From a virus (taxonomy: Duplodnaviria; Caudoviricetes), in IMG/VR virus record IMGVR_UViG_3300001525_000313, positions 38,923 to 102,922 of that record: a stretch of DNA of 64,000 nucleotides. One strand, written 5' to 3'. Shown piece after piece: positions 1-64,000 of this stretch (its first letter is position 1; every line of letters begins with the position of its first letter). The notes beneath the pieces were generated by a model. It worked only from the letters and a program-made list of their open reading frames with translations, searched no databases and had not been told where the DNA came from. A program made the position numbers and the translations under genes.

Positions 1-1834
1 ACGTAAATGTAACTTCTGATACTGGTGGCTTATTATCTTTAACAATTCCATTTACATATTCTTTATGCTGTAGGTTATTATGATTTTCAACTAATTCACC
101 TTCAAGCTGAATTCTATTCTCGTTTTGTTTCAAATAAAACTGATTATATAATGAATTTTGCTGATTTTTATTATCAGTTGGTTCAAGCTCTGGTGATCGA
201 TCACGTTGCAACATGTCAACAAATGGTGCTTTTTCATTCCAAAACGGTTTATACTGTTTAAAATGATTTAAGAATAATCTATTATATAATTCGCGTTTTA
301 ATAAAACATCATGTCTATATGGTGCAAAGTATTTTATATGTTTAATATCATTTGGATCATCAACTGAATCATTTGTATGATAAAGCTCATCTTGTGTATA
401 AGTATCACTAAATCTAGTAAGCTCATCGTCATTAAACATTGGACGTTTAATTAATTCAACATAGCTAGAGAGTTTATTGATAATATTATCAACAGATGTT
501 TCATCAATATATGATTTTAATGCAATCTCAATTGGATTATCATCAGTGGAATTTTCTAAATTTGAAAGCTTATCAGCTATAACTTTTTCTGAAAATCCAG
601 TAAGCTCAGATGCTTTTACTATAAAGTTATCTTTATCGGTTGGAATATCCTTTATAATAATTTGATACTCGTCATATGTGCCTACTATACCAATACCAGT
701 AGCTTTTCTATTAGGTGGTGTAAATACATAGCGAGTGTGCATATTGCATTTACTTGGAAAAACTGATTTAGTGCTTGCAAGCTCTGAACATTTATCATCA
801 AGCACATAATCAACAGAATATTCTGGTTCTTCTACATAGCGTTCGCCATATTTATCATAGGCATAATATAAACCAAATTCTCGTACCGGCCACCTATTCT
901 TTTTTGTATAATGAGAATGACGCATATCATTCATATAATGATAATCAAACCAATATGGTGTATGCCATGGTGTATTTGAACCTAATGCCCAGTCATAATA
1001 TGTAGATGCTGGAACAAAGCTACTATCTAAATTGAAATATTCTCTATCGCTATCATTAGCCGATGCATCAAATGTTGATTCACAATTATCTTTATCATTA
1101 CCATACTTAATAGCAGTATCTGTAATTTTACAATATTGATTATTTTCAGAATTCTCAGGGCAGTAATATACATTTTCATAGCTTTCACCAAGATTACTTA
1201 ATGAAATCCAATGATGATCACAGTCTTTCTCATATACAATTCTATCATAATCAAGCATATGTACTTGATAAAAATAATTTGACTCATCTGGATATGTTGG
1301 ACGTGGCCATGGTATGTATAAGTAAGTATAACCAGCTGGCAAACTTTGATTCATGATAATATCATTCATTAAAGCTGTTTTAGCTGAACTTAGAATCTTA
1401 CCATCGGTAGATCTATGTGTATTACCACTTATATAGAAATAGCCATCTAATTCAGAACCCTGCTCATAGTGTCTTTTTATTTGTATGTATCTGTAATTGT
1501 ATGCTGATTTGTATTTAAATTCGTTTGACCATAAACCTTCAAACTGACCACCTGATTTTGCAATTGATTTTAAAGTGTTTAATCGTGTACGGTGATGATT
1601 AATAGCAGCATATATTCTGTAAAATCTACCATTTGGTAACCACTCATTAGACATATTCTCAGTCTTGATGTCCCAAAGAACAAGTTTTTCTCTAATATTA
1701 TCTGCAGTTAATTCATCTATATCCAGACTTTGTATTAGCTCATAAGCATGATCTATAACTGATAATCGTAACTCTTCTACAGCATCTTCCACGTCTGGCA
1801 TATATTCAATTATATAATCTGGTAATAATTTCAT
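1..1834 (-). CDS. Baseplate wedge protein (gp7/P2 gpI-like), partial, runs off the left edge
   Basis: Absent from the ORF track. Read manually from the ATG at 1834: MKLLPDYIIEYMPDVEDAVEELRLSVIDHAYELIQSLDIDELTADNIREKL...RIYAAINHHRTRLNTLKSI. Lies directly downstream of the gp6-like gene. Only the 5' part was translated by hand. Confidence 0.6.
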   Translation of the reverse strand, partial: MKLLPDYIIEYMPDVEDAVEELRLSVIDHAYELIQSLDIDELTADNIREKLVLWDIKTENMSNEWLPNGRFYRIYAAINHHRTRLNTLKSIAKSGGQFEGLWSNEFKYKSAYNYRYIQIKRHYEQGSELDGYFYISGNTHRSTDGKILSSAKTALMNDIIMNQSLPAGYTYLYIPWPRPTYPDESNYFYQVHMLDYDRIVYEKDCDHHWISLSNLGESYENVYYCPENSENNQYCKITDTAIKYGNDKDNCESTFDASANDSDREYFNLDSSFVPASTYYDWALGSNTPWHTPYWFDYHYMNDMRHSHYTKKNRWPVREFGLYYAYDKYGERYVEEPEYSVDYVLDDKCSELASTKSVFPSKCNMHTRYVFTPPNRKATGIGIVGTYDEYQIIIKDIPTDKDNFIVKASELTGFSEKVIADKLSNLENSTDDNPIEIALKSYIDETSVDNIINKLSSYVELIKRPMFNDDELTRFSDTYTQDELYHTNDSVDDPNDIKHIKYFAPYRHDVLLKRELYNRLFLNHFKQYKPFWNEKAPFVDMLQRDRSPELEPTDNKNQQNSLYNQFYLKQNENRIQLEGELVENHNNLQHKEYVNGIVKDNKPPVSEVTFT

Positions 1835-1904
1835 AATTAATCTCACTATAATTTATAGATGCTATATAGAATAAATTGGCTCATTACAATTTGATATATA
1901 AAAC

Positions 1905-1941
1905 AATATCCCGATAATCATATAAATGATGTCGGGATATT
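1905..1941 (-). terminator. Inverted repeat / intrinsic terminator after the gp6-like gene
   Basis: AATATCCCGA (1905-1914) ... TCGGGATATT (1932-1941), followed by a T-rich tract on the minus strand. Confidence 0.6.
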
Positions 1942-1948
1942 ATTTATG

Positions 1949-4618
1949 CTATTTTGATATTGCCTTGACTAGTACAACAACATTGTTTAAAACTGGAATC
2001 ATAAAATGATGCTTAATGTAATATGGCTTTATATAACATCTTGGTGTCATAATCGTATCTGTTACATTTGAAAGTGTTATTACTATACGTTTAGTGTCTG
2101 TAGGTGCTTCATATTCATATAAAATATCATTAGCAGTATCATCGTTATTATATAAAAATTTATATTTATATAAATTTTTATCTAGTGCATCATCTTTAAA
2201 TTGACCGGTTAACTCATCATATGAATCTGGATTTATATAACCGGTTAATGTACCATAGTTTTCATTCTTACTATAATCAGTTTTAAATTCATCAGATTCA
2301 TCTTCTCTTGTCTGTACTTCATAAGAATATGTACAGCATAATCTATATCCACGTTTTAATTTAATTCGTGTATCTTCAGTGGTCTCTAGCTTTATTGTAA
2401 TTAAATCATTTTCATAAATTTTACTACCTGCTACTATTACAGGTATTTGTTCTATATCTGTTGATGTTATATGTACTGTTCTCCATGCAATAGAACTTTT
2501 TGCAACAAAACCTGACTCAATTTGTCCATTATATACATAATAGCAATAATGATAATTATATTTATTAGCTGGATCAAGTTCAGAATTATTTTCATCTTCT
2601 GAATTATTTTCATCTTCAGAAGAGTCTTCATTGATATAGTTGAAGCTAATTTTAAATAAGTTTTCATCTTTTAAATCGAATTCTTTTCTATCTAGTTCGC
2701 CATAATTATCCTGATATTTAACTAATATATCATAATCAAGAATCTCTTGCTCAATTGATGAATCAGGATTATCATTATTATAGCTTATTAAATGATATAT
2801 TTTTGGATAGTTGTAATTTTCTGATTTTGATTCATTCTTATATTTTTCATCATAGTCATATCTTGGATATTTATTGTAATAATAAACTGTCCCATCAGTA
2901 TCAGTAAATTCACCACGCAATGGATATACCGTATCAGTATATTTATTTCCATCACTGTCAACATGATCAACCATATATGAATAGTTTAAACTATTGTCAC
3001 CGTCCTCTAATGCAGCATATAGGTGATCAATCTCATCATTTGTAAGCGTTGCAGTATTAGCGAGTGTTGTATCAATTGTGCCAAAGGTTGTATCACGTAC
3101 TAAACAGCTTTCCATGCGAATTACATGATCTGAAGCTTTATGTACTAAATAATTTATTACAGAAATTTCAGGTTTTCGTTCACCAATTGTTGAACCGTAA
3201 TAATTAATTAATTCTGATTGTATTTTTGTTGCAACCTCAGATGCTGAAACACCAAGTAAATAGCAATCAGCTTTAACAACAATTGTATATGGATCTTTTC
3301 CATAAGGAACCATTACAATACAATCTGATCTTGATGAACGTTCTTTTAAATCTTCCCACATCTGTTTTCTTGCTGAGAAATTATCATCTGTAGAAATGTA
3401 AATTACTCTTGGCAATAGCTGTGTGCCATAAGGCAATATATCTTTATAGTTATCACCATGATCAAATACAGTACAATAAGATGAATAAGCTGATTTAATA
3501 TATGTTGAATAATTATCCTTTGTTAACAAAGCTGAATAATCATGCAAATACTTTTTGTATTGCTCACGAGTTACAACTGGATCTTCATAATCTCTGTAAC
3601 CCTTAATACCATTTCCTAAATCAACTTTATATGAAGTTTTAATATCGAGATCATCTGCTGCAACAGCTTTTGTAATATAATTTGACAAATCAACAGCTTC
3701 AGTATTTTCATCAGTCGGTTCTATAACATTATTCATAACCTGAATATATTCAAATGTAAATGTATCTGCTTGGTTAAATAAAATGCTATAGTCTGTTGTG
3801 AATTCAATATTTAATACAAGTGAATTACCAATAAATTTTGGTGTTAATGAATATGAGTGTTCGCTATAACCAGTACTAATTACATCTACAACATATTGTA
3901 ATTCTTCATCAGTATATTCATTTGCTCTATGACATATAAGTCTAAATAGTCTGCGATCAATCATTGCATCAGGTAATGTTACTGTTGAATCCTGATTAAT
4001 GTCTTTATATGAAAATTGAAAATCAGCTTTTTTACCTAATACTACTGGTAAATGTACTGATCTATTATAAATAGTACTAGCATACCTAGAATAGATGTCT
4101 CTATTATTTTTTAAATCATGATCATAAGGTTCTTGATCATTAAAATTTGACTCATTTACATAATTACGAATAGTTTCAATATATTCATTATCTAGTGGTT
4201 CTTGTAATATTGAATTAATGCTTTTTGTAGCATATAAAACATCACCAGTAGATTTTACTTTAATTTCATCAAATTTATTTATCTGTAATTGTACTTTTCC
4301 ACCAGTTTCAAAGTCTTCATTTGCTGTAATAGTTAAAGTGCCAAATGATGAATTTGGTAACATAAGGTTGTAACCTTCACGTAGAGCATAAGAATATATT
4401 GATGATGCTCGCTGTGCAGTTGAAATGTCACATTCACGTCTTATTTCATCAATTGTATAATGAAGCTGATCACCAATTCGTGCTAATGTTTCAGCATATA
4501 TAACAACCGGGTCTGCTAAATTTGTATAATCCCAATCTTGTGGCAATCGTGTTCTTAAAAATTGTATAATTTCTTCACGTAAAGTTGAATAGTCTCTACC
4601 TAAAAATCTAGAAGCCAT
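1949..4618 (-). CDS. Baseplate wedge protein (T4 gp6 / baseplate J-like) with a long C-terminal insertion
   Basis: N-terminus RDYSTLREEIIQFLRTRLPQDWDYTNLADPVVIYAE...DQLHYTID...STAQRASSIYSYALREGY is typical of gp6/gpJ; follows gp25. Confidence 0.85.
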   Translation of the reverse strand: MASRFLGRDYSTLREEIIQFLRTRLPQDWDYTNLADPVVIYAETLARIGDQLHYTIDEIRRECDISTAQRASSIYSYALREGYNLMLPNSSFGTLTITANEDFETGGKVQLQINKFDEIKVKSTGDVLYATKSINSILQEPLDNEYIETIRNYVNESNFNDQEPYDHDLKNNRDIYSRYASTIYNRSVHLPVVLGKKADFQFSYKDINQDSTVTLPDAMIDRRLFRLICHRANEYTDEELQYVVDVISTGYSEHSYSLTPKFIGNSLVLNIEFTTDYSILFNQADTFTFEYIQVMNNVIEPTDENTEAVDLSNYITKAVAADDLDIKTSYKVDLGNGIKGYRDYEDPVVTREQYKKYLHDYSALLTKDNYSTYIKSAYSSYCTVFDHGDNYKDILPYGTQLLPRVIYISTDDNFSARKQMWEDLKERSSRSDCIVMVPYGKDPYTIVVKADCYLLGVSASEVATKIQSELINYYGSTIGERKPEISVINYLVHKASDHVIRMESCLVRDTTFGTIDTTLANTATLTNDEIDHLYAALEDGDNSLNYSYMVDHVDSDGNKYTDTVYPLRGEFTDTDGTVYYYNKYPRYDYDEKYKNESKSENYNYPKIYHLISYNNDNPDSSIEQEILDYDILVKYQDNYGELDRKEFDLKDENLFKISFNYINEDSSEDENNSEDENNSELDPANKYNYHYCYYVYNGQIESGFVAKSSIAWRTVHITSTDIEQIPVIVAGSKIYENDLITIKLETTEDTRIKLKRGYRLCCTYSYEVQTREDESDEFKTDYSKNENYGTLTGYINPDSYDELTGQFKDDALDKNLYKYKFLYNNDDTANDILYEYEAPTDTKRIVITLSNVTDTIMTPRCYIKPYYIKHHFMIPVLNNVVVLVKAISK

Positions 4619-4726
4619 TTAATAACCTCACTATTTATTTATATACTTAATAGGCCTACACTGTATAGCTATATAATGAATGGATAGTTAACGAACATAT
4701 TTCTCATTTATATAAGAATAAAAAAT

Positions 4727-4763
4727 AAACCCAATACAATAATATACATTACGTATTGGGTTT
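4727..4763 (-). terminator. Inverted repeat / terminator after the gp25-like gene
   Basis: AAACCCAATAC ... GTATTGGGTTT, followed by ATTTTTTATT on the minus strand. Confidence 0.6.
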
Positions 4764-4783
4764 TATAAATTTTAATAGCTAAA

Positions 4784-5134
4784 TTAAGATGCAATACCAT
4801 CTGAAATTTTTAAATTCAATGAAACTTTTTCAGATTGTCTATTAAGTACTATATTAAAATATAATTGATTATTTGTTACATAATATGAAATATTCGACAA
4901 TGTAACACCGCCAAGTAATGCTATAGCATTCTTAATTTCCTGACCAATCATATTTATTGTAAAATAATTTAATATGCTAAATCGGAACTTGTTTAAGTTA
5001 CTTCCATATGTCGGATAATAAAATCTAGATCCAAATGGCGTATTTAATATTGAAATCAATTGTGCACGAATTGATTCTATATCATTTGCATAAACAAAAT
5101 TTTTATCATTATAATTTCCGATAAAAGTTTTCAT
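4784..5134 (-). CDS. Baseplate protein, gp25/GPW family
   Basis: ESIRAQLISILNTPFGSRFYYPTYGSNL matches the gp25 I..IL.T..GER...P.FG motif. Confidence 0.9.
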   Translation of the reverse strand: MKTFIGNYNDKNFVYANDIESIRAQLISILNTPFGSRFYYPTYGSNLNKFRFSILNYFTINMIGQEIKNAIALLGGVTLSNISYYVTNNQLYFNIVLNRQSEKVSLNLKISDGIAS

Positions 5135-5781
5135 CTTAAAATATCCACTACATATAAATTTTGTACATCATTACCAGTTGCTATACAAAGTGCCAAATCA
5201 CCTGCTTTTATAAATAATTCCTCTTCATCAACTTCATCACCTTCAGAAGCGCCTTCTGACTTTACACACCAAGGAAGTTGTGCAGCTTTTTGTGATGTTA
5301 ACTCAATATCGAGATTCTCACCTTCGGTAGCCATATCAATTTCAGCACCCATAGCTTGTTCTATTTTTGCCATTCCTGATGCAGCTGATATTGTAAATGG
5401 CGTTGTTGAAGTTCCTGGTAGTGCTGGTATTGTTACAGTTGTTCCCATTAAAGGTGGGCCGCCTGCCAATGTTACATTACTAAGCTGTGCATTTGGCATT
5501 GAAATTTTACCTTTTAATTTAGCACTACCTTTAAATGTAATTTTTGGTGGATTTTTCCATGCTATATAAGCAGCTCTAAGTGTCCATGATGCTTTTGCTT
5601 TAAGTTGAGTTGAGCCTTCTTTACCATGCTCTGGTCCATCTTCGGTACCTGCAACATCGTAAACATCAACCCATAAATTGCCATCTTCAGCAAAGCTACT
5701 ACCAACGTCTTCACATATACGTCCAATATATACTGATAATGAATTGCGTGGTATTGTAAATTTATCTGATAAATTAGCCAT
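5131..5781 (-). CDS. Putative baseplate central spike / gpV-like protein
   Basis: Lies between the hub and gp25 genes; OB-fold-like N-terminus (VYIGRICED...NLWVDVYD) and C-terminus (KAGDLALCIATGND). The ATG at 5781 follows GGAG and is preferred over the track start at 5796. Confidence 0.45.
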   Translation of the reverse strand: MANLSDKFTIPRNSLSVYIGRICEDVGSSFAEDGNLWVDVYDVAGTEDGPEHGKEGSTQLKAKASWTLRAAYIAWKNPPKITFKGSAKLKGKISMPNAQLSNVTLAGGPPLMGTTVTIPALPGTSTTPFTISAASGMAKIEQAMGAEIDMATEGENLDIELTSQKAAQLPWCVKSEGASEGDEVDEEELFIKAGDLALCIATGNDVQNLYVVDILR

Positions 5782-5813
5782 TAATACAAGCTCCAAATAT
5801 TAAATATTATTTA

Positions 5814-8246
5814 TTATGTACAATATCCGATAATATCAGCACATCGCCTACAGAATGCTTTTTGTCGCATATAGCGTTCTTTATCATTATAATAAATTTG
5901 ATATTGCTGTTGTACATTTTTACCGGCGGATGAATATATCAAACCGGTGACTGAATTTCCAGCACGTGCAATTCTAACAGCATCTTGTATACCAATTTTA
6001 TGTGAAGCTGTAGATTGTTTCTTTTTAAGAGTACTTATAGTTGGTGTCCAAAACTTCTGTACCCATAATCTAAAAAGATATTTATTATAAATATAATCGC
6101 CACTATCTGTTCTATAATAAACTACTTTTTTAGCCCAAGCTACCCAAGCGCTATCTTGTTTTAACCCTTTATCAAACAATCTTATTGATGGGTGCTTTTT
6201 AGAAAATACTGGCGCTACTCTATCGATTCCATTAAACTTAATCGGTTTCCAACCAGTTATGCTATTATCTGTAACAAGTAATGATTTAAAATGATCTTTT
6301 TGTGCTTGTGTTGCAACGTCTGATTTATCAAATCCAATTGTTGTATAAATATCATCTAAATTTCCACTGTCCCAATGTGCAATTCCTAAACCACCTTTTG
6401 TATGATCAAATGGCGCCTTGCCTGTATTACTTGCACAAAATGGTTTTTTCTTTTTATAATCTGGATTTAAATTAACGGCATCTAAAGACCAATTTGCTGG
6501 TGCACCTGATACGCCATAGTTTGCAACAGCAAGTAAAAGTGTTAGTAAACCATAATCACCAGATGCAATTAAATTTTGTACAAAGCTATATGATATATAT
6601 CTATTTGCCCCATTAGCTGAACCATAACTTTTAAGAAATTCATTAACATGCATATCAAACTCGCCATTATTTAATAATATCTCTGTTCGATCTAATGATA
6701 ATGATGTAACTTTTTTATCCTCAGAACATAAATATTTTTTATAATCAGTTGGATTGCTATTTGAACTATTATCTGAGCTTTGTTGTGAAGATGAACTAGA
6801 ATCTGATGAACTTTGATTTTCGCTTGGTATTGACATAGATGGATCATATGACATATTTACAAATGCTGAATCATCATTTGCAGAATTAGAATAATCTTTC
6901 AACGAACTTAAAAGGTTTTCATTATATATATCATCCATAGTTACGGTAGCCTCATTGATATTAAATACATTAGTACATTCAATGCTTGCTTTTACAACTG
7001 CGCCCGAAAAATCATATTCAACTGAACGTATTACTGCATTAACACACAATGTTGGAATCGGTAAACCTGATTCATCATAACATTCTAATGCAATTGTTTG
7101 TTCTATATTATTTATAGAAAAACACATGGTATTATAGCATTCAATCTTTATTATAACTGGATCATTTTGTGGTTGATCAGCTGTGCTTTGATTTGATGAT
7201 TCTACTTGACTAATATTGCCAGTTTGCATTGAATAGCTATTATTATATAATGTATAATGACCATTTAAGCTACCACGAACATTACCCATTAATGAAAGAT
7301 TTGTATTTGTATATTCTGTTGAAAAACTGGTTAATGGTATAACTAATTTGCCATCTTCCCGATTACGATATGGTAACCATTTTCCATTTTGTACAAATAC
7401 AAGATCAGATGTTTCAGTTTCGGGTGTTCGAGGTGCTGTTGATTTTTTTGGATTTGCATTATAAATTATAAATTTACCATTTTCTACATAATACCCAAGT
7501 GGGTCGCCTGATTTTGTTGTTGCATGCTGAGTAAGTATTGCATAAGCACTAACAAGATAATTACCACCAATAGAGTCTAGTTTATCAGGTTCATAATAAA
7601 AATTACCATTAATTTTTAATTTACTATCTAAGTCGAAATATTCTTTACCTTCATCAACAAATACAATTGGATATGACTGTCCGGAATCGCTTTGTACTGT
7701 AGTAATAAAGCCATTAGGTGTTTGATATGTACCTGGCCTTATTTGTTCAGGTGGTGTCCAATTAGGTGCTATCACGCTCCAATTAATAGTAATAGTAGCC
7801 ATAGTACCAGAATAAGACATATTCCAGCTAAGTATATTTCCTTGAAATTCAATAGTCCCTGTATAGCATGAGATCTTAATAAGTATTGGTGGTGTTATTG
7901 AAGCATTACTATCATTATTTATTACACCATCTAGCTCACCAGATAATAAATTAAATAAAGTATGCCTATAATCAGCAACAACAATAGTACCACTAGTACT
8001 AGATTGATCAGCATTAGCAGTTGCAGCCTGCGCATTAGTACTCGTACCAGCATTAGCATTAGCTGCTTGATCACCACCACCGATTGATGGTCCTTTTATA
8101 CTAATAGACTGCAATTGTACATTATCTATTTTTCTACCTGGAAAATTTGCTTTTTTGTTTATATTTGAGATAGTATAATTGCCTAAACTTGTCGCTAATT
8201 TCACTTCAACAACATTATAATCTTTATATTCAGGATATAGCTGCAT
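5814..8246 (-). CDS. Baseplate hub-like protein with a Ser-rich linker and a putative C-terminal cell-wall hydrolase-like domain
   Basis: Follows the LysM/gp53-like gene; beta-rich N-terminal ~430 aa (FQGNILSW..., IRSVEYDFSG); SSSDSSSSSQQSS linker; GGLGIAHWDSG resembles the lysozyme-like G-x-G-L-x-Q-W motif. Confidence 0.55.
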   Translation of the reverse strand: MQLYPEYKDYNVVEVKLATSLGNYTISNINKKANFPGRKIDNVQLQSISIKGPSIGGGDQAANANAGTSTNAQAATANADQSSTSGTIVVADYRHTLFNLLSGELDGVINNDSNASITPPILIKISCYTGTIEFQGNILSWNMSYSGTMATITINWSVIAPNWTPPEQIRPGTYQTPNGFITTVQSDSGQSYPIVFVDEGKEYFDLDSKLKINGNFYYEPDKLDSIGGNYLVSAYAILTQHATTKSGDPLGYYVENGKFIIYNANPKKSTAPRTPETETSDLVFVQNGKWLPYRNREDGKLVIPLTSFSTEYTNTNLSLMGNVRGSLNGHYTLYNNSYSMQTGNISQVESSNQSTADQPQNDPVIIKIECYNTMCFSINNIEQTIALECYDESGLPIPTLCVNAVIRSVEYDFSGAVVKASIECTNVFNINEATVTMDDIYNENLLSSLKDYSNSANDDSAFVNMSYDPSMSIPSENQSSSDSSSSSQQSSDNSSNSNPTDYKKYLCSEDKKVTSLSLDRTEILLNNGEFDMHVNEFLKSYGSANGANRYISYSFVQNLIASGDYGLLTLLLAVANYGVSGAPANWSLDAVNLNPDYKKKKPFCASNTGKAPFDHTKGGLGIAHWDSGNLDDIYTTIGFDKSDVATQAQKDHFKSLLVTDNSITGWKPIKFNGIDRVAPVFSKKHPSIRLFDKGLKQDSAWVAWAKKVVYYRTDSGDYIYNKYLFRLWVQKFWTPTISTLKKKQSTASHKIGIQDAVRIARAGNSVTGLIYSSAGKNVQQQYQIYYNDKERYMRQKAFCRRCADIIGYCT

Positions 8247-8257
8247 ATAGATACCAT

Positions 8258-8512
8258 TTAAAGTCTAGGAATCTTTAATTTATCTCCAACTGAAATATCA
8301 GTTGGATTAATTATACTATTAAATCTCGCAATTAACCACCAATTAACTGGTGTACCATATACTCTATAAGATACTAAATCTAATCGATGATCTTCATTTG
8401 CTAAAACTGTAATAGTATCATATTGATAATTATTAGTCGTAAAGTTATTCTGTGGTATATTATTTTCATTATCTGAATTATAGTATCTTGAATTTTGATT
8501 ATACTTTAACAT
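8258..8512 (-). CDS. LysM-like baseplate protein (gp53 / P2 gpX-like)
   Basis: RLDLVSYRVYGTPVNWWLIARFNSIINPTDISVGDKLKIP. Confidence 0.88.
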   Translation of the reverse strand: MLKYNQNSRYYNSDNENNIPQNNFTTNNYQYDTITVLANEDHRLDLVSYRVYGTPVNWWLIARFNSIINPTDISVGDKLKIPRL

Positions 8513-8513
8513 A

Positions 8514-10151
8514 CTATTCGCCCTCTACTGAAGATGTATCGGATTCAGGCTCAGATTCAGATGCAGACCACGATTTCTCTTCTTCTGTTAAATAATCTAC
8601 TTCAGTCCATAATGCTTGTTCAACATCATCTTCTGTTGTTGCTTCTTGTTTTTGTTCTGATGATTTTTTACGATTTTCTTCTGCTTGTTTACGATCATCT
8701 TCCCATCTAGCAAAGTCTTCATCTGAATCATAAGACAAGTTTTTATTATCGGCTACAATTGCCCATTTAGCTTTACTATCTGTTGTTGCCATTAATTTAA
8801 TATCTTTTACAATTAATAAAGTAAATGTAATTTCTAATTGTGTATAATAATAATTAGTTGCATACTGATGATCACAATAAGCGCCGCTACCAAATCCATT
8901 TTCCCAAGTTTGATCATAAACACCAGGTCGTGTATCAGATTTAGTAAGATCACCAGTCATGTCACCATTATATGTAATCTGTACAGATGTCATATAACCA
9001 ATTTCAGATATACCAGGCAATATTACTTTTACTAATTTTGGCGAAATAGAATTTCCGAACTCCCATGGACGCGTAAAATTCTCAGCTATATCAGCTATTG
9101 CCTGTAATGATAATGAAGTACCACTGCTAGTAGTAGGACCTTCAACACCAGTACTAAATGTTTTAACTTCATCATTATGCCATTTTAAAACAAATGATAA
9201 AGATATTGCATTCGCATTTGAATATAGCTGAAATGGCTGTTGTGTACCACGTGTAGGTACTGATTCATAACTAGCCTCTGCACTATATGATATACTTTCA
9301 GGCTGTTGATAACATAACAGCTGACTAATAGAATTACCATAGTCTGGATCATTACCAGGCATATCATATATCATTGCTTGTATATCATTGTATGCTGAAA
9401 TTTTACTTTTATTATCTTTATTTACTTCTATATTTGAGTTTGAAACTTGTCCAGGTACATGATAATAGAAGTTACCATTTCTAATTTCTGCTAACTTACT
9501 TTTATCAATTTCTTTTTCGTTCTCTTCATTTATATTTGAAGCTTCATCTACAAAATTATATATTCTGTATTTACCATCATCTTTTTTAATTTGCTTATCT
9601 GTAACAGAATATACTACAGGATCACCATATTTTTCAGTTGTACTATCATCCCACATTTTTAACTTTTCATATAGTGGCATGAAATCTAATACAACTGGTT
9701 CTGGGTTAAAATCTTTACATGCTATAATATATACAGATCCAGCGGATGTAAATATAAAATATTCATCAGTAAAATTTACTAATTGAATCCAGCCATTAGC
9801 TGATGCAGATTTTTTATCAATTTCACCTGCAAAATTTTTATATGTTTTACCGCCTTTAAATTTACCGTACTGATACAATGTTGCATCATTAGAATATTCA
9901 AGCTGAACTGATTTTGCTTCCGGCAGTGCCAATGCTTCATCGTATAGCTCTTTTGTAAATTCTAATGGCTGTACAGCATCAACATTATCAGATGAATCTT
10001 GGTTATCATTATTATTTTCTGAATTAGCATTTTTATTATATTTTGCTTTTTTAACTAGTTTGTCAAAAAAGTATACAGTTGTATCTTTGACACCTAAGCA
10101 TAATCTATAGCTAAATTGTCTTAATTCAGTATTACCAATTGTATCAGCCAT
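8514..10151 (-). CDS. Tail-tube initiator / baseplate tube-like protein with an additional N-terminal region
   Basis: QPESISYSAEASYESVPTRGTQQPFQLYSNANAISLSFVLKW and GYMTSVQITY resemble the tube-initiator domain that typically sits between the tape measure and LysM genes. Confidence 0.65.
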   Translation of the reverse strand: MADTIGNTELRQFSYRLCLGVKDTTVYFFDKLVKKAKYNKNANSENNNDNQDSSDNVDAVQPLEFTKELYDEALALPEAKSVQLEYSNDATLYQYGKFKGGKTYKNFAGEIDKKSASANGWIQLVNFTDEYFIFTSAGSVYIIACKDFNPEPVVLDFMPLYEKLKMWDDSTTEKYGDPVVYSVTDKQIKKDDGKYRIYNFVDEASNINEENEKEIDKSKLAEIRNGNFYYHVPGQVSNSNIEVNKDNKSKISAYNDIQAMIYDMPGNDPDYGNSISQLLCYQQPESISYSAEASYESVPTRGTQQPFQLYSNANAISLSFVLKWHNDEVKTFSTGVEGPTTSSGTSLSLQAIADIAENFTRPWEFGNSISPKLVKVILPGISEIGYMTSVQITYNGDMTGDLTKSDTRPGVYDQTWENGFGSGAYCDHQYATNYYYTQLEITFTLLIVKDIKLMATTDSKAKWAIVADNKNLSYDSDEDFARWEDDRKQAEENRKKSSEQKQEATTEDDVEQALWTEVDYLTEEEKSWSASESEPESDTSSVEGE

Positions 10152-10185
10152 AAGAATTTCCTAATATATTATAAATAGTTATTAA

Positions 10186-12855
10186 TTATGCAAATGAAGC
10201 ATTAACTGGGCGCGATACTGGTGTTACTGCCTTTTTATTTGCAGGTGACAATGCAATATCACGTAAATATTTAATCATTGTACTAAGTGCTTCAAGTACT
10301 TCAGGTGAAGTTCGTTTATTACCAAGTAAACTTAGTGCAGATTTACTAAATTCAAGTGCATTACGTTTTGCCTCTAATGATGAAGAAGCTGCAATATCAG
10401 CAATCGCAGATTCATAATCAGCTACAAGTTCAGAGTACATACTGCTTGATTGTAAATTTTGATAGTCTGTACCAATAAACTGTGAGATAAAATCATGTAA
10501 ACTTGCACTATTTGTAAATATGCTCTCGTCTACTAAAGCGGCTAACTTAGAAGTTTCACTTTCAGTAGATGAATCTGAATTATAACCTGGACCAAATTTT
10601 GCACCTTCTGGTAAATTAAATTCACCGCTTGCTTGTGCAAATAATCCTGGAAGTTCACCAATTATATATTGTTCACCAGGTTTTGGTGGTGTAACTGTTA
10701 CGCCTCGACAAGGTGTTTGCAAGTCTCGTAAGAATGTGCCTTTTTCATATGAAGCTGAACCACCAGATGAATGTAATTTTTGATGACCATAATATACAAG
10801 ACCAATATGACCAGGCTCTGTTTTACCCTTTGCAACTTGGAAGAATAACATACCTGGTGGTGCTGTTTGTATAGTTAAATCATCGCGTACTCTAAAATCT
10901 GGAAATTCTTCAAGTTCACCTTTTCTATCACCGCGTTTAAGTTTTGATCTTTTGCCGGATTTTAATTTAGCAAATGTAGCTTTTACACTATGAATATGAA
11001 AATCTTTCATGTCAAATCCGGATGATCTTAATGCTGCATCTGTTAGCTCATTACATACATATCCAAGTTTACCTAAACTTCTAAGAATATATGGTTTACC
11101 AAGCTGTGTAACACCCCAATCAAGTGCTCGCTCAGCATAAGTGCCGCGAATTAAATCGCGACCTTCTTGAATTGCTGCATTCTGTAGTGCTTCAGCATAC
11201 CATTTTTTACGTTGTTTAAATGCATTTTTATATTTACCATTTTTACCATGTAATAAAAGATTATATACAAAACCTGACAATGGACCTGCGAAACTTAAGA
11301 TTTTTCTAATTGTTGCTGGATCATCACCTGGAACATCACCACCATTTAATTGAGTTGGTACATTAGTTGTATTTATTTGAGTGCTATTTTGTGTATTATT
11401 TTGAGTATTATTTTTTGTAGTATTATTTTGTGGCTGTGCATTATTATTATATTTTACAATGCTAGCAATAAAGTCTTTAAAAGAAAAGTTTTTGCTTGAT
11501 AGTAAGGACTTTAATATTATACTTCGCTCAGTTAAATTAAGTTTATTTAATATATTAAGTAATCTATCTGGTCTTGTAAGTGGCAATACAGCCTCTTTAC
11601 CAGCTTCACCAACAATTGCATTAGTTGCTTGATTAAATACACCACCGACGGCAAGCTTTTTAGGTATTGCTTTTTCAGCTTCAGCCTTGCCTAATAACAT
11701 TGCTATGGCTGCTCGACGACCATCATCATCTGGAAATATTGATGCCCATTCTTTATTTAGTTCATTGGCACTCATTTTCTTCCAGTCATCAATGTCTTTA
11801 CCAAGAAAATCATCAAGCGTTGGATCTGTTAGCCACTCTTTATTATGTTTAATTGCATTATTAAGAATATCTAATCGACTTTTAGCTAATTGATCTGCAG
11901 ATTGGTCTTTAGTTGCTAATAGTCGACGACCGGTGACTGCATGTGTTCCAGTGAAAGCACCCTTAAGGGAATTACCAGTGCCATTAGTTGTAATGTCTTT
12001 ATAAAGACTATGATAATAGTCTTCGTTTGATTCATTGTTACGTCTTTCACGTGCCTTATAATTGCTAGCTTGTGCATTAAGTACAAATTGAATTTCTCTT
12101 TCTAATTCTGTATTATTATTCTTTTTAGCATCTTCTAATGCACTATTTGCTTTATCAGCATCATCAGTTAATTCCTTCTTTTGCATTATATCAGCAATTA
12201 TTTGTAGTGGTGTTGTAATTAAATCAAGCGCAAATGATATTGGTTTAAGTACAACCGCATGTATTGGTGCAATGCTCTGTAAAACTTTACCAACTACTTC
12301 TAATACTGGTGTTAAAACTTTAGCGATTATACTAAGTACTGGGCCAATTGATTTAAGCATTGTTTCTAATATAGGTGTTAATACATCAAATACTGTTTTT
12401 ATAATTGGCATTACAGCATTTATTAAAGTATTAAATATTGGTAAAACAGTTTTTGCAACTGTGTCAATAATTGGAGTTAATACTTTAAATATAGAAGTTA
12501 GTATTGGCGTTAATAATTTAAATATAGAAGTCAATATTGGTGTTAATGCTTTAAATATAGAATTTAATATTGGAGTTATAGCTTTTAATACACCATCTAA
12601 AATTGGTACCAGTGCTTTAACTAAATCACCTAAAGCAGAACCTAATGATGATACTAAATCTTGTAAAACAGGGCCTAATGATGATAATAAATCTTTTATA
12701 ACAGGACCTAATGTATTAGTAAGATCTGATAATATTGGCGCAATTGTTTTTAAAATATCGTCTAATATAGGTTTTAAACCATCAAGTGCACCTGTCATTG
12801 CTAATAGAGCAACTGCACCACCAGCAATTCCAAGACCTTTACCAAGTTTACCCAT
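10186..12855 (-). CDS. Tape measure protein, C-terminal part, with an NlpC/P60-like peptidase domain
   Basis: 11-residue amphipathic repeats (PILDDILKTIA / PILSDLTNTLG); the LAVGG...VGEAGKEAVLPL tape-measure motif; GKPY...YVCNEL...GHIGLVYYGHQKLHSSG (Cys/His/His). The frame stays open upstream to about 12954. Confidence 0.85.
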   Translation of the reverse strand: MGKLGKGLGIAGGAVALLAMTGALDGLKPILDDILKTIAPILSDLTNTLGPVIKDLLSSLGPVLQDLVSSLGSALGDLVKALVPILDGVLKAITPILNSIFKALTPILTSIFKLLTPILTSIFKVLTPIIDTVAKTVLPIFNTLINAVMPIIKTVFDVLTPILETMLKSIGPVLSIIAKVLTPVLEVVGKVLQSIAPIHAVVLKPISFALDLITTPLQIIADIMQKKELTDDADKANSALEDAKKNNNTELEREIQFVLNAQASNYKARERRNNESNEDYYHSLYKDITTNGTGNSLKGAFTGTHAVTGRRLLATKDQSADQLAKSRLDILNNAIKHNKEWLTDPTLDDFLGKDIDDWKKMSANELNKEWASIFPDDDGRRAAIAMLLGKAEAEKAIPKKLAVGGVFNQATNAIVGEAGKEAVLPLTRPDRLLNILNKLNLTERSIILKSLLSSKNFSFKDFIASIVKYNNNAQPQNNTTKNNTQNNTQNSTQINTTNVPTQLNGGDVPGDDPATIRKILSFAGPLSGFVYNLLLHGKNGKYKNAFKQRKKWYAEALQNAAIQEGRDLIRGTYAERALDWGVTQLGKPYILRSLGKLGYVCNELTDAALRSSGFDMKDFHIHSVKATFAKLKSGKRSKLKRGDRKGELEEFPDFRVRDDLTIQTAPPGMLFFQVAKGKTEPGHIGLVYYGHQKLHSSGGSASYEKGTFLRDLQTPCRGVTVTPPKPGEQYIIGELPGLFAQASGEFNLPEGAKFGPGYNSDSSTESETSKLAALVDESIFTNSASLHDFISQFIGTDYQNLQSSSMYSELVADYESAIADIAASSSLEAKRNALEFSKSALSLLGNKRTSPEVLEALSTMIKYLRDIALSPANKKAVTPVSRPVNASFA

Positions 12856-12931
12856 ACCGCCTAATTTAGTACCTAGGCCTTTAGGTACACCACCTAATTT
12901 ACCACCTAAACCTTTAGCTACACCAAGTATA

Positions 12932-14332
12932 CTACCACCAATACTTTTTGTGACCTAATTTATCAAATAATTTTCCTGGTAAATTAGGAAGATCAAAATT
13001 CTTAGATACAAGTGATCCTAATAAACCAATAACAATCTTAAATCCGGTGCCAACTATTTTTGTAATATCTACACCTTCACCAAACCATTCATCAAGTGTA
13101 TTAGCTAGAGGGCCTGTAACTTTACCAAGTGTATTATTAAATACATCCTCAAATAAACTAGGAAGTTTACCTTCAGCAGTGTTAGTCTGATTAGCTTCTC
13201 TAATCTGATCATCTGTGTATAATTCTTTTCTAATATTATGTCCATTTTCCTCAGCTTCTTTTGCACGAGCTGCAAAATTAGGTAAAACATCTCCAGCTGC
13301 TGTTGCTAAGTTTGACTTAGCAACAATATTATCAAAAAATTTATCTATACTGTCGGCTTTCCCACCTGCGGCCCATAGGGCTTCAATTTCTTTTGGAAGC
13401 TTACCACTAGCAATTAATGCGGGGTTTTGCTGCGCAGTATATGCCATAACGATTTGTGATATTTCATCTGAATCTAATACACCGCCGGCTCGTTCTTCAA
13501 GTTGTTTAACCATTGGTATAAGTGTTGCGATTGCCTTATCAGTACCACCAAGTGTACGGCGCTGATTTGCATCTAATGAAGCTATAACATTACCTAATGA
13601 TTTTGTAACTTGATTATCACCAAGTGAATTAGCTAGATTCTTCATTGAATCATAAGAAGCTGTCTTAGATAGTTCATATGCTTTATCTGCATCCATATTT
13701 CTACGACGCATTGCCATATAACCAGCTAGTTCTTCTTTAGACATTCTAGTGACATCTTTACCAGCTGAGATTAAATCTGCTATATACTCTTTAGCTTGTG
13801 CATTGCTTATATTAAGATCGGCAAAATCTTTTGCTAAAATGCCTTTCATAGAAATTGCAAGATCTTGAATCTGATTCTTCTGATCATGCGACAAGTTTGC
13901 TTTACGCATAATAGTAGCTAAATCAGACTGTGTTTTAAGGGCTTTATTTAAATTTTCTTTTAAGAAGCCAGTTAATCCATCTAATGCTGTCATGAGACCT
14001 TCACGCAACATTTTATTAAACATGTTGCCATTCTTAATCTCGCCATACATGGCTGCTTCAGTAGCACGAGATTTACGATTTGCTGCATCAGATGCTAAAT
14101 TATTTTTACGATCTTCTTTGCGATTATCAGTATTTTGTTTACTTTGTGTAGTTCTTAAAATTTCAACTTCATTTTCTAATGATGATATAACAGAGCTTTG
14201 ACGTGATATGGCTTCTAAAATATCTTTAAGTGCATTATTACCAAATGCAGATACAGTTACATCAGTACTACCTTTTGTAGCTGCTGTATCAAATTGTTTC
14301 ACAACATCATTATAATTAACTGCACTAGCCAT
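12932..14332 (-). CDS. Tape measure protein, N-terminal part (joined to the downstream ORF by a +1 frameshift)
   Basis: Helical Ala/Lys-rich protein with a GAGGTG RBS; the Gly-Lys-rich tape-measure-like sequence continues in the +1 frame at 12932-12954. Confidence 0.7.
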   Translation of the reverse strand: MASAVNYNDVVKQFDTAATKGSTDVTVSAFGNNALKDILEAISRQSSVISSLENEVEILRTTQSKQNTDNRKEDRKNNLASDAANRKSRATEAAMYGEIKNGNMFNKMLREGLMTALDGLTGFLKENLNKALKTQSDLATIMRKANLSHDQKNQIQDLAISMKGILAKDFADLNISNAQAKEYIADLISAGKDVTRMSKEELAGYMAMRRRNMDADKAYELSKTASYDSMKNLANSLGDNQVTKSLGNVIASLDANQRRTLGGTDKAIATLIPMVKQLEERAGGVLDSDEISQIVMAYTAQQNPALIASGKLPKEIEALWAAGGKADSIDKFFDNIVAKSNLATAAGDVLPNFAARAKEAEENGHNIRKELYTDDQIREANQTNTAEGKLPSLFEDVFNNTLGKVTGPLANTLDEWFGEGVDITKIVGTGFKIVIGLLGSLVSKNFDLPNLPGKLFDKLGHKKYWW

Positions 14333-14358
14333 TTTAACACCTCTAAGATATAAAAATA

Positions 14359-14388
14359 AAGTCCATACATCAATTGATATATGGACTT
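14359..14388 (-). terminator. Inverted repeat / terminator overlapping an ATATCAA motif
   Basis: AAGTCCATA ... TATGGACTT; TTGATAT at 14374-14380. Confidence 0.55.
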
Positions 14389-14420
14389 AGCTACTTATTA
14401 TAAGTAAGATATATTATGAA

Positions 14421-15485
14421 TTATACTAAAACATCAAAGTATCTGTTTATGAATAGCTTTAAATCGTCATTAGATTTTTTGTCTACTGAATATGTTTTTA
14501 AGCATCTCAAAAACTGTATAGCAGGAATAAATGAATATTCATCTTTAATTTTCAAGAATACCTTATAATTATCATTTGTATTATCTGACGAATCAAGTAC
14601 AATTAAACCAGGTCTTACAACTGAAATTAAATTGTAATCATAATCTAAAACATTATCTAATGAATCTGCAAGCTGAATGTCTTTATTTGATTCAAAATGT
14701 GGGTTCTTAACTACAACTAAATTTGAAACCTTCTCAAACCAATCATTTAAATCTTTTTCATTGTATGGATAAGACACATCATCAGACTTAGCGACAAAAT
14801 CTGCAATACCTAAATCAGTATAAACAACAAAGTGATAATATGTATAACTGTCAACAACCTTCTGTGTAATATTTTCAGTTGCAACTTTTGTTAAATTTGG
14901 ATTATTATCACTTTCAATTAGTGTTACATCTTCTAAAACAATATTATTTTTTACAGATTCATTTGAAGCAATAAATGATCTACTATAAGAATAATCACTT
15001 GGTAACTGTCGAACACCTAATACATTATGTTTGCTTTTAAAGTATCGTAATGAACATAAAAATGTTTTATTTAATTGAAGAGTTGTAATATCTTTTACAG
15101 GTGTACTAGCTTTTACATACTTGTGTTCACCTGAAAGATCCATATAATGGAAATATTGTGTATCTGCATCATTAGGTGAAAACCATGGTAATATGTCTTC
15201 ATCTACTAAATCAGAATCTTGAACATAATTATTCAAATCATTTACTGTAACACCATTGCTATTAGTATCATTTAATAGTTGTTTATATGTATTAACTAAA
15301 GTAGTGTTTGTGTTATCAGTTGACATTGCAAAGCGACTTGCAAGTGACTTACCTTTATCTGTATCAGCTGGTTTTTCAGTTTTTGCTTCGGCTTGCTTAC
15401 TAGATTTATTTATTTCAGTATTACGAAGTTTTGTTAAAATATCTGTAAGTCCTTCATCTATAAGAATTCCATTTACTATTGACAT
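14421..15485 (-). CDS. Hypothetical protein upstream of the tape measure gene (possible tail assembly factor)
   Basis: 354-aa ORF; position is the only evidence for function. Confidence 0.5.
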   Translation of the reverse strand: MSIVNGILIDEGLTDILTKLRNTEINKSSKQAEAKTEKPADTDKGKSLASRFAMSTDNTNTTLVNTYKQLLNDTNSNGVTVNDLNNYVQDSDLVDEDILPWFSPNDADTQYFHYMDLSGEHKYVKASTPVKDITTLQLNKTFLCSLRYFKSKHNVLGVRQLPSDYSYSRSFIASNESVKNNIVLEDVTLIESDNNPNLTKVATENITQKVVDSYTYYHFVVYTDLGIADFVAKSDDVSYPYNEKDLNDWFEKVSNLVVVKNPHFESNKDIQLADSLDNVLDYDYNLISVVRPGLIVLDSSDNTNDNYKVFLKIKDEYSFIPAIQFLRCLKTYSVDKKSNDDLKLFINRYFDVLV

Positions 15486-15503
15486 ACTTAAAATAAAGCT
15501 CCA

Positions 15504-15800
15504 TTACATAAGTCTAAAGAAATAAAACATTCGCTGATAGAATCTTTCTATAGTTTCATTATTTCGAATAATATCTTGTCTAACAATTTTTTCATTCTTA
15601 AGAAGATATATCTTGTAATAAGCAACTCTATTTTCTACATAAAATTGCCACGTATAGTTCTTATAAAATGATACATATGCACTTTTATATCTTCCATCAG
15701 TGAAAATAATTTTTACACGCTTATGAAACCTAGTATGAATCATACTTTGTATACAAAGCATAATATCACTAAGTCTTGTTATAAAGTCTTTATTTGTCAT
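15504..15800 (-). CDS. Hypothetical basic protein
   Basis: 98-aa ORF with an AGGTG RBS and an upstream ATATCAA motif. Confidence 0.5.
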   Translation of the reverse strand: MTNKDFITRLSDIMLCIQSMIHTRFHKRVKIIFTDGRYKSAYVSFYKNYTWQFYVENRVAYYKIYLLKNEKIVRQDIIRNNETIERFYQRMFYFFRLM

Positions 15801-15890
15801 AATAACACCTACAATTAATAAATATAATTAAATATGTTATTTTGATATTCTGCAATAACTACACATAAAGACTCGAATAATACAATAAAA

Positions 15891-15915
15891 CCCCATGCAT
15901 AATATACACATGGGG
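15891..15915 (-). terminator. Terminator after the tail sheath gene
   Basis: CCCCATG ... CATGGGG, then TTTTATT on the minus strand. Confidence 0.65.
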
Positions 15916-15938
15916 CTTTAGTTTATTTAATTAAGTTA

Positions 15939-18500
15939 TTAAAGAACGCCTTCAGCTTCAAGAGTTGTTGCTGTAGAATATACTGCAAATGTTAAATCGA
16001 AGATTTCAACGGACTGATAGAATCTCAAATTGATTATACCATTGATTGTACGATTTGCAATCTCTTCACGAGAGGTTGTGTCTTCACCCATCTTAACACT
16101 ATATTCAGCAAGTGCATTAACAGATTTATATGGCTCAAGAATATACATACTAACATAATTCTTCCACTGATCCCAAAGAATCTGGCTATTAATTAAGAAT
16201 TTAAGTGTTTCAGTATATTCATCAACCTGGCTACGAATACGAACTAATGTACGTGCAATATGTGCAGCATTAAGATCTGTATAAGCAGCATTCAATGTTT
16301 CATTGCCATAAATCTGAATACCTCTTGTACCAGTATCATAAATTGGATTGATTCTGCACTGTACTAACTGATCACGTTCAGCTTTTGTCTTTGGATTTAC
16401 TGTTACAGCACATGTTTCAGGAAGTGTACCATATTGATCACCAGCAACTGGAAGATGTACACCACGTTCACGATATGAAGTGAGAACATTATTAATTACT
16501 AAGTTTGCTGGAGCTGTTAAAACTTTAACAGATTTAGCAAGTCCGCTTTCAATCTTTGTACATGTCTGCATTAACCAAGAGAAGTAAATTTCAAGGTAGA
16601 AGCTCTGAATTGAATAGTCAACAGTATTTGAAACACCATATTCCCATAAATCAGAATAACGACCCTGTGAAGTTACCCAATCGCATGCATCATCAAGTGT
16701 AAATGCAGTTTGATTTTCACGATCTGGATAATAAGGTGTTGAAAGAATAACTGTACAATCCTTGCGTTCACATGCAATCTGTTTTAGATTATAATGAAGT
16801 GCTCTACGATCATCTGAACTTGGTAAATATACTTCACCTGGTTTTAATAAATCATAATGTTTTGCTTTATATTCGTCACTAGTATCATTATCATCTTTAT
16901 CAGCATCTTCAAGATCACGTGAAACTGGTGCTGTTAAGTCTGCCATTAAGCAGCCAGCATATTTTTTAGCTTTAAACTGTTCTAATGCATCGATATAATC
17001 TTGCATTGAAACTTTAAACATTGGCTGACAGTCAATAATGTATGGTTCTAAGTCTTCAGGAACTTTTAAAGTTTTCTGTGGTATACCAACATGTTTATCC
17101 ATAATGGCTTTTACAATTGAATTTGCACCACGTTCTTTCTTAATACAAGCACCTTCAGTAGATGGATCAATAAGTTCAAATCGAACAATTGTACCTAATG
17201 ATGAATTTAAGTTATTAACTAATGACTGATTTGTTGTTGTATCTTCTAGTTTTACACGAGCTTTACCAAGTTTATTGGTACCATCTGCATTTAGAACTTC
17301 AACATTTAGATAATAAACATGAAGTGAATATGGTTTAGCCTGTGAAATATATGTTTTAAATGTTAAATCTTCAGCCATTGAAGAATAGCCAATAATTGCG
17401 TGTGAGCCTCTTGTTACACCTTGAATAACAATTTCTTCAGTGCCACTAAGATCCCAATCGTCCTTGTCCCATGGATCATCGCCATGTGTAGCAATGTGTG
17501 GTGTTGCTATTATTACAAGTTTTCTACTGTCATAAGAATATTCTATAGATACATCATCAGATTCACCTGCACCGCAGGCATATTTAAGAGTATTTTTAAG
17601 ATTTTTAATTGTGTTCTCTAATAAGATATATTCGTTATTTAACTGCGTTGTGCTCTCAAGTGTAATAGCGCCGGTTTCACTGTTTACAGCTAGTACTTTT
17701 TGTGTTTTATCATTATTATCATGATCAATTGTTGCAGGTGTTACTACAATAGGTTCTGCACCCCATGATGGATCAATTGCACCATAAGCAACTAAATCAT
17801 AGTCATTTACAATTTCATCATTAACAAATGTAATGGTAAGAATAAACTCGCCTTGATGCTGAGCATCAGCAACAATATCCCATGTATATTTATCATTTAA
17901 ATCATTACCATTTTTTTCTTCTGCAGCTATACTATCAGGAATTCCTGCATTTTCTGTATCAATGCTTGTAGGTTTTTCATTACTGTTAAATGCATTATAC
18001 TTATCAGCATAAAATGAAAAACCATCAGGAATAGCAGCATTATTTTTATAGCCAATAATCTTAGTTATAACATATTTATTTTTTAAACCAGTAATAGTAA
18101 CTGTTCGTGTTCCAAGAGTTGCGTTTAATACAGCATTATCACCAAAGCTTTCATCTTTATTATAATCAGGATCAGCTACAAATGGGAACTTATAAACACC
18201 AGCATCACCGGAATTTACTTTTGCAACATAGCAAGATGTGCCATTATCAACAACCTGCATAATGTCATAAAGATCAACATATTTTTCTGGATCAATACGA
18301 GGATCACCAAAGTTTGCAATTAAGCTATCAGTATCACGAATTAAAACAGGATCATATAAACCTTCATCATTTTTCTTTAATTTTGCAATCGGTGTAATTG
18401 CAGCAAATAATCCTGTAAAGGAAACTACATTTGGAACTACAGATAAATCTTTGACTCTTGAACGTAAATGTGCAGATTCACGTGTCTCATTTTTAATCAT
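15939..18500 (-). CDS. Tail sheath protein (gp18-like), main copy
   Basis: LIANFGDP near the N-terminus; C-terminal KAERDQLVQCRINPIYDTGTRGIQIYGNETL...IARTL...EEIANRTINGII; GGGAGAG RBS. Confidence 0.9.
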   Translation of the reverse strand: MIKNETRESAHLRSRVKDLSVVPNVVSFTGLFAAITPIAKLKKNDEGLYDPVLIRDTDSLIANFGDPRIDPEKYVDLYDIMQVVDNGTSCYVAKVNSGDAGVYKFPFVADPDYNKDESFGDNAVLNATLGTRTVTITGLKNKYVITKIIGYKNNAAIPDGFSFYADKYNAFNSNEKPTSIDTENAGIPDSIAAEEKNGNDLNDKYTWDIVADAQHQGEFILTITFVNDEIVNDYDLVAYGAIDPSWGAEPIVVTPATIDHDNNDKTQKVLAVNSETGAITLESTTQLNNEYILLENTIKNLKNTLKYACGAGESDDVSIEYSYDSRKLVIIATPHIATHGDDPWDKDDWDLSGTEEIVIQGVTRGSHAIIGYSSMAEDLTFKTYISQAKPYSLHVYYLNVEVLNADGTNKLGKARVKLEDTTTNQSLVNNLNSSLGTIVRFELIDPSTEGACIKKERGANSIVKAIMDKHVGIPQKTLKVPEDLEPYIIDCQPMFKVSMQDYIDALEQFKAKKYAGCLMADLTAPVSRDLEDADKDDNDTSDEYKAKHYDLLKPGEVYLPSSDDRRALHYNLKQIACERKDCTVILSTPYYPDRENQTAFTLDDACDWVTSQGRYSDLWEYGVSNTVDYSIQSFYLEIYFSWLMQTCTKIESGLAKSVKVLTAPANLVINNVLTSYRERGVHLPVAGDQYGTLPETCAVTVNPKTKAERDQLVQCRINPIYDTGTRGIQIYGNETLNAAYTDLNAAHIARTLVRIRSQVDEYTETLKFLINSQILWDQWKNYVSMYILEPYKSVNALAEYSVKMGEDTTSREEIANRTINGIINLRFYQSVEIFDLTFAVYSTATTLEAEGVL

Positions 18501-18618
18501 ATTTCAACTCTCCCTTAAATTCGATTATGGGCATAGAATATCCACAAGTGTATATTTTTAAATATATAAAAGTTCTCAATAAGAACTGCTAAGTAGTCAA
18601 ATGTTTATTCATAATAAA

Positions 18619-19068
18619 TTATGAATTTTTAAGTATGTCTAGTAAATCAAAATATGACAATTTACATTTTTTATAATCAGAATAATACTTAGAAAAATCA
18701 ACTTCAATCTTGTGATATTTTAAATCAGTTGAAAATATAGATTTTTCTTCATTAGATAGATTAGTCCAAATTGCAGAAAAAACATGTGATACAGTAAAAG
18801 GTACTATATTTTTTGTTAGTAAATGATGCGGTCGATACAGTTTATTTTCTGCAAAACAAAATAGATGCTCATTATGCTCTTCACAAAAGACCTTAGCAGC
18901 TCGTGTATTTATATTTTCATGAAACGGACAAAAACACGTAGATGTATAATCTGGAAAATTTATATCAGCATACTTAAGCAAATATTCAAATGTACAATAA
19001 TAATCAATGACATTTAGCTCAAGCTTTGTGTTGATATTTTCATCTATGTTAGTTGACTGTAAATCCAT
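18619..19068 (-). CDS. Stand-alone CHC2-type zinc-binding protein (DnaG primase zinc-binding-domain-like)
   Basis: CFCPFHENINTRAAKVF...HLFCFAE resembles CPFH.E.TPS...F.CFGC, with the last Cys replaced by Glu. Confidence 0.65.
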   Translation of the reverse strand: MDLQSTNIDENINTKLELNVIDYYCTFEYLLKYADINFPDYTSTCFCPFHENINTRAAKVFCEEHNEHLFCFAENKLYRPHHLLTKNIVPFTVSHVFSAIWTNLSNEEKSIFSTDLKYHKIEVDFSKYYSDYKKCKLSYFDLLDILKNS

Positions 19069-19156
19069 AAATTAACACTTAATTATATAGATATAGTTTA
19101 AATATAAATTGAATAAAATAAAATGCTATAACTATTATAGTTATTTTATATATACA

Positions 19157-20365
19157 CTAAAATGAAATAAATGCTTTAGCGCTTTTTACAGTTGCAGCAT
19201 AATTTTTTACATTAGAAGCACCCTTTGCCTCTGGCATCTCTTTAAGTGTTTTATTTTTAATACATTCCTGTACAAATTTACGCACAGTCAAGAATTGCTT
19301 ATACATTGAAGAGTCGCCAACACATTTAAATTGTTTATGTAACCAATCACTTAATGTTTTTGATGGATCACTACCTTCTTTACTGTCATTACCATTAAAG
19401 AAATCTTTTAACTTTCCAATCATTTCAAAACCCTCAAGTGCACCATCAGTAATATCACCAAGGATTTTATATACTGAGTGATATATAATCTTCTCGTCTG
19501 GTTTTGGAGGTTCCTTTTTACCATTAATTGGAGCAATTGCGATTTCTAATTCAGCTGAATCTTCTGGCTTATCAGAACCAACATCAAAAGCCCATCTGCA
19601 TCTACCAATAAATGGTGCATAAGCTTCAATGTTTTTATTTATCATTGTTGATACTGATAATACTTTAAGTGCATCTATAGCTTCGCCATCTTTATTATTT
19701 GCATTTGCTAACTTATTTGCAATATCACGTGCAGTTCTAAACTTTTTAGATATTATTGCATTCTTTACTTTTTTAACATCTGAAACATTATCTAAACGAA
19801 CACGCCATTTTGTACAACCTTCATTTGGAAGATCAACTACAACAATAAATTCAGCATCAGACACATTGTCATCGCTATGTTCTGATTCATATTCATCTGA
19901 TTCATCATCAGATTTATTATCATTATTGTTATCTTCTGGTTCAGACTTATCAGATTCAGCATCAGATTTACCATCTGATTGTGTTGTATCATTTAATTGT
20001 GTTTTATCAGCAGCACGGTTTGCATGCAAATTGTCAATGACATCATCAATATTAATGTCATCTTCGTAAAATTTAGTTCTATTTAAACGTGAAAATGCCT
20101 CAAATAATGAATAGTTATAGCTTTCACTAGAAGCTTTTTCACTATTTGCGTTATCAGATTTTTCAGCTGGTTTATCGTTATTTTGTTCTGCACTTTTTTC
20201 TTTATTCTGTGCATCATTATCAGATGTAGCATTTGTATCTTTAATAAATACATTACCGCTATTCATTACTGCTTTTGATGGTCCATTTAAAAACATTGCT
20301 TTTAAAAGGTCTTCATTACCACTAAGAGAGAAGACTTCTTTATATGAAGAAGGTATTGTTGCCAT
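19157..20365 (-). CDS. Hypothetical protein with acidic low-complexity linkers (possible virion-internal protein)
   Basis: 402 aa; D/E/S/N-rich tracts; GAGG RBS; upstream ATATCAA motif. Confidence 0.55.
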   Translation of the reverse strand: MATIPSSYKEVFSLSGNEDLLKAMFLNGPSKAVMNSGNVFIKDTNATSDNDAQNKEKSAEQNNDKPAEKSDNANSEKASSESYNYSLFEAFSRLNRTKFYEDDINIDDVIDNLHANRAADKTQLNDTTQSDGKSDAESDKSEPEDNNNDNKSDDESDEYESEHSDDNVSDAEFIVVVDLPNEGCTKWRVRLDNVSDVKKVKNAIISKKFRTARDIANKLANANNKDGEAIDALKVLSVSTMINKNIEAYAPFIGRCRWAFDVGSDKPEDSAELEIAIAPINGKKEPPKPDEKIIYHSVYKILGDITDGALEGFEMIGKLKDFFNGNDSKEGSDPSKTLSDWLHKQFKCVGDSSMYKQFLTVRKFVQECIKNKTLKEMPEAKGASNVKNYAATVKSAKAFISF

Positions 20366-20424
20366 TATATTACCTCGTATGTTTATGTAACATTGAACTA
20401 ATATAATATTGATATATAAATTTA

Positions 20425-20444
20425 CCCTAGTAATACTACTAGGG
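20425..20444 (-). terminator. Inverted repeat after the SNF2 helicase gene
   Basis: CCCTAGTA-ATAC-TACTAGGG. Confidence 0.55.
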
Positions 20445-20464
20445 CATTATATTGATAAATATAT

Positions 20465-21982
20465 TTACTTTTTCCAAAGAAAATTCTTCTTTAATTGTTT
20501 AGTATCTGAATAGTCAATGTCAAGATAATTACACTCACAATTATCAAGAGCACCAGTTGATTCTTCACCAAGTAATAGCTTAATTAAACCAATACGTTTT
20601 TTAAGCAGTGAAGTTCTATATGTATCAATTGTATCTTTTGCAGATATAAAATAAATGTTTTGTGCACTATAAGTTGAATCCATTCTACAAACACGACCTG
20701 CTAACTGAATTACACGACCAATTGAAAATGGTGCATTTATAACTACAATATTATTTGCTCGTTGAAGATTGCGTGACTGTGATGCAGCTTGTGAGCATAA
20801 AACAATTTCTTTAAGACCAAGATTAGCCTCAATCTTAGCACGTTGATCTTCTTTTTCTGCACCAGTAAGCTTATATATTGATTTAAAACCAATTGAATCT
20901 TTATGCTGTAATAATATTTGTTCAGCTAATTCAAGTGACTCAGTATATTCAAAATATATTAAAGCTGATTCATTACGAGACATAATATCATGTATTGTCT
21001 GCATCATCAACTTCATCTTATTAGAAATAATATCTGGAGATGGTTCAGTACTACCAAAATCAACTACGCGTTGTAAATCATGTAGTCTAGCACCAAAATC
21101 TTTTGCATCTTCTGCAGGATTGTTTAAATTGTCATCTTTTTTCTTTGATTTCTTTTTTACTTTTTCTGGATGATAAAGTATATCAAAAAATCCCTTTGCT
21201 GCCATTGCATATAATTTTTCGCATTCTTTATCAAGATCACAATCAAGGAAATTAAAGTTTACATTATAATGTACACAACCCTTAATAATAAGCTTATCAA
21301 GAATGCCATTAAGCTCTTCCATATTTTGGAAACCTGTAATCTCTATAATTTTTCTTTGAATTACAGCACCAAAACGATTTTTCATTCTTATTACACGTTC
21401 CTGTGTAATACAATAATGAGCTCTGAATTTAAACCATGATTGAAATACTCTTGGATATACAAAGTGTAAAACATTAAATAAACCTTCAATGTCATTCAAT
21501 AATGGAGTTGCAGTCATTGCAATAATTTTCTTACAATAACATCTAACTTCCCATGCAGCACTAGCGAATACAGATTTTGGATTTTGTAATGAATGTGCTT
21601 CATCAATAACAAGATGGCATGTATTTGTACTAGCAAGAGCGATTAAATCTTCAATATATTTATTTACAACTGAATTCTCTACAATAATATATCGTCTACT
21701 TGACAAATCTTCATATTTAAATGTTTTTCCAGCGGTAACAAATATGTATTCACTTGCTGGAATTTCCATCTTTGTAGATAATTCTTTTTTAAATGCAGCC
21801 CTTGCCGATTTTGGAATAAATAGAATACATTTATCATTATTATCTTTTAATAGATCATATTTAACATGCCACAAACATGTTATCGTTTTCCCTGTGCCCG
21901 GAGACAAAGCAAGAATACATGCAGACATTTCCTGCATTTTCTTTATTGATTCTTTTTGTAGCTCAGATAACTCAAAATTCAT
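20465..21982 (-). CDS. SNF2-family (SF2) helicase/ATPase
   Basis: LSPGTGKT, LVIDEAH, MTATPLLN, QLAGRVCR. The ATG at 21982 (MNFELSE) is preferred because the track start lies inside an intergenic hairpin. Confidence 0.9.
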   Translation of the reverse strand: MNFELSELQKESIKKMQEMSACILALSPGTGKTITCLWHVKYDLLKDNNDKCILFIPKSARAAFKKELSTKMEIPASEYIFVTAGKTFKYEDLSSRRYIIVENSVVNKYIEDLIALASTNTCHLVIDEAHSLQNPKSVFASAAWEVRCYCKKIIAMTATPLLNDIEGLFNVLHFVYPRVFQSWFKFRAHYCITQERVIRMKNRFGAVIQRKIIEITGFQNMEELNGILDKLIIKGCVHYNVNFNFLDCDLDKECEKLYAMAAKGFFDILYHPEKVKKKSKKKDDNLNNPAEDAKDFGARLHDLQRVVDFGSTEPSPDIISNKMKLMMQTIHDIMSRNESALIYFEYTESLELAEQILLQHKDSIGFKSIYKLTGAEKEDQRAKIEANLGLKEIVLCSQAASQSRNLQRANNIVVINAPFSIGRVIQLAGRVCRMDSTYSAQNIYFISAKDTIDTYRTSLLKKRIGLIKLLLGEESTGALDNCECNYLDIDYSDTKQLKKNFLWKK

Positions 21983-21997
21983 AAGTAAACCTATATA

Positions 21998-22046
21998 AAT
22001 AAAACCAAGTAACAAATATTAGTATACATTGCAACTTGGTTTTATT
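21998..22046. promoter_or_regulatory. Long-loop inverted repeat (terminator) with an embedded sigma70-like promoter
   Basis: AATAAAACCAAGT ... ACTTGGTTTTATT; the minus strand reads TTTAAT-17 nt-TATACT across the hairpin. Confidence 0.45.
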
Positions 22047-22064
22047 AAAGCTAAAATATTCTAA

Positions 22065-22340
22065 TTAGAATGTTTTACCATTTTTCCTGTCTTCAAGAAT
22101 TGAATCTAGTCTGTCATAAGCATTTTTAGAAAATTCACTCTGACAAACAGTTAGTGCCATGTCAACAGCTCTATAATCATTAATTTCATTATAAGCTAAA
22201 GTCTTACATAAATCGTTTACAGCATCTCTTATAGTATCAACAGTTCTATAAACAGCAGATGCTACAGGATCAAGTGCTTCATTCTTGCGAGAAATTAGCT
22301 TTTCAAGTCTAGCAATTCTAGCTTCTAATTTCTTATCCAT
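22065..22340 (-). CDS. Small protein with a LEARIARLE / KNE motif (putative head-internal protein)
   Basis: MDKKLEARIARLEKLISRKNEA; the same N-terminal motif occurs in 48115..48333. Confidence 0.55.
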   Translation of the reverse strand: MDKKLEARIARLEKLISRKNEALDPVASAVYRTVDTIRDAVNDLCKTLAYNEINDYRAVDMALTVCQSEFSKNAYDRLDSILEDRKNGKTF

Positions 22341-22347
22341 AATTGCC

Positions 22348-23184
22348 TCATAATGTATTTAATCTTTCGATCTTTGATTTAAGAAAATCACTTATTGTAA
22401 CAAGCTCTCTATCATATTTGCAATTAAAGTCATCTTCGATAACATTTAATTTCATAATATTAAAGTTAGTACTAAATTTGTCATAAGCATCAATAAGTTT
22501 ATTGAGCCATTTCTTATCAGAATCTTTTAATAAAGATTCAACATTACATAATTGATATATTGATGGACATTCACCATTATAATCTAGTAATTCTACAATA
22601 TATGCAGCTAATTTCTTTGGAAATCTAGCAACTGGTGGATATAATGTATCACTTGTATCACCAGTAATTGCTCTAAAAATTGGTAATTTATTAGGCTCTA
22701 TTTCAAAAAATTTATCAGAATATTCAAACTTATATGATTCTTCTGTGATAATTAAATTTTTACCATTATCAATTACAACATCACTTGATAGTGCTTGAAA
22801 TATATCTTTATCACCTGATATAATCTTTTTCCTACCATCTAATGTCTTTGATAAAGTATAGATAATTTCATCAGACTCATAATTATTATTGTAACAAACT
22901 TTTATTTTATCATTATGAAGTAAACTTACAAATGTTGGAATAGCTTCATAAACACTACGATGCATTTCTTTATTGCGGTCTTTTTTATAGCTTTCACCTA
23001 AAATTCTACGACCTTTAGTATTAAAGCCATCAAGACATAAATATAAATCTGAATCTTTTCTAGTTAGTAAAGACTCAATTTTCTTACATAAAAAATGTAT
23101 TTCAGGATATTCTGGCCACACTTTAGAACAGCTGAAAAAGCCCCTATATAAAATCCAACTTGTATCACACAAATAATGTATCAT
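22348..23184 (-). CDS. 5'-3' exonuclease / flap endonuclease (T4 RNase H / Pol I N-terminal type)
   Basis: LCDTSWILYRGF, YKKDR, YESDEII, IISGDKDIFQ, AITGDTSD. Confidence 0.9.
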   Translation of the reverse strand: MIHYLCDTSWILYRGFFSCSKVWPEYPEIHFLCKKIESLLTRKDSDLYLCLDGFNTKGRRILGESYKKDRNKEMHRSVYEAIPTFVSLLHNDKIKVCYNNNYESDEIIYTLSKTLDGRKKIISGDKDIFQALSSDVVIDNGKNLIITEESYKFEYSDKFFEIEPNKLPIFRAITGDTSDTLYPPVARFPKKLAAYIVELLDYNGECPSIYQLCNVESLLKDSDKKWLNKLIDAYDKFSTNFNIMKLNVIEDDFNCKYDRELVTISDFLKSKIERLNTL

Positions 23185-23192
23185 ATATAATC

Positions 23193-23867
23193 CTATATTT
23201 CAATTACAGATGGTTCATATGCAACACGATAATCTTCATCTAAAATAGACACATTCTTAATATTTGCAATCTTTTTATTATTAAGAATAACTGATGTGAG
23301 ATTATGATCACCTGTATGAATGTGACCACAAATGTTTAATATTATGTTTGATCTAAGAATCTCATTACGAAGATCTACAGATCCAAGCTCTTTATTAAAC
23401 TGTTTAACAAATCCAACATTACCAAATCTTGGTGGTTGATGTGTAATTAAAATATCAGTGTCATCATCGAATTCATATATCTGATTATATTGCTTCGAAA
23501 AAGACCATCCATTTGGTGATTCACTATTTGGATTTCCATAAAACTTTAACCCATCAATAATTACTGAGTCATGACAAAGATAATGTACCTTGTCTAGCAG
23601 TTTATGACGATCAAGAATTTTATAAAGATCATCTTTAAAAAATCTATAAGTACAAGCAAAATCATGATTTCCTGGAATAACAATAATATGATTTGTCTTG
23701 AGTGTCTTCATCCATTGTGCAAATTTCTTATCCCACCAATTTAAAACTGACATACAATCTTGCTGGCAATATAAAGGTGACCAATCTCCAGCAATTACTA
23801 CTACATCGCATGACTTTTTTATAGATTCTAAATTTCCATGCTGATCTGAAAGTGCGATGATTTTCAT
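23193..23867 (-). CDS. Calcineurin-like metallophosphoesterase
   Basis: LSDQHG, IAGD, PGNHD, ITHQPP, CGHIH. Confidence 0.92.
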   Translation of the reverse strand: MKIIALSDQHGNLESIKKSCDVVVIAGDWSPLYCQQDCMSVLNWWDKKFAQWMKTLKTNHIIVIPGNHDFACTYRFFKDDLYKILDRHKLLDKVHYLCHDSVIIDGLKFYGNPNSESPNGWSFSKQYNQIYEFDDDTDILITHQPPRFGNVGFVKQFNKELGSVDLRNEILRSNIILNICGHIHTGDHNLTSVILNNKKIANIKNVSILDEDYRVAYEPSVIEI

Positions 23868-23886
23868 ATAAGCCTCAAATAAAATA

Positions 23887-23912
23887 AAAGGGTATAGAAT
23901 ACTATACCCTTT
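23887..23912 (-). terminator. Terminator after the tail tube gene
   Basis: AAAGGGTATAG-AATA-CTATACCCTTT, followed by a T-rich tract on the minus strand. Confidence 0.75.
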
Positions 23913-23940
23913 ATATACATCACATAATTTATTTTATAAA

Positions 23941-24525
23941 CTATTTTACGCGGCTTTCAAAATAACGGTCTACTGATAAGCTAAGTGTGATTGTCTGTGC
24001 TTCACTTGAATCAAATGAGAATTCACTTGCCTGACCAAAGCCTTTAGGCCATACACCCTGAAGATCCCATTTACGAATAATAGAAGCATCTGGTGAATAC
24101 ATATAAAGAGTGCCGCTTGTTTTATATGCACTAACGAGACCCATTAATTTTGTATTACGATCAAATACTTTATTAAACCAAGCCTGCATTAAATTAACCT
24201 GGTCTTGTCCAATAGTATCATATACAGTAATGTCTAAGTCTTCAAACTGTGGAGCAGCTGCAACTTTTACTGTATCATTACCATGTTTTAACTGAATTGG
24301 CTCAGCACTTACTTTTGGTGCACCAATTGATTTAACAGATAATCTAATATGCTCGGAAGCTGTAGCACCATCAACATCTAATTGTAATTTAGCTAAGTCA
24401 AGAACAACTTCAAAATGATTTGAACGCTGAACTTCAAAGTTTCCGGAAGCGCTCGCAAAATGGGCAGCATCACCGTATTGCTGACCTGCTAATGTACCAA
24501 CATATGTTGCCATATTATCCTCCAA
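23941..24525 (-). CDS. Tail tube protein (T4 gp19-like)
   Basis: QRSNHFEV, FEDLDITVYD, MQAWFN, YKTSGTLYMYSPD..IIRKWDLQGVWP, TITLSLSVD; GGAGG RBS. Confidence 0.9.
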   Translation of the reverse strand: MEDNMATYVGTLAGQQYGDAAHFASASGNFEVQRSNHFEVVLDLAKLQLDVDGATASEHIRLSVKSIGAPKVSAEPIQLKHGNDTVKVAAAPQFEDLDITVYDTIGQDQVNLMQAWFNKVFDRNTKLMGLVSAYKTSGTLYMYSPDASIIRKWDLQGVWPKGFGQASEFSFDSSEAQTITLSLSVDRYFESRVK

Positions 24526-24539
24526 ATATAATTATATAT

Positions 24540-26411
24540 TTATATAGTAAAGTCTAAAGTAATACTTTTTGCAAATCCATAGAATAAAAGATCAATTGTG
24601 ATGTAAACCGTCTTGGTTGGTATATCTGTAGTATAATTTATATTATAATTATGCAAATTTCCACGTGTTATAAATTGATCAAGTATCTCGCGTTTAATAT
24701 AGTTTATTATTGATTCTATAACAAATACAGTATTTAAAACAAACTTTTGCGTCTCTAAGTATTCACGTATTAAACGCCGTAAATAAACAAATGTTCGTGA
24801 TATATGACTGTATTGTAAATTAGGCGATCTAGATAATGATTTATTTCCGTAAACTGATGGAGCACCTGAATCAAATAATACTACTGAATTACACCTAACA
24901 TCAACTAGCTGTTCAGCTAATTCTTCATTAATTGAATCTTTAATAGTTGTATTTGCAATATTTAGCTTATCAAGACTGTTTGCAACGTACTGTACACTAT
25001 TAATAAGTAGATTATAAAATGTAAGTATAGCTGTCGAGTAATAAATTTTTATCGGTCTATGATATTTAAGAGCACTTGTAATAGTATCACTTACATAACC
25101 AAAATATAAATCACAATTGAAATTATCGCTAGTGTTAACATATTCAGAAAGTGAATATTGTTTTTCATTAGCTATTACAATTTTTTCTTTATTTAATAGA
25201 TAGTTATAAACAGTGTTTGCAGTTTTATCTATTGCGTTAATAAATAGATATGTATCACAATCACTATTAAACATACTTAATAATGACTCTTGTATATGTG
25301 CATAACCGTTATAATTTAAGTCTTCTAACCTAGAATAGGCTGTATATTCAACTTGTGATTCAGTAGATTTTAATGTTGTACTGCTATAAAGTCTACCTAA
25401 GCATAGTATATGTGGCTTTGGAAATACCTTGCTGATATTTATTATTGCCTGTTCATAATAAGTAACTGCAATAGGATTTAATTCATAAGTTTCATCATCG
25501 CATTGTACAAGCTGTAAGCAATAATCATAATCATCGCTATTAATTTTATACCAATAATGATCTTGCTCAATTTTCTTATCAAGAATGCCAGCATTGTATT
25601 TGCTAACTGCAAGATTTTTAATATTGTTATCTTTCATATGCTTTTCATATGATAAAACATATGAGTCATATTCAATGTGTACTTTTTTGTTTTGTACAAA
25701 TGCTTTAATTAAAGCCTTTTTATCACAATAACCATGTATAACTTTTAGTTCAAAGCCATCATTTGCTAGCTGTTTAATGAAATCAGCATCAGTATAAATA
25801 ATATTTTCATCAATTATTTCACCGTCTTCATCAAATAGTGAATTCTCTAGCTCAGTAAGCTTCACTTCATAGTGAGCACTATTATACCAATCTGTATCAT
25901 TTAATTTAAATGAGTTAAGATATGATTTTTTAATATACTTGTCTAAAATATAGCGATGTACATAGATGTCTAATTTATTGATGCCATCGAAAGTATACTC
26001 TATAATTGGCTGACAGAATTTAATATCAGACTTTAATTTATAGCCAACTGTATCATACCTAATATCAGCACTTCGCTCATCAACAAACATAAATTCAGTA
26101 TAACCGTTATATGATATGTCAAATTCATCATCATTGTCTTTCATATCATATATCGATGAAATCCAAACTGGAATATCTCTAGCAACTAAATCATATGCAA
26201 GTATTAGATCAGCATAGTTTTTTGGATCAATATATGGATCTCCAAAGTATTTAACTAATTCATCTCTAGTTGAAACTCTATGGCACCAATTTACATATTC
26301 ATCATCATCTTTTGATGTACTATTAAGTGTCTTGGGTGTTCTACAAATTATACCACCAGTATAAGCATCAGTATTAAATAATTTATTGTTTGTTAAAGTT
26401 ATATCAGCCAT
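24540..26411 (-). CDS. Second, divergent tail sheath-like protein
   Basis: ELVKYFGDPYIDP (cf. LIANFGDPRIDP in the main sheath); C-terminal EQLVDVRCNSVV..DSGAPSVYGNKSL...HISRTFVYLRR; directly upstream of the tube gene. Confidence 0.8.
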   Translation of the reverse strand: MADITLTNNKLFNTDAYTGGIICRTPKTLNSTSKDDDEYVNWCHRVSTRDELVKYFGDPYIDPKNYADLILAYDLVARDIPVWISSIYDMKDNDDEFDISYNGYTEFMFVDERSADIRYDTVGYKLKSDIKFCQPIIEYTFDGINKLDIYVHRYILDKYIKKSYLNSFKLNDTDWYNSAHYEVKLTELENSLFDEDGEIIDENIIYTDADFIKQLANDGFELKVIHGYCDKKALIKAFVQNKKVHIEYDSYVLSYEKHMKDNNIKNLAVSKYNAGILDKKIEQDHYWYKINSDDYDYCLQLVQCDDETYELNPIAVTYYEQAIINISKVFPKPHILCLGRLYSSTTLKSTESQVEYTAYSRLEDLNYNGYAHIQESLLSMFNSDCDTYLFINAIDKTANTVYNYLLNKEKIVIANEKQYSLSEYVNTSDNFNCDLYFGYVSDTITSALKYHRPIKIYYSTAILTFYNLLINSVQYVANSLDKLNIANTTIKDSINEELAEQLVDVRCNSVVLFDSGAPSVYGNKSLSRSPNLQYSHISRTFVYLRRLIREYLETQKFVLNTVFVIESIINYIKREILDQFITRGNLHNYNINYTTDIPTKTVYITIDLLFYGFAKSITLDFTI

Positions 26412-26428
26412 AATATTATTCTCTACTT

Positions 26429-27271
26429 CTACTGGTTATTATTATCTTTATCGCCATCTTTATTATTGGCATCATTAACCTTAAGATTAGATTTAATAGC
26501 TTGTTTATCAACTACATAAACTAAGCCAATGCCTTCTTGGCCTTCAAATAGATAGCTGTAATCAATATCGTCAAATCCATTACCATTATTAGTTCCATCA
26601 AAATATTGTTTCAGGAAACTATTATTAAATTTCTCAACAGCTTTCTCTTTATATTTTCTATAAATATAAGCATTTACCTTTACAGTGATAATGCCACGAT
26701 ACATTGCATTGCCTGAATCAAAGTTTTCAAGATCTGATGCATCTTCTACTTCTTCAACAAGTAAATGGCAGGCTTGTTCTTTTACTAATTTATCTTGAGT
26801 ACCGTCAGATTTTATATTAAAAAATCCAATATATGGTACTCTAAATAAATTTTCCTGTAGCTCAATCATCAGTGTATCAAAGTTATCTCTCTCAAAAGAA
26901 ATAACATCTATATAATATGTTAATTCAAATGTAGAGTTTACAACTGATACAATATCATAATGACCATCTGATGTTATTTTTTTAGTTAACTCAGGATCAA
27001 AGTGCTTTAATTGCTGGAAAAAAGGTGTTTGTCCAGTTACGTATGTTTGTCCAGCATTTGCTCTAGACCAAGAATTATACTCTTTAGAAAATAGAGGACA
27101 ATTTGTTCTGCGTACAGTAATAATCGGGAAATCCACTTCACAGCCATTTAATAATTTCTGATCACGGATTTCTTTAATAGGGATTGTCATTCTATTTATC
27201 CAATGAGTATTTGCATAAAATGTTTTTATACGATCTACTAGTGCAAGATCATAATCACGACAATCTAACAT
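26429..27271 (-). CDS. Tail terminator / head-tail connector (gp15-like)
   Basis: FPIITVRR, FELTYYIDVISFERDNFDTLMIEL, GIITVKVNAYI; lies between the neck and sheath genes. Confidence 0.6.
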   Translation of the reverse strand: MLDCRDYDLALVDRIKTFYANTHWINRMTIPIKEIRDQKLLNGCEVDFPIITVRRTNCPLFSKEYNSWSRANAGQTYVTGQTPFFQQLKHFDPELTKKITSDGHYDIVSVVNSTFELTYYIDVISFERDNFDTLMIELQENLFRVPYIGFFNIKSDGTQDKLVKEQACHLLVEEVEDASDLENFDSGNAMYRGIITVKVNAYIYRKYKEKAVEKFNNSFLKQYFDGTNNGNGFDDIDYSYLFEGQEGIGLVYVVDKQAIKSNLKVNDANNKDGDKDNNNQ

Positions 27272-27293
27272 AACAATCCCTCAATCAAATTGT

Positions 27294-27767
27294 TTATTCT
27301 AACTCTTCACGAGTAGTATTCATATAATTAGTTTTCATCTGTGATTCTTTTCGTGGTCTATTATCTTCTTCTTTATATGTAATTAGCTTTAAAGCATAGC
27401 TCATGTGAAGTAAATATTGTGAATTAACCTCACGTATTTGATACACATCACCATTGGCTAACTTTATTACGCTAAATTCATGAAGATTATATTTTTTACC
27501 GCAATATGTTAGTGGAGCTAATGCAATAATAGCTTCACGATCTGCATCAATTGTAGACCACCTTAGATTAGCTAATAACCGTGTATCTACATATTCTTGT
27601 AAAAGAATCTTATATGGTATACCTTTATCAAGAATACGATCATCATTGTACATGTTTGTACTATGAACATCATACAATGTGCAACTTATACCAAAAAGTC
27701 TAAAAGCCTCTGAAATAAAAGAATCATATAAACACTTTTCTTTATCACTATATAATAAGCTTGTCAT
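27294..27767 (-). CDS. Neck / head-closure protein (gp14-like)
   Basis: LYDSFISEAFRLFGISCTLY resembles the gp14 N-terminal EAI...G....Y motif; consistent position. Confidence 0.6.
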   Translation of the reverse strand: MTSLLYSDKEKCLYDSFISEAFRLFGISCTLYDVHSTNMYNDDRILDKGIPYKILLQEYVDTRLLANLRWSTIDADREAIIALAPLTYCGKKYNLHEFSVIKLANGDVYQIREVNSQYLLHMSYALKLITYKEEDNRPRKESQMKTNYMNTTREELE

Positions 27768-27770
27768 ATA

Positions 27771-28145
27771 TTATCTCACATATGTCGATTTCTTTTCACG
27801 TGATAATTTACTTTGCTGTATCTGATTGTCTTTTCTCTTATATATAAGATAAAGTTTTCGTATAAGGTTATTTGCAAATTTCAATTCGTCATACCAAAAT
27901 CTTTGACTTAAATCATAAACAGCATGATTAATTAATGCTCTGTTATTAAAGTAAATCACTCTTCCATTTAATGATAATGAATCAACAATATCTTCTGGTG
28001 TAAAATAATTTCTACTATCATCTAAAAAATATTTTCTATCTTCATCTTTTATTTTTGCACAATGCTTCTTTAGTTGTGATTTAATGTAATTTAAAAAATA
28101 TTCATTAAATTTGAAATCATCATACGGAGACAGAATTGACTTCAT
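27771..28145 (-). CDS. Hypothetical protein in the neck gene cluster
   Basis: 124-aa ORF with an upstream ATATCAA motif. Confidence 0.5.
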   Translation of the reverse strand: MKSILSPYDDFKFNEYFLNYIKSQLKKHCAKIKDEDRKYFLDDSRNYFTPEDIVDSLSLNGRVIYFNNRALINHAVYDLSQRFWYDELKFANNLIRKLYLIYKRKDNQIQQSKLSREKKSTYVR

Positions 28146-28185
28146 AAATTTTAATTTCTCACCTATAAATAATTATAATACAAAT

Positions 28186-28225
28186 AAAGGATGCACTATA
28201 ATCATTTGATATAGAGACATCCTTT
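28186..28225 (-). terminator. Inverted repeat with an ATATCAA motif in its loop
   Basis: AAAGGATG ... CATCCTTT; TTGATAT at 28206-28212. Confidence 0.5.
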
Positions 28226-28256
28226 TAACTTTAAGGAAATTATTTCAAATTATATA

Positions 28257-28718
28257 TTAATAACGAAGACGTCTACAAGCTTTACGACGGCGAGATTCTG
28301 TAAAACGACGTTCTAATGCAGCAAGACGATCTTCAAGTGATCTTTCATAAGACTCTTCTTCTGTAGATTCTTCCTCTTCAGATTCACCCTCTTCTTCAGC
28401 AGGTGCTTCCTCTTCGGGAACTGCATCTTCTTCAGATTCACTCTCTTCTTCAGCAGGTGCTTCTTTATCTTCAGCTTCTGCATCAGCATCTTCATCATCT
28501 ACAATAGCAAGTGCTTTTTCGAAACGAGCAATAATATCTTCAAGTCGAGCTAGTAATAAATCAGCTTGAGATACATCATTTTCAGAATCGACTTCATCAG
28601 CCTCATTTGTAATAAGAGATTCATTTTTAACTTCAGATTCATCAGCTTTAACTTCTGCAGCTTGTGAATCCTCACGAAGCTTACGCATAATTGATTTAAT
28701 TTCAGTTGTTCTTAGCAT
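28257..28718 (-). CDS. Acidic prohead core / scaffold-like protein
   Basis: Glu-rich tandem EAPAEEE(S/G)ESEE repeat; coiled-coil SLEDRLAALERRF; KNES site; basic C-terminal tail. Confidence 0.55.
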   Translation of the reverse strand: MLRTTEIKSIMRKLREDSQAAEVKADESEVKNESLITNEADEVDSENDVSQADLLLARLEDIIARFEKALAIVDDEDADAEAEDKEAPAEEESESEEDAVPEEEAPAEEEGESEEEESTEEESYERSLEDRLAALERRFTESRRRKACRRLRY

Positions 28719-28752
28719 AATTACCCATCCTATATAAATATATAATTATAAG

Positions 28753-29406
28753 CTATCTAGTAGCATAAAATAAACCAAGTTGTGTACCAAGCTTTTCTTC
28801 AAGAGCAGTTTTTTCAGTAATGCCTTCTTGCTTTAACTCAGATCCATTTGTTTCAATTGGTGAACCAGTAATTTTAACTTTTGAACGTATTTCACCTTCT
28901 ATACATTTTACTAATGCAACTGTATAATCAATAACCCAATTAACAAAATCTTCTGTCATTGTGGCGACTGATCTATCAGTAATAGCTTCTATAGTCCATG
29001 GTGAATTACCACCATCAATATATACTGTATCACCAATTAATCTAAATCCAACTGGGTTTAAATCAGTTTGAACTGAGTCAGTATAATAATTCCATAAAGC
29101 ACAGTTAACAAGTGAATTACTGCCGTTTATAACATAAAACCCTTGATTGATTGCTTTATCAATATTGATATTTTCATCATCTGCAGATGATGATGTAACT
29201 CGTACAACAGCAAAAATGCGATTATGCTCAAACTTTACAGTTGGTGAATATGTTGTTATAAGTTCCATATTATTAAGATATGGAACAACATGATTAATCG
29301 CATTTGTAATTTGTTTATCAATCATCTCATCCGTAATTGCTAAATCAATTACAGGATAACCTAATCTAGTTTTTACTGTATCTAATATAAAACATCTATT
29401 CAACAT
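28753..29406 (-). CDS. Neck protein / head-tail adaptor (gp13-like)
   Basis: LDTVKTRLGYPVIDLAITDEMID ... WVIDYTVALVK..EGEIRSK ... NGSELKQEGITEKTALEEKL. Confidence 0.8.
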   Translation of the reverse strand: MLNRCFILDTVKTRLGYPVIDLAITDEMIDKQITNAINHVVPYLNNMELITTYSPTVKFEHNRIFAVVRVTSSSADDENINIDKAINQGFYVINGSNSLVNCALWNYYTDSVQTDLNPVGFRLIGDTVYIDGGNSPWTIEAITDRSVATMTEDFVNWVIDYTVALVKCIEGEIRSKVKITGSPIETNGSELKQEGITEKTALEEKLGTQLGLFYATR

Positions 29407-29962
29407 CTGAATTGTGTTCCTGTAAGAATGCGATTATTTCATCTTTCTTTAGCTTACAAGATTTGCCTGTTACTTTTTTATATTCAGCTTTAAGTTGTAC
29501 ATATGACATAGTTGTATAATCGGTATCGCATGGTTCTTCAGCAACTGGCTCTTGTACATCTTCAGCAACTGGCTCTGGTGTATCTTCAACTGGTGTAGGA
29601 TCTTCATGAAGCTCTTCATTAGCTGGTTCACATGTATCTTCAGCACATGAATTATCTTCATTGGCATCTTGTTCAGCTGGAGCTGATTCATCTAGTTTTG
29701 GTTCAGTATCTGATTTAGTATCATCAGCTTTTGATTCTGGCTGTTCCATAGTTGGTTCAGCATCTTCATGTTTTTCAGGTGCTTTGCTCTGTAGTTCATC
29801 TTTTGTTTTAATACCAAGTGCTTTTGTTAATGATACATAATCATTATATTCTAAACTAAGCACATTTGAACCTGGCTGAAGCATATAATGCTTTCCATTT
29901 GTAGCATAAACTTTAGTTGGTACTTTTGAATTTAACTTTAATTTTAATTGCACTTTGCTCAT
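29396..29962 (-). CDS. Protein with an acidic linker and a C-terminal Rho-N/HeH-like helical domain
   Basis: EPVAED repeats; C-terminal DYTTMSYVQLKAEYKKVTGKSCKLKKDEIIAFL. Confidence 0.55.
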   Translation of the reverse strand: MSKVQLKLKLNSKVPTKVYATNGKHYMLQPGSNVLSLEYNDYVSLTKALGIKTKDELQSKAPEKHEDAEPTMEQPESKADDTKSDTEPKLDESAPAEQDANEDNSCAEDTCEPANEELHEDPTPVEDTPEPVAEDVQEPVAEEPCDTDYTTMSYVQLKAEYKKVTGKSCKLKKDEIIAFLQEHNSDVE

Positions 29963-29979
29963 ACTAAATCACTCCAAAA

Positions 29980-30930
29980 TTAATAAAGTCTTTTTAGCTT
30001 ACGATTAATATATAGACTTTCTAACCTAGATAAACGTCGTTCTAAATCTGCAAGCTGCTCATCTTCATCATCAGGTTCAACAGGTGCATCATATTGATCT
30101 GTTGAATCGCCCTCTAAATTACCAGCAACAACATCTTTTAGCTGATCAATTTCACGATCTGCAATAATATCTTTTGCATCATCAATATCTGCACACAATT
30201 CTTGTTCAATTTCTTCGTCAGACTGAATTAATCCGACTTTTGCATATATACCTTTTGCTAAATCTACAATAACGCAATCATCTACTAATGAAATTACTGC
30301 CATTAAATTATCATTATCATCATAACATTCAACAACAGAATCATCATAACACTCATTCTTAGTTGACTTCCAAGAGTAATGTTTGTTTAATATGCTTTCA
30401 ATCTTTCTAAGAATAAGTGCACGATCACGTCTAATAGATTCTACAGTTGGTCTTTCATTTGAATCTATACAATCATTTAATTCATCAAGTTTATCGTCAA
30501 ACATTCTTCCACTCTCTGTAGCTTTATTATTTAAATAATCAACAAGTGCTTTTTCAGCATCCTCGTTTGAATCAAATCCTGAAGATTTAATTAAAAATTT
30601 ATCTGAAATCTTATTATTAAATTCATATTTAACAAGTTTATCTACTAAATGTTTTAAATCGCCGGTAGATTTAACTTTATTATGAAATTTCTCTTGCTCT
30701 TCTTCTGATAAAATATCTGTAATGTCAATATTATCATTAAATGTCATTAAATCAAGAGAAATTGAAGCATCATTAAATGTAGGTTCAACTATAATATATG
30801 TTTTACCGATACTACTAAAGCGAGTTGGACATAATACAGATATTGTATGTTTATCCCAAAATTTCACTGGGAAAAGTTCCTTATTTTTTAATGTGTTTTC
30901 CCATACAACTTTCCAATCTATATTAGCCAT
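29980..30930 (-). CDS. Hypothetical acidic head-associated protein
   Basis: Directly after the major capsid gene; C-terminal LADLERRLSRLES motif; KNEC site. Confidence 0.5.
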   Translation of the reverse strand: MANIDWKVVWENTLKNKELFPVKFWDKHTISVLCPTRFSSIGKTYIIVEPTFNDASISLDLMTFNDNIDITDILSEEEQEKFHNKVKSTGDLKHLVDKLVKYEFNNKISDKFLIKSSGFDSNEDAEKALVDYLNNKATESGRMFDDKLDELNDCIDSNERPTVESIRRDRALILRKIESILNKHYSWKSTKNECYDDSVVECYDDNDNLMAVISLVDDCVIVDLAKGIYAKVGLIQSDEEIEQELCADIDDAKDIIADREIDQLKDVVAGNLEGDSTDQYDAPVEPDDEDEQLADLERRLSRLESLYINRKLKRLY

Positions 30931-31039
30931 ACAAATAAATTCCTATAAAATTATATATAAATCACTAGTATACTATATGTATTAGATATTATCTGTTTAT
31001 AATTTTATACAAACATCAAAATACTAATCTTTATATACA

Positions 31040-31067
31040 AAAATACCCAGCATAAGCTGGGTATTTT
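31040..31067 (-). terminator. Terminator after the major capsid gene
   Basis: AAAATACCCAGC-ATAA-GCTGGGTATTTT. Confidence 0.8.
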
Positions 31068-31094
31068 ATTTTAGTTATGTAACTATTTTATAGA

Positions 31095-32591
31095 TTAACG
31101 ACCGAGTTCACCATTGATAATCTTACCACGGACATACATTGCTGGGCAAAGCATTTTAACGCCATAGTAGGAAACTAGACCCTGACGACCAACAAAGTCA
31201 TCAAGCATTACAAGATCAGTCTTTGTAATTGGTAGGAAGTCAGCAACTACGAAACCGGCGTCCATGTCGGAACCTTTGTAACCAACGAGATAAGCATCTT
31301 CTGGAATGTATGGTGAATAAATAACTTTAATCTGACCTTCAATTTCACCAACAACGAATGCGCCATTGTTAGGAAGTGTAGCACCAGTAGCTTTAAAGTG
31401 ACCAGAACCAGCAGATTTAATAATATTAAGACCCATGCGGCCGACAACAACCCAGTTACCAAAGCCACGTTTTGTCTCATAATTAATCTTGGAAGCACAA
31501 GCAAAGATTTCAGAGATAAAGCTCATATCATGTTCGTGCTGTGAAATATAAGAGGTTACCTGACGATCCCAAGTAGATGTATTCTTAGCCTGACGCATTA
31601 ATAGACTGATAACTTCATTATCACGTTCCTGACGAATTTCTGCTGTACAAGCGTTAACTAGAGCTTCTTCAACATTAATACCATGGGCTTTTGAAAGTGC
31701 ATAAGAAGCATCAAATGCGAAGTTTGCACGAATCTTGTGAGGTACAGCCTTAATCATTTCAGTGCGGAGACGAAGTTCAAGAGCTTCTGTATTAGATGGT
31801 GCAAATGAAAGATCCTGATAATATGATGTTGAAACAGCATCTGTGCCTGAAAGTGCAAAATCATTAGTTGCACCATTTAATTCAAGACAAAATTCACCTG
31901 AAACTGGATTAATTGAAAATGCTGGAGCCGTACCATTTGTAACCTCAACTGGTGAGAAGAATCCATCACTATCTACTGAACCAACAACCCAACCTTCACA
32001 TTTTGTTGGTTTTGCACGTAATGTCCAGTTTTCAGTTTCATTATGAATGTCAATTGGGCATTCTTCTTTTACCTTAACTGGTAGATACATCATAAAGCCA
32101 TGAACTTTAGCTGAGTTGTTTTCTCCAGCTTCTTCAACATTAGCAGGTTCGGAATCAACACGTTCATTTGCTGCAAAAATACCAGCATCAGCACCGCGCA
32201 TTGCGCCCCACTGATCAATAGCAACACCAAATTTCTTAGCGTTACCACGAGTATTACCATAAGTATATTGTAAAAAGCGAATTACACCAATAGGTGAATC
32301 AATAGACTGAACGGAAACAATATCATCAATGATCTGGCTTGCATAAATTGCACTAACCATATCGATTGAGTGTTCAGGGAACCAATCAACGGCACCAAGC
32401 TGAGAAGCAGGAACACCATCAACTAAAGATTCGTTCTTGACTGCACGGATTGTACGAAGATCATTAAGAGCGTTGCTTGTATTGTTTAATACATTTGCAA
32501 GAGTTGATTTCGCATCATCGCTCATTGTACCGCGAACAGACTCAACAACTGCAATCTTATTTTTGAAAGCTTCCATAACGACATTATTCAT
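31095..32591 (-). CDS. Major capsid protein (T4 gp23-like)
   Basis: IDDIVSVQSIDSPIGVIRFL, HKIRANFAFD, HGINVEEALVNACTAEIRQERDNEVI, TKRGFGNWVV, YLVGYKGS, QGLVSYYGV; AGGAGG RBS. Confidence 0.95.
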   Translation of the reverse strand: MNNVVMEAFKNKIAVVESVRGTMSDDAKSTLANVLNNTSNALNDLRTIRAVKNESLVDGVPASQLGAVDWFPEHSIDMVSAIYASQIIDDIVSVQSIDSPIGVIRFLQYTYGNTRGNAKKFGVAIDQWGAMRGADAGIFAANERVDSEPANVEEAGENNSAKVHGFMMYLPVKVKEECPIDIHNETENWTLRAKPTKCEGWVVGSVDSDGFFSPVEVTNGTAPAFSINPVSGEFCLELNGATNDFALSGTDAVSTSYYQDLSFAPSNTEALELRLRTEMIKAVPHKIRANFAFDASYALSKAHGINVEEALVNACTAEIRQERDNEVISLLMRQAKNTSTWDRQVTSYISQHEHDMSFISEIFACASKINYETKRGFGNWVVVGRMGLNIIKSAGSGHFKATGATLPNNGAFVVGEIEGQIKVIYSPYIPEDAYLVGYKGSDMDAGFVVADFLPITKTDLVMLDDFVGRQGLVSYYGVKMLCPAMYVRGKIINGELGR

Positions 32592-33609
32592 AAGAGTTCC
32601 TCCTAAAATGTGTACACATTCTTTCTAATAGAGAATTATTATTTTTATTAAAAATTGTATCAGTATTTAAATTCTCATTAAACTTAGATTCATCATTGAA
32701 TTTAATGATATTTAAATCATCGGTAATATATTTATTAGATATTGGAGCGGATTGTGTTGTAACTTTTTGACAAGACTCATTTATAATGTTATGAGGTTTC
32801 TGACTTTTAGCTTCATTTATTAGTGACTTTGCTTCTTTTATAAGATTTGATAGTTTACTCTCATATTTAACTCTATTAAATTTTTTCAAAGAAGCTTCTA
32901 ATGAATCTGAAAGTCGGTTAACAGATTTCATCATTTCATTAATATTTATCTTGTGTTCTCGTTTACAAATTTCATTGTCAAGTGTTCTAATACGAGATTC
33001 AAACACTGGATTTTTAAATGACTTTAGAGCAGCAGCAGATTCTTTAAGTTCTGAAGTAGTCATTTTTTCTAATGGTTTAGATATTGGATCTGCTTTTTCA
33101 AGTCTTGCACATTTAAATCCAGGCTCAGTAACAGCATCAAATGTAATTAATTCATATGAATTCTCAAGAATTACTTCATGACCATCTTTTTGAATTGAAT
33201 CAGCAACAGCACGAGCGGAAATTCCAAGCTTTGTGCCATATTGTGCTAATGTATTAAGAATTCGACCGGTTGGTGTATCAAGTACATCAAATTCGCCATA
33301 AAGTAAATTACCATCGCCTTCTGGAATCCATAATTTCTTGCATGATATTCCAACCTGTGGATAACTAATGTCTATGCGATTCTCAGGGTGACCACCTTCA
33401 CCAAGCATTGATCTATTTTTAATACATTCTTGTACTGTAGGGTTATGTAATATCCGATCTTCTACTAATTTTCGAGAATAAATGCGATTATTTCGATTAA
33501 CTGCACCAAATTCCATACATGGCCCAACTAGGGTGCATAAAATGCCTGATGATTTATTCTCATTTGTAGCTTTCATCTCGGATATAATTGATTCAGTAAA
33601 AACCTTCAT
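32584..33609 (-). CDS. Prohead protease (gp21-like) with a C-terminal coiled-coil extension
   Basis: NRNNRIYS, MLGEGGHPENR, VLDTPTGRIL, LGISAR, LITFDAVTEPG. Confidence 0.92.
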   Translation of the reverse strand: MKVFTESIISEMKATNENKSSGILCTLVGPCMEFGAVNRNNRIYSRKLVEDRILHNPTVQECIKNRSMLGEGGHPENRIDISYPQVGISCKKLWIPEGDGNLLYGEFDVLDTPTGRILNTLAQYGTKLGISARAVADSIQKDGHEVILENSYELITFDAVTEPGFKCARLEKADPISKPLEKMTTSELKESAAALKSFKNPVFESRIRTLDNEICKREHKININEMMKSVNRLSDSLEASLKKFNRVKYESKLSNLIKEAKSLINEAKSQKPHNIINESCQKVTTQSAPISNKYITDDLNIIKFNDESKFNENLNTDTIFNKNNNSLLERMCTHFRRNSYE

Positions 33610-33757
33610 TATACCCTCCGAAATAAGTAGTACTTATAAACGTATATTGTAAATATATTTATTAGATATAATCATATTATTTGCTGATTATAAAATTATT
33701 TAGCATATAATGTGAATATTTTTATATTGATTTATTATTATAGATATAATAAAAAAA

Positions 33758-33783
33758 TAGCGTAGAATATATATTCTACGCTA
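33758..33783. terminator. 26-bp perfect palindrome (terminator-like)
   Basis: TAGCGTAGAATAT|ATATTCTACGCTA, followed by a T-tract on the minus strand. Confidence 0.65.
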
Positions 33784-33803
33784 AATTTATATATTATGTT
33801 TTA

Positions 33804-34457
33804 TTAAGCATGAATAGCTGGTAGAACATCAGGACAATGCTTAATGAACTCTAACATTGTTAGGTTAGGCATATGTGTATCTTCTACATTTTCATGTAGA
33901 ACTGTTATAAAGTGAACCTGATATTCGCCTAGTTCAAGTTTAACTTTTGCAGCATTTTTATGTGTTGTTGCGACACCTTTTGCAAGTTCAAAGCCTTTAA
34001 CAGTAACTTCGGCGCCGCCTTCTGGTGCTGCTACTGATAATGTAATAACAGCTTTATCTTTTGCAAGCATACATTTGGCACCATTATCTGCATAAATTTC
34101 TGGTAATGGATCAGCAGCAGCTAAATCTTTAACAAATACATCAGAAAGATCTAATTCTATTTTACCTTTTGGAACAACACGTTTAAGTGTAGCTGTAACT
34201 TTAAGTTCACAAGCAGCTGGATCAATTTCAATTGGTTCGCGCACGACTAGTGAACGGTGGCCTTCTAATACGGTACCAGTTCCAACGTGACGAATTTTAA
34301 AAGTACATTCTGGTGCTTTAGCGTCTTCAGCGGACATATCATCTAACTGATCAAGTACCATTGTAACTTTTACGTCTGATACTTCATCAACGAGTGCGCC
34401 ATAACGGTATTTATCATTAATTAAACTACCATGGCCAAGTCTTTCAAATTTTAGCAT
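33804..34457 (-). CDS. Hypothetical virion protein (possible capsid decoration protein)
   Basis: The ATG at 34457 (MLKFERL) follows GGAG; beta-rich Val/Ala composition; directly upstream of the protease and capsid genes; has its own terminator. Confidence 0.5.
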   Translation of the reverse strand: MLKFERLGHGSLINDKYRYGALVDEVSDVKVTMVLDQLDDMSAEDAKAPECTFKIRHVGTGTVLEGHRSLVVREPIEIDPAACELKVTATLKRVVPKGKIELDLSDVFVKDLAAADPLPEIYADNGAKCMLAKDKAVITLSVAAPEGGAEVTVKGFELAKGVATTHKNAAKVKLELGEYQVHFITVLHENVEDTHMPNLTMLEFIKHCPDVLPAIHA

Positions 34458-34523
34458 ATTAAAATCTCCAATTTTAATTAAAGTTGGTAAATTAAAGTAA
34501 ATCAACTTAATAAATTGATATTA

Positions 34524-37500
34524 TTAATCACGATTATCGTCATCATATATCCAATTGCGACCGTCGTCGCCGGTATATAATAACATTTTTCCATCAATTA
34601 TTCTATAGTTATATTCGCTTAATAAGTGATTTCTAGGAACCCAAACGGTTTTTATTTCATTATTATTATCTGTATCAGAAATTGTGGTTTTTCCTGGAAT
34701 GCAACAAATCCAATTGCTTATGCTTTCAGGTGTACCATCATCTGGAATTCCTCTATCATCAGCATAACACATAACAATATTTTGTTCTGATTCTGCACCA
34801 AAGACATTTTCGGTAATATTAAATGCTTTAAGCTGATATTTAATAAGTCCAACATATGGATTACTATAAAATTCATCGTAAGATACGATGTCACCAGTAT
34901 CTTTTGTTAATTGTCTATGTTCTGGATCATCAATAACTTCAAAAAATGTGTTATCTTCAGAATTATAACCAAGACAATTATTATAACTTGGTTTTATTGT
35001 TTGCCATTTATTGATATTGTGTGTACCATTCCAATATAGTTTATGGATTTTATCATACCAAACATTAGGACAACCATCAGCGGTACCACTATTTGTAAAA
35101 TACTCGCCATTTGTATCTTTTACAATAAATGTGCAAATATATTCTGTAATACCAGCTTTATTATATAATGAATATGGATATTCTAAACGATTATCAAAGT
35201 TTCCAACTAATAAAAAGCCTAAATTATTTGGACTTAATAATGTGAAATGTGATTTGTTATCATTAAATATAGATATTAATGATTCAGATTCTGTAGAATT
35301 GTAATAAGTATTAAACTTCCCTAAATCTTTTTCACCACGATATAATTTTAGCTTATCTTTGTTCTTAAAATAAAGACTATCATTTAATGCCTGATACCAT
35401 TCTTTAGCATTAATATCAGGTACATTTTTATCTGAAGTCCAATATTTTTTAAGATTGTGCTTACTAGTTGTATTATATCTAAATTCAATTTCAACACATT
35501 CATGTGTTGTGTTATCAGTAATTTCATCAGTAGTTACTTTATCAAAGTATGCTAATTTTATACTAGATTTTGTATCTGTATAACCTGATGCAGATAACGG
35601 ATATGATTTCAATATATCATCTTCTGATTCATATTTATAATAATCTGTATTATCAGTATATAATATAATTGGTTTGTTTATATCATAATAAGTTTGTTCT
35701 GAAAAACCATCTATAACTGGTAGCTGTACAAAGTTTTCATTATATAATTTATCAGATATGATATATTTAAATGATTTATTTTCTGGAAATCCTATTGGTT
35801 CGCTGTCTAAATCTAATGAACCATCGAATATACCATATAGATAGCTGTGATAATCTTCATCATTACATTCAGTTACATTAATTAAATTATCATTACTACA
35901 ATAAACTAAGCCTTTATAGAAATAAATAATTTCACCTGAACTTTTATTAATAGCACTTCCAAAATATAGATATTGTTGATTATTTGATGTATCAGTATTT
36001 GTTGATTCATCAGCATTTGTATCAGTATCTGATGAATCACTTACATCTATTACATCATTAGTAATGATCTGATTATCAGTATTTAAATCTTGCTCAGAAT
36101 CTGTTGACTCATTAGATTCAGATGTATTTAAATTTTCAGAATTATCATCTTCAACTTTATCAGCTGGAAGTTCAGAAAATTCCATTGGCATTAAAGTTAA
36201 TGCATTTTTATGAATCTGCTCATAGCTAAAGACGTCTCGTGTACGACCTCTAACAGTTACTTTTTCAGTAGATTTATGTACTCTTCGCCATTCATCTTCA
36301 AAAAATGGAGTCCATCCAAAATTACCAGCTGCAATAAAATAATTACATTGAGCCGTATCAGATGTATTTGCTGGTGACAAATAGCTTGCAGCAGTTGAAT
36401 TAATTAAATCAGATTCATTATAGCCACTTATTTTAGTATAACTATAAGCTCTATAAACTTTTACTAAATCTGGACCAATATACATTGGAATATATTCATT
36501 TGGTGATATTATTCCTGTTGGCTCTTCTCGTTCTAATAGTTCATCAACGTGTTTATAATCATTTGAATCATATTCAAATAAACTTATATAATCACCTTTA
36601 GTCTCAGGACTTTTTGAATATGAATATATTATTGGCTCAAATTTAGCTTTACCATTATCCAAATATACAATACAAAGAAATCGATCATCTCGATGTAACT
36701 CTATGTCATCATTTAAATCTGAATAATTCTTTAATTTATTTTCAATTATAGAGTTATACTTTGACAAATCATCATTGTTATCATCACCATAATACCAATG
36801 ATTCTGTACATATGCAAATTTGAAGCAATGCCATGCTGTATTTACTAAATTGAAATATGTTCCATTATACCAGTATTTTGGTTCTAATCTAAATACGGCT
36901 TTTGCTGGAAACTCTAAACAGATACATCCATATAATACGCCTAGTGCATATGAGTACATTGCGGCATAATCTAATTTATAAAATATTGCTGCATTATTAC
37001 ATCGTTCAGTATAGCGACTATAGTATGTTTTGTTATATTCAGTAATTGATTCAAAAATAAATGAATCATAATCAGTAGAATTAATTCTTTGATACTTCTG
37101 ATCTGTTCTATAAAGATCATCAGATATATCTTGTGCAGACATACTATTTGTAGTATAATTTTCTACAAAGTAATTTCTTAGTTTTCTATAAAATACTAGA
37201 TTATCTGTGCTAAAACCTGCATCTTCAAATATATCACAAATTTTCTGTGCTTGTAAATCAAAGTAAGACTTTGATAATCGACTAGATTCTGGTAGTCGAT
37301 ACATTGGATTATTTAAATTTATTGATTGCTTATTTACATCATTTTTGAATATAAGTGGAATTGTTCTATCGTCTGTTGTACCTGTTAACTCGTTTAGCAT
37401 AAGTTTTAAACCATTAACAGATGATATTAAATAATTTCCAAAGTCTTCAGTCTGATTTAATGCTGATAAAAATAAGTATATATTATCGAATATATCAAAA

Positions 37501-37697
37501 TGCTCTAATTCAGATAGATTATTTTTAAAGCTTTTATAAACTTGTTTTGATATTAGTATGTTATCTGAAACTGTATTATCATATGTTGTTACAGATTCAA
37601 AGCCAAGCAAAAATAGCATTGTTGCGTCTGCAAACTTCCATGTGTATAATGCAGGATCGTAATAAAAGAATATTCCATTTGAAGATTTATATTTCAT
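34524..37697 (-). CDS. Large tail-fibre-module protein A2 (paralogue of 45256..47112)
   Basis: Shares MxYKSSxG...TMLFxLG, DYxAMYSYALGVLYGCxCL and VWYD...KLYWNG..NINKWQ with 45256..47112. Confidence 0.6.
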   Translation of the reverse strand: MKYKSSNGIFFYYDPALYTWKFADATMLFLLGFESVTTYDNTVSDNILISKQVYKSFKNNLSELEHFDIFDNIYLFLSALNQTEDFGNYLISSVNGLKLMLNELTGTTDDRTIPLIFKNDVNKQSINLNNPMYRLPESSRLSKSYFDLQAQKICDIFEDAGFSTDNLVFYRKLRNYFVENYTTNSMSAQDISDDLYRTDQKYQRINSTDYDSFIFESITEYNKTYYSRYTERCNNAAIFYKLDYAAMYSYALGVLYGCICLEFPAKAVFRLEPKYWYNGTYFNLVNTAWHCFKFAYVQNHWYYGDDNNDDLSKYNSIIENKLKNYSDLNDDIELHRDDRFLCIVYLDNGKAKFEPIIYSYSKSPETKGDYISLFEYDSNDYKHVDELLEREEPTGIISPNEYIPMYIGPDLVKVYRAYSYTKISGYNESDLINSTAASYLSPANTSDTAQCNYFIAAGNFGWTPFFEDEWRRVHKSTEKVTVRGRTRDVFSYEQIHKNALTLMPMEFSELPADKVEDDNSENLNTSESNESTDSEQDLNTDNQIITNDVIDVSDSSDTDTNADESTNTDTSNNQQYLYFGSAINKSSGEIIYFYKGLVYCSNDNLINVTECNDEDYHSYLYGIFDGSLDLDSEPIGFPENKSFKYIISDKLYNENFVQLPVIDGFSEQTYYDINKPIILYTDNTDYYKYESEDDILKSYPLSASGYTDTKSSIKLAYFDKVTTDEITDNTTHECVEIEFRYNTTSKHNLKKYWTSDKNVPDINAKEWYQALNDSLYFKNKDKLKLYRGEKDLGKFNTYYNSTESESLISIFNDNKSHFTLLSPNNLGFLLVGNFDNRLEYPYSLYNKAGITEYICTFIVKDTNGEYFTNSGTADGCPNVWYDKIHKLYWNGTHNINKWQTIKPSYNNCLGYNSEDNTFFEVIDDPEHRQLTKDTGDIVSYDEFYSNPYVGLIKYQLKAFNITENVFGAESEQNIVMCYADDRGIPDDGTPESISNWICCIPGKTTISDTDNNNEIKTVWVPRNHLLSEYNYRIIDGKMLLYTGDDGRNWIYDDDNRD

Positions 37698-37758
37698 AAT
37701 ATAAACTCATTAAAAAGTAATTTGGTTTATTTTATAAATTTATTGATATAATATAGAT

Positions 37759-37784
37759 AAAGCTAGTACCTAGGTACTAGCTTT
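37759..37784. terminator. 26-bp perfect palindrome after fibre chaperone D2
   Basis: AAAGCTAGTACCT|AGGTACTAGCTTT. Confidence 0.7.
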
Positions 37785-37793
37785 TGTTTTATA

Positions 37794-38237
37794 TTATATA
37801 AACTCAGGACGAGTTGGCCAAACTACATTTTCAGGGAATCCTTCTTGAGTTGTAATATCACGAAGAGCTTGACGATATGTTTTTACTTCTAATTTATGTT
37901 CAGCTGAAATTGGATAATCTTCAAGTACATATTTATCAGTAGCTTCAAGTAGCTTATCACGTTGTGATCTTATCTGTTTTTCAGTGACTCTATTTTGAAG
38001 TTGAAAACGAAGTGCTTCTGTTTTATCTTCAGGAAATTCACCATTATCATACATTTGTTTCAATGTTTTCCAAGTGTCATTTTCTTCTGGCTCATTTACA
38101 ACAAATGTACATAAGCATTCACAGATTGATCCATCTGATAAAGTTTTACCTAATATTAAATTAGCAGCTGTATGTTGCTCATTAAGATAATGAACCTTTA
38201 AAATACTAAACTCATTATGATTATTATTTTCTTCCAT
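37794..38237 (-). CDS. Tail fibre assembly chaperone (Tfa-like) D2
   Basis: IRSQRDKLLEATDKYVLEDYP...YRQALRDITTQEGFPENVVWPTRP. Confidence 0.88.
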   Translation of the reverse strand: MEENNNHNEFSILKVHYLNEQHTAANLILGKTLSDGSICECLCTFVVNEPEENDTWKTLKQMYDNGEFPEDKTEALRFQLQNRVTEKQIRSQRDKLLEATDKYVLEDYPISAEHKLEVKTYRQALRDITTQEGFPENVVWPTRPEFI

Positions 38238-38257
38238 AATTAATTACCATTAGCTAT

Positions 38258-41200
38258 TTAGGATGAAAAGACCTGTGATTGAACTTTTACTGCAAGTATT
38301 AAATAATAATATGTATCTGAATCATTATCAGGAATTGATGGTATTGGTGTTAAACATGCCCATACACCACTAAGTGGGCTATTTTGGTCAAATGTATAAT
38401 TTAAATTGTTAATTTCTACGGTATTGTTACCTACAGTACCAGATTGATTATATTGTATGTCTTTTGTAGATAAACGATATACACTATCACAATCTAAAAC
38501 AGATCCAGATGTTGTATATTTAGTAGTATCTCGATTATAACCAATAATGTTACCAAAACCATATGGCGGTCGCTGTGCATATGTGATATTTTGATCAGTA
38601 CTATTAGTGTTAGGCTCTCTTTTCAATAAAACTAAACTAACTTGTCCAACACCACTTGAACTATTAATTGTATTTGATACTTCAGTTTGTGGATCATATT
38701 TAGAATCTGTACTATTATAATCAATTTTTCTCATCCAATCAACAGATGATATACCACGTATTGCGTTTGCAATAACACCACCAAGACCACAGCCAAATAA
38801 ATAACCCTGTGTAGCGTTTGCTATAGATTGATTAGTTGGATCAGCTACTTGTGCTGGTCCTTGATCATTTGCAGAATAAAATCGTGAATAAAAACCAATA
38901 CCAACTGGTACATTGTTATTTGCAAGCAAGCTTGTATTTATAGATGAAACATTATTTAAACGTCTTGCATCAATTGGTACTAAATATGATGGGCGTGTGT
39001 TTGCAATATTAGCACCAGTTGTATCAACACCCATTGACATCGCACCGTATTGCTTACCAACAATGTAATAGCGGCCATATCGACAAAGCATTAAAACTGT
39101 TTCGCCAGCATGCCATGAATCAAATGATGATTTACCAGGCGTATTTAAATAATTTTCATAATCAGGATTATCTGGATCAAGTGATACTGTATTTTGTAAA
39201 GCTAACTCTGCATTAATAGTGTTAATATCTGCACCGAAATAAATTGGTCTGTAATATGGTTGGCCATTACTATGCAAATCTCCGTAAATGTATAGTTTTG
39301 GACTATCAGACGTATTTGTATTAGCAAAATGTACAAGAATTAGTGAATTGTCAACATATTCATAGTCTGAAGCATATATAGGATTATCTTGACTATCTTT
39401 TCCAATATATATTGTTGCATTTTTAGCATATGTACCGGCATCGGTGCTGCAATAAGCAACAGGTAATACAGTTCCAGTTGCTTTAATATTTTTTACATAT
39501 AAACTGTCAAATTTATTTGATAATGCACCTAAATCTGCGCCGGCTGGATTTGATGGTTTTACTACATATTTATTTGATGAATCACCATTAAGTGTTAATA
39601 AAGATGTTGAAAAATCTGCTGATGTTGATGAACTATTGCCAATTGAAACTACTGGCATTGGTGGTGTATTAAAGGTCCATGAAGATGGAGTTGCAGATGG
39701 TTGTATATTTAAACGCAAACCATCTTGCTGAATTGTTGATGTATAAGTATATGTAATTCCACTTGTTATATCGGTACCTGTAAAAGACATAGCACCATCA
39801 GATACTGCTATATCTGAATCAGTACCATCAAATGTAACACTATTGCTAAAAGTTTTTGCACCAGAAATTGACTGTGTTGTATCAGTTGTTACATGATTAG
39901 TTGGTATTGTTGGAATTGTAGGTTTATTTGTTAAATCATTATATGATCCACTTGTTGCAACAGTGTGTAAACCAAGATTTATTGTAACGTTTGAAGAGGC
40001 ATTTGCTGAAAATGTTGTTGAACCTGTATTATCAGTGCCGCCTTTGCTTATTGTTAAAGTAGCATTATTAACTGTTGGTATAGTTGGTTTATCAGAAAGA
40101 TCATTGTATGATCCACTAGTTGCTACAGTTGATAATCCTAAATTAATTGTTTTAGTGGTTGCATTATTTGTAGTAAATGTATCTCCAGTGTCATTAGTAT
40201 TTTTCTTAATAGTAATAGTAGAATTATTAACTGTTGGTATACTTCTATTTGTTCCATCTGCAATATCATCAAGTGTAAGTGTTACATTTGAAGATAATGC
40301 TTTGCTATTTATTGTTCTACTTGTTTGAACATAATTACTTGCATCTGTTAATTCAGCTACTGTTGTTGGAACTGTTATATTAACACTTTTATTTACAGGC
40401 GCTTGATTAATATTATTTACAGAAATGGCCTCAATAACGTTTTCTTGGCCAACATTTGAGCCTGAAGCTACTACTGAAATATTTCCGGAGCCTGTAATTT
40501 GTTCGCCATTAATTGTTTTAAATGTTGGTGCACCACTTAAATCATTGTAATCACCTGAAGTTGCAACAGTTGATAATCCTAAATTACAAACAACATCTGT
40601 TGAAGCATCTGCTGTGAATTCTGTTCCAGCATCATTTGTGTTTTTCTTAATTGTTAATTTTGCATTATTAGCTTGTGCAGGAATTGTTGTATTATCAGGA
40701 AGAGCCCCAACTTCACTTGCTGTATATGTTGGTTTAGTTGATGATTTTACCCAATTTGGTACATTTGGATCATCTGCAAATGAATAATTTGATGTACCTG
40801 GAGTTAATCCAGCAATATCATTTTGTGTAACATATTGTGCATCATTTGTAAATGCTGAAATATTAGTTGGTACTATTGGAATTTTAGGTCTATTAATTAA
40901 ATCACCATAATCACCTGTTGAAGCAACAGTTGCAAGATCTAAATCGATTGTTTTATTTTGAGAAGCATTCGCAGTAAATGTATCACCAACATCAGAAGAA
41001 TTCTTTTTAATTGTCAATGTTGCATCATTTACATTTGAAGACTGAACATTTGCAATTAAACCATCAACAGCTGATTTGTTATAATAATTAGATTCTCGAT
41101 CAGCAACATAATCTGTGATAGCACCAACAGATGGAACATCTGCATTAGGATTAGTGCTTGAACTAATAGATTGTGCTAAATTTGCAGTTTTTATAAAAGT

Positions 41201-42598
41201 ACTATCAGCTGTTGATTTTGTATAAGAATCTGTCTTAATACTATTAAGATAATTCCAAGTATCAGAATTTCCACCTGTACCTTTAACTAAACGATATACA
41301 GTTGAAATGTCTCCAGCATCACCATCTACTAATACTAGTACTTTATCATTATTTAAAAGATTTGTGGTACTAAGCTGATTTAGAGCTGTTTTTGTAGCAA
41401 CAACATCAGCAAAATTATATGCAGCTTTTAAAGCGTTAACATCATCTGATAAATCAGATAAAGTCTCTTCTAATTGCTGAGTGTTACCTGAAACTGATGA
41501 GCTAATACTAGAAATAGCTGAACGAATAGCATTAATTGTAGGTATCTTTGATAAATTAGAACTGCTAATCCAAGTTTCACTATTATATGTATTATATACA
41601 CCATCACCAGTATATTCACCAGATGATACTGATGGTGTGGTTAGCTGTTTATTATTACCTGAAATTGTTACAGAGTCTGTAAATGTTTTTTCACCTGTAA
41701 TAGTTTCAGGTGTATTTCCAGTTTTATGTACATATAATGTATTAAGTGCTTCCTGCATATCTGCAGATGTATCGATTGAAGCTAATCTGTCTGTAACATA
41801 TGATTCTACAGCAGCACCAGATACTAATTTATCTGTAGCTTCATCATTACCATCTAAAACAGAATTTGAATATAGTTGACTAATATAATTAGCAGTAACT
41901 ACTTGTGGTGTAGCAACTATATTGGTGTTCTGATCAAAAGATGGATTATCTGTAACAGCATTACCACCAATATAACCATCAGTAATATTTAAAAAGCTAT
42001 TACCATTGTTAGATGATTTATTTAATCTAACTGGATTAATTGGGCTATTATAATTTTCTACAAGATTTAACTGACTAGCAGTTAATACACCTGAATCCCA
42101 AGACACAAATTGACTTGTATCAACTAAATTATCTTGTATAAGTGCATCAGTGTCTTCAGCTGAATAAACTGTAATAGACTTATTATCTTCGTCTTCTTTT
42201 GCTAATCTAATTAAACCATCACGATTTTTAGTTGCATAAGGAATATTTATACTTATATTATAAAATGTACATGCTGCTGCACCAGGAAAACGTGCAGATA
42301 GTCTTACACGCAATGAATTTCCTTGTTCTTTAACTAAAGATAATTCAGGTGACTCAGCAACAATACCACCATTGATGTCCATTAATCGTATTTTACTGAT
42401 TGTATAGGCTTCATCACTGGTATCATTAAAATTTATAACAAGATAATTACCTAATTCAGAGTCATCTGATACTACAGCACCAATAAATTTGGTAATTATT
42501 TTTGTAGTACCTTCAATAACTAGTACTAATTTGTCTATTAATAATGGGTTAGATTCTGTTGCTGAACCTATACCATTTACTATATTAAAATCAATCAT
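38258..42598 (-). CDS. Long tail fibre protein C2
   Basis: YATKNRDGLIRLA, ETITGEKTFT, QSISGAKTFS; four NN(A/S)TLTIKK...T(F)TAN...LxTVATSGxYNDL repeats; C-terminal tip LSGVWACL; followed by a Tfa chaperone. Confidence 0.88.
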   Translation of the reverse strand: MIDFNIVNGIGSATESNPLLIDKLVLVIEGTTKIITKFIGAVVSDDSELGNYLVINFNDTSDEAYTISKIRLMDINGGIVAESPELSLVKEQGNSLRVRLSARFPGAAACTFYNISINIPYATKNRDGLIRLAKEDEDNKSITVYSAEDTDALIQDNLVDTSQFVSWDSGVLTASQLNLVENYNSPINPVRLNKSSNNGNSFLNITDGYIGGNAVTDNPSFDQNTNIVATPQVVTANYISQLYSNSVLDGNDEATDKLVSGAAVESYVTDRLASIDTSADMQEALNTLYVHKTGNTPETITGEKTFTDSVTISGNNKQLTTPSVSSGEYTGDGVYNTYNSETWISSSNLSKIPTINAIRSAISSISSSVSGNTQQLEETLSDLSDDVNALKAAYNFADVVATKTALNQLSTTNLLNNDKVLVLVDGDAGDISTVYRLVKGTGGNSDTWNYLNSIKTDSYTKSTADSTFIKTANLAQSISSSTNPNADVPSVGAITDYVADRESNYYNKSAVDGLIANVQSSNVNDATLTIKKNSSDVGDTFTANASQNKTIDLDLATVASTGDYGDLINRPKIPIVPTNISAFTNDAQYVTQNDIAGLTPGTSNYSFADDPNVPNWVKSSTKPTYTASEVGALPDNTTIPAQANNAKLTIKKNTNDAGTEFTADASTDVVCNLGLSTVATSGDYNDLSGAPTFKTINGEQITGSGNISVVASGSNVGQENVIEAISVNNINQAPVNKSVNITVPTTVAELTDASNYVQTSRTINSKALSSNVTLTLDDIADGTNRSIPTVNNSTITIKKNTNDTGDTFTTNNATTKTINLGLSTVATSGSYNDLSDKPTIPTVNNATLTISKGGTDNTGSTTFSANASSNVTINLGLHTVATSGSYNDLTNKPTIPTIPTNHVTTDTTQSISGAKTFSNSVTFDGTDSDIAVSDGAMSFTGTDITSGITYTYTSTIQQDGLRLNIQPSATPSSWTFNTPPMPVVSIGNSSSTSADFSTSLLTLNGDSSNKYVVKPSNPAGADLGALSNKFDSLYVKNIKATGTVLPVAYCSTDAGTYAKNATIYIGKDSQDNPIYASDYEYVDNSLILVHFANTNTSDSPKLYIYGDLHSNGQPYYRPIYFGADINTINAELALQNTVSLDPDNPDYENYLNTPGKSSFDSWHAGETVLMLCRYGRYYIVGKQYGAMSMGVDTTGANIANTRPSYLVPIDARRLNNVSSINTSLLANNNVPVGIGFYSRFYSANDQGPAQVADPTNQSIANATQGYLFGCGLGGVIANAIRGISSVDWMRKIDYNSTDSKYDPQTEVSNTINSSSGVGQVSLVLLKREPNTNSTDQNITYAQRPPYGFGNIIGYNRDTTKYTTSGSVLDCDSVYRLSTKDIQYNQSGTVGNNTVEINNLNYTFDQNSPLSGVWACLTPIPSIPDNDSDTYYYLILAVKVQSQVFSS
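39900..41035 (-). repeat. Four ~45-aa tail-fibre shaft repeats (coordinates approximate)
   Basis: VNDATLTIKK..., ANNAKLTIKK..., VNNSTITIKK... and VNNATLTISK..., each ending in L(A/S/H)TVA(T/S)(S/T)G(D/S)Y(N/G)DL. Confidence 0.75.
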
Positions 42599-42619
42599 AA
42601 TAGCCTCTACTTTGACAAA

Positions 42620-43471
42620 TTATAAATTATATTCATTTACTGAGTTACTTGTATTATTTGTAGCATTATCAGTGCTAGATTCTGAAATCTTTGATGCAAA
42701 TACAATAATGTCATTCAAATTCGTTGTATGTGAGATTTCAGATAAGATCTTCCATGAACCTGTAAGTGTATAATTTTCTGCTTTTGACACTGATAATTCG
42801 CCGGAATTCGGGAAAGACAAACATGCAGGCTTTAAGTTTGAGCCATCTACCACAGAACCGTATGATATTCTTGTTTCGCTTCCAACATATAAGAATAAGC
42901 CAACGGATCCAATGTCGTTTGTACCAACAGAAATTTCGCCATATACTGGTGGATCTAAATACCATCGCGTTGTAGCAACATCCCAATATGGAAGTTCTTC
43001 ATCTCGATTATACCAGCATATAGGAACACCATTTTTTGTGTAATATGTATGTGATGGTGTTCTTGTAATACCATGTAGATCATGTAATGATTGATACGAA
43101 GCTAATTCACCATTATAATTGTATAACACTTCATTTCGCTTTATGTATTTATCAAGGTGTAATTCTGTACTGATATAATATATTGTATCAGTTGTACTAG
43201 ATTTAAACCAATAATTCATGCTATCTTGAGAATACCAATGACCTGAACGATCTGGTCTTGGATCTACATTTTGATCTACATCTAAGACAAAGACATATTT
43301 ATTGCCAGTATCATTTTCAATCCAAGCTGTAAATTCTTGCAGAAAATTATTATATACAGATGTTACTGTTGATTTGGTAAAAGTTACACCGTAATGCTCA
43401 TGAAAATAATCATAATTTTCTTGCTCACCATTATAAAATATTCTTCTATTCTCTAAATCCATAGTACTCAT
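42620..43471 (-). CDS. Fibre-associated protein B2 (paralogue of 44444..45238)
   Basis: GITRTPSHTYYTKNGVPICWYN vs GITETPSRIHYIKDGIIKCWYN; both share the C-terminal IG..G.FLY.G...SYG...TG(S/T)W(K/R)I domain. Confidence 0.65.
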   Translation of the reverse strand: MSTMDLENRRIFYNGEQENYDYFHEHYGVTFTKSTVTSVYNNFLQEFTAWIENDTGNKYVFVLDVDQNVDPRPDRSGHWYSQDSMNYWFKSSTTDTIYYISTELHLDKYIKRNEVLYNYNGELASYQSLHDLHGITRTPSHTYYTKNGVPICWYNRDEELPYWDVATTRWYLDPPVYGEISVGTNDIGSVGLFLYVGSETRISYGSVVDGSNLKPACLSFPNSGELSVSKAENYTLTGSWKILSEISHTTNLNDIIVFASKISESSTDNATNNTSNSVNEYNL

Positions 43472-43561
43472 AGTGTAACCTATAAAAATGATAATTTATT
43501 AGCATAATAGTTTGTGCACTAATTAAAAGTATTGATATGTTTATGACCTGTTATAAATAAA

Positions 43562-43593
43562 ATAAAGCTAATACCAATTGGTATTAGCTTTAT
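43562..43593. terminator. 32-bp perfect palindrome after fibre chaperone D1
   Basis: ATAAAGCTAATACCAA|TTGGTATTAGCTTTAT; homologous to 37759..37784. Confidence 0.7.
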
Positions 43594-43612
43594 ATAAACT
43601 TTAAAGTTTAGC

Positions 43613-44065
43613 CTATGAAGGTATTTCAACAATTATCTTGTCTTTTATACAATCTGGAACTATTGGCCAAACTACATTTTCCGGAAAACCAGGTTGTTGT
43701 GAAATATCACGTAATAACTGTCTAAACTTTCTTATTTCATCTTTTTGTGCTTCTGATAATGGATAATCTGGCTGAATAAGATAATCAGTAGTGCTCAAAA
43801 TAGAATCTCGTTTATAACGAACTTCAGAAGCAAATACAAAATCAGGAAGTTTATCAGGTTCTTGAATTGTAATATGACCAAGCTCAATTTCTGAAATTAG
43901 ATATTGACATAATGTTGCAGTATCTCTGTCATCTAATGAAACAAAATAAGTGAAAGGCTCTGCTCCATTAAGTTCCTCGCAAATTATATTTACAGAAATC
44001 TGATTCTTTTTATTGTTTAAATACTTAGCACTTAGTATTTTAACTTCAATAATAACCTCCAGCAA
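43613..44065 (-). CDS. Tail fibre assembly chaperone (Tfa-like) D1
   Basis: VRYKRDSILSTTDYLIQPDYP...FRQLLRDISQQPGFPENVVWP. No ATG is present; GGAGG (44056-44060) precedes an in-frame ATT at 44050. Confidence 0.8.
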   Translation of the reverse strand: MLEVIIEVKILSAKYLNNKKNQISVNIICEELNGAEPFTYFVSLDDRDTATLCQYLISEIELGHITIQEPDKLPDFVFASEVRYKRDSILSTTDYLIQPDYPLSEAQKDEIRKFRQLLRDISQQPGFPENVVWPIVPDCIKDKIIVEIPS

Positions 44066-44067
44066 AT

Positions 44068-44422
44068 CTATGCAGTTCTAATTGCAAGTAATACATACCA
44101 TTGATTTGTATCTCCATAAATAACAAGGCGTGAAAGAGTTCTAAATGTTCCTGAAACAGAGCTTCCAATCATATTTCTAAGGTTTGCTGAAGTAGATGAG
44201 GTAGGTGTTGTAATTGAAGTTATACAGTTTGGTAAAGCATAATATATAGTATTCACATTACAACCTGTTTTAGATTGTAATATATCACCACGTGCAAACG
44301 TTACTGATGAACTACCGGTGGCTGCTATTGCTGCTGCCACCTTTATATAATGCAATACTGTCTATTAAAACTGAAGATTGTTGATCAAACCAAGATGTAT
44401 CTTGTACAGTAAACTTTAACAT
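44068..44422 (-). pseudogene. Collapsed / frameshifted tail fibre gene C1 (fibre-like N-terminus joined out of frame to a fibre tip)
   Basis: GAGGTG followed by the ATG at 44422 gives MLKFTVQDTSWFDQQSSVLIDSIALYKGGSSNSSHR* (stop at 44312). The +1 frame encodes ...VSGTFRTLSRLVIYGDTNQWYVLLAIRTA, which resembles the C2 tip. It occupies the fibre slot between B1 and Tfa D1. Confidence 0.6.
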
Positions 44423-44443
44423 ATTCACACCTCTATAAATATA

Positions 44444-45238
44444 TTATAAATCGTATTGAATTGAAGTAATATTACTATTTAAGTTCATATTATCACTATC
44501 AGAATTTGTAATCAATGAATTATCATCTGAAACCTTCTTTGCAAGTACAATTGATTCTGATTTTACTACATCAGACATAATTCGCCATGTACCTGTAATA
44601 GTATGTGCATTAATTCTAGTGTAATTTAATTCACCAGATGATGGGAATGCGACAGTTATTGGTTGTAACAATGATCCTGCAACAAATGTACCATAGCTTG
44701 GTGTGTCATTGCCCATGTATAAGAACATACCAGTTGCACCGATCTGATTAATATTGCCAACACCAGTTGTATCATCTGAATATGTTGGTGCTATTTCTAG
44801 CCACTGTTTAGTATCTACATCCCAAAAAAGATTTATATCTTGATTATACCAACATTTTATAATACCATCTTTTATATAATGTATTCTTGATGGTGTCTCA
44901 GTAATACCGTAGTTCTGATGAAAATAATTATATGTATTTAATTGATCATCATAAACTGCTAATACATTATCTCGTAAACCATATTGATCTAATGATACTA
45001 ACTGATCAATTAAATATATGTCAAGTGAATCATCAAGTTTTTTATAATATGGTAACTCATTTATAGGGTACCAATGATTGTCCTGTACAATCCACACATT
45101 TGATTCATATTCCCAACCAGGATATTCAGTTAGGTTTAAATCATAAAATGTACATGGATTTGCTGGTTGTGCTGTTATTCCAAAATTTTCATATAATTCA
45201 TTATATGAATACCAATTATTATTATAATAGTATAACAT
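44444..45238 (-). CDS. Fibre-associated protein B1
   Basis: Two aromatic Y..(L/F)(Y/H)..(F/Y)GIT repeats plus a tip-like C-terminal domain (IGATGMFLYMG...ITGTWRIMS). Confidence 0.65.
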   Translation of the reverse strand: MLYYYNNNWYSYNELYENFGITAQPANPCTFYDLNLTEYPGWEYESNVWIVQDNHWYPINELPYYKKLDDSLDIYLIDQLVSLDQYGLRDNVLAVYDDQLNTYNYFHQNYGITETPSRIHYIKDGIIKCWYNQDINLFWDVDTKQWLEIAPTYSDDTTGVGNINQIGATGMFLYMGNDTPSYGTFVAGSLLQPITVAFPSSGELNYTRINAHTITGTWRIMSDVVKSESIVLAKKVSDDNSLITNSDSDNMNLNSNITSIQYDL

Positions 45239-45255
45239 TAGTAATGTTCCATTAT

Positions 45256-47112
45256 TTAATCAGTTAAATCAATGTCATATACAAGATTAAGTTTATCTGT
45301 ACAAAGATATAGACTTGAAACACCATCGACAAACTGGAATCCAAGATCTGTTATCTCACTACGTGACATCCAATAATCAGTAACACCAGGAATACAATAT
45401 TCATCTGAATATGTATCAACGTAGCACTCAATTGGTGAATCACTTATTAAGTTATTAAATACTTGTGCTTGTTTGCGAATAATGCCATAGTTTGGTACAG
45501 CATAAAAATCTGTATAATACCAATAATGTTCATAGCATATTAATGATAATTGCTCTGTACATAAATATAGATGTGAAATATCACTATCATCATTATACAT
45601 TATAATTTGAAGCTCTGGATTATCATTAACGTCTATATATGTATGTTCAAGTGAATCATACATTATAGCAAAACCAGCTTCAGGCAATTTGCTTTGCCAT
45701 TTATTTATATTATTTACACCATTCCAGTATAGCTTAGTTTTTGAGTCATACCAAACAAGTGGTGTTCCATCAGTATCTAAAAGTGATCTGCCATATGGAT
45801 CAGTATATACAATTGTACATGGATAGGTAGTAATCCCACTATTATACAATTCAGATAATGGAATAAATCCACGGTTAAACTTTGTCAACTGATCTAATGT
45901 ACGATTGTTATAAATATATTTTAATGAATCATTATCTGTCTTAGTATAGTCTTGAATATCATTAGCAATGATAGACTCATTAATATATAATGAAATCAAA
46001 CTATCTTTTAAAAATAAATCACCTTCAAGACTTTGTTTCCATTGCTTTGGTAACCAATCTTCTGACCAATAACCATATTCAGATGCTTTATTATAACGTA
46101 AAGTATATGAACTTGGTTCTAATTCAAGTACATCAAAGTATATTTCACGTATTTCTGATGGTGTTTTAGTATAACCAAAATTTACAATAGGAACAGCTAC
46201 ATTACCATCCCACAATAATGATTTATCAGCATTAAACACATATATACTAATAAGACGTGATAAATCATAATATAATGTAAGTGTATAACCATCAGGTGCT
46301 ACTGTTATTGAAGATTCATCAAAGTTCCATAATTTATTTGGTTGAATGCCTTTATATTTAAAAAGTAGCTTTTTATCGTGATCTATACACTTTATAGGAT
46401 GATTGTATCTATGGTTGAATGTTAAATATGCAGTTGAAACTAAACTGATATATTGACCTGTATACCACATTGATGGATCAAGTCGCCAAATTATATCATC
46501 TGAATAGCCCAAACATTTACAGCCATATAGTACACCTAATGCATATGAATACATTGCTTTATAGTCAATGTATTTATAAGTTTGACTTTTTTGTCCAGCT
46601 GTACTAAAAATTTCAGATAGTGTTGAATAAATTTTATTAAAATCAAGTCTAGCTTCATCAGATAATGCTACATTATATTGTCTAGCATCATGAAATACAA
46701 TTGGTACAATTCTATTATCAGATTTACCGGTAATCTGATCCATAAAAATTTTCATGCCGGCACAATAAAATTCTATATAATCTTCGTGTACTAAAGTATC
46801 ACCAGTTATTTTCAAGTAATTAACAATTTTATCATAAATTTCTTGATCATTAATTCTATCTTTATATATAATTATTTCTCTTAGTTTTGTAGTATCAATA
46901 ACAGATTTAGTCACTGGATCACTAGTCTCTGGATCAATCTGTTGTTTACCAGTTTCAGGATCTATAACCGGAATATCTCTATAATAGTCTTCCTGTGGTG
47001 TTACTACAGCTTCAAGACCAAGAATGAATAACATTGTTGGATCACATAATTTTGATATACGAAGTACTTCATCATAGTACTCAATACATCCTAAAGATGA
47101 TTTATAAAACAT
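45256..47112 (-). CDS. Tail-fibre-module protein A1 (paralogue of 34524..37697)
   Basis: Shared blocks listed under A2; GGAGGG RBS. Confidence 0.6.
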   Translation of the reverse strand: MFYKSSLGCIEYYDEVLRISKLCDPTMLFILGLEAVVTPQEDYYRDIPVIDPETGKQQIDPETSDPVTKSVIDTTKLREIIIYKDRINDQEIYDKIVNYLKITGDTLVHEDYIEFYCAGMKIFMDQITGKSDNRIVPIVFHDARQYNVALSDEARLDFNKIYSTLSEIFSTAGQKSQTYKYIDYKAMYSYALGVLYGCKCLGYSDDIIWRLDPSMWYTGQYISLVSTAYLTFNHRYNHPIKCIDHDKKLLFKYKGIQPNKLWNFDESSITVAPDGYTLTLYYDLSRLISIYVFNADKSLLWDGNVAVPIVNFGYTKTPSEIREIYFDVLELEPSSYTLRYNKASEYGYWSEDWLPKQWKQSLEGDLFLKDSLISLYINESIIANDIQDYTKTDNDSLKYIYNNRTLDQLTKFNRGFIPLSELYNSGITTYPCTIVYTDPYGRSLLDTDGTPLVWYDSKTKLYWNGVNNINKWQSKLPEAGFAIMYDSLEHTYIDVNDNPELQIIMYNDDSDISHLYLCTEQLSLICYEHYWYYTDFYAVPNYGIIRKQAQVFNNLISDSPIECYVDTYSDEYCIPGVTDYWMSRSEITDLGFQFVDGVSSLYLCTDKLNLVYDIDLTD

Positions 47113-47122
47113 GATCCCTCCA

Positions 47123-47989
47123 CTATGAACACATTAAAGAGAGAATCATATTGTTAACATATGATTCAACAGTAGCATTAATAGTTGAATTTAATTTCTT
47201 TGTTAAAGCTTTTACATCAGATGATAATAATACATTAAATCCATTTTGCTTTTGATCAATAAGTTTAAGTATATCTATAAGTGATTTACATTTACCAATA
47301 AATTTGCCATTTAATGACTTTGCAACTGGTTTCGATAAATCAGCTAGGATAGCACTTGGATCAACTTTATCATAAAATTTACTATCTGTAAATGTAGCAT
47401 CACTTAAATGATCACTATTCAAAAAGTCTGTATAATCTTTATATAGTTTATCACAAGCATCTTTAAAATTAGTAATAATTTCAATATCAAGCTCAGTTGG
47501 TGTATCACTAGTTGAATTGTCTTTTAAGCTTGGCTTTTCATTCTGATTTGACCTATCATCAGCAACCTGATCTTTAAACATTTGATGAATCTTTGCATAA
47601 TCAGATTTAATCTGATTTAATACAACTAATATATGTTTACAAGCCATGCCTTCTCTATTTGGATTTCGTTTATCAGGTGCTCGTAATTCTTTATCAATAC
47701 CGACCTGACTCTTCCATGTAATATATTTATATCCCTGAAATGAAAATGCTGGACAACTACACCGAATTTTTATATCACCATTTAAAGCTGATTTAAGTGA
47801 TTTTAATTTATTGCCTGATAATCCAAGTAATTGAATTGTAACAATATATTGTTTTTTCCTTGTACTTGAAGTCACAGTATATAAAATCTTGTTATCTTCA
47901 ACTTTGTATAATTTAGCAACTAAACCTTCACGAGTTGCTTTTTCTTTTGAACGATTATCAGATTTATTTATAATATCTATAGGTCTCAT
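47123..47989 (-). CDS. SWIM zinc-finger protein
   Basis: YTVTSS...YIVTIQ...IRCSCPAF...RAPDKRNP..GMACKHIL (CxC...CxH). The ATG at 47989 is preferred because the track start lies inside the palindrome. Confidence 0.75.
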   Translation of the reverse strand: MRPIDIINKSDNRSKEKATREGLVAKLYKVEDNKILYTVTSSTRKKQYIVTIQLLGLSGNKLKSLKSALNGDIKIRCSCPAFSFQGYKYITWKSQVGIDKELRAPDKRNPNREGMACKHILVVLNQIKSDYAKIHQMFKDQVADDRSNQNEKPSLKDNSTSDTPTELDIEIITNFKDACDKLYKDYTDFLNSDHLSDATFTDSKFYDKVDPSAILADLSKPVAKSLNGKFIGKCKSLIDILKLIDQKQNGFNVLLSSDVKALTKKLNSTINATVESYVNNMILSLMCS

Positions 47990-48058
47990 AAGTAGCTCAT
48001 ATATAAAATTATGTATGTATAACTTTAATAAAATTGATATGTTATACTTGATAAAATA

Positions 48059-48086
48059 AAATCCCAATACGATCGTATTGGGATTT
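48059..48086. terminator. 28-bp perfect palindrome
   Basis: AAATCCCAATACGA|TCGTATTGGGATTT; shares the CCCAATAC/GTATTGGG arms with 4727..4763. Confidence 0.65.
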
Positions 48087-48114
48087 ACTTATATAATATG
48101 AATGTACTTATGTA

Positions 48115-48333
48115 TTAAATTTCAATGTTCATACTGTAGCATAAATCTAAAAGCTGTTCTTCATTCATGCGAGATAAGCATTCATCAATAAGCCAGCCTT
48201 CGTTAATATGCCCATCAGCTAAACTAGCATAAATAATTTCACGTAAATCATGATCAGACTGCTCATTCTCATTTTTAATATGAAATGCTCGCTCTAGTCT
48301 TGCGATACGATTTTCTAAAATATCTTTTCTCAT
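48115..48333 (-). CDS. Small protein with a LENRIARLE / KNE motif (putative head-internal protein)
   Basis: MRKDILENRIARLERAFHIKNEN; directly downstream of the portal gene. Confidence 0.55.
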   Translation of the reverse strand: MRKDILENRIARLERAFHIKNENEQSDHDLREIIYASLADGHINEGWLIDECLSRMNEEQLLDLCYSMNIEI

Positions 48334-48359
48334 ATACTTACCTACAATCCTATATTTAA

Positions 48360-49886
48360 TTACATATTAAAATCAAAATCATCTTCAGGTGTCTCAGGCT
48401 CTTCACCACCGCCAGAATTATCAGATTCAGACTCATCACTATTAGAATCGTCTTCAGGCTTTGCTAACTTATGAAGATTAAGTGAATCTATAATATCTTC
48501 ATCGTTTGATATACGATTTAATAATGCAGCAACTAATTTTGACTTATCTGAATTCTCAAATATATTTTCATCGACATTCTTAATAAGATCAAGAATTGAA
48601 GTTGTAGTTTCAATTTCAGCTTTCTGAATATCTGATAAACGTGTATCTTCGGCTGTAAGAATGCGAGGCATTTCAACAGTGAAACTTGGTGGTAGTATAT
48701 TATGAATTGAACAATACCAATATATTATGTCTCTTAAGCCAGATTTAATAATACGTTGACATCGTTTAACAGTTCTTGCATAACGAATATCCAGCTGTGT
48801 TAATGTTGTGTCACCAATTCCACCAGGTGCTTCATCAGACTGTCCTAAAAATTGTTTAGGAACTTTTAATGCACCATAATAGCGATCATCAAAATAATCA
48901 ATATCAGCAAGTGCATTTACATTGACTTCACCGCCAACTTCCTGAACTGTAACAGCACCTTGTCCATTTCGCACTGGAAAGTAAACATTGCCACCAGTTA
49001 ATATTGGTGAAGATCTTGAACTAAAAACTTCTGTACTAACATTTATTGATTGCTTTGATGAAACAGCAGTTTTTAATTCTCGAATCATTCTTGCTGTATC
49101 TTGTGAAGATGCAGAACCAACATCTACTGAGAATAATCGATAAAATGAACTACGTGTCAAACGTGCCAATATAAGCAAATCATCTAATAGCTGACGTTGT
49201 TTATAATATTGTCTTGCAGCTTCAAGGAATGACGATCCATATTGAATATAAGAATCTGAGCTTGCGTCAATATATTCTTTATTAGCACGGTCTGATATAA
49301 AGTGAATATATGATCTTTCAGGCAAAAGCTTATCTGTATTGTTAGCATCTTTATTATTGCTTACAAGATAGCCAAGTGGAACACCATATTTATAAATATG
49401 TACTACATCTTCTGGTTCAGCTATTGTAAAGTAATCACCAACTGAATATTCTTTTCTATATTCAATATTTGAATAGTTTGTATTTATATAGCATTCACCA
49501 AAAGTAACGATATTAAATGCAAGTGGATAAATAATATCGTTAATCTTAAATTTATTTTTCAAAAATGATGTCATCATTTCAGCAAAGTCTGGATTATCAG
49601 CAGACTCAACCCATGCTGATAATCCAGTATCTTGATCTATTAATGAAGCATCTTCAGATATAAGTTCAACTGCTGAAAGTGTGACACCATCTTTTAGCAT
49701 TTCACGATAGTCTTTAATCTTTGAAAGACGATCATTTGAAAGTGCTCGTAGAGAAGATATTATATTATTATCTCTATTCAAAAATATGTTTTCAAGTTTA
49801 TCATCTCTAGCATCATTAGTGTCTTTAACTACTTCTACTCGCGATGATAAACCAAACATATTTTTGAAAAATGACTTAAGACTCAT
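48360..49886 (-). CDS. Portal protein (T4 gp20-like)
   Basis: YREM..D..LSAVELISEDA, YGSSFLEAAR, LLDDLLILARLTRSSFYRLFSVDVG, YFPVRNG, DIDYFDDRYYGALKVPKQFL, DIRYARTVKR. Confidence 0.95.
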   Translation of the reverse strand: MSLKSFFKNMFGLSSRVEVVKDTNDARDDKLENIFLNRDNNIISSLRALSNDRLSKIKDYREMLKDGVTLSAVELISEDASLIDQDTGLSAWVESADNPDFAEMMTSFLKNKFKINDIIYPLAFNIVTFGECYINTNYSNIEYRKEYSVGDYFTIAEPEDVVHIYKYGVPLGYLVSNNKDANNTDKLLPERSYIHFISDRANKEYIDASSDSYIQYGSSFLEAARQYYKQRQLLDDLLILARLTRSSFYRLFSVDVGSASSQDTARMIRELKTAVSSKQSINVSTEVFSSRSSPILTGGNVYFPVRNGQGAVTVQEVGGEVNVNALADIDYFDDRYYGALKVPKQFLGQSDEAPGGIGDTTLTQLDIRYARTVKRCQRIIKSGLRDIIYWYCSIHNILPPSFTVEMPRILTAEDTRLSDIQKAEIETTTSILDLIKNVDENIFENSDKSKLVAALLNRISNDEDIIDSLNLHKLAKPEDDSNSDESESDNSGGGEEPETPEDDFDFNM

Positions 49887-49953
49887 TTATTTTACCTATA
49901 ATTTATTTAATTTAAGCATAATAAATTAATTATATATAGCATTATTGATATTA

Positions 49954-52900
49954 TCAAGAATAATTCATTACATATGCTGTTATAATTGGTGCTGATAATG
50001 GTGATTCATCAAATATCGCATTACCGGTGCTACTAGCATTAAAATTATATATAGCACGTACTGGTTTATATATGTAAGTGTTTGTAGATGAATCATATTT
50101 ATACTTAAAGTGATACATATCGCTATAGTCATAATCATACATTTGCTTAAAACCAACTATAACTCTTTCATAAGATGTACCAAAAGTTTCAGTATCATTA
50201 TTAGTGTATGTTATTTTTATATAATTATTTAGTAAACCTAATGGAAATACGTGACATTTTGGATCAGAATTTGGATTAAACAAATAGCACTGTGACTCAT
50301 AAATATTATATGGTGATATACCAAAAGTTGATATATATAAGTCTTCCCATGTATAGCCTGATGCCCTATTTTGTAAACAAGTTCTTAAATTAGTAGCATT
50401 AACTAATGAAATACTACCTGTAATAGTGTCAATGTTACTAGTCTTATTAAATATAGCTACAAAATAATTATTATGAACAGCACATATTGAAATACCATTA
50501 ATTGGCTCCCAGAAATTTTCATATGCAGGATTCCAATTATGAAATTTACTTCCTGAAAAATAATAGCTTGAATTATTATTACTTGGATCTACTTTTGCTA
50601 TTTGTGGATCAAAAGCTGTATTACCTGTATTATCACTTGGATCAGTTATATAATCTATTTTATTAGTATTTATATTGTAAAGATTATTAGGTATGTAAAG
50701 ATAGCTCACCTGAGCAGCAAACCTTCTATATGATAAGGCAGCATATGCACTGCTAACATTATAATATTTTTTCCTAACATATAATGATGCACAATTAGTT
50801 TTGCCAAGTTTTTTAAAAAGAAACTTTTGAATATCAAAAAAGCTACTATTATTAGAACTGGTTGAACCATCTTTATAGTCTGTTTTATGAAATGAAACTA
50901 TATAGTCTTGTGAGTAATCTATTAAATCTTTTACAAATAAAGCCTCTCTATCAAGCTTATTTTTATTATATGCTTCATTAGCACGAATGTAGAACTGATA
51001 TTTTAGCATATTAGTATTACCATCACTAGCATGTGTATATGGAACACTTTGATAAAAAGGATATGATATAAAAAATCTATTGTGAATATGTTTGTGTGGA
51101 CCATTATCCTGATTACTAGTGCATGTATCTTTTTTTGTAGTATCTTTAAAACAACACCGCATTGAAATTGGTATTGCATATTGCTGCCAATTTAGCTTAT
51201 GAAGTGATGCAATATCACCAGTTGAAATATTATCTGGTGTTATAATATTATGATTATTATCTTCATATGGTGTTGCAATCCACATGACTAGTACAGTTTC
51301 ACAATCTGTAAATGGTGGTCTATCATTTAAGCAATATCTTAATAAATTATATGGTATTTGAAGTGGTGGACATCCGGTGTCAGGTTTATACTCATCTGGT
51401 GGTTCATATGAAATTTTTGTATTTATACTAGAATATCCTACAGATGGTTGTCCATCTGTAGATGAATAATTAAATCCTATACCAGCATCTTTTAATAAAT
51501 TTAAAACGACTTTAGCATGTTCTATAGAATAAGTTATATTTGGATTATTTGGGTTTGTCGAAGTCCACGCAATATAGCCTACAATATTTGCAGAATCATT
51601 AGTAGGACCTGTATCTGGTATAGCATTAATTATTTTTGGTATATCTTTAATAGGTGTTATGTCAATATAGCTAGTAGTGTTATTTTTAGTATATTTTAAC
51701 TTAGTACTACTATTATGTGTATCATCATAATATAAAATTCGTCGTGTGACTTCTAAGTCAATAAAGTCATGTTTAAGGTCTTCAGCTAAATGTGAAGCTT
51801 CTTCTATAGCAAAAACTCGTGTAACAGATCTAGTTTTTGTAGAACCGTCTAATGTAAAAGTAGCTGTTGTTTGTTCTGGAGCACCATGTTTTTTAGCATC
51901 ATTAGTACTATATGAAATTTTATATCTTATAAGAGGTGTATTTGTGTCAGCATCAAAAGTTGTGGTACCGGTGCTAATTTTTTTAAAATAACCACGACTA
52001 TTGTCAGCTGGTATTATTTGTAATGTTCTGTCACCTAGATCAGTAACTAAATTAGTATTTGATATAGTTTTATATATAGCACTGCTAATATCAGGTATAA
52101 TTGGTTCATTAGGATCATAAGCAATAGCTATACTACTAGCAGTCTCTTTATAACAAATTTCACTTACAGTATATATATTGCCAGTTCTATCTTCCCAATA
52201 AGCATAGCCATAAGTACCGCTTTGGAGTCCAAATTGATGTGCCGGATAATCAAAGCTTGATTGTGTAAATACACGTCTTTCTGAATTTCCAGCAGCTGAT
52301 TTACCTTTTCCATTTTTTAATTCTTCTTTAATGCCAGCACCCAGTGGATAAGTTGATGGATCTGTTTCATAAGCTTTTTTTAATGCAGCAGTTACTTTAA
52401 ATACAAAATGTTTCCAAGTTGCAGTCATGTACCAACTACTATGAAAATGATCATGAACAATTTTATCTCGTAAATTGGCTTTGCTTATTGCTTCTTCTGG
52501 TAATGTAAAACTATAATAAAAATCACCTGAAGATATCATAAGAGAACAATATATTATTTTTCTTTCACCATTATAATTTGGTATATCACTGCTGTCAAAT
52601 TTTGTCCACCCTGTAGATGTTAAACCAACTTCTGGTGAGTGTGATATAATTAATGACATACCACCAGTCTGTGGTGGATCGTGATCCCAATAATTTCTAA
52701 GACTAAAATATTTTGGTAAATTTTTCCAATAATCCACGCACTGTTTTATAAAATCTCTACTATATGGTTGCGATGATGGACGGTTTGTTTCCCATGCAGC
52801 TTTATACATTGGAATTAAATTATTTACATTGGTTTCTTTAAGCTGATCATATGTAATTACACGTTCTGGACACTTTCTACATAAAGTTAGAACCTCGCCC

Positions 52901-53031
52901 TCTTGATCATCACCATCACTAGTTAATTGTACTGGATTTTCATCTGTACCAAAGTTATTTGACTTATTATATCCACTTAGTTTGTTATAATTAGGAAATA
53001 TAAATTTATAGTATACTTCACTTCTTTCCAT
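49954..53031 (-). CDS. Large hypothetical protein (1025 aa, Tyr/Asn/Thr-rich)
   Basis: Long ORF with no recognisable family motif. Confidence 0.6.
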   Translation of the reverse strand: MERSEVYYKFIFPNYNKLSGYNKSNNFGTDENPVQLTSDGDDQEGEVLTLCRKCPERVITYDQLKETNVNNLIPMYKAAWETNRPSSQPYSRDFIKQCVDYWKNLPKYFSLRNYWDHDPPQTGGMSLIISHSPEVGLTSTGWTKFDSSDIPNYNGERKIIYCSLMISSGDFYYSFTLPEEAISKANLRDKIVHDHFHSSWYMTATWKHFVFKVTAALKKAYETDPSTYPLGAGIKEELKNGKGKSAAGNSERRVFTQSSFDYPAHQFGLQSGTYGYAYWEDRTGNIYTVSEICYKETASSIAIAYDPNEPIIPDISSAIYKTISNTNLVTDLGDRTLQIIPADNSRGYFKKISTGTTTFDADTNTPLIRYKISYSTNDAKKHGAPEQTTATFTLDGSTKTRSVTRVFAIEEASHLAEDLKHDFIDLEVTRRILYYDDTHNSSTKLKYTKNNTTSYIDITPIKDIPKIINAIPDTGPTNDSANIVGYIAWTSTNPNNPNITYSIEHAKVVLNLLKDAGIGFNYSSTDGQPSVGYSSINTKISYEPPDEYKPDTGCPPLQIPYNLLRYCLNDRPPFTDCETVLVMWIATPYEDNNHNIITPDNISTGDIASLHKLNWQQYAIPISMRCCFKDTTKKDTCTSNQDNGPHKHIHNRFFISYPFYQSVPYTHASDGNTNMLKYQFYIRANEAYNKNKLDREALFVKDLIDYSQDYIVSFHKTDYKDGSTSSNNSSFFDIQKFLFKKLGKTNCASLYVRKKYYNVSSAYAALSYRRFAAQVSYLYIPNNLYNINTNKIDYITDPSDNTGNTAFDPQIAKVDPSNNNSSYYFSGSKFHNWNPAYENFWEPINGISICAVHNNYFVAIFNKTSNIDTITGSISLVNATNLRTCLQNRASGYTWEDLYISTFGISPYNIYESQCYLFNPNSDPKCHVFPLGLLNNYIKITYTNNDTETFGTSYERVIVGFKQMYDYDYSDMYHFKYKYDSSTNTYIYKPVRAIYNFNASSTGNAIFDESPLSAPIITAYVMNYS

Positions 53032-53059
53032 ATGTAGCTCATTTATTAAATAGTAAAAT

Positions 53060-56000
53060 TTAATCGTCTAAATTATCATCATACAATAAATCATAGTTAA
53101 AAACTTTATTAGATGTTGACCAATATGGTGATTTTGGAATATGTTGTACATAATAGCCATTTCGATATGCATTATCCCATTGATCTTTAATTTTAACTAT
53201 ATTTCTTTCTTCTGTCCATGCCTGATATTCATAATCATTGTCTATAAATTTAATTGCAAATGAACCTGATTCAAACGCAGGTGTACCAATGTGTTCAACA
53301 ACTGCAGAATCATTATCATTTACTGTAACACTAAATGATCTAGTCAAACCGCTATACCTGTTGTCACCAGTGCTACTTGATTGAATACTAACAGTACCTA
53401 AAGCATTACCATTTACATTATTATCATCTTGAGCTATAAAATAAACAGTTTGTTCATTATTCCAATTTGATGCTGTAAATGTTAATGTTATTGAATTAGT
53501 TGTTGATGATACTGAATTACCAATATATAATCTGCTGCTAATAGTAGAACTAATATTTAATGTAACAGTTGCACCAGCAACTGGTTGATGTGATAATTTA
53601 AATGTACGTGTAAAGTGTGCACCTTCTGTAATAGTCTCTGATGAAACAGAACATACAATACCAACAGTAATAGTAACCTCAGCATATTGTAATGCAGCAG
53701 TTGTATTATCTTTAAGATTATAAGTTGCACCAAAACTGTAATTTGTTGGCCCAATCTTCCAACCAGTTAAAGTATATGTCTTAGTTCTATCAGCATTATA
53801 ATATGTATTAGATAATGTTGCTAATGTAATAGTTGTTCCACTATCTCTTGTTACTGTAGATGGCCAGCTTACTGCGTTGCCTGAACTATTATATAATGTA
53901 AGTTCTGCTGGTTTTGTATATGTTAATGTAACAGCGGCTTCTGTAAATTCAAGCTGTGCTGTAGCATCAGTTTCATTAAATATATAATCGTAACCAAAGC
54001 TACGGCTATCTGATCCAATCTTCCAACCAGTAGGCTCATATTTAATTCCAGTATTGGTATCAATATATTTACCACCTGTAACTGATGGTAAATTCCAATG
54101 AGTACCTTCTATAGCGGTTACTTTTGGTGGCAATGTAATATTGCCTTGATATGTGCCTTTTTTAAATTCAAGTGAATCTATAACTGGTAATTCATTAGAT
54201 TTTTTACTATAGCACTTCTGATTTTCTAATGCAGTAAATGCAGCATATAATGAATGATTTGTAAACCAATTTATAGTTTTAACTGGTTCACCTAAATAAT
54301 ATGTGTCTTCTACTATAGTATATAGTTCATTGCTATCACTCTGTATTGGTATATTATTACTAATTTTATCATTAATATTATTAATGTCAGGACCAAAAGC
54401 AACAATCATAGCATTATTATCGCTTGTTGCATTATATGCAGAATTAATCTCAAATTCTGGTTTATAATTATATACATCAAATCTAAACTGATTTGGAGTT
54501 CTTGGAGTAACTGAACCTGTAGCATCAACAATTTTAACCTGCTTGTATCTATGGGATGAACTACTTACAGATACTAAAGTATTATCTCTAATAGGTGGTA
54601 TATCTACATATGAATTCTGTGGACTATGCCAATTAGCTGAGGCGTGATTAGCAAAATCATATGCCCAGAAGAAGTCTGATGTTATACTGTCATTTTCACA
54701 GTATTTCATGCAGCCAATTAGTGGTCTCAAGTCTTGATGTAAACCATATAATGTATTATCATTATAATTATTATATATATAATAAATATCATATAATTTT
54801 AGATTTCCATTATTATATAATGTATTAATTATATTACATTTAAATGTTACATCATATTCTGGATCAACAATGTATTGAATTTCAAGATCTTTATCAGTAT
54901 ATAAATATATACAATAATTAAGTTTAAATGTATTATAAGTATTATTAATTCCTGATGATATAGTGGCAATATCACTTACAACTAATTTATAAATAATATT
55001 AAATAATAACTCATCTTTATCTTCACCAAGATCATGATCACCACTTAGTGCAGCAATATTATTAAGTGTAAAATAATGTGTATCATTATATAAATGAGTA
55101 AGTATACCAATATACTGATCTAATATATTATTCGTATTATTAGAGATTATTTTTAGTAATTGTATAAATAACTGCTTATTATATTCACCAGTAAATATTT
55201 TATCTATGCAAATATTTCTTTTTTCATTATCACTAATATCGCAAATAAGCTGAAGTGAAATATCATGACTATCATATAATAGTTTAACTATTTCAGCATA
55301 TAGTGTACTTGCATCACCAGTATCTTGATAAAAATTCAACAGTTTATTAAGATTTTCTGTAGGTGTATTTTCATTAAATGGTATATATGACTTTCTATAT
55401 AAAAATGCAATTATACGTTTGCACATTTTTTCAAAAAAATTAGTTAAGTGTTCTTTATATATTGGTGGATCTGCATCTGATGGATCATTATATTTTTGTA
55501 ATAATAAATTGAATAAACTTGTTTTGTTCTCGTCTTCTATATATTTTATTACATATTTTGTATCTTCAGCTGGATCACCCCATTCATACTCATTTATATA
55601 GTAATTATATATTTTCTCAGTAGTAACAAGTGCAATTAAAATTTTATTAATCTTTTTATTAGCTTTTTCATGAAAATATTTAGCTAATAAATTGTTAATA
55701 AAATCATCATTAACTTGGCCAGCTAGTAATAGTGGTAAAAGATCTGTATCTGGTGATTCTAATGCCACATCAAATGCTGTTAAATCATCGCCATTCTTTA
55801 TAAAAATTTGATCTGAATTACCATCTGAATCTATATTATTTATATCATTAAAATTACTACAATTATCACGAATATGTACTACAGATTCATGACAATCAGC
55901 AACACAAGCTAATAAAATTAGTGTATTTCCATTATCATCTCTAATGCTATTTAAATTACGTTTATCAGCATCAGATGTTGCTTTTGGAATAAGTTTAATT

Positions 56001-56587
56001 AAAATATCTGCTTTTGGTAAAGCAGCGGCGGCTAGCCAATCAGCATCTGTGTCTTCACATGCTTTATATTTAAGTGGAATATTTTCATATTTTTCTGATA
56101 ATTTTTGTATTTTATTATATTTGTATTCTTCTTTTGTATAATCATTCCACAATGGAACTGATGTGTACATAACATATTTTTCAGCATTAATAGGATCACC
56201 ATAATGATCTAACTTTGGTATAGGGTTGCCATCTTCATCTTTTAAAATATACTCATAATATTGAGATCTAAGTACATCTACAGCGTCAGCATTCATTGCA
56301 AGACATGCAACACCAATTGGTGATCTACCTTTGCTTATATCATTTTCAATGTCAATATATAAATGATCTAAATCATTATTGGTTTTATGATTATTAAAAG
56401 TATATAATTCCATTATATGGGCTATACATTCTAAAGGTGCACTATTTAATATAGCAGCACCTAATGGTGTATATCCATCGGCGTCTTTTGTACCTATAGT
56501 ATATTTTGGCCACCATTCATCAATGACTTCTATTGATGCAAAGTCTTCTGGTGTAAATTTGTTATTTTCAACGCTATCATAAGCCAT
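53060..56587 (-). CDS. Ankyrin-repeat protein with C-terminal InlB-B/Listeria-Bacteroides-like repeats and a Calx-beta/Ig-like domain
   Basis: DADGYTPLGAAI, KGRSPIGVACL, DDNGNTLILLAC, NGDDLTAFDVAL; two Y..TGWKIG...SFG..Y repeats; EG.HFT.TFKLSHQP...LTFTASNWNNEQTV..AQDD...VTVNDND. Confidence 0.7.
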   Translation of the reverse strand: MAYDSVENNKFTPEDFASIEVIDEWWPKYTIGTKDADGYTPLGAAILNSAPLECIAHIMELYTFNNHKTNNDLDHLYIDIENDISKGRSPIGVACLAMNADAVDVLRSQYYEYILKDEDGNPIPKLDHYGDPINAEKYVMYTSVPLWNDYTKEEYKYNKIQKLSEKYENIPLKYKACEDTDADWLAAAALPKADILIKLIPKATSDADKRNLNSIRDDNGNTLILLACVADCHESVVHIRDNCSNFNDINNIDSDGNSDQIFIKNGDDLTAFDVALESPDTDLLPLLLAGQVNDDFINNLLAKYFHEKANKKINKILIALVTTEKIYNYYINEYEWGDPAEDTKYVIKYIEDENKTSLFNLLLQKYNDPSDADPPIYKEHLTNFFEKMCKRIIAFLYRKSYIPFNENTPTENLNKLLNFYQDTGDASTLYAEIVKLLYDSHDISLQLICDISDNEKRNICIDKIFTGEYNKQLFIQLLKIISNNTNNILDQYIGILTHLYNDTHYFTLNNIAALSGDHDLGEDKDELLFNIIYKLVVSDIATISSGINNTYNTFKLNYCIYLYTDKDLEIQYIVDPEYDVTFKCNIINTLYNNGNLKLYDIYYIYNNYNDNTLYGLHQDLRPLIGCMKYCENDSITSDFFWAYDFANHASANWHSPQNSYVDIPPIRDNTLVSVSSSSHRYKQVKIVDATGSVTPRTPNQFRFDVYNYKPEFEINSAYNATSDNNAMIVAFGPDINNINDKISNNIPIQSDSNELYTIVEDTYYLGEPVKTINWFTNHSLYAAFTALENQKCYSKKSNELPVIDSLEFKKGTYQGNITLPPKVTAIEGTHWNLPSVTGGKYIDTNTGIKYEPTGWKIGSDSRSFGYDYIFNETDATAQLEFTEAAVTLTYTKPAELTLYNSSGNAVSWPSTVTRDSGTTITLATLSNTYYNADRTKTYTLTGWKIGPTNYSFGATYNLKDNTTAALQYAEVTITVGIVCSVSSETITEGAHFTRTFKLSHQPVAGATVTLNISSTISSRLYIGNSVSSTTNSITLTFTASNWNNEQTVYFIAQDDNNVNGNALGTVSIQSSSTGDNRYSGLTRSFSVTVNDNDSAVVEHIGTPAFESGSFAIKFIDNDYEYQAWTEERNIVKIKDQWDNAYRNGYYVQHIPKSPYWSTSNKVFNYDLLYDDNLDD

Positions 56588-56611
56588 AAGCTGACCTCGT
56601 TATATAATAGT

Positions 56612-56649
56612 AATCCCTATATAGATAATTGATAATCTATATAGGGATT
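56612..56649 (-). terminator. Inverted repeat with 15-bp arms after recA
   Basis: AATCCCTATATAGAT-AATTGATA-ATCTATATAGGGATT. Confidence 0.65.
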
Positions 56650-56669
56650 TACATTATATTTTATTTTTA

Positions 56670-57797
56670 TTATTCATCAGATGAGTCGCCTTGCTCTTCA
56701 ACATCATCTGGATCATATACAGCATCTTCTGCTAACTCAGCAGCTGAGTCTACAACTTCGTCTTCTTCATTTGGAATAAGAGCAATTCCACCTAAACTAT
56801 CAGCTACTTCAGCAAAGTATTCAAAGTGATCTCTAATAAATACTTCAAGATCATCTTTAGGAACAAGAACATCTTCACCTTGATATTTAACATTCCAACC
56901 TTTACGTAGAACTCGTTCAACAACATGATGATATTCAAGCACCTGACGAATAGCACCAGCATTCGAAATGCCTTTACCAAAATGTATTGAAATTACCTTT
57001 TTTAACATTGGACGTGCATATCTGTTTTTATCAGTCCAAATTGCAAGATCAGCTCCATAAGGTACAGGCTTTTCATAACCCTCTAATGTTTGTTCAAGCA
57101 TTTTTACTTTTTTAAGCATAACTCGAACATCCATATAATAACCAAGTGCCTGACCACCAGCTTGTGCTAATTTTGTTACTTGTCCATAACCCATTGCAAT
57201 CTTTGTTCTTAGCTGATTTACAAATATTACTGTTTTATTTGAATTCTTAAATCTTGCTTTGAACTTCTGCATAAAGTTTGACTGAGCACGAGCAGCAACG
57301 CCAGGTTCATTCATTTCATCTACATTCTTTTCAGTTAATCTTGCTGGAACTGTTGCTGTAATGCTGTCATAAATAATAAGTGCTACATCAGGATCGTTAA
57401 TTACTTTACAAAGAAAATCATCAACTTCACCATAAGTTTGTAAACGAACAGGAATGAACAACATATCATCTACATATTGTCTCATCCCAAAACAATCGAT
57501 CTGATTTCCATTTAAACCTGATTCAGTGTCAATATAAATTACTCGTTTACCCTGTGAACAATATTTCTTTGAAATATGTAAACACATTGTGGATTTACCA
57601 CAACCAGATTCAGATGCAATTTCAATAAATGTACCTTCAGGAATTCCACGACCATTTGATACAATAGAGTCAAAGATAATGCTTCCACTAGGCCAAAATG
57701 TTTCTTCTTTTGTAGTTAAATCCATCAACTCAGAATATAGTGAAGTAAAATCTGATTTCTTTGATTTAGTGGTTTTTTCTTCTTTAGCTTTTGCCAT
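56670..57797 (-). CDS. recA: RecA/UvsX-like recombinase
   Basis: GRGIPEGTFIEIASESGCGKST, YIDTESG, IIYDSIT, IFVNQLRTKI, AGGQALGYY; the ATG at 57797 follows GGAG. Confidence 0.93.
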   Translation of the reverse strand: MAKAKEEKTTKSKKSDFTSLYSELMDLTTKEETFWPSGSIIFDSIVSNGRGIPEGTFIEIASESGCGKSTMCLHISKKYCSQGKRVIYIDTESGLNGNQIDCFGMRQYVDDMLFIPVRLQTYGEVDDFLCKVINDPDVALIIYDSITATVPARLTEKNVDEMNEPGVAARAQSNFMQKFKARFKNSNKTVIFVNQLRTKIAMGYGQVTKLAQAGGQALGYYMDVRVMLKKVKMLEQTLEGYEKPVPYGADLAIWTDKNRYARPMLKKVISIHFGKGISNAGAIRQVLEYHHVVERVLRKGWNVKYQGEDVLVPKDDLEVFIRDHFEYFAEVADSLGGIALIPNEEDEVVDSAAELAEDAVYDPDDVEEQGDSSDE

Positions 57798-57873
57798 ACT
57801 TATATGCTCCAATAAACAAATTTACTCGCAAAGTCTATATGTATTATATACGTCTATAATGTGCTATAGTGAA

Positions 57874-59361
57874 CTATAAACCAAAAATATCGTCATCTAA
57901 ATCTGAAATAATGTTTGTTCCAGCTGACTTTTGTGAAATCTCACATGAGGCAAGTGAATCTACTAAATCAGCTGATAATTCTGATTCATCTACAGAAGCA
58001 TCACCACCAAATGAATATACTTCAGGTTCAATGTCAACAGGTGTTGGTGGAACATTTTGTCCAAATCGAGTTTTAAGTACTTGTACATAAGCTTGTTTTG
58101 CAATCTTCATATCATCATTTGCGAATACAGTCATTACAATAGATGAAAATCGTTCAAGCTCATTTGAATCTGATAATGCTGTTAAATTATAGCCTTCTAC
58201 TTGTGTATTAAGTGATTTATTTTTATCATTTGGTCTTGTTACTAATGATAATTTTCTAAATGATGTAGCAGCAGCTTTATAACCAGATCTATTTGTCTGA
58301 GCTAACAATACCATTGTTACTTGTCGTTTTTGATTTTTATTTTGTCTAAAATCAACCGTTAGCTCACCAAAGAATGACACATATTTATTAATAATAGCAC
58401 CTGTATTATTACCATTATATAATGGACTTCTTAATGCAAGCTCACCAACATGATCTACAAATACAGCATCAATTGGCTTTTCATCATCTAGCTGATAAAG
58501 TATATCGATAAATTCACTTTCTGAATATGTCTTAAATCTAGACCTGTCTATTATATGAAAGTTTGGTGCTATTGACTTTCTATATTCTGGCTCTAATACA
58601 TCACACAAAAAGTTTAGCTCATCTTCATACAATTTATTTTGTCTAATTTTCTGATGTTCAATAGGATGATAACCCATTCTTGTAAAACGGTTATCATTTG
58701 AAAATAGACTTAGTATAGAATATAATAATTGATCTTCAGCAACTTCTAATGAAATATATGCAATGTTCTTACCTTCAAGAGCATTCTTAACTGCCATATT
58801 TACAGCCCATGTTGTTTTGAATGATCCTGTAAATCCAGCTAATGTGCACATGGCACCTTTTGGAATTGAACTAATATCATCATCAATTTGATCTACAAAA
58901 GTTTTTAAGCCAGCACTGTCCTTCATATTCTTAGTATATCGTTCACGAAAAGACAAGTGCTCTTCTTCAGTAACTGTTTCAAAGTTTGCATGCTTACGAA
59001 TAGTTTCAGCCATTTCTGGTGAAATACCATCTACAGCAGCTTCAGTTGCTAATTTATATAATAGCTTTGACTTGTTTATATTCTGATGTTTTGTTATAAA
59101 CTGTTTTCTATAATATCGAAAGTCTGAAATTGAAAAAGCTTCAAATTCATCTAGCTGATTTCTATACTGTGGAAATTTTAATAAGAAAATTTCAACAGTA
59201 GGAAATTGCTTATTATGATCATATTCTTTGCTTAGATAATTAAATACATCTTTCTCATCTGGTGATAGAATATTATTATTCTCTTTTGCAAGAATAATTT
59301 GAAGCTCATTATAAAATTCTGTATCTGAATTTCCAAGTAAAGATTTTACTATTTGAATCAT
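57874..59361 (-). CDS. dnaB: DnaB/gp41-like replicative helicase
   Basis: LAGFTGSFKTT, YISLEV, VFVDHV, LLAQTNR, LSDSNELERFS, LKTRFG. Confidence 0.88.
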   Translation of the reverse strand: MIQIVKSLLGNSDTEFYNELQIILAKENNNILSPDEKDVFNYLSKEYDHNKQFPTVEIFLLKFPQYRNQLDEFEAFSISDFRYYRKQFITKHQNINKSKLLYKLATEAAVDGISPEMAETIRKHANFETVTEEEHLSFRERYTKNMKDSAGLKTFVDQIDDDISSIPKGAMCTLAGFTGSFKTTWAVNMAVKNALEGKNIAYISLEVAEDQLLYSILSLFSNDNRFTRMGYHPIEHQKIRQNKLYEDELNFLCDVLEPEYRKSIAPNFHIIDRSRFKTYSESEFIDILYQLDDEKPIDAVFVDHVGELALRSPLYNGNNTGAIINKYVSFFGELTVDFRQNKNQKRQVTMVLLAQTNRSGYKAAATSFRKLSLVTRPNDKNKSLNTQVEGYNLTALSDSNELERFSSIVMTVFANDDMKIAKQAYVQVLKTRFGQNVPPTPVDIEPEVYSFGGDASVDESELSADLVDSLASCEISQKSAGTNIISDLDDDIFGL

Positions 59362-59391
59362 ATTTATAACTCTAATATAATCAATAAATTA

Positions 59392-59436
59392 AAAGTCCTA
59401 GACAAATATATTTTTATATACATCATCTAGGACTTT
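59392..59436. promoter_or_regulatory. Long-loop inverted repeat with TGTATA in its loop, upstream of the helicase gene
   Basis: AAAGTCCTAGA ... TCTAGGACTTT; TATACA at 59417-59422. Confidence 0.45.
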
Positions 59437-59452
59437 ATAGTAAATAATTTTA

Positions 59453-59728
59453 TTATCTAGCGACAGAATTTATCATGGGCTCAAATTTATTAAGTAGTGC
59501 ATTTAATCTATCAGCGTATGAGCTAATTTTACGTGAAGTGTCTTTTAGTGTAACAAAGTGTTCTTTTGACATTGGAACAAGTTTAACAATGTTCCCGTCT
59601 TCATCATTATCATCAACGCCAAGATAGCTTGACAAACGGTCCTCAAACTCAATATAAGTCTTAATTGTTGAAATTAAACACTCACATTCATTAAGAAAAC
59701 CACAATACTCTGCATTTGAAACTGTCAT
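59453..59728 (-). CDS. Hypothetical protein
   Basis: 91-aa ORF with a GGAG RBS. Confidence 0.6.
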   Translation of the reverse strand: MTVSNAEYCGFLNECECLISTIKTYIEFEDRLSSYLGVDDNDEDGNIVKLVPMSKEHFVTLKDTSRKISSYADRLNALLNKFEPMINSVAR

Positions 59729-59805
59729 AGTTTATTCTCCATTGTTTGTTAGTATATATGTTATATACCCTATGTATACACCATAAATACCACCAAGTTA
59801 TATAA

Positions 59806-60108
59806 TTAAGTACAACCACAATTTCCTATTGTTGTGATTGAACTCGATGCATTTTCTTCAAGATAGCCATCAAATGAGATAAATTCTTGATCTGAATATT
59901 TAGATAAATGAAGTGTACCATCTTCATCAGCTGCTGATAATGCGATAAATAATCCCCATTTACCACATGGTGTTTGAAGTAAAAGTATATCACCTTTTTC
60001 AATATCAGCTACATCAGTTGTGGTTGATAGTTTATATATTTTGCTATATTTTGCTTTATTGTCTAATAAGACATGATTTGAATAATCACGAGTATAATCT
60101 AATGACAT
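59806..60108 (-). CDS. Hypothetical protein
   Basis: 100-aa ORF with a GGAGG RBS; TAATG coupling to the upstream gene. Confidence 0.6.
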   Translation of the reverse strand: MSLDYTRDYSNHVLLDNKAKYSKIYKLSTTTDVADIEKGDILLLQTPCGKWGLFIALSAADEDGTLHLSKYSDQEFISFDGYLEENASSSITTIGNCGCT

Positions 60109-60854
60109 TATATTTCATACCTCCAATTATAAAATTTTATGTATATCATTTTGATACTGAACATTATTATCAAAATAATTTCATATAGTGTGTATGAATA
60201 TTTTTGCGGAATAATATAATTGTCAGTACTATTATAAATAGTTGGATGACATGAATTATAATGAATTTCAGAATTTAACTGCTCAGAAAGATAATGATCT
60301 AAAAATCTAGATTGTATTTTAACTGAATCAGCTGATTGTATAAAGCATTGACATGTAGAATTATTTATCCCAAAATTTACGTCTTTGCATGGATAAATAA
60401 TTAATTTGTCTTCTAATCCTATTTTGAATAACAAAGACATCATCTGTGATGCAAATGGTTTATCATCAAAATAATCAAGAATGATAATTTGTTTATCTGA
60501 TAATAATAATATTAAACACTCAATAAGACATAAATCATCATTCGATAAATCAGCAAAGTGCAACCATAGTAAATGATTTTTATCAAAAAAGTTCAAATAT
60601 TCAGTAAATTTTTTGATGTTATAGTGTTTGCTAATATATCGAAATATGTTTTTATATTTATTGTAGTCTCTTATTAAATATGCAATAAATGTATTTGAAT
60701 ATGATTGCTTATCTGAATAGTTAATAGTATAAAATGAATGCTTGAGCTTTAAAATAAAGTCATCTGTATATTTGCTATCAGTTGAATATACAGACATGAC
60801 ATTTCTTGTTATTAATCTGACATGTAATTTATCATCAATTAAATCTGCAATCAT
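60108..60854 (-). CDS. Degenerate ABC-ATPase-like protein with a C-terminal hydrophobic helix
   Basis: FADLSNDDLCLIECLILLLSDKQIIILDYFD aligns by eye with LSGG...ALL.DP.ILILDE; no Walker A; C-terminal IILIIMFSIKMIYI. Confidence 0.4.
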   Translation of the reverse strand: MIADLIDDKLHVRLITRNVMSVYSTDSKYTDDFILKLKHSFYTINYSDKQSYSNTFIAYLIRDYNKYKNIFRYISKHYNIKKFTEYLNFFDKNHLLWLHFADLSNDDLCLIECLILLLSDKQIIILDYFDDKPFASQMMSLLFKIGLEDKLIIYPCKDVNFGINNSTCQCFIQSADSVKIQSRFLDHYLSEQLNSEIHYNSCHPTIYNSTDNYIIPQKYSYTLYEIILIIMFSIKMIYIKFYNWRYEI

Positions 60855-60872
60855 TTTATAATCATATAAATG

Positions 60873-61352
60873 TTATTCTGATGTATCATCATTATCAGTT
60901 AAAGCATTCTTTAGTTCAAGAAGTGTTTGATTACTTAAACCGCGAAGAAGATTATAAACTTCATCCATTCGTGCAGTGTTATCAGTATCAACAGCTTGTT
61001 TCGAAACTTGACCGCAAATAGTCATAATTTCAGCTTGTGCCTTCTTTGCTTCTTTATATCGAGCATTAAGCTCTTTAATATCAAGTTTGTCTACATTTAC
61101 ATTGTATAAACGATCTTCAGCAGATGAGATAAATTTATTTAATGTATTTAATCGTGTTAAAGATGCTGCAGAATAATATGAAAGATATGATGTAAGCTTT
61201 CTAGCTAATAATGTTAAATTGCTAGAAAGTTCAACTGGAATATCTGCAACAACAGCTGCATCAATTACATCAAAAGCAGAATCGTTCTTTTTATGTTCAA
61301 CTTTTGCAATCTGAGAAATGTTATCGTCTTTAGCATTAATATCATTACTCAT
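60873..61352 (-). CDS. Helical hypothetical protein (possible terminase small subunit)
   Basis: 159-aa coiled-coil protein directly downstream of the transcription regulator; function is a guess. Confidence 0.35.
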   Translation of the reverse strand: MSNDINAKDDNISQIAKVEHKKNDSAFDVIDAAVVADIPVELSSNLTLLARKLTSYLSYYSAASLTRLNTLNKFISSAEDRLYNVNVDKLDIKELNARYKEAKKAQAEIMTICGQVSKQAVDTDNTARMDEVYNLLRGLSNQTLLELKNALTDNDDTSE

Positions 61353-61369
61353 AATAAATGTAATCCGTA

Positions 61370-62251
61370 TTAAATAATTTCTTGTGAATTTAAAATTCGT
61401 TTAATTGAGCTTTCAGATTTGCCATACTTATTAGCTAGTTCTGAAATAGTTAGTCCATCTGAATAATCAGCAATAACTTCATCATCAATTAAAAGATTTT
61501 TTACTAATGTTGTCGATGGAATATCTAGCTTATCTTCTTGAAATACATCTAAGAATACTAAGAATTTATCACCAAGTAATTGATATAATGTATTAAAATA
61601 ATTTTGACCAGCAATAGAATCTAATTTATTTGCAAGATTCTCAATTTGATCTTCAGTATAATAATCATATATTGATAATAAATCGCATGGTGATTTCATA
61701 TTTTTAACCTCTGAATAAGTTTCCCAATCATTAATTGAATTATTTGAATCATTAATAGTATATTTTACATTCTTAGCATTCGGCTTATAAAAATTCCAAG
61801 CCTTTAATGATATTGTTCGAAAATCATCAACTGAATTAATTGAAAGATCTTGCAAGTCGAGAACATCGTGTTTTATGCTATTTGTTTTAGGATATACAAC
61901 AACAAGATCTAAAATTTCATCATCAGTACTTACTAGCTTATTTGACCTGAAAATGAAGTTTGATAATGTATTTCTTATTCGTGTAAATAATACATTACGA
62001 ACATTCTGCATATTTTTATATGCACCAGAATCAATTGTCTTTTGGAAAAAAGACACAGCATCTGTAATAGCTAACGAAACTAAATCATCTTTATCAAACA
62101 AAGTAAAATATTTTGCAAAATATTTTGCAACAACTACTTTTGCTAATGTTTCAATATAATCCCAACAAAACTTATTAGGTTTACCATCTGTAACAAATTC
62201 TTCAGACTTTGGAATTGCCTGCTTTGGACTACTTGATTTTGTTCTTGCCAT
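61370..62251 (-). CDS. Putative transcription factor: sigma region-2-like N-terminus fused to a Mor/C-type activator domain
   Basis: N-terminal WDYIETLAKVVVAKYF...DKDDLVSLAITDAV...LFTRIRNTLSNFI; C-terminal LLGDKFLVFLDVFQEDKLDIPS...IADYSDGLTISELANKYGKSESSIKRIL. Confidence 0.6.
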   Translation of the reverse strand: MARTKSSSPKQAIPKSEEFVTDGKPNKFCWDYIETLAKVVVAKYFAKYFTLFDKDDLVSLAITDAVSFFQKTIDSGAYKNMQNVRNVLFTRIRNTLSNFIFRSNKLVSTDDEILDLVVVYPKTNSIKHDVLDLQDLSINSVDDFRTISLKAWNFYKPNAKNVKYTINDSNNSINDWETYSEVKNMKSPCDLLSIYDYYTEDQIENLANKLDSIAGQNYFNTLYQLLGDKFLVFLDVFQEDKLDIPSTTLVKNLLIDDEVIADYSDGLTISELANKYGKSESSIKRILNSQEII

Positions 62252-62303
62252 AATATAATATATGTCTCCAATATAATGTTATTGTACTATATTCGTATTT
62301 ACT

Positions 62304-62332
62304 ATTATAATATACAACAGATACAATTTAAA
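62304..62332 (-). promoter_or_regulatory. Candidate sigma70-type promoter for the sigma/Mor-like gene
   Basis: Minus strand TTTAAA-17 nt-TATAAT, about 52 nt upstream of the ATG; the AT-rich background lowers confidence. Confidence 0.4.
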
Positions 62333-63004
62333 CTAAACATTTAACATAAGATATTTAATTACAGACACATAATAGTCGTAATCTTCAATATTACCATTAT
62401 GCAAACAGTCAAGAATTTCACCAAAGTCTTTAAGTGGTTTACCATCCAATGATATTGGCGGTTTTAAACGCTTAATATGAAAATCTTTTCCAGAATGTTT
62501 ATAACATAAATTATGAAAAGCATTTTCACCAGCATCATCATTATCAAAGGCACAATAACATGTTGAGCATGTACCTTTTATAAAGTTTAAACAATTAGCT
62601 GAAACTGATACACCATTTGTAGCTATTACAAATGGATAAAATGTTCTTAAAAAGTCTGAATCTAAAGCTGACTCTACGATTATCCAAGGTTGATAAAATT
62701 GTTTTTTATTTACACCAGCACCATAAGGAATATAATTGCATTTAGTATAATTTCTAAATTGCTTCTGAGATATTGACCTAACTACAAGTCCAATCACTTC
62801 AGAATTCAACATATTTGGCATCACAATGCACTTACCATGATCAATTACAAACTGTCTCATAAACGGGTCTAATTCGCTGTTTTTGAAGACCTCATAACCA
62901 GTAATAAGTTTATATGGGTTACCATTGAAATGTGAGAATGTGGCGTATTTATTGTACAATAAATCAATCTTTGGAAGTGAGTTAAAATATTCTGTGAGAT
63001 TCAT
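62333..63004 (-). CDS. DNA primase catalytic/TOPRIM domain lacking a zinc-binding domain
   Basis: IVMPNM..EVIGLVVR, WIIVESALD, VIATNG, CAFDNDDAG, KDFGE. Confidence 0.8.
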   Translation of the reverse strand: MNLTEYFNSLPKIDLLYNKYATFSHFNGNPYKLITGYEVFKNSELDPFMRQFVIDHGKCIVMPNMLNSEVIGLVVRSISQKQFRNYTKCNYIPYGAGVNKKQFYQPWIIVESALDSDFLRTFYPFVIATNGVSVSANCLNFIKGTCSTCYCAFDNDDAGENAFHNLCYKHSGKDFHIKRLKPPISLDGKPLKDFGEILDCLHNGNIEDYDYYVSVIKYLMLNV

Positions 63005-63007
63005 ATT

Positions 63008-63661
63008 TTAATCTACACTGGTTAATACAGATTCTTGTAATGTAAATTTGCCTTTATCTGCAATATAGATTCTATCACCATACTCGATAAACTTATTATC
63101 ATGTGTAATAAGTACAATAGACAAATTTGTTTCATCACATAATGTATGAAGAAATTCCATAAATGTTGGAACATATTGTTTTGACAGCTGACTAAATTGT
63201 TCATCTAAGAATAAGTATTTAGACACTGTTGGTAAATTTATAATAAAGAAAATCTGAATAATAGATGCAATAACAACTAATATGCCGCCAGCAATATTGG
63301 AATCTTTAACTGGTAGAAGATTTCCATTATCATTTAACAATAATTCAACACATTTAGAATTACGTTTATCAACTACATTAATCTGTATAGAATAATTCCT
63401 ATCATAAAAAATCTTTTTCAAACCAATTGTCAATAAGTCTTCTAACTTCTTAAGAAGAGAGATTGAAAATTTACTAATAATATCATCAATAATTGGTTTG
63501 CAAAGCTTTAATGTATATCGTTCAGACTCTAATATAGAGAGGGTTTGATTTATATCAGAAATTGATTCTTTTACAGTTTTAATAGATGATTGAATCCCTC
63601 GATATTTGATTAATAAATCAGTTATATTATTTTCTAGCGTATGATCAATCATTAAATTCAT
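63008..63661 (-). CDS. SbcC/Rad50/gp46-like recombination ATPase, C-terminal half
   Basis: Coiled coil, then a SNIAGG signature, LFLDEQFSQLS Walker B/D-loop and LITHD H-loop; no Walker A. Confidence 0.85.
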   Translation of the reverse strand: MNLMIDHTLENNITDLLIKYRGIQSSIKTVKESISDINQTLSILESERYTLKLCKPIIDDIISKFSISLLKKLEDLLTIGLKKIFYDRNYSIQINVVDKRNSKCVELLLNDNGNLLPVKDSNIAGGILVVIASIIQIFFIINLPTVSKYLFLDEQFSQLSKQYVPTFMEFLHTLCDETNLSIVLITHDNKFIEYGDRIYIADKGKFTLQESVLTSVD

Positions 63662-63667
63662 AATTGA

Positions 63668-63820
63668 TTATTCCCAATATACATAAGCTGTTTTTGAATC
63701 TACGTTAACAACAACTTTTGCTGAATCTATATCTTTAACCTTTAAACCTGGCATATATGAAATAGAATAATCAGAAAAGAATGAGTGATCTACGAAATAA
63801 TTGTAATCTACTGTGAACAT
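63668..63820 (-). CDS. Small hypothetical protein or gene fragment (50 aa)
   Basis: Read manually: MFTVDYNYFVDHSFFSDYSISYMPGLKVKDIDSAKVVVNVDSKTAYVYWE*; ends 6 nt before the SbcC-like start. Confidence 0.35.
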   Translation of the reverse strand: MFTVDYNYFVDHSFFSDYSISYMPGLKVKDIDSAKVVVNVDSKTAYVYWE

Positions 63821-64000
63821 CTACTGTAATCCCCATCAAATGTAAAGTAAGCATTAAATAAATGAACTATTTACTAATAAATATACAAATAGACTGCAAT
63901 TTTCTTAGATTTACTACCAAGTAATCGCGGAACTTTCACAAAAATTTTTATCTTATTAAGAGTACTTATTGAATAAGATCATATATTCAATTTAAACTGA

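Follow-up and report, generated by a model that had tools for sequence, protein, structure and literature searches.

We propose, at a probability of about 0.8, that the virion (late) gene promoters in the phage clade analysed here are recognised through a single element, the coding-strand 7-mer ATATC(A/T)A. The source genome (G000) is a 103-kb contig of an uncultured T4-like phage, 48% complete, and it includes the window, i.e., the whole 64,000-nt stretch of DNA under analysis. Three relatives, G001 (95% complete), G002 and G003, were compared with it, together with the further loci L038, L039, L045, L048 and L051. The preliminary description of this DNA had suggested a distinct late-promoter consensus. 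The suggestion is supported at the sequence level by a motif that was fixed in position, strand-specific, conserved, specific to a gene class, apparently stand-alone and purged from the antisense strand of genes. ATATC(A/T)A thus appears to be a promoter element specific to the phage and to its virion genes, and it behaves as if self-sufficient.

Position, strand and apparent self-sufficiency of the 7-mer

All genes in the window are on the minus strand, and plus-strand TTGATAT and TAGATAT correspond to ATATCAA and ATATCTA on the coding strand. The ten TTGATAT and two TAGATAT sequences reported earlier were all present on the plus strand, and their spacing of 41–60 nt to the start codon, counted between the motif's 3' end and the ATG, was reproduced at each site, as detailed below. 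The whole-window counts showed no enrichment (35 against 45 ± 6.6 expected, and 19 against 33 ± 5.4 expected), and ATATCAA ranked only 46th of 4730 intergenic 7-mers in a genome-wide order-2 Markov ranking. These values speak for a motif that arises by chance in AT-rich intergenic DNA. The raw count is not above chance; what sets the motif apart is where it stands and on which strand, and the decisive test is the positional one. In G000, the motif was found 30–65 nt before the start codon in 14 upstream regions, against 1.3 ± 1.2 expected from 500 dinucleotide shuffles (largest value, 6). The same test gave 17 against 0.9 for G003, 27 against 3.2 for G001 and 18 against 2.6 for G002. Positional enrichment over the shuffled background was therefore found in all four genomes, and none of the 500 shuffles reached half the observed count in any of them. 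The reverse complement occurred in this interval 1, 0, 2 and 0 times in G000, G003, G001 and G002, respectively. Together with the conservation at orthologous genes and the orientation-specific purging described below, the positional counts refute the chance explanation, to which we give practically no weight.

When words at 30–65 nt were counted de novo, ATATCAA (43 against 3.7) and ATATCTA (36 against 5.2) were among the top words; these counts are pooled over four genomes that are related to each other and are not independent. Variation in the 7-mer was tolerated at position 6 only in this pooled test, and the positional excess was absent when the C was changed to A. TTATCAA was the sole variant with any excess (6 inside the interval, 2 outside).

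The logo of 92 sites showed information confined to the 7-mer, with no conserved position outside it and no −35 partner. The profile of a TATAAT-like hexamer was flat over the 34 offsets after the motif. ATATC(A/T)A probably acts as a −10-like box without a −35 partner, by analogy with TATAAATA of T4. In T4, late promoters are recognised by gp55 together with gp33 and the gp45 sliding clamp (PMC2988020). The present motif resembles these promoters in being one short, AT-rich −10-region box that lacks a −35 element and precedes virion genes, and the phage has a T4-type portal, capsid and protease. The motif differs from TATAAATA, as had been noted earlier, and has an invariant C. TATAAATA itself was weakly enriched here (20 against 10.2), and early sigma-A-type −10 boxes largely account for this.

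Further evidence for self-sufficiency came from coding DNA. In the same four related genomes, antisense copies were depleted within genes, with 33 TTGATAT against 87.7 expected and 39 TAGATAT against 125.6 expected. The observed/expected ratios were 0.31–0.38 for antisense copies and 0.71–0.95 for sense copies, while the controls averaged 1.05–1.12 (one-mismatch neighbours) and 1.05 (TAG-initial words). The purge tracked gene direction, including in an opposite-strand block (2 against 9.0 expected). Since lone antisense copies are purged from genes, the 7-mer seems to suffice alone. TGTATAT, the word of a two-part promoter class described below, showed no comparable purge.

These observations bear on another reading, in which a Mor/C-type activator (the 293-aa protein described below) binds the 7-mer and recruits host-sigma polymerase to a −10 box further downstream. 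The Mor and C proteins of phage Mu are small, stand-alone and dimeric; they act together with host sigma at promoters keeping a −10 box, and they bind dyad-symmetric sites. The C-terminal 70 residues of the 293-aa protein do match late transcriptional activator families (phrog_836, E 1.6e-6), a Pfam scan of the protein gave Mor alone at 0.0079, short of its cut-off, and Mu Mor and C were among its weak Foldseek matches. However, the motif is asymmetric, no preferred position for a downstream TATAAT-like hexamer was seen, and the purge, which spares TGTATAT, implies that the 7-mer is enough by itself. The candidate resembles Mor/C in the weak family match of its C-terminal domain and differs from them in a predicted N-terminal sigma-2-like domain and in the lack of a fixed downstream −10. 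We regard the activator reading as improbable.

Sites in the window and conservation in related phages

The motif was kept in at least two genomes in 14 orthologue groups. The flanks of orthologous sites were 33–43% identical, against 32–34% for unrelated pairs, and have thus diverged to near random. Conservation in related phages, a check proposed in the preliminary description, was therefore observed for the 7-mer itself at orthologous virion genes, and the loci of further relatives agree with it. The motif stands upstream of the portal gene, of the protease gene with the capsid gene, and of the tape-measure gene, and in G001 also of the terminase and baseplate hub genes. Overall, the late-class genes led by it are those for portal, protease, capsid, neck, tail, tape measure and fibre-like proteins, with terminase and baseplate hub in that relative. 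A few non-virion genes in G001 also carry it, and it is missing upstream of some virion genes, such as the 853-aa sheath-like gene and the 889-aa gene (1949–4618).

The sites in the window, all on the minus strand, are as follows. ATATCAA at 1891..1897 is 56 nt before an 874-aa gene (start 1834, running off the window) and after a terminator-like hairpin (1906–1940); the G003 orthologue has ATATCTA at 49 nt. ATATCAA at 14374..14380, 41 nt before a 466-aa gene that is the first part of the tape-measure gene, lies inside a terminator-like hairpin (14359–14388; −17.2 kcal/mol, z −5.9) and is kept in G003 (39 nt) and G001 (48 nt). The copy at 15842..15848 (ATATCAA), 41 nt before a 98-aa gene, is kept in G003, G001 and G002 at 37, 38 and 35 nt. 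At 19088..19094, ATATCTA is located 19 nt before a 149-aa gene and is kept in G001 (21 nt) and G002 (27 nt); this site was absent from the earlier list. ATATCAA at 20409..20415 precedes a 402-aa gene by 43 nt and follows a hairpin (20424–20445), with ATATCTA at 56 nt in G003. A 124-aa neck-cluster gene has ATATCAA at 28206..28212, 60 nt before its start and inside a hairpin (28186–28225; −15.0 kcal/mol, z −4.4). The motif of this cluster was within a hairpin in three of three relatives, with differing stem sequences.

ATATCTA at 30983..30989 stands 52 nt before a 316-aa gene that follows the capsid gene; it is kept in G003, G001 and G002 at 40, 33 and 43 nt and in all five further loci. The prohead protease gene, whose reading frame overlaps that of the major capsid gene, has ATATCTA 53 nt upstream (33663..33669), and this copy was kept in every relative examined. 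A second copy near it (33741–33747, minus strand) and a possible further copy at 43898 had been missed, as had two further sites in the part of the contig preceding the window. ATATCAA at 34515..34521, 57 nt before a 217-aa gene (ATG 34457), is kept in L038 and L039. The copy at 37743..37749 (ATATCAA), after a hairpin (37761–37782), precedes a 1057-aa gene by 45 nt, and G003 has ATATCAA at the same distance. ATATCAA at 43532..43538, after a hairpin (43566–43589), is 60 nt before a 283-aa gene that abuts its neighbour in relatives. ATATCAA at 48034..48040, after a hairpin (48060–48085), is 44 nt before a 288-aa SWIM-finger gene (ATG 47989) and is kept in all relatives with different flanks. The T4-like portal gene has ATATCAA at 49945..49951, 58 nt upstream, and G003 has copies at 60 and 54 nt. 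The one-mismatch TTGATAA reported at 56629 was confirmed (TTATCAA, 56629..56635), 41 nt before a 1175-aa gene and in the loop of a hairpin (56612–56649; −20.7 kcal/mol, z −6.0). In G003, the 7-mer at this gene is an exact ATATCAA, likewise 41 nt from the start and in a hairpin loop, although the hairpin is a different one. A Pfam search at E ≤ 0.01 gave no family for the 1175-aa protein, labelled ankyrin earlier.

Terminator hairpins and other promoter classes

Among the 92 sites, 24 were inside a terminator-like hairpin and the other 68 were not; 36 sites were downstream of such a hairpin. The hairpins enclosing the motif had fold z values of −4.4 to −6.0, and a scan with a terminator tool gave 14 terminator-like sites against 5.7 expected. 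In the proposed mechanism, most promoters would stand directly after the terminator of the preceding unit, and about one quarter would be built into the terminator hairpin itself. RNA coming from upstream would stop at such a hairpin. RNA initiated within it would lack the 5' arm, so that the hairpin could not fold, and transcription would read on. We infer that these promoters are active late in infection, and that transcription would start a few bases downstream of ATATC(A/T)A, leaving leaders of ~30–50 nt. N4-type promoters are all DNA hairpins that carry the conserved bases in the stem-loop, an arrangement that does not describe sites of which about a quarter are inside a hairpin.

In T4, late promoters are built into hairpins at genes e, soc, 49 and I-TevI (PMC3014915). 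The layout here is like these cases in that the promoter lies in the DNA for the 5' arm or loop of the hairpin, and transcripts from there escape the effect of the hairpin. Unlike the T4 hairpins, which hide the ribosome-binding site, those here are terminator-shaped, and the layout is frequent, extending to 32 of 112 sites of a second promoter class. The location of some copies in an apical loop, with stems that vary between relatives, could also suggest that the motif works at the RNA level: mRNA leaders would carry it, often displayed in a hairpin loop, as a signal for processing, stability or antitermination. However, most copies are outside hairpins, and antisense copies, which are never in mRNA, are removed far more than sense copies, following gene direction. 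A function in RNA is very unlikely.

The second class leads the replication genes, two of which are inside the tail module, with a two-part element, TTAAA-N15-TGTATAT. The preliminary description had found ATATC(A/T)A missing before the SNF2 helicase, phosphoesterase, DnaB-like and regulator genes; this held, and another motif was found there instead, as also before the UvsX/RecA-like gene. TGTATA was located before the DnaB-like (59417, in a hairpin loop), UvsX/RecA-like, SNF2 helicase (22023, in a hairpin loop), phosphoesterase (23914) and sigma-like genes, and before a 91-aa gene (59775). In a relative, the early block has classical TTTACA-N17-TGnTATAAT promoters, and early promoters are Gram-positive in look (TRTGnTATAAT).

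The Bacillus phage SPO1 runs a cascade from host sigma A to gp28 and then to gp33/gp34, and its late promoters are two-part, with −35 and −10 elements. As in SPO1, three promoter classes are seen here, the early ones Gram-positive-looking, and the gene for the candidate late factor is under the middle class. Unlike the two-part late promoters of SPO1, ATATC(A/T)A stands alone.

A sigma-like protein as candidate reader

The likeliest reader of the motif, which we favour by a modest degree, is host RNA polymerase with a phage-encoded 293-aa sigma-like protein (gene at 61370..62251, minus strand). The protein has a predicted sigma domain-2 fold (residues 11–104), joined through a disordered linker to a helix-turn-helix of Mor/C type at the C-terminus. 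A TGTATA core (62311..62316, minus strand) lies 59 nt before its gene, which is led by this promoter in G000, G003 and G002; this would be expected if the protein serves the next class of a cascade. Orthologues were found in G001–G003 at 58–61% identity, with more than 100 metagenome relatives, on contigs reaching ~300 kb. In the AlphaFold model (pLDDT 67.6), the best VIA-align match of the N-domain was T4 gp55 (chain 7d7d_F; rmsd 2.5 over 89 residues) with Z 9.1, within 1 of other sigma-2 domains and in the range where, for a helical domain, the tool warns of a possible common helical arrangement. About 30 of the top 35 matches were sigma domain 2 (Z 6.5–9.1), and several full-length sigmas aligned over residues 10–293. 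Thus gp55 is the top structural match without a gp55 profile match: phrog_234 and phrog_12791 matched nothing in G000–G003, and hhalign with gp55 gave a probability of 0.35%. Sigma70_r2 and Sigma70_r4_2 also gave no match in any of these genomes. For phage RNA polymerase, PF00562 (controls matched) gave no match in the 95%-complete G001, and PF00940 gave none there, nor in its control. The sliding-clamp profile phrog_223 gave no match, nor in its controls.

Alternatively, the late promoter could be read by another factor, either a minimal sigma of gp55 type that escaped detection or an alternative sigma of the host, and the 293-aa protein would serve TTAAA-N15-TGTATAT. A protein with sigma-2-like and helix-turn-helix C-terminal domains suits a two-part promoter better than a single box, and a sigma-4-like domain might be expected to suit the TGTATA promoters over ATATC(A/T)A. 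Relatives of gp55 can be so diverged that profiles miss them, and G000 is less than half complete. On the other hand, the TGTATA promoter of its gene fits a cascade to the next class, gp55 and sigma profiles matched nothing in G001, and the top structural match of the N-domain is the reader of a stand-alone box. We consider this alternative unlikely, though less so than the activator reading.

If the 293-aa protein reads the late promoter, the candidate factor would be, unlike the split gp55 and gp33 of T4, one chain with a C-terminal helix-turn-helix, as modelled. Tentatively, the clade may have replaced gp55/gp33 by this chain (gp55-like sigma-2 domain, linker and Mor/sigma-4-like domain), which would read a stand-alone 7-bp promoter without a sliding clamp, aided by placement of the box in the easily melted or extruded AT-rich tip of terminator inverted repeats. 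According to a review, no fused late sigma had been found (PMC2988020), and the one-chain reader, if real, would be such a protein.

Phage-specific late promoters are a known kind of phage control, and ATATC(A/T)A is a new variant and not a new principle. Paired with its own factor, a stand-alone promoter of 7 bp could be an orthogonal expression part for low-GC bacteria, and the orientation-specific antisense purge offers a sequence-only way to spot self-sufficient promoter words in unculturable phages. For this widespread uncultured clade of large phages, the analysis provides a testable map of gene control, in which three classes of promoter are joined by a candidate new sigma factor and by a compact signal for stopping and restarting transcription.

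Positional enrichment and conservation of the ATATC(A/T)A motif

The window is the final 64 kb of a 102,922-bp IMG/VR viral contig, which is linear, has 30% G+C and an estimated completeness of 48%, and carries nearly all of its genes on the minus strand. The contig encodes a T4-type portal, a prohead protease, a gp23-type capsid protein, two sheath-like proteins and a tape-measure protein, together with a DnaB-like helicase, UvsX/RecA-like and primase-like proteins, an SNF2-type helicase and a phosphoesterase. The capsid protein is about 30% identical to those of the nearest cultured phages, Listeria LIS04, Bacillus HSE3, Streptococcus GXN1 and SP-15. The 1175-aa protein (window 53060-56587), called ankyrin in the preliminary description, matched neither a Pfam nor a PHROG family at the thresholds applied, and tblastn of the 1446-aa protein against 50,697 GenBank phages gave no match. 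The tape-measure ORFs of 466 and 889 aa lie in the same frame with a single stop codon between them (window 12932-12934); their orthologue in the related contig G001 is one 1400-aa protein, and the interruption may be a stop that is read through, a sequencing error or a sign that the gene is split. Five tandem copies of a GC-rich unit, repeated at a 14-bp period, make up the contig start (genome bases 1-64), some 38.9 kb ahead of the window; GTTGACGGCCTGTT and other shared words occur five times at 14-bp spacing at the contig's extreme end.

The coordinates at which the preliminary description located the motif were all correct, and so was the claimed placement, with ATATCAA or ATATCTA ending 41-60 nt 5' of the ATG on the coding strand. 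Fourteen upstream regions carried the motif at 30-65 nt, compared with 1.3 ± 1.2 in the shuffled background (largest shuffle, 6). In intergenic DNA, 17 coding-strand copies were present against 5.8 ± 2.4 expected, a number reached by none of 1000 shuffles, while the reverse complement occurred 3 times (6.9 expected). The raw count in the whole window was below chance, and ATATCAA ranked merely 46th of 4730 in an order-2 Markov ranking of genome-wide intergenic 7-mers. The motif is singled out by position-aware tests only, and the whole-window and whole-intergenic counts fail to do so. A literature search for the motif word returned coincidental matches only.

About a dozen related contigs were reached via the portal and capsid proteins, and three of them were taken whole, i.e., G001 (204 kb, 95% complete), G002 (156 kb) and G003 (112 kb). 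Capsid-profile scans of IMG/VR and metagenomes detected close relatives only. The motif was found 30-65 nt before the start in 27, 18 and 17 regions of G001, G002 and G003, respectively, against 3.2, 2.6 and 0.9 expected, and the reverse complement gave 2, 0 and 0 in the same test. Fourteen orthologue groups had the motif in at least two genomes. It was kept at the orthologues of the portal, the 288-aa SWIM gene, the protease and the gene after the capsid gene, as well as those of the 124-aa, 149-aa, 98-aa, 466-aa and 116-aa genes and several large proteins. The 20-nt flanks on each side of orthologous sites were 33-43% identical, as compared with 32-34% for unrelated pairs, and further partial relatives agreed with this conservation. 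When 7-mers in the 30-65 nt window were ranked de novo in the four genomes pooled, two word families were on top, one being TGTATAT (63 vs 6.0 expected) and the other consisting of ATATCAA (43 vs 3.7) and ATATCTA (36 vs 5.2). Among one-base variants, variation was tolerated at position 6 only (A or T); TTATCAA showed a slight excess in the same window. The motif is real and conserved. Upstream of the protease gene, three overlapping ATATCTA copies lie 6 nt apart in one relative (L048, ~1460-1530), and several other relatives have two motif copies.

A logo of 92 sites confined the information to the seven bases; G was avoided immediately 5' of the motif, and A/T was favoured at the next two bases 3'. 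Neither an upstream (-35) partner in these 92 sites nor a preferred position for a TATAAT-like hexamer downstream was found, and therefore the motif stands alone. Terminator-like hairpins are frequent neighbours: 36 of the 92 sites lie 3-53 nt downstream of such a hairpin with a T-run, 24 lie within one, 8 are directly upstream of one, and the other 24 have none nearby. A separate scan of 20 kb detected 14 terminator-like sites (5.7 ± 2.4 expected), one of which contains the motif copy at 14374. Three motif-embedding hairpins in the window have energies of -15 to -21 kcal/mol (z, -4.4 to -6.0), and in the orthologous hairpins of relatives the stem sequences differ, but the pairing is kept with the motif at the tip. 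In T4, late promoters inside hairpins let late RNA escape the hairpins (PMC3014915); this layout is unusually frequent in the present phage.

Depletion of antisense copies within genes

Expected counts in coding DNA were obtained by shuffling synonymous codons gene by gene in the four genomes. The motif's antisense copies in genes were strongly depleted, with 33 TTGATAT against 87.7 expected and 39 TAGATAT against 125.6, while sense copies were mildly reduced (ratios of 0.71 and 0.95). The controls gave mean ratios of 1.05-1.12 for one-mismatch neighbours and 1.05 for TAG-initial words. When words were ranked by depletion, TAGATAT came 5th of 4262 in G001 and 3rd of 2002 in the source contig, at a level with A-runs and Shine-Dalgarno-like words. 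In minority-strand genes, the depletion followed the gene direction and not the DNA strand (2 vs 9.0 expected). TGTATAT showed no such depletion in coding DNA. This pattern would be expected if the 7-mer alone starts transcription and antisense starts do harm. A signal acting at the RNA level would leave antisense copies unpurged, and this argues against such a meaning for the motif. Taken overall, the motif almost certainly serves the virion genes as a promoter that stands alone. TTGACAT and TAGACAT were 2.2-2.4-fold over-represented in genes of the four genomes, which would fit replacement of GAT by GAC to avoid the antisense promoter word.

Gene classes and their putative promoters

The motif stands before virion genes, to which G001 adds the large terminase and the baseplate hub. 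It was absent before the sigma-like, DnaB-like, UvsX/RecA-like, phosphoesterase and SNF2 helicase genes; its lack before the SNF2 helicase, phosphoesterase and DnaB-like genes had been claimed previously and is confirmed here. All five of these genes, from the sigma-like to the SNF2 helicase gene, carry TGTATA(T) instead. This second conserved, promoter-like motif has a TTAAA box 21 nt upstream (TTAAA-N15-TGTATA(T)), which gives it the two-part geometry of sigma-70-type promoters. The genes behind it include those for the sigma-like protein, the 91-aa protein, the DnaB-like protein, the phosphoesterase and the SNF2 helicase, and it is kept at their orthologues in relatives. Copies in the window are located at 62311-62316, 59775-59780, 59417-59422, 23914-23919, 22023-22028, 15903-15908 and 4743-4748. 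For this class the count was 74 (10.9 in shuffles), and terminator-like hairpins enclose 32 of its 112 copies. The SNF2-type helicase and metallo-phosphoesterase genes (window 20465-23867) are flanked within the tail module by the two sheath-like genes, and would form a non-virion island within the late region, because they keep their own promoter class.

A third type, TTTACA-N17-TGnTATAAT, is classical and of the Gram-positive TRTG kind. It was found in G001, in a block of small genes on the opposite strand (L013-L015, ~20-70 kb in gene-oriented, reverse-complemented numbering rather than record coordinates). There it stands before small early genes, and the conserved words CTCATAAA and GAATGGAATGG often occur 3' of it. 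The TRTG extension of these putative early promoters suggests a Firmicute host. From the three motifs, there are therefore three promoter classes, likewise as in the T4 cascade. The SPO1 cascade also has three.

A candidate sigma factor for the virion gene promoters

The product of window 61370-62251 (-), a 293-aa protein, is a candidate reader of the motif. Its C-terminal part matched late-activator (Mor/C) families. AlphaFold models it (pLDDT 67.6) as an N-domain of three helices joined by a disordered linker to a C-domain that is also helical. In VIA-align, T4 gp55 ranked first (7d7d_F, chain identity checked; Z 9.1, rmsd 2.5, 89 residues), followed by about 30 sigma domain-2 structures, and several whole sigmas spanned both domains. 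Foldseek gave no match at E<=0.001, and its weak list consisted mostly of sigma factors. The third helix (residues 83-104) is the best conserved stretch of the family, whose distant relatives are 45-47% identical, and it may correspond to the -10-box-reading site of sigma factors. Profile searches of the four genomes for gp55 (phrog_234, phrog_12791), Sigma70_r2 and Sigma70_r4_2 found none; hhalign of the family against T4 gp55 gave no match, its profile against PDB sequences gave E>0.5 only, and tblastn of the protein against 50,697 GenBank phages gave no match. The assignment as a sigma factor is held with moderate confidence, because no sigma sequence profile matches and the Z value is in a range common for helical domains.

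An informative search for a phage RNA polymerase with Rpb2_6, a beta-subunit domain, found none in the four genomes, including the 95%-complete G001. Profiles of T7-type RNA polymerase and the gp45 clamp also had no match in these genomes, a result that says little as no control genome matched either.

In T4, the late promoter is a box of 8 bp and lacks a -35 element; gp55 reads the box, gp33 mimics sigma-4 and the clamp acts as activator. Why no fused late sigma exists is a question raised in a review of that system (PMC2988020). The present box differs in sequence from that of T4, and its candidate factor consists of one chain. The TGTATA motif upstream of the sigma-like gene fits a cascade in which its product would serve the next class. 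The ATATC(A/T)A motif is a new consensus, and its factor is probably new as well.
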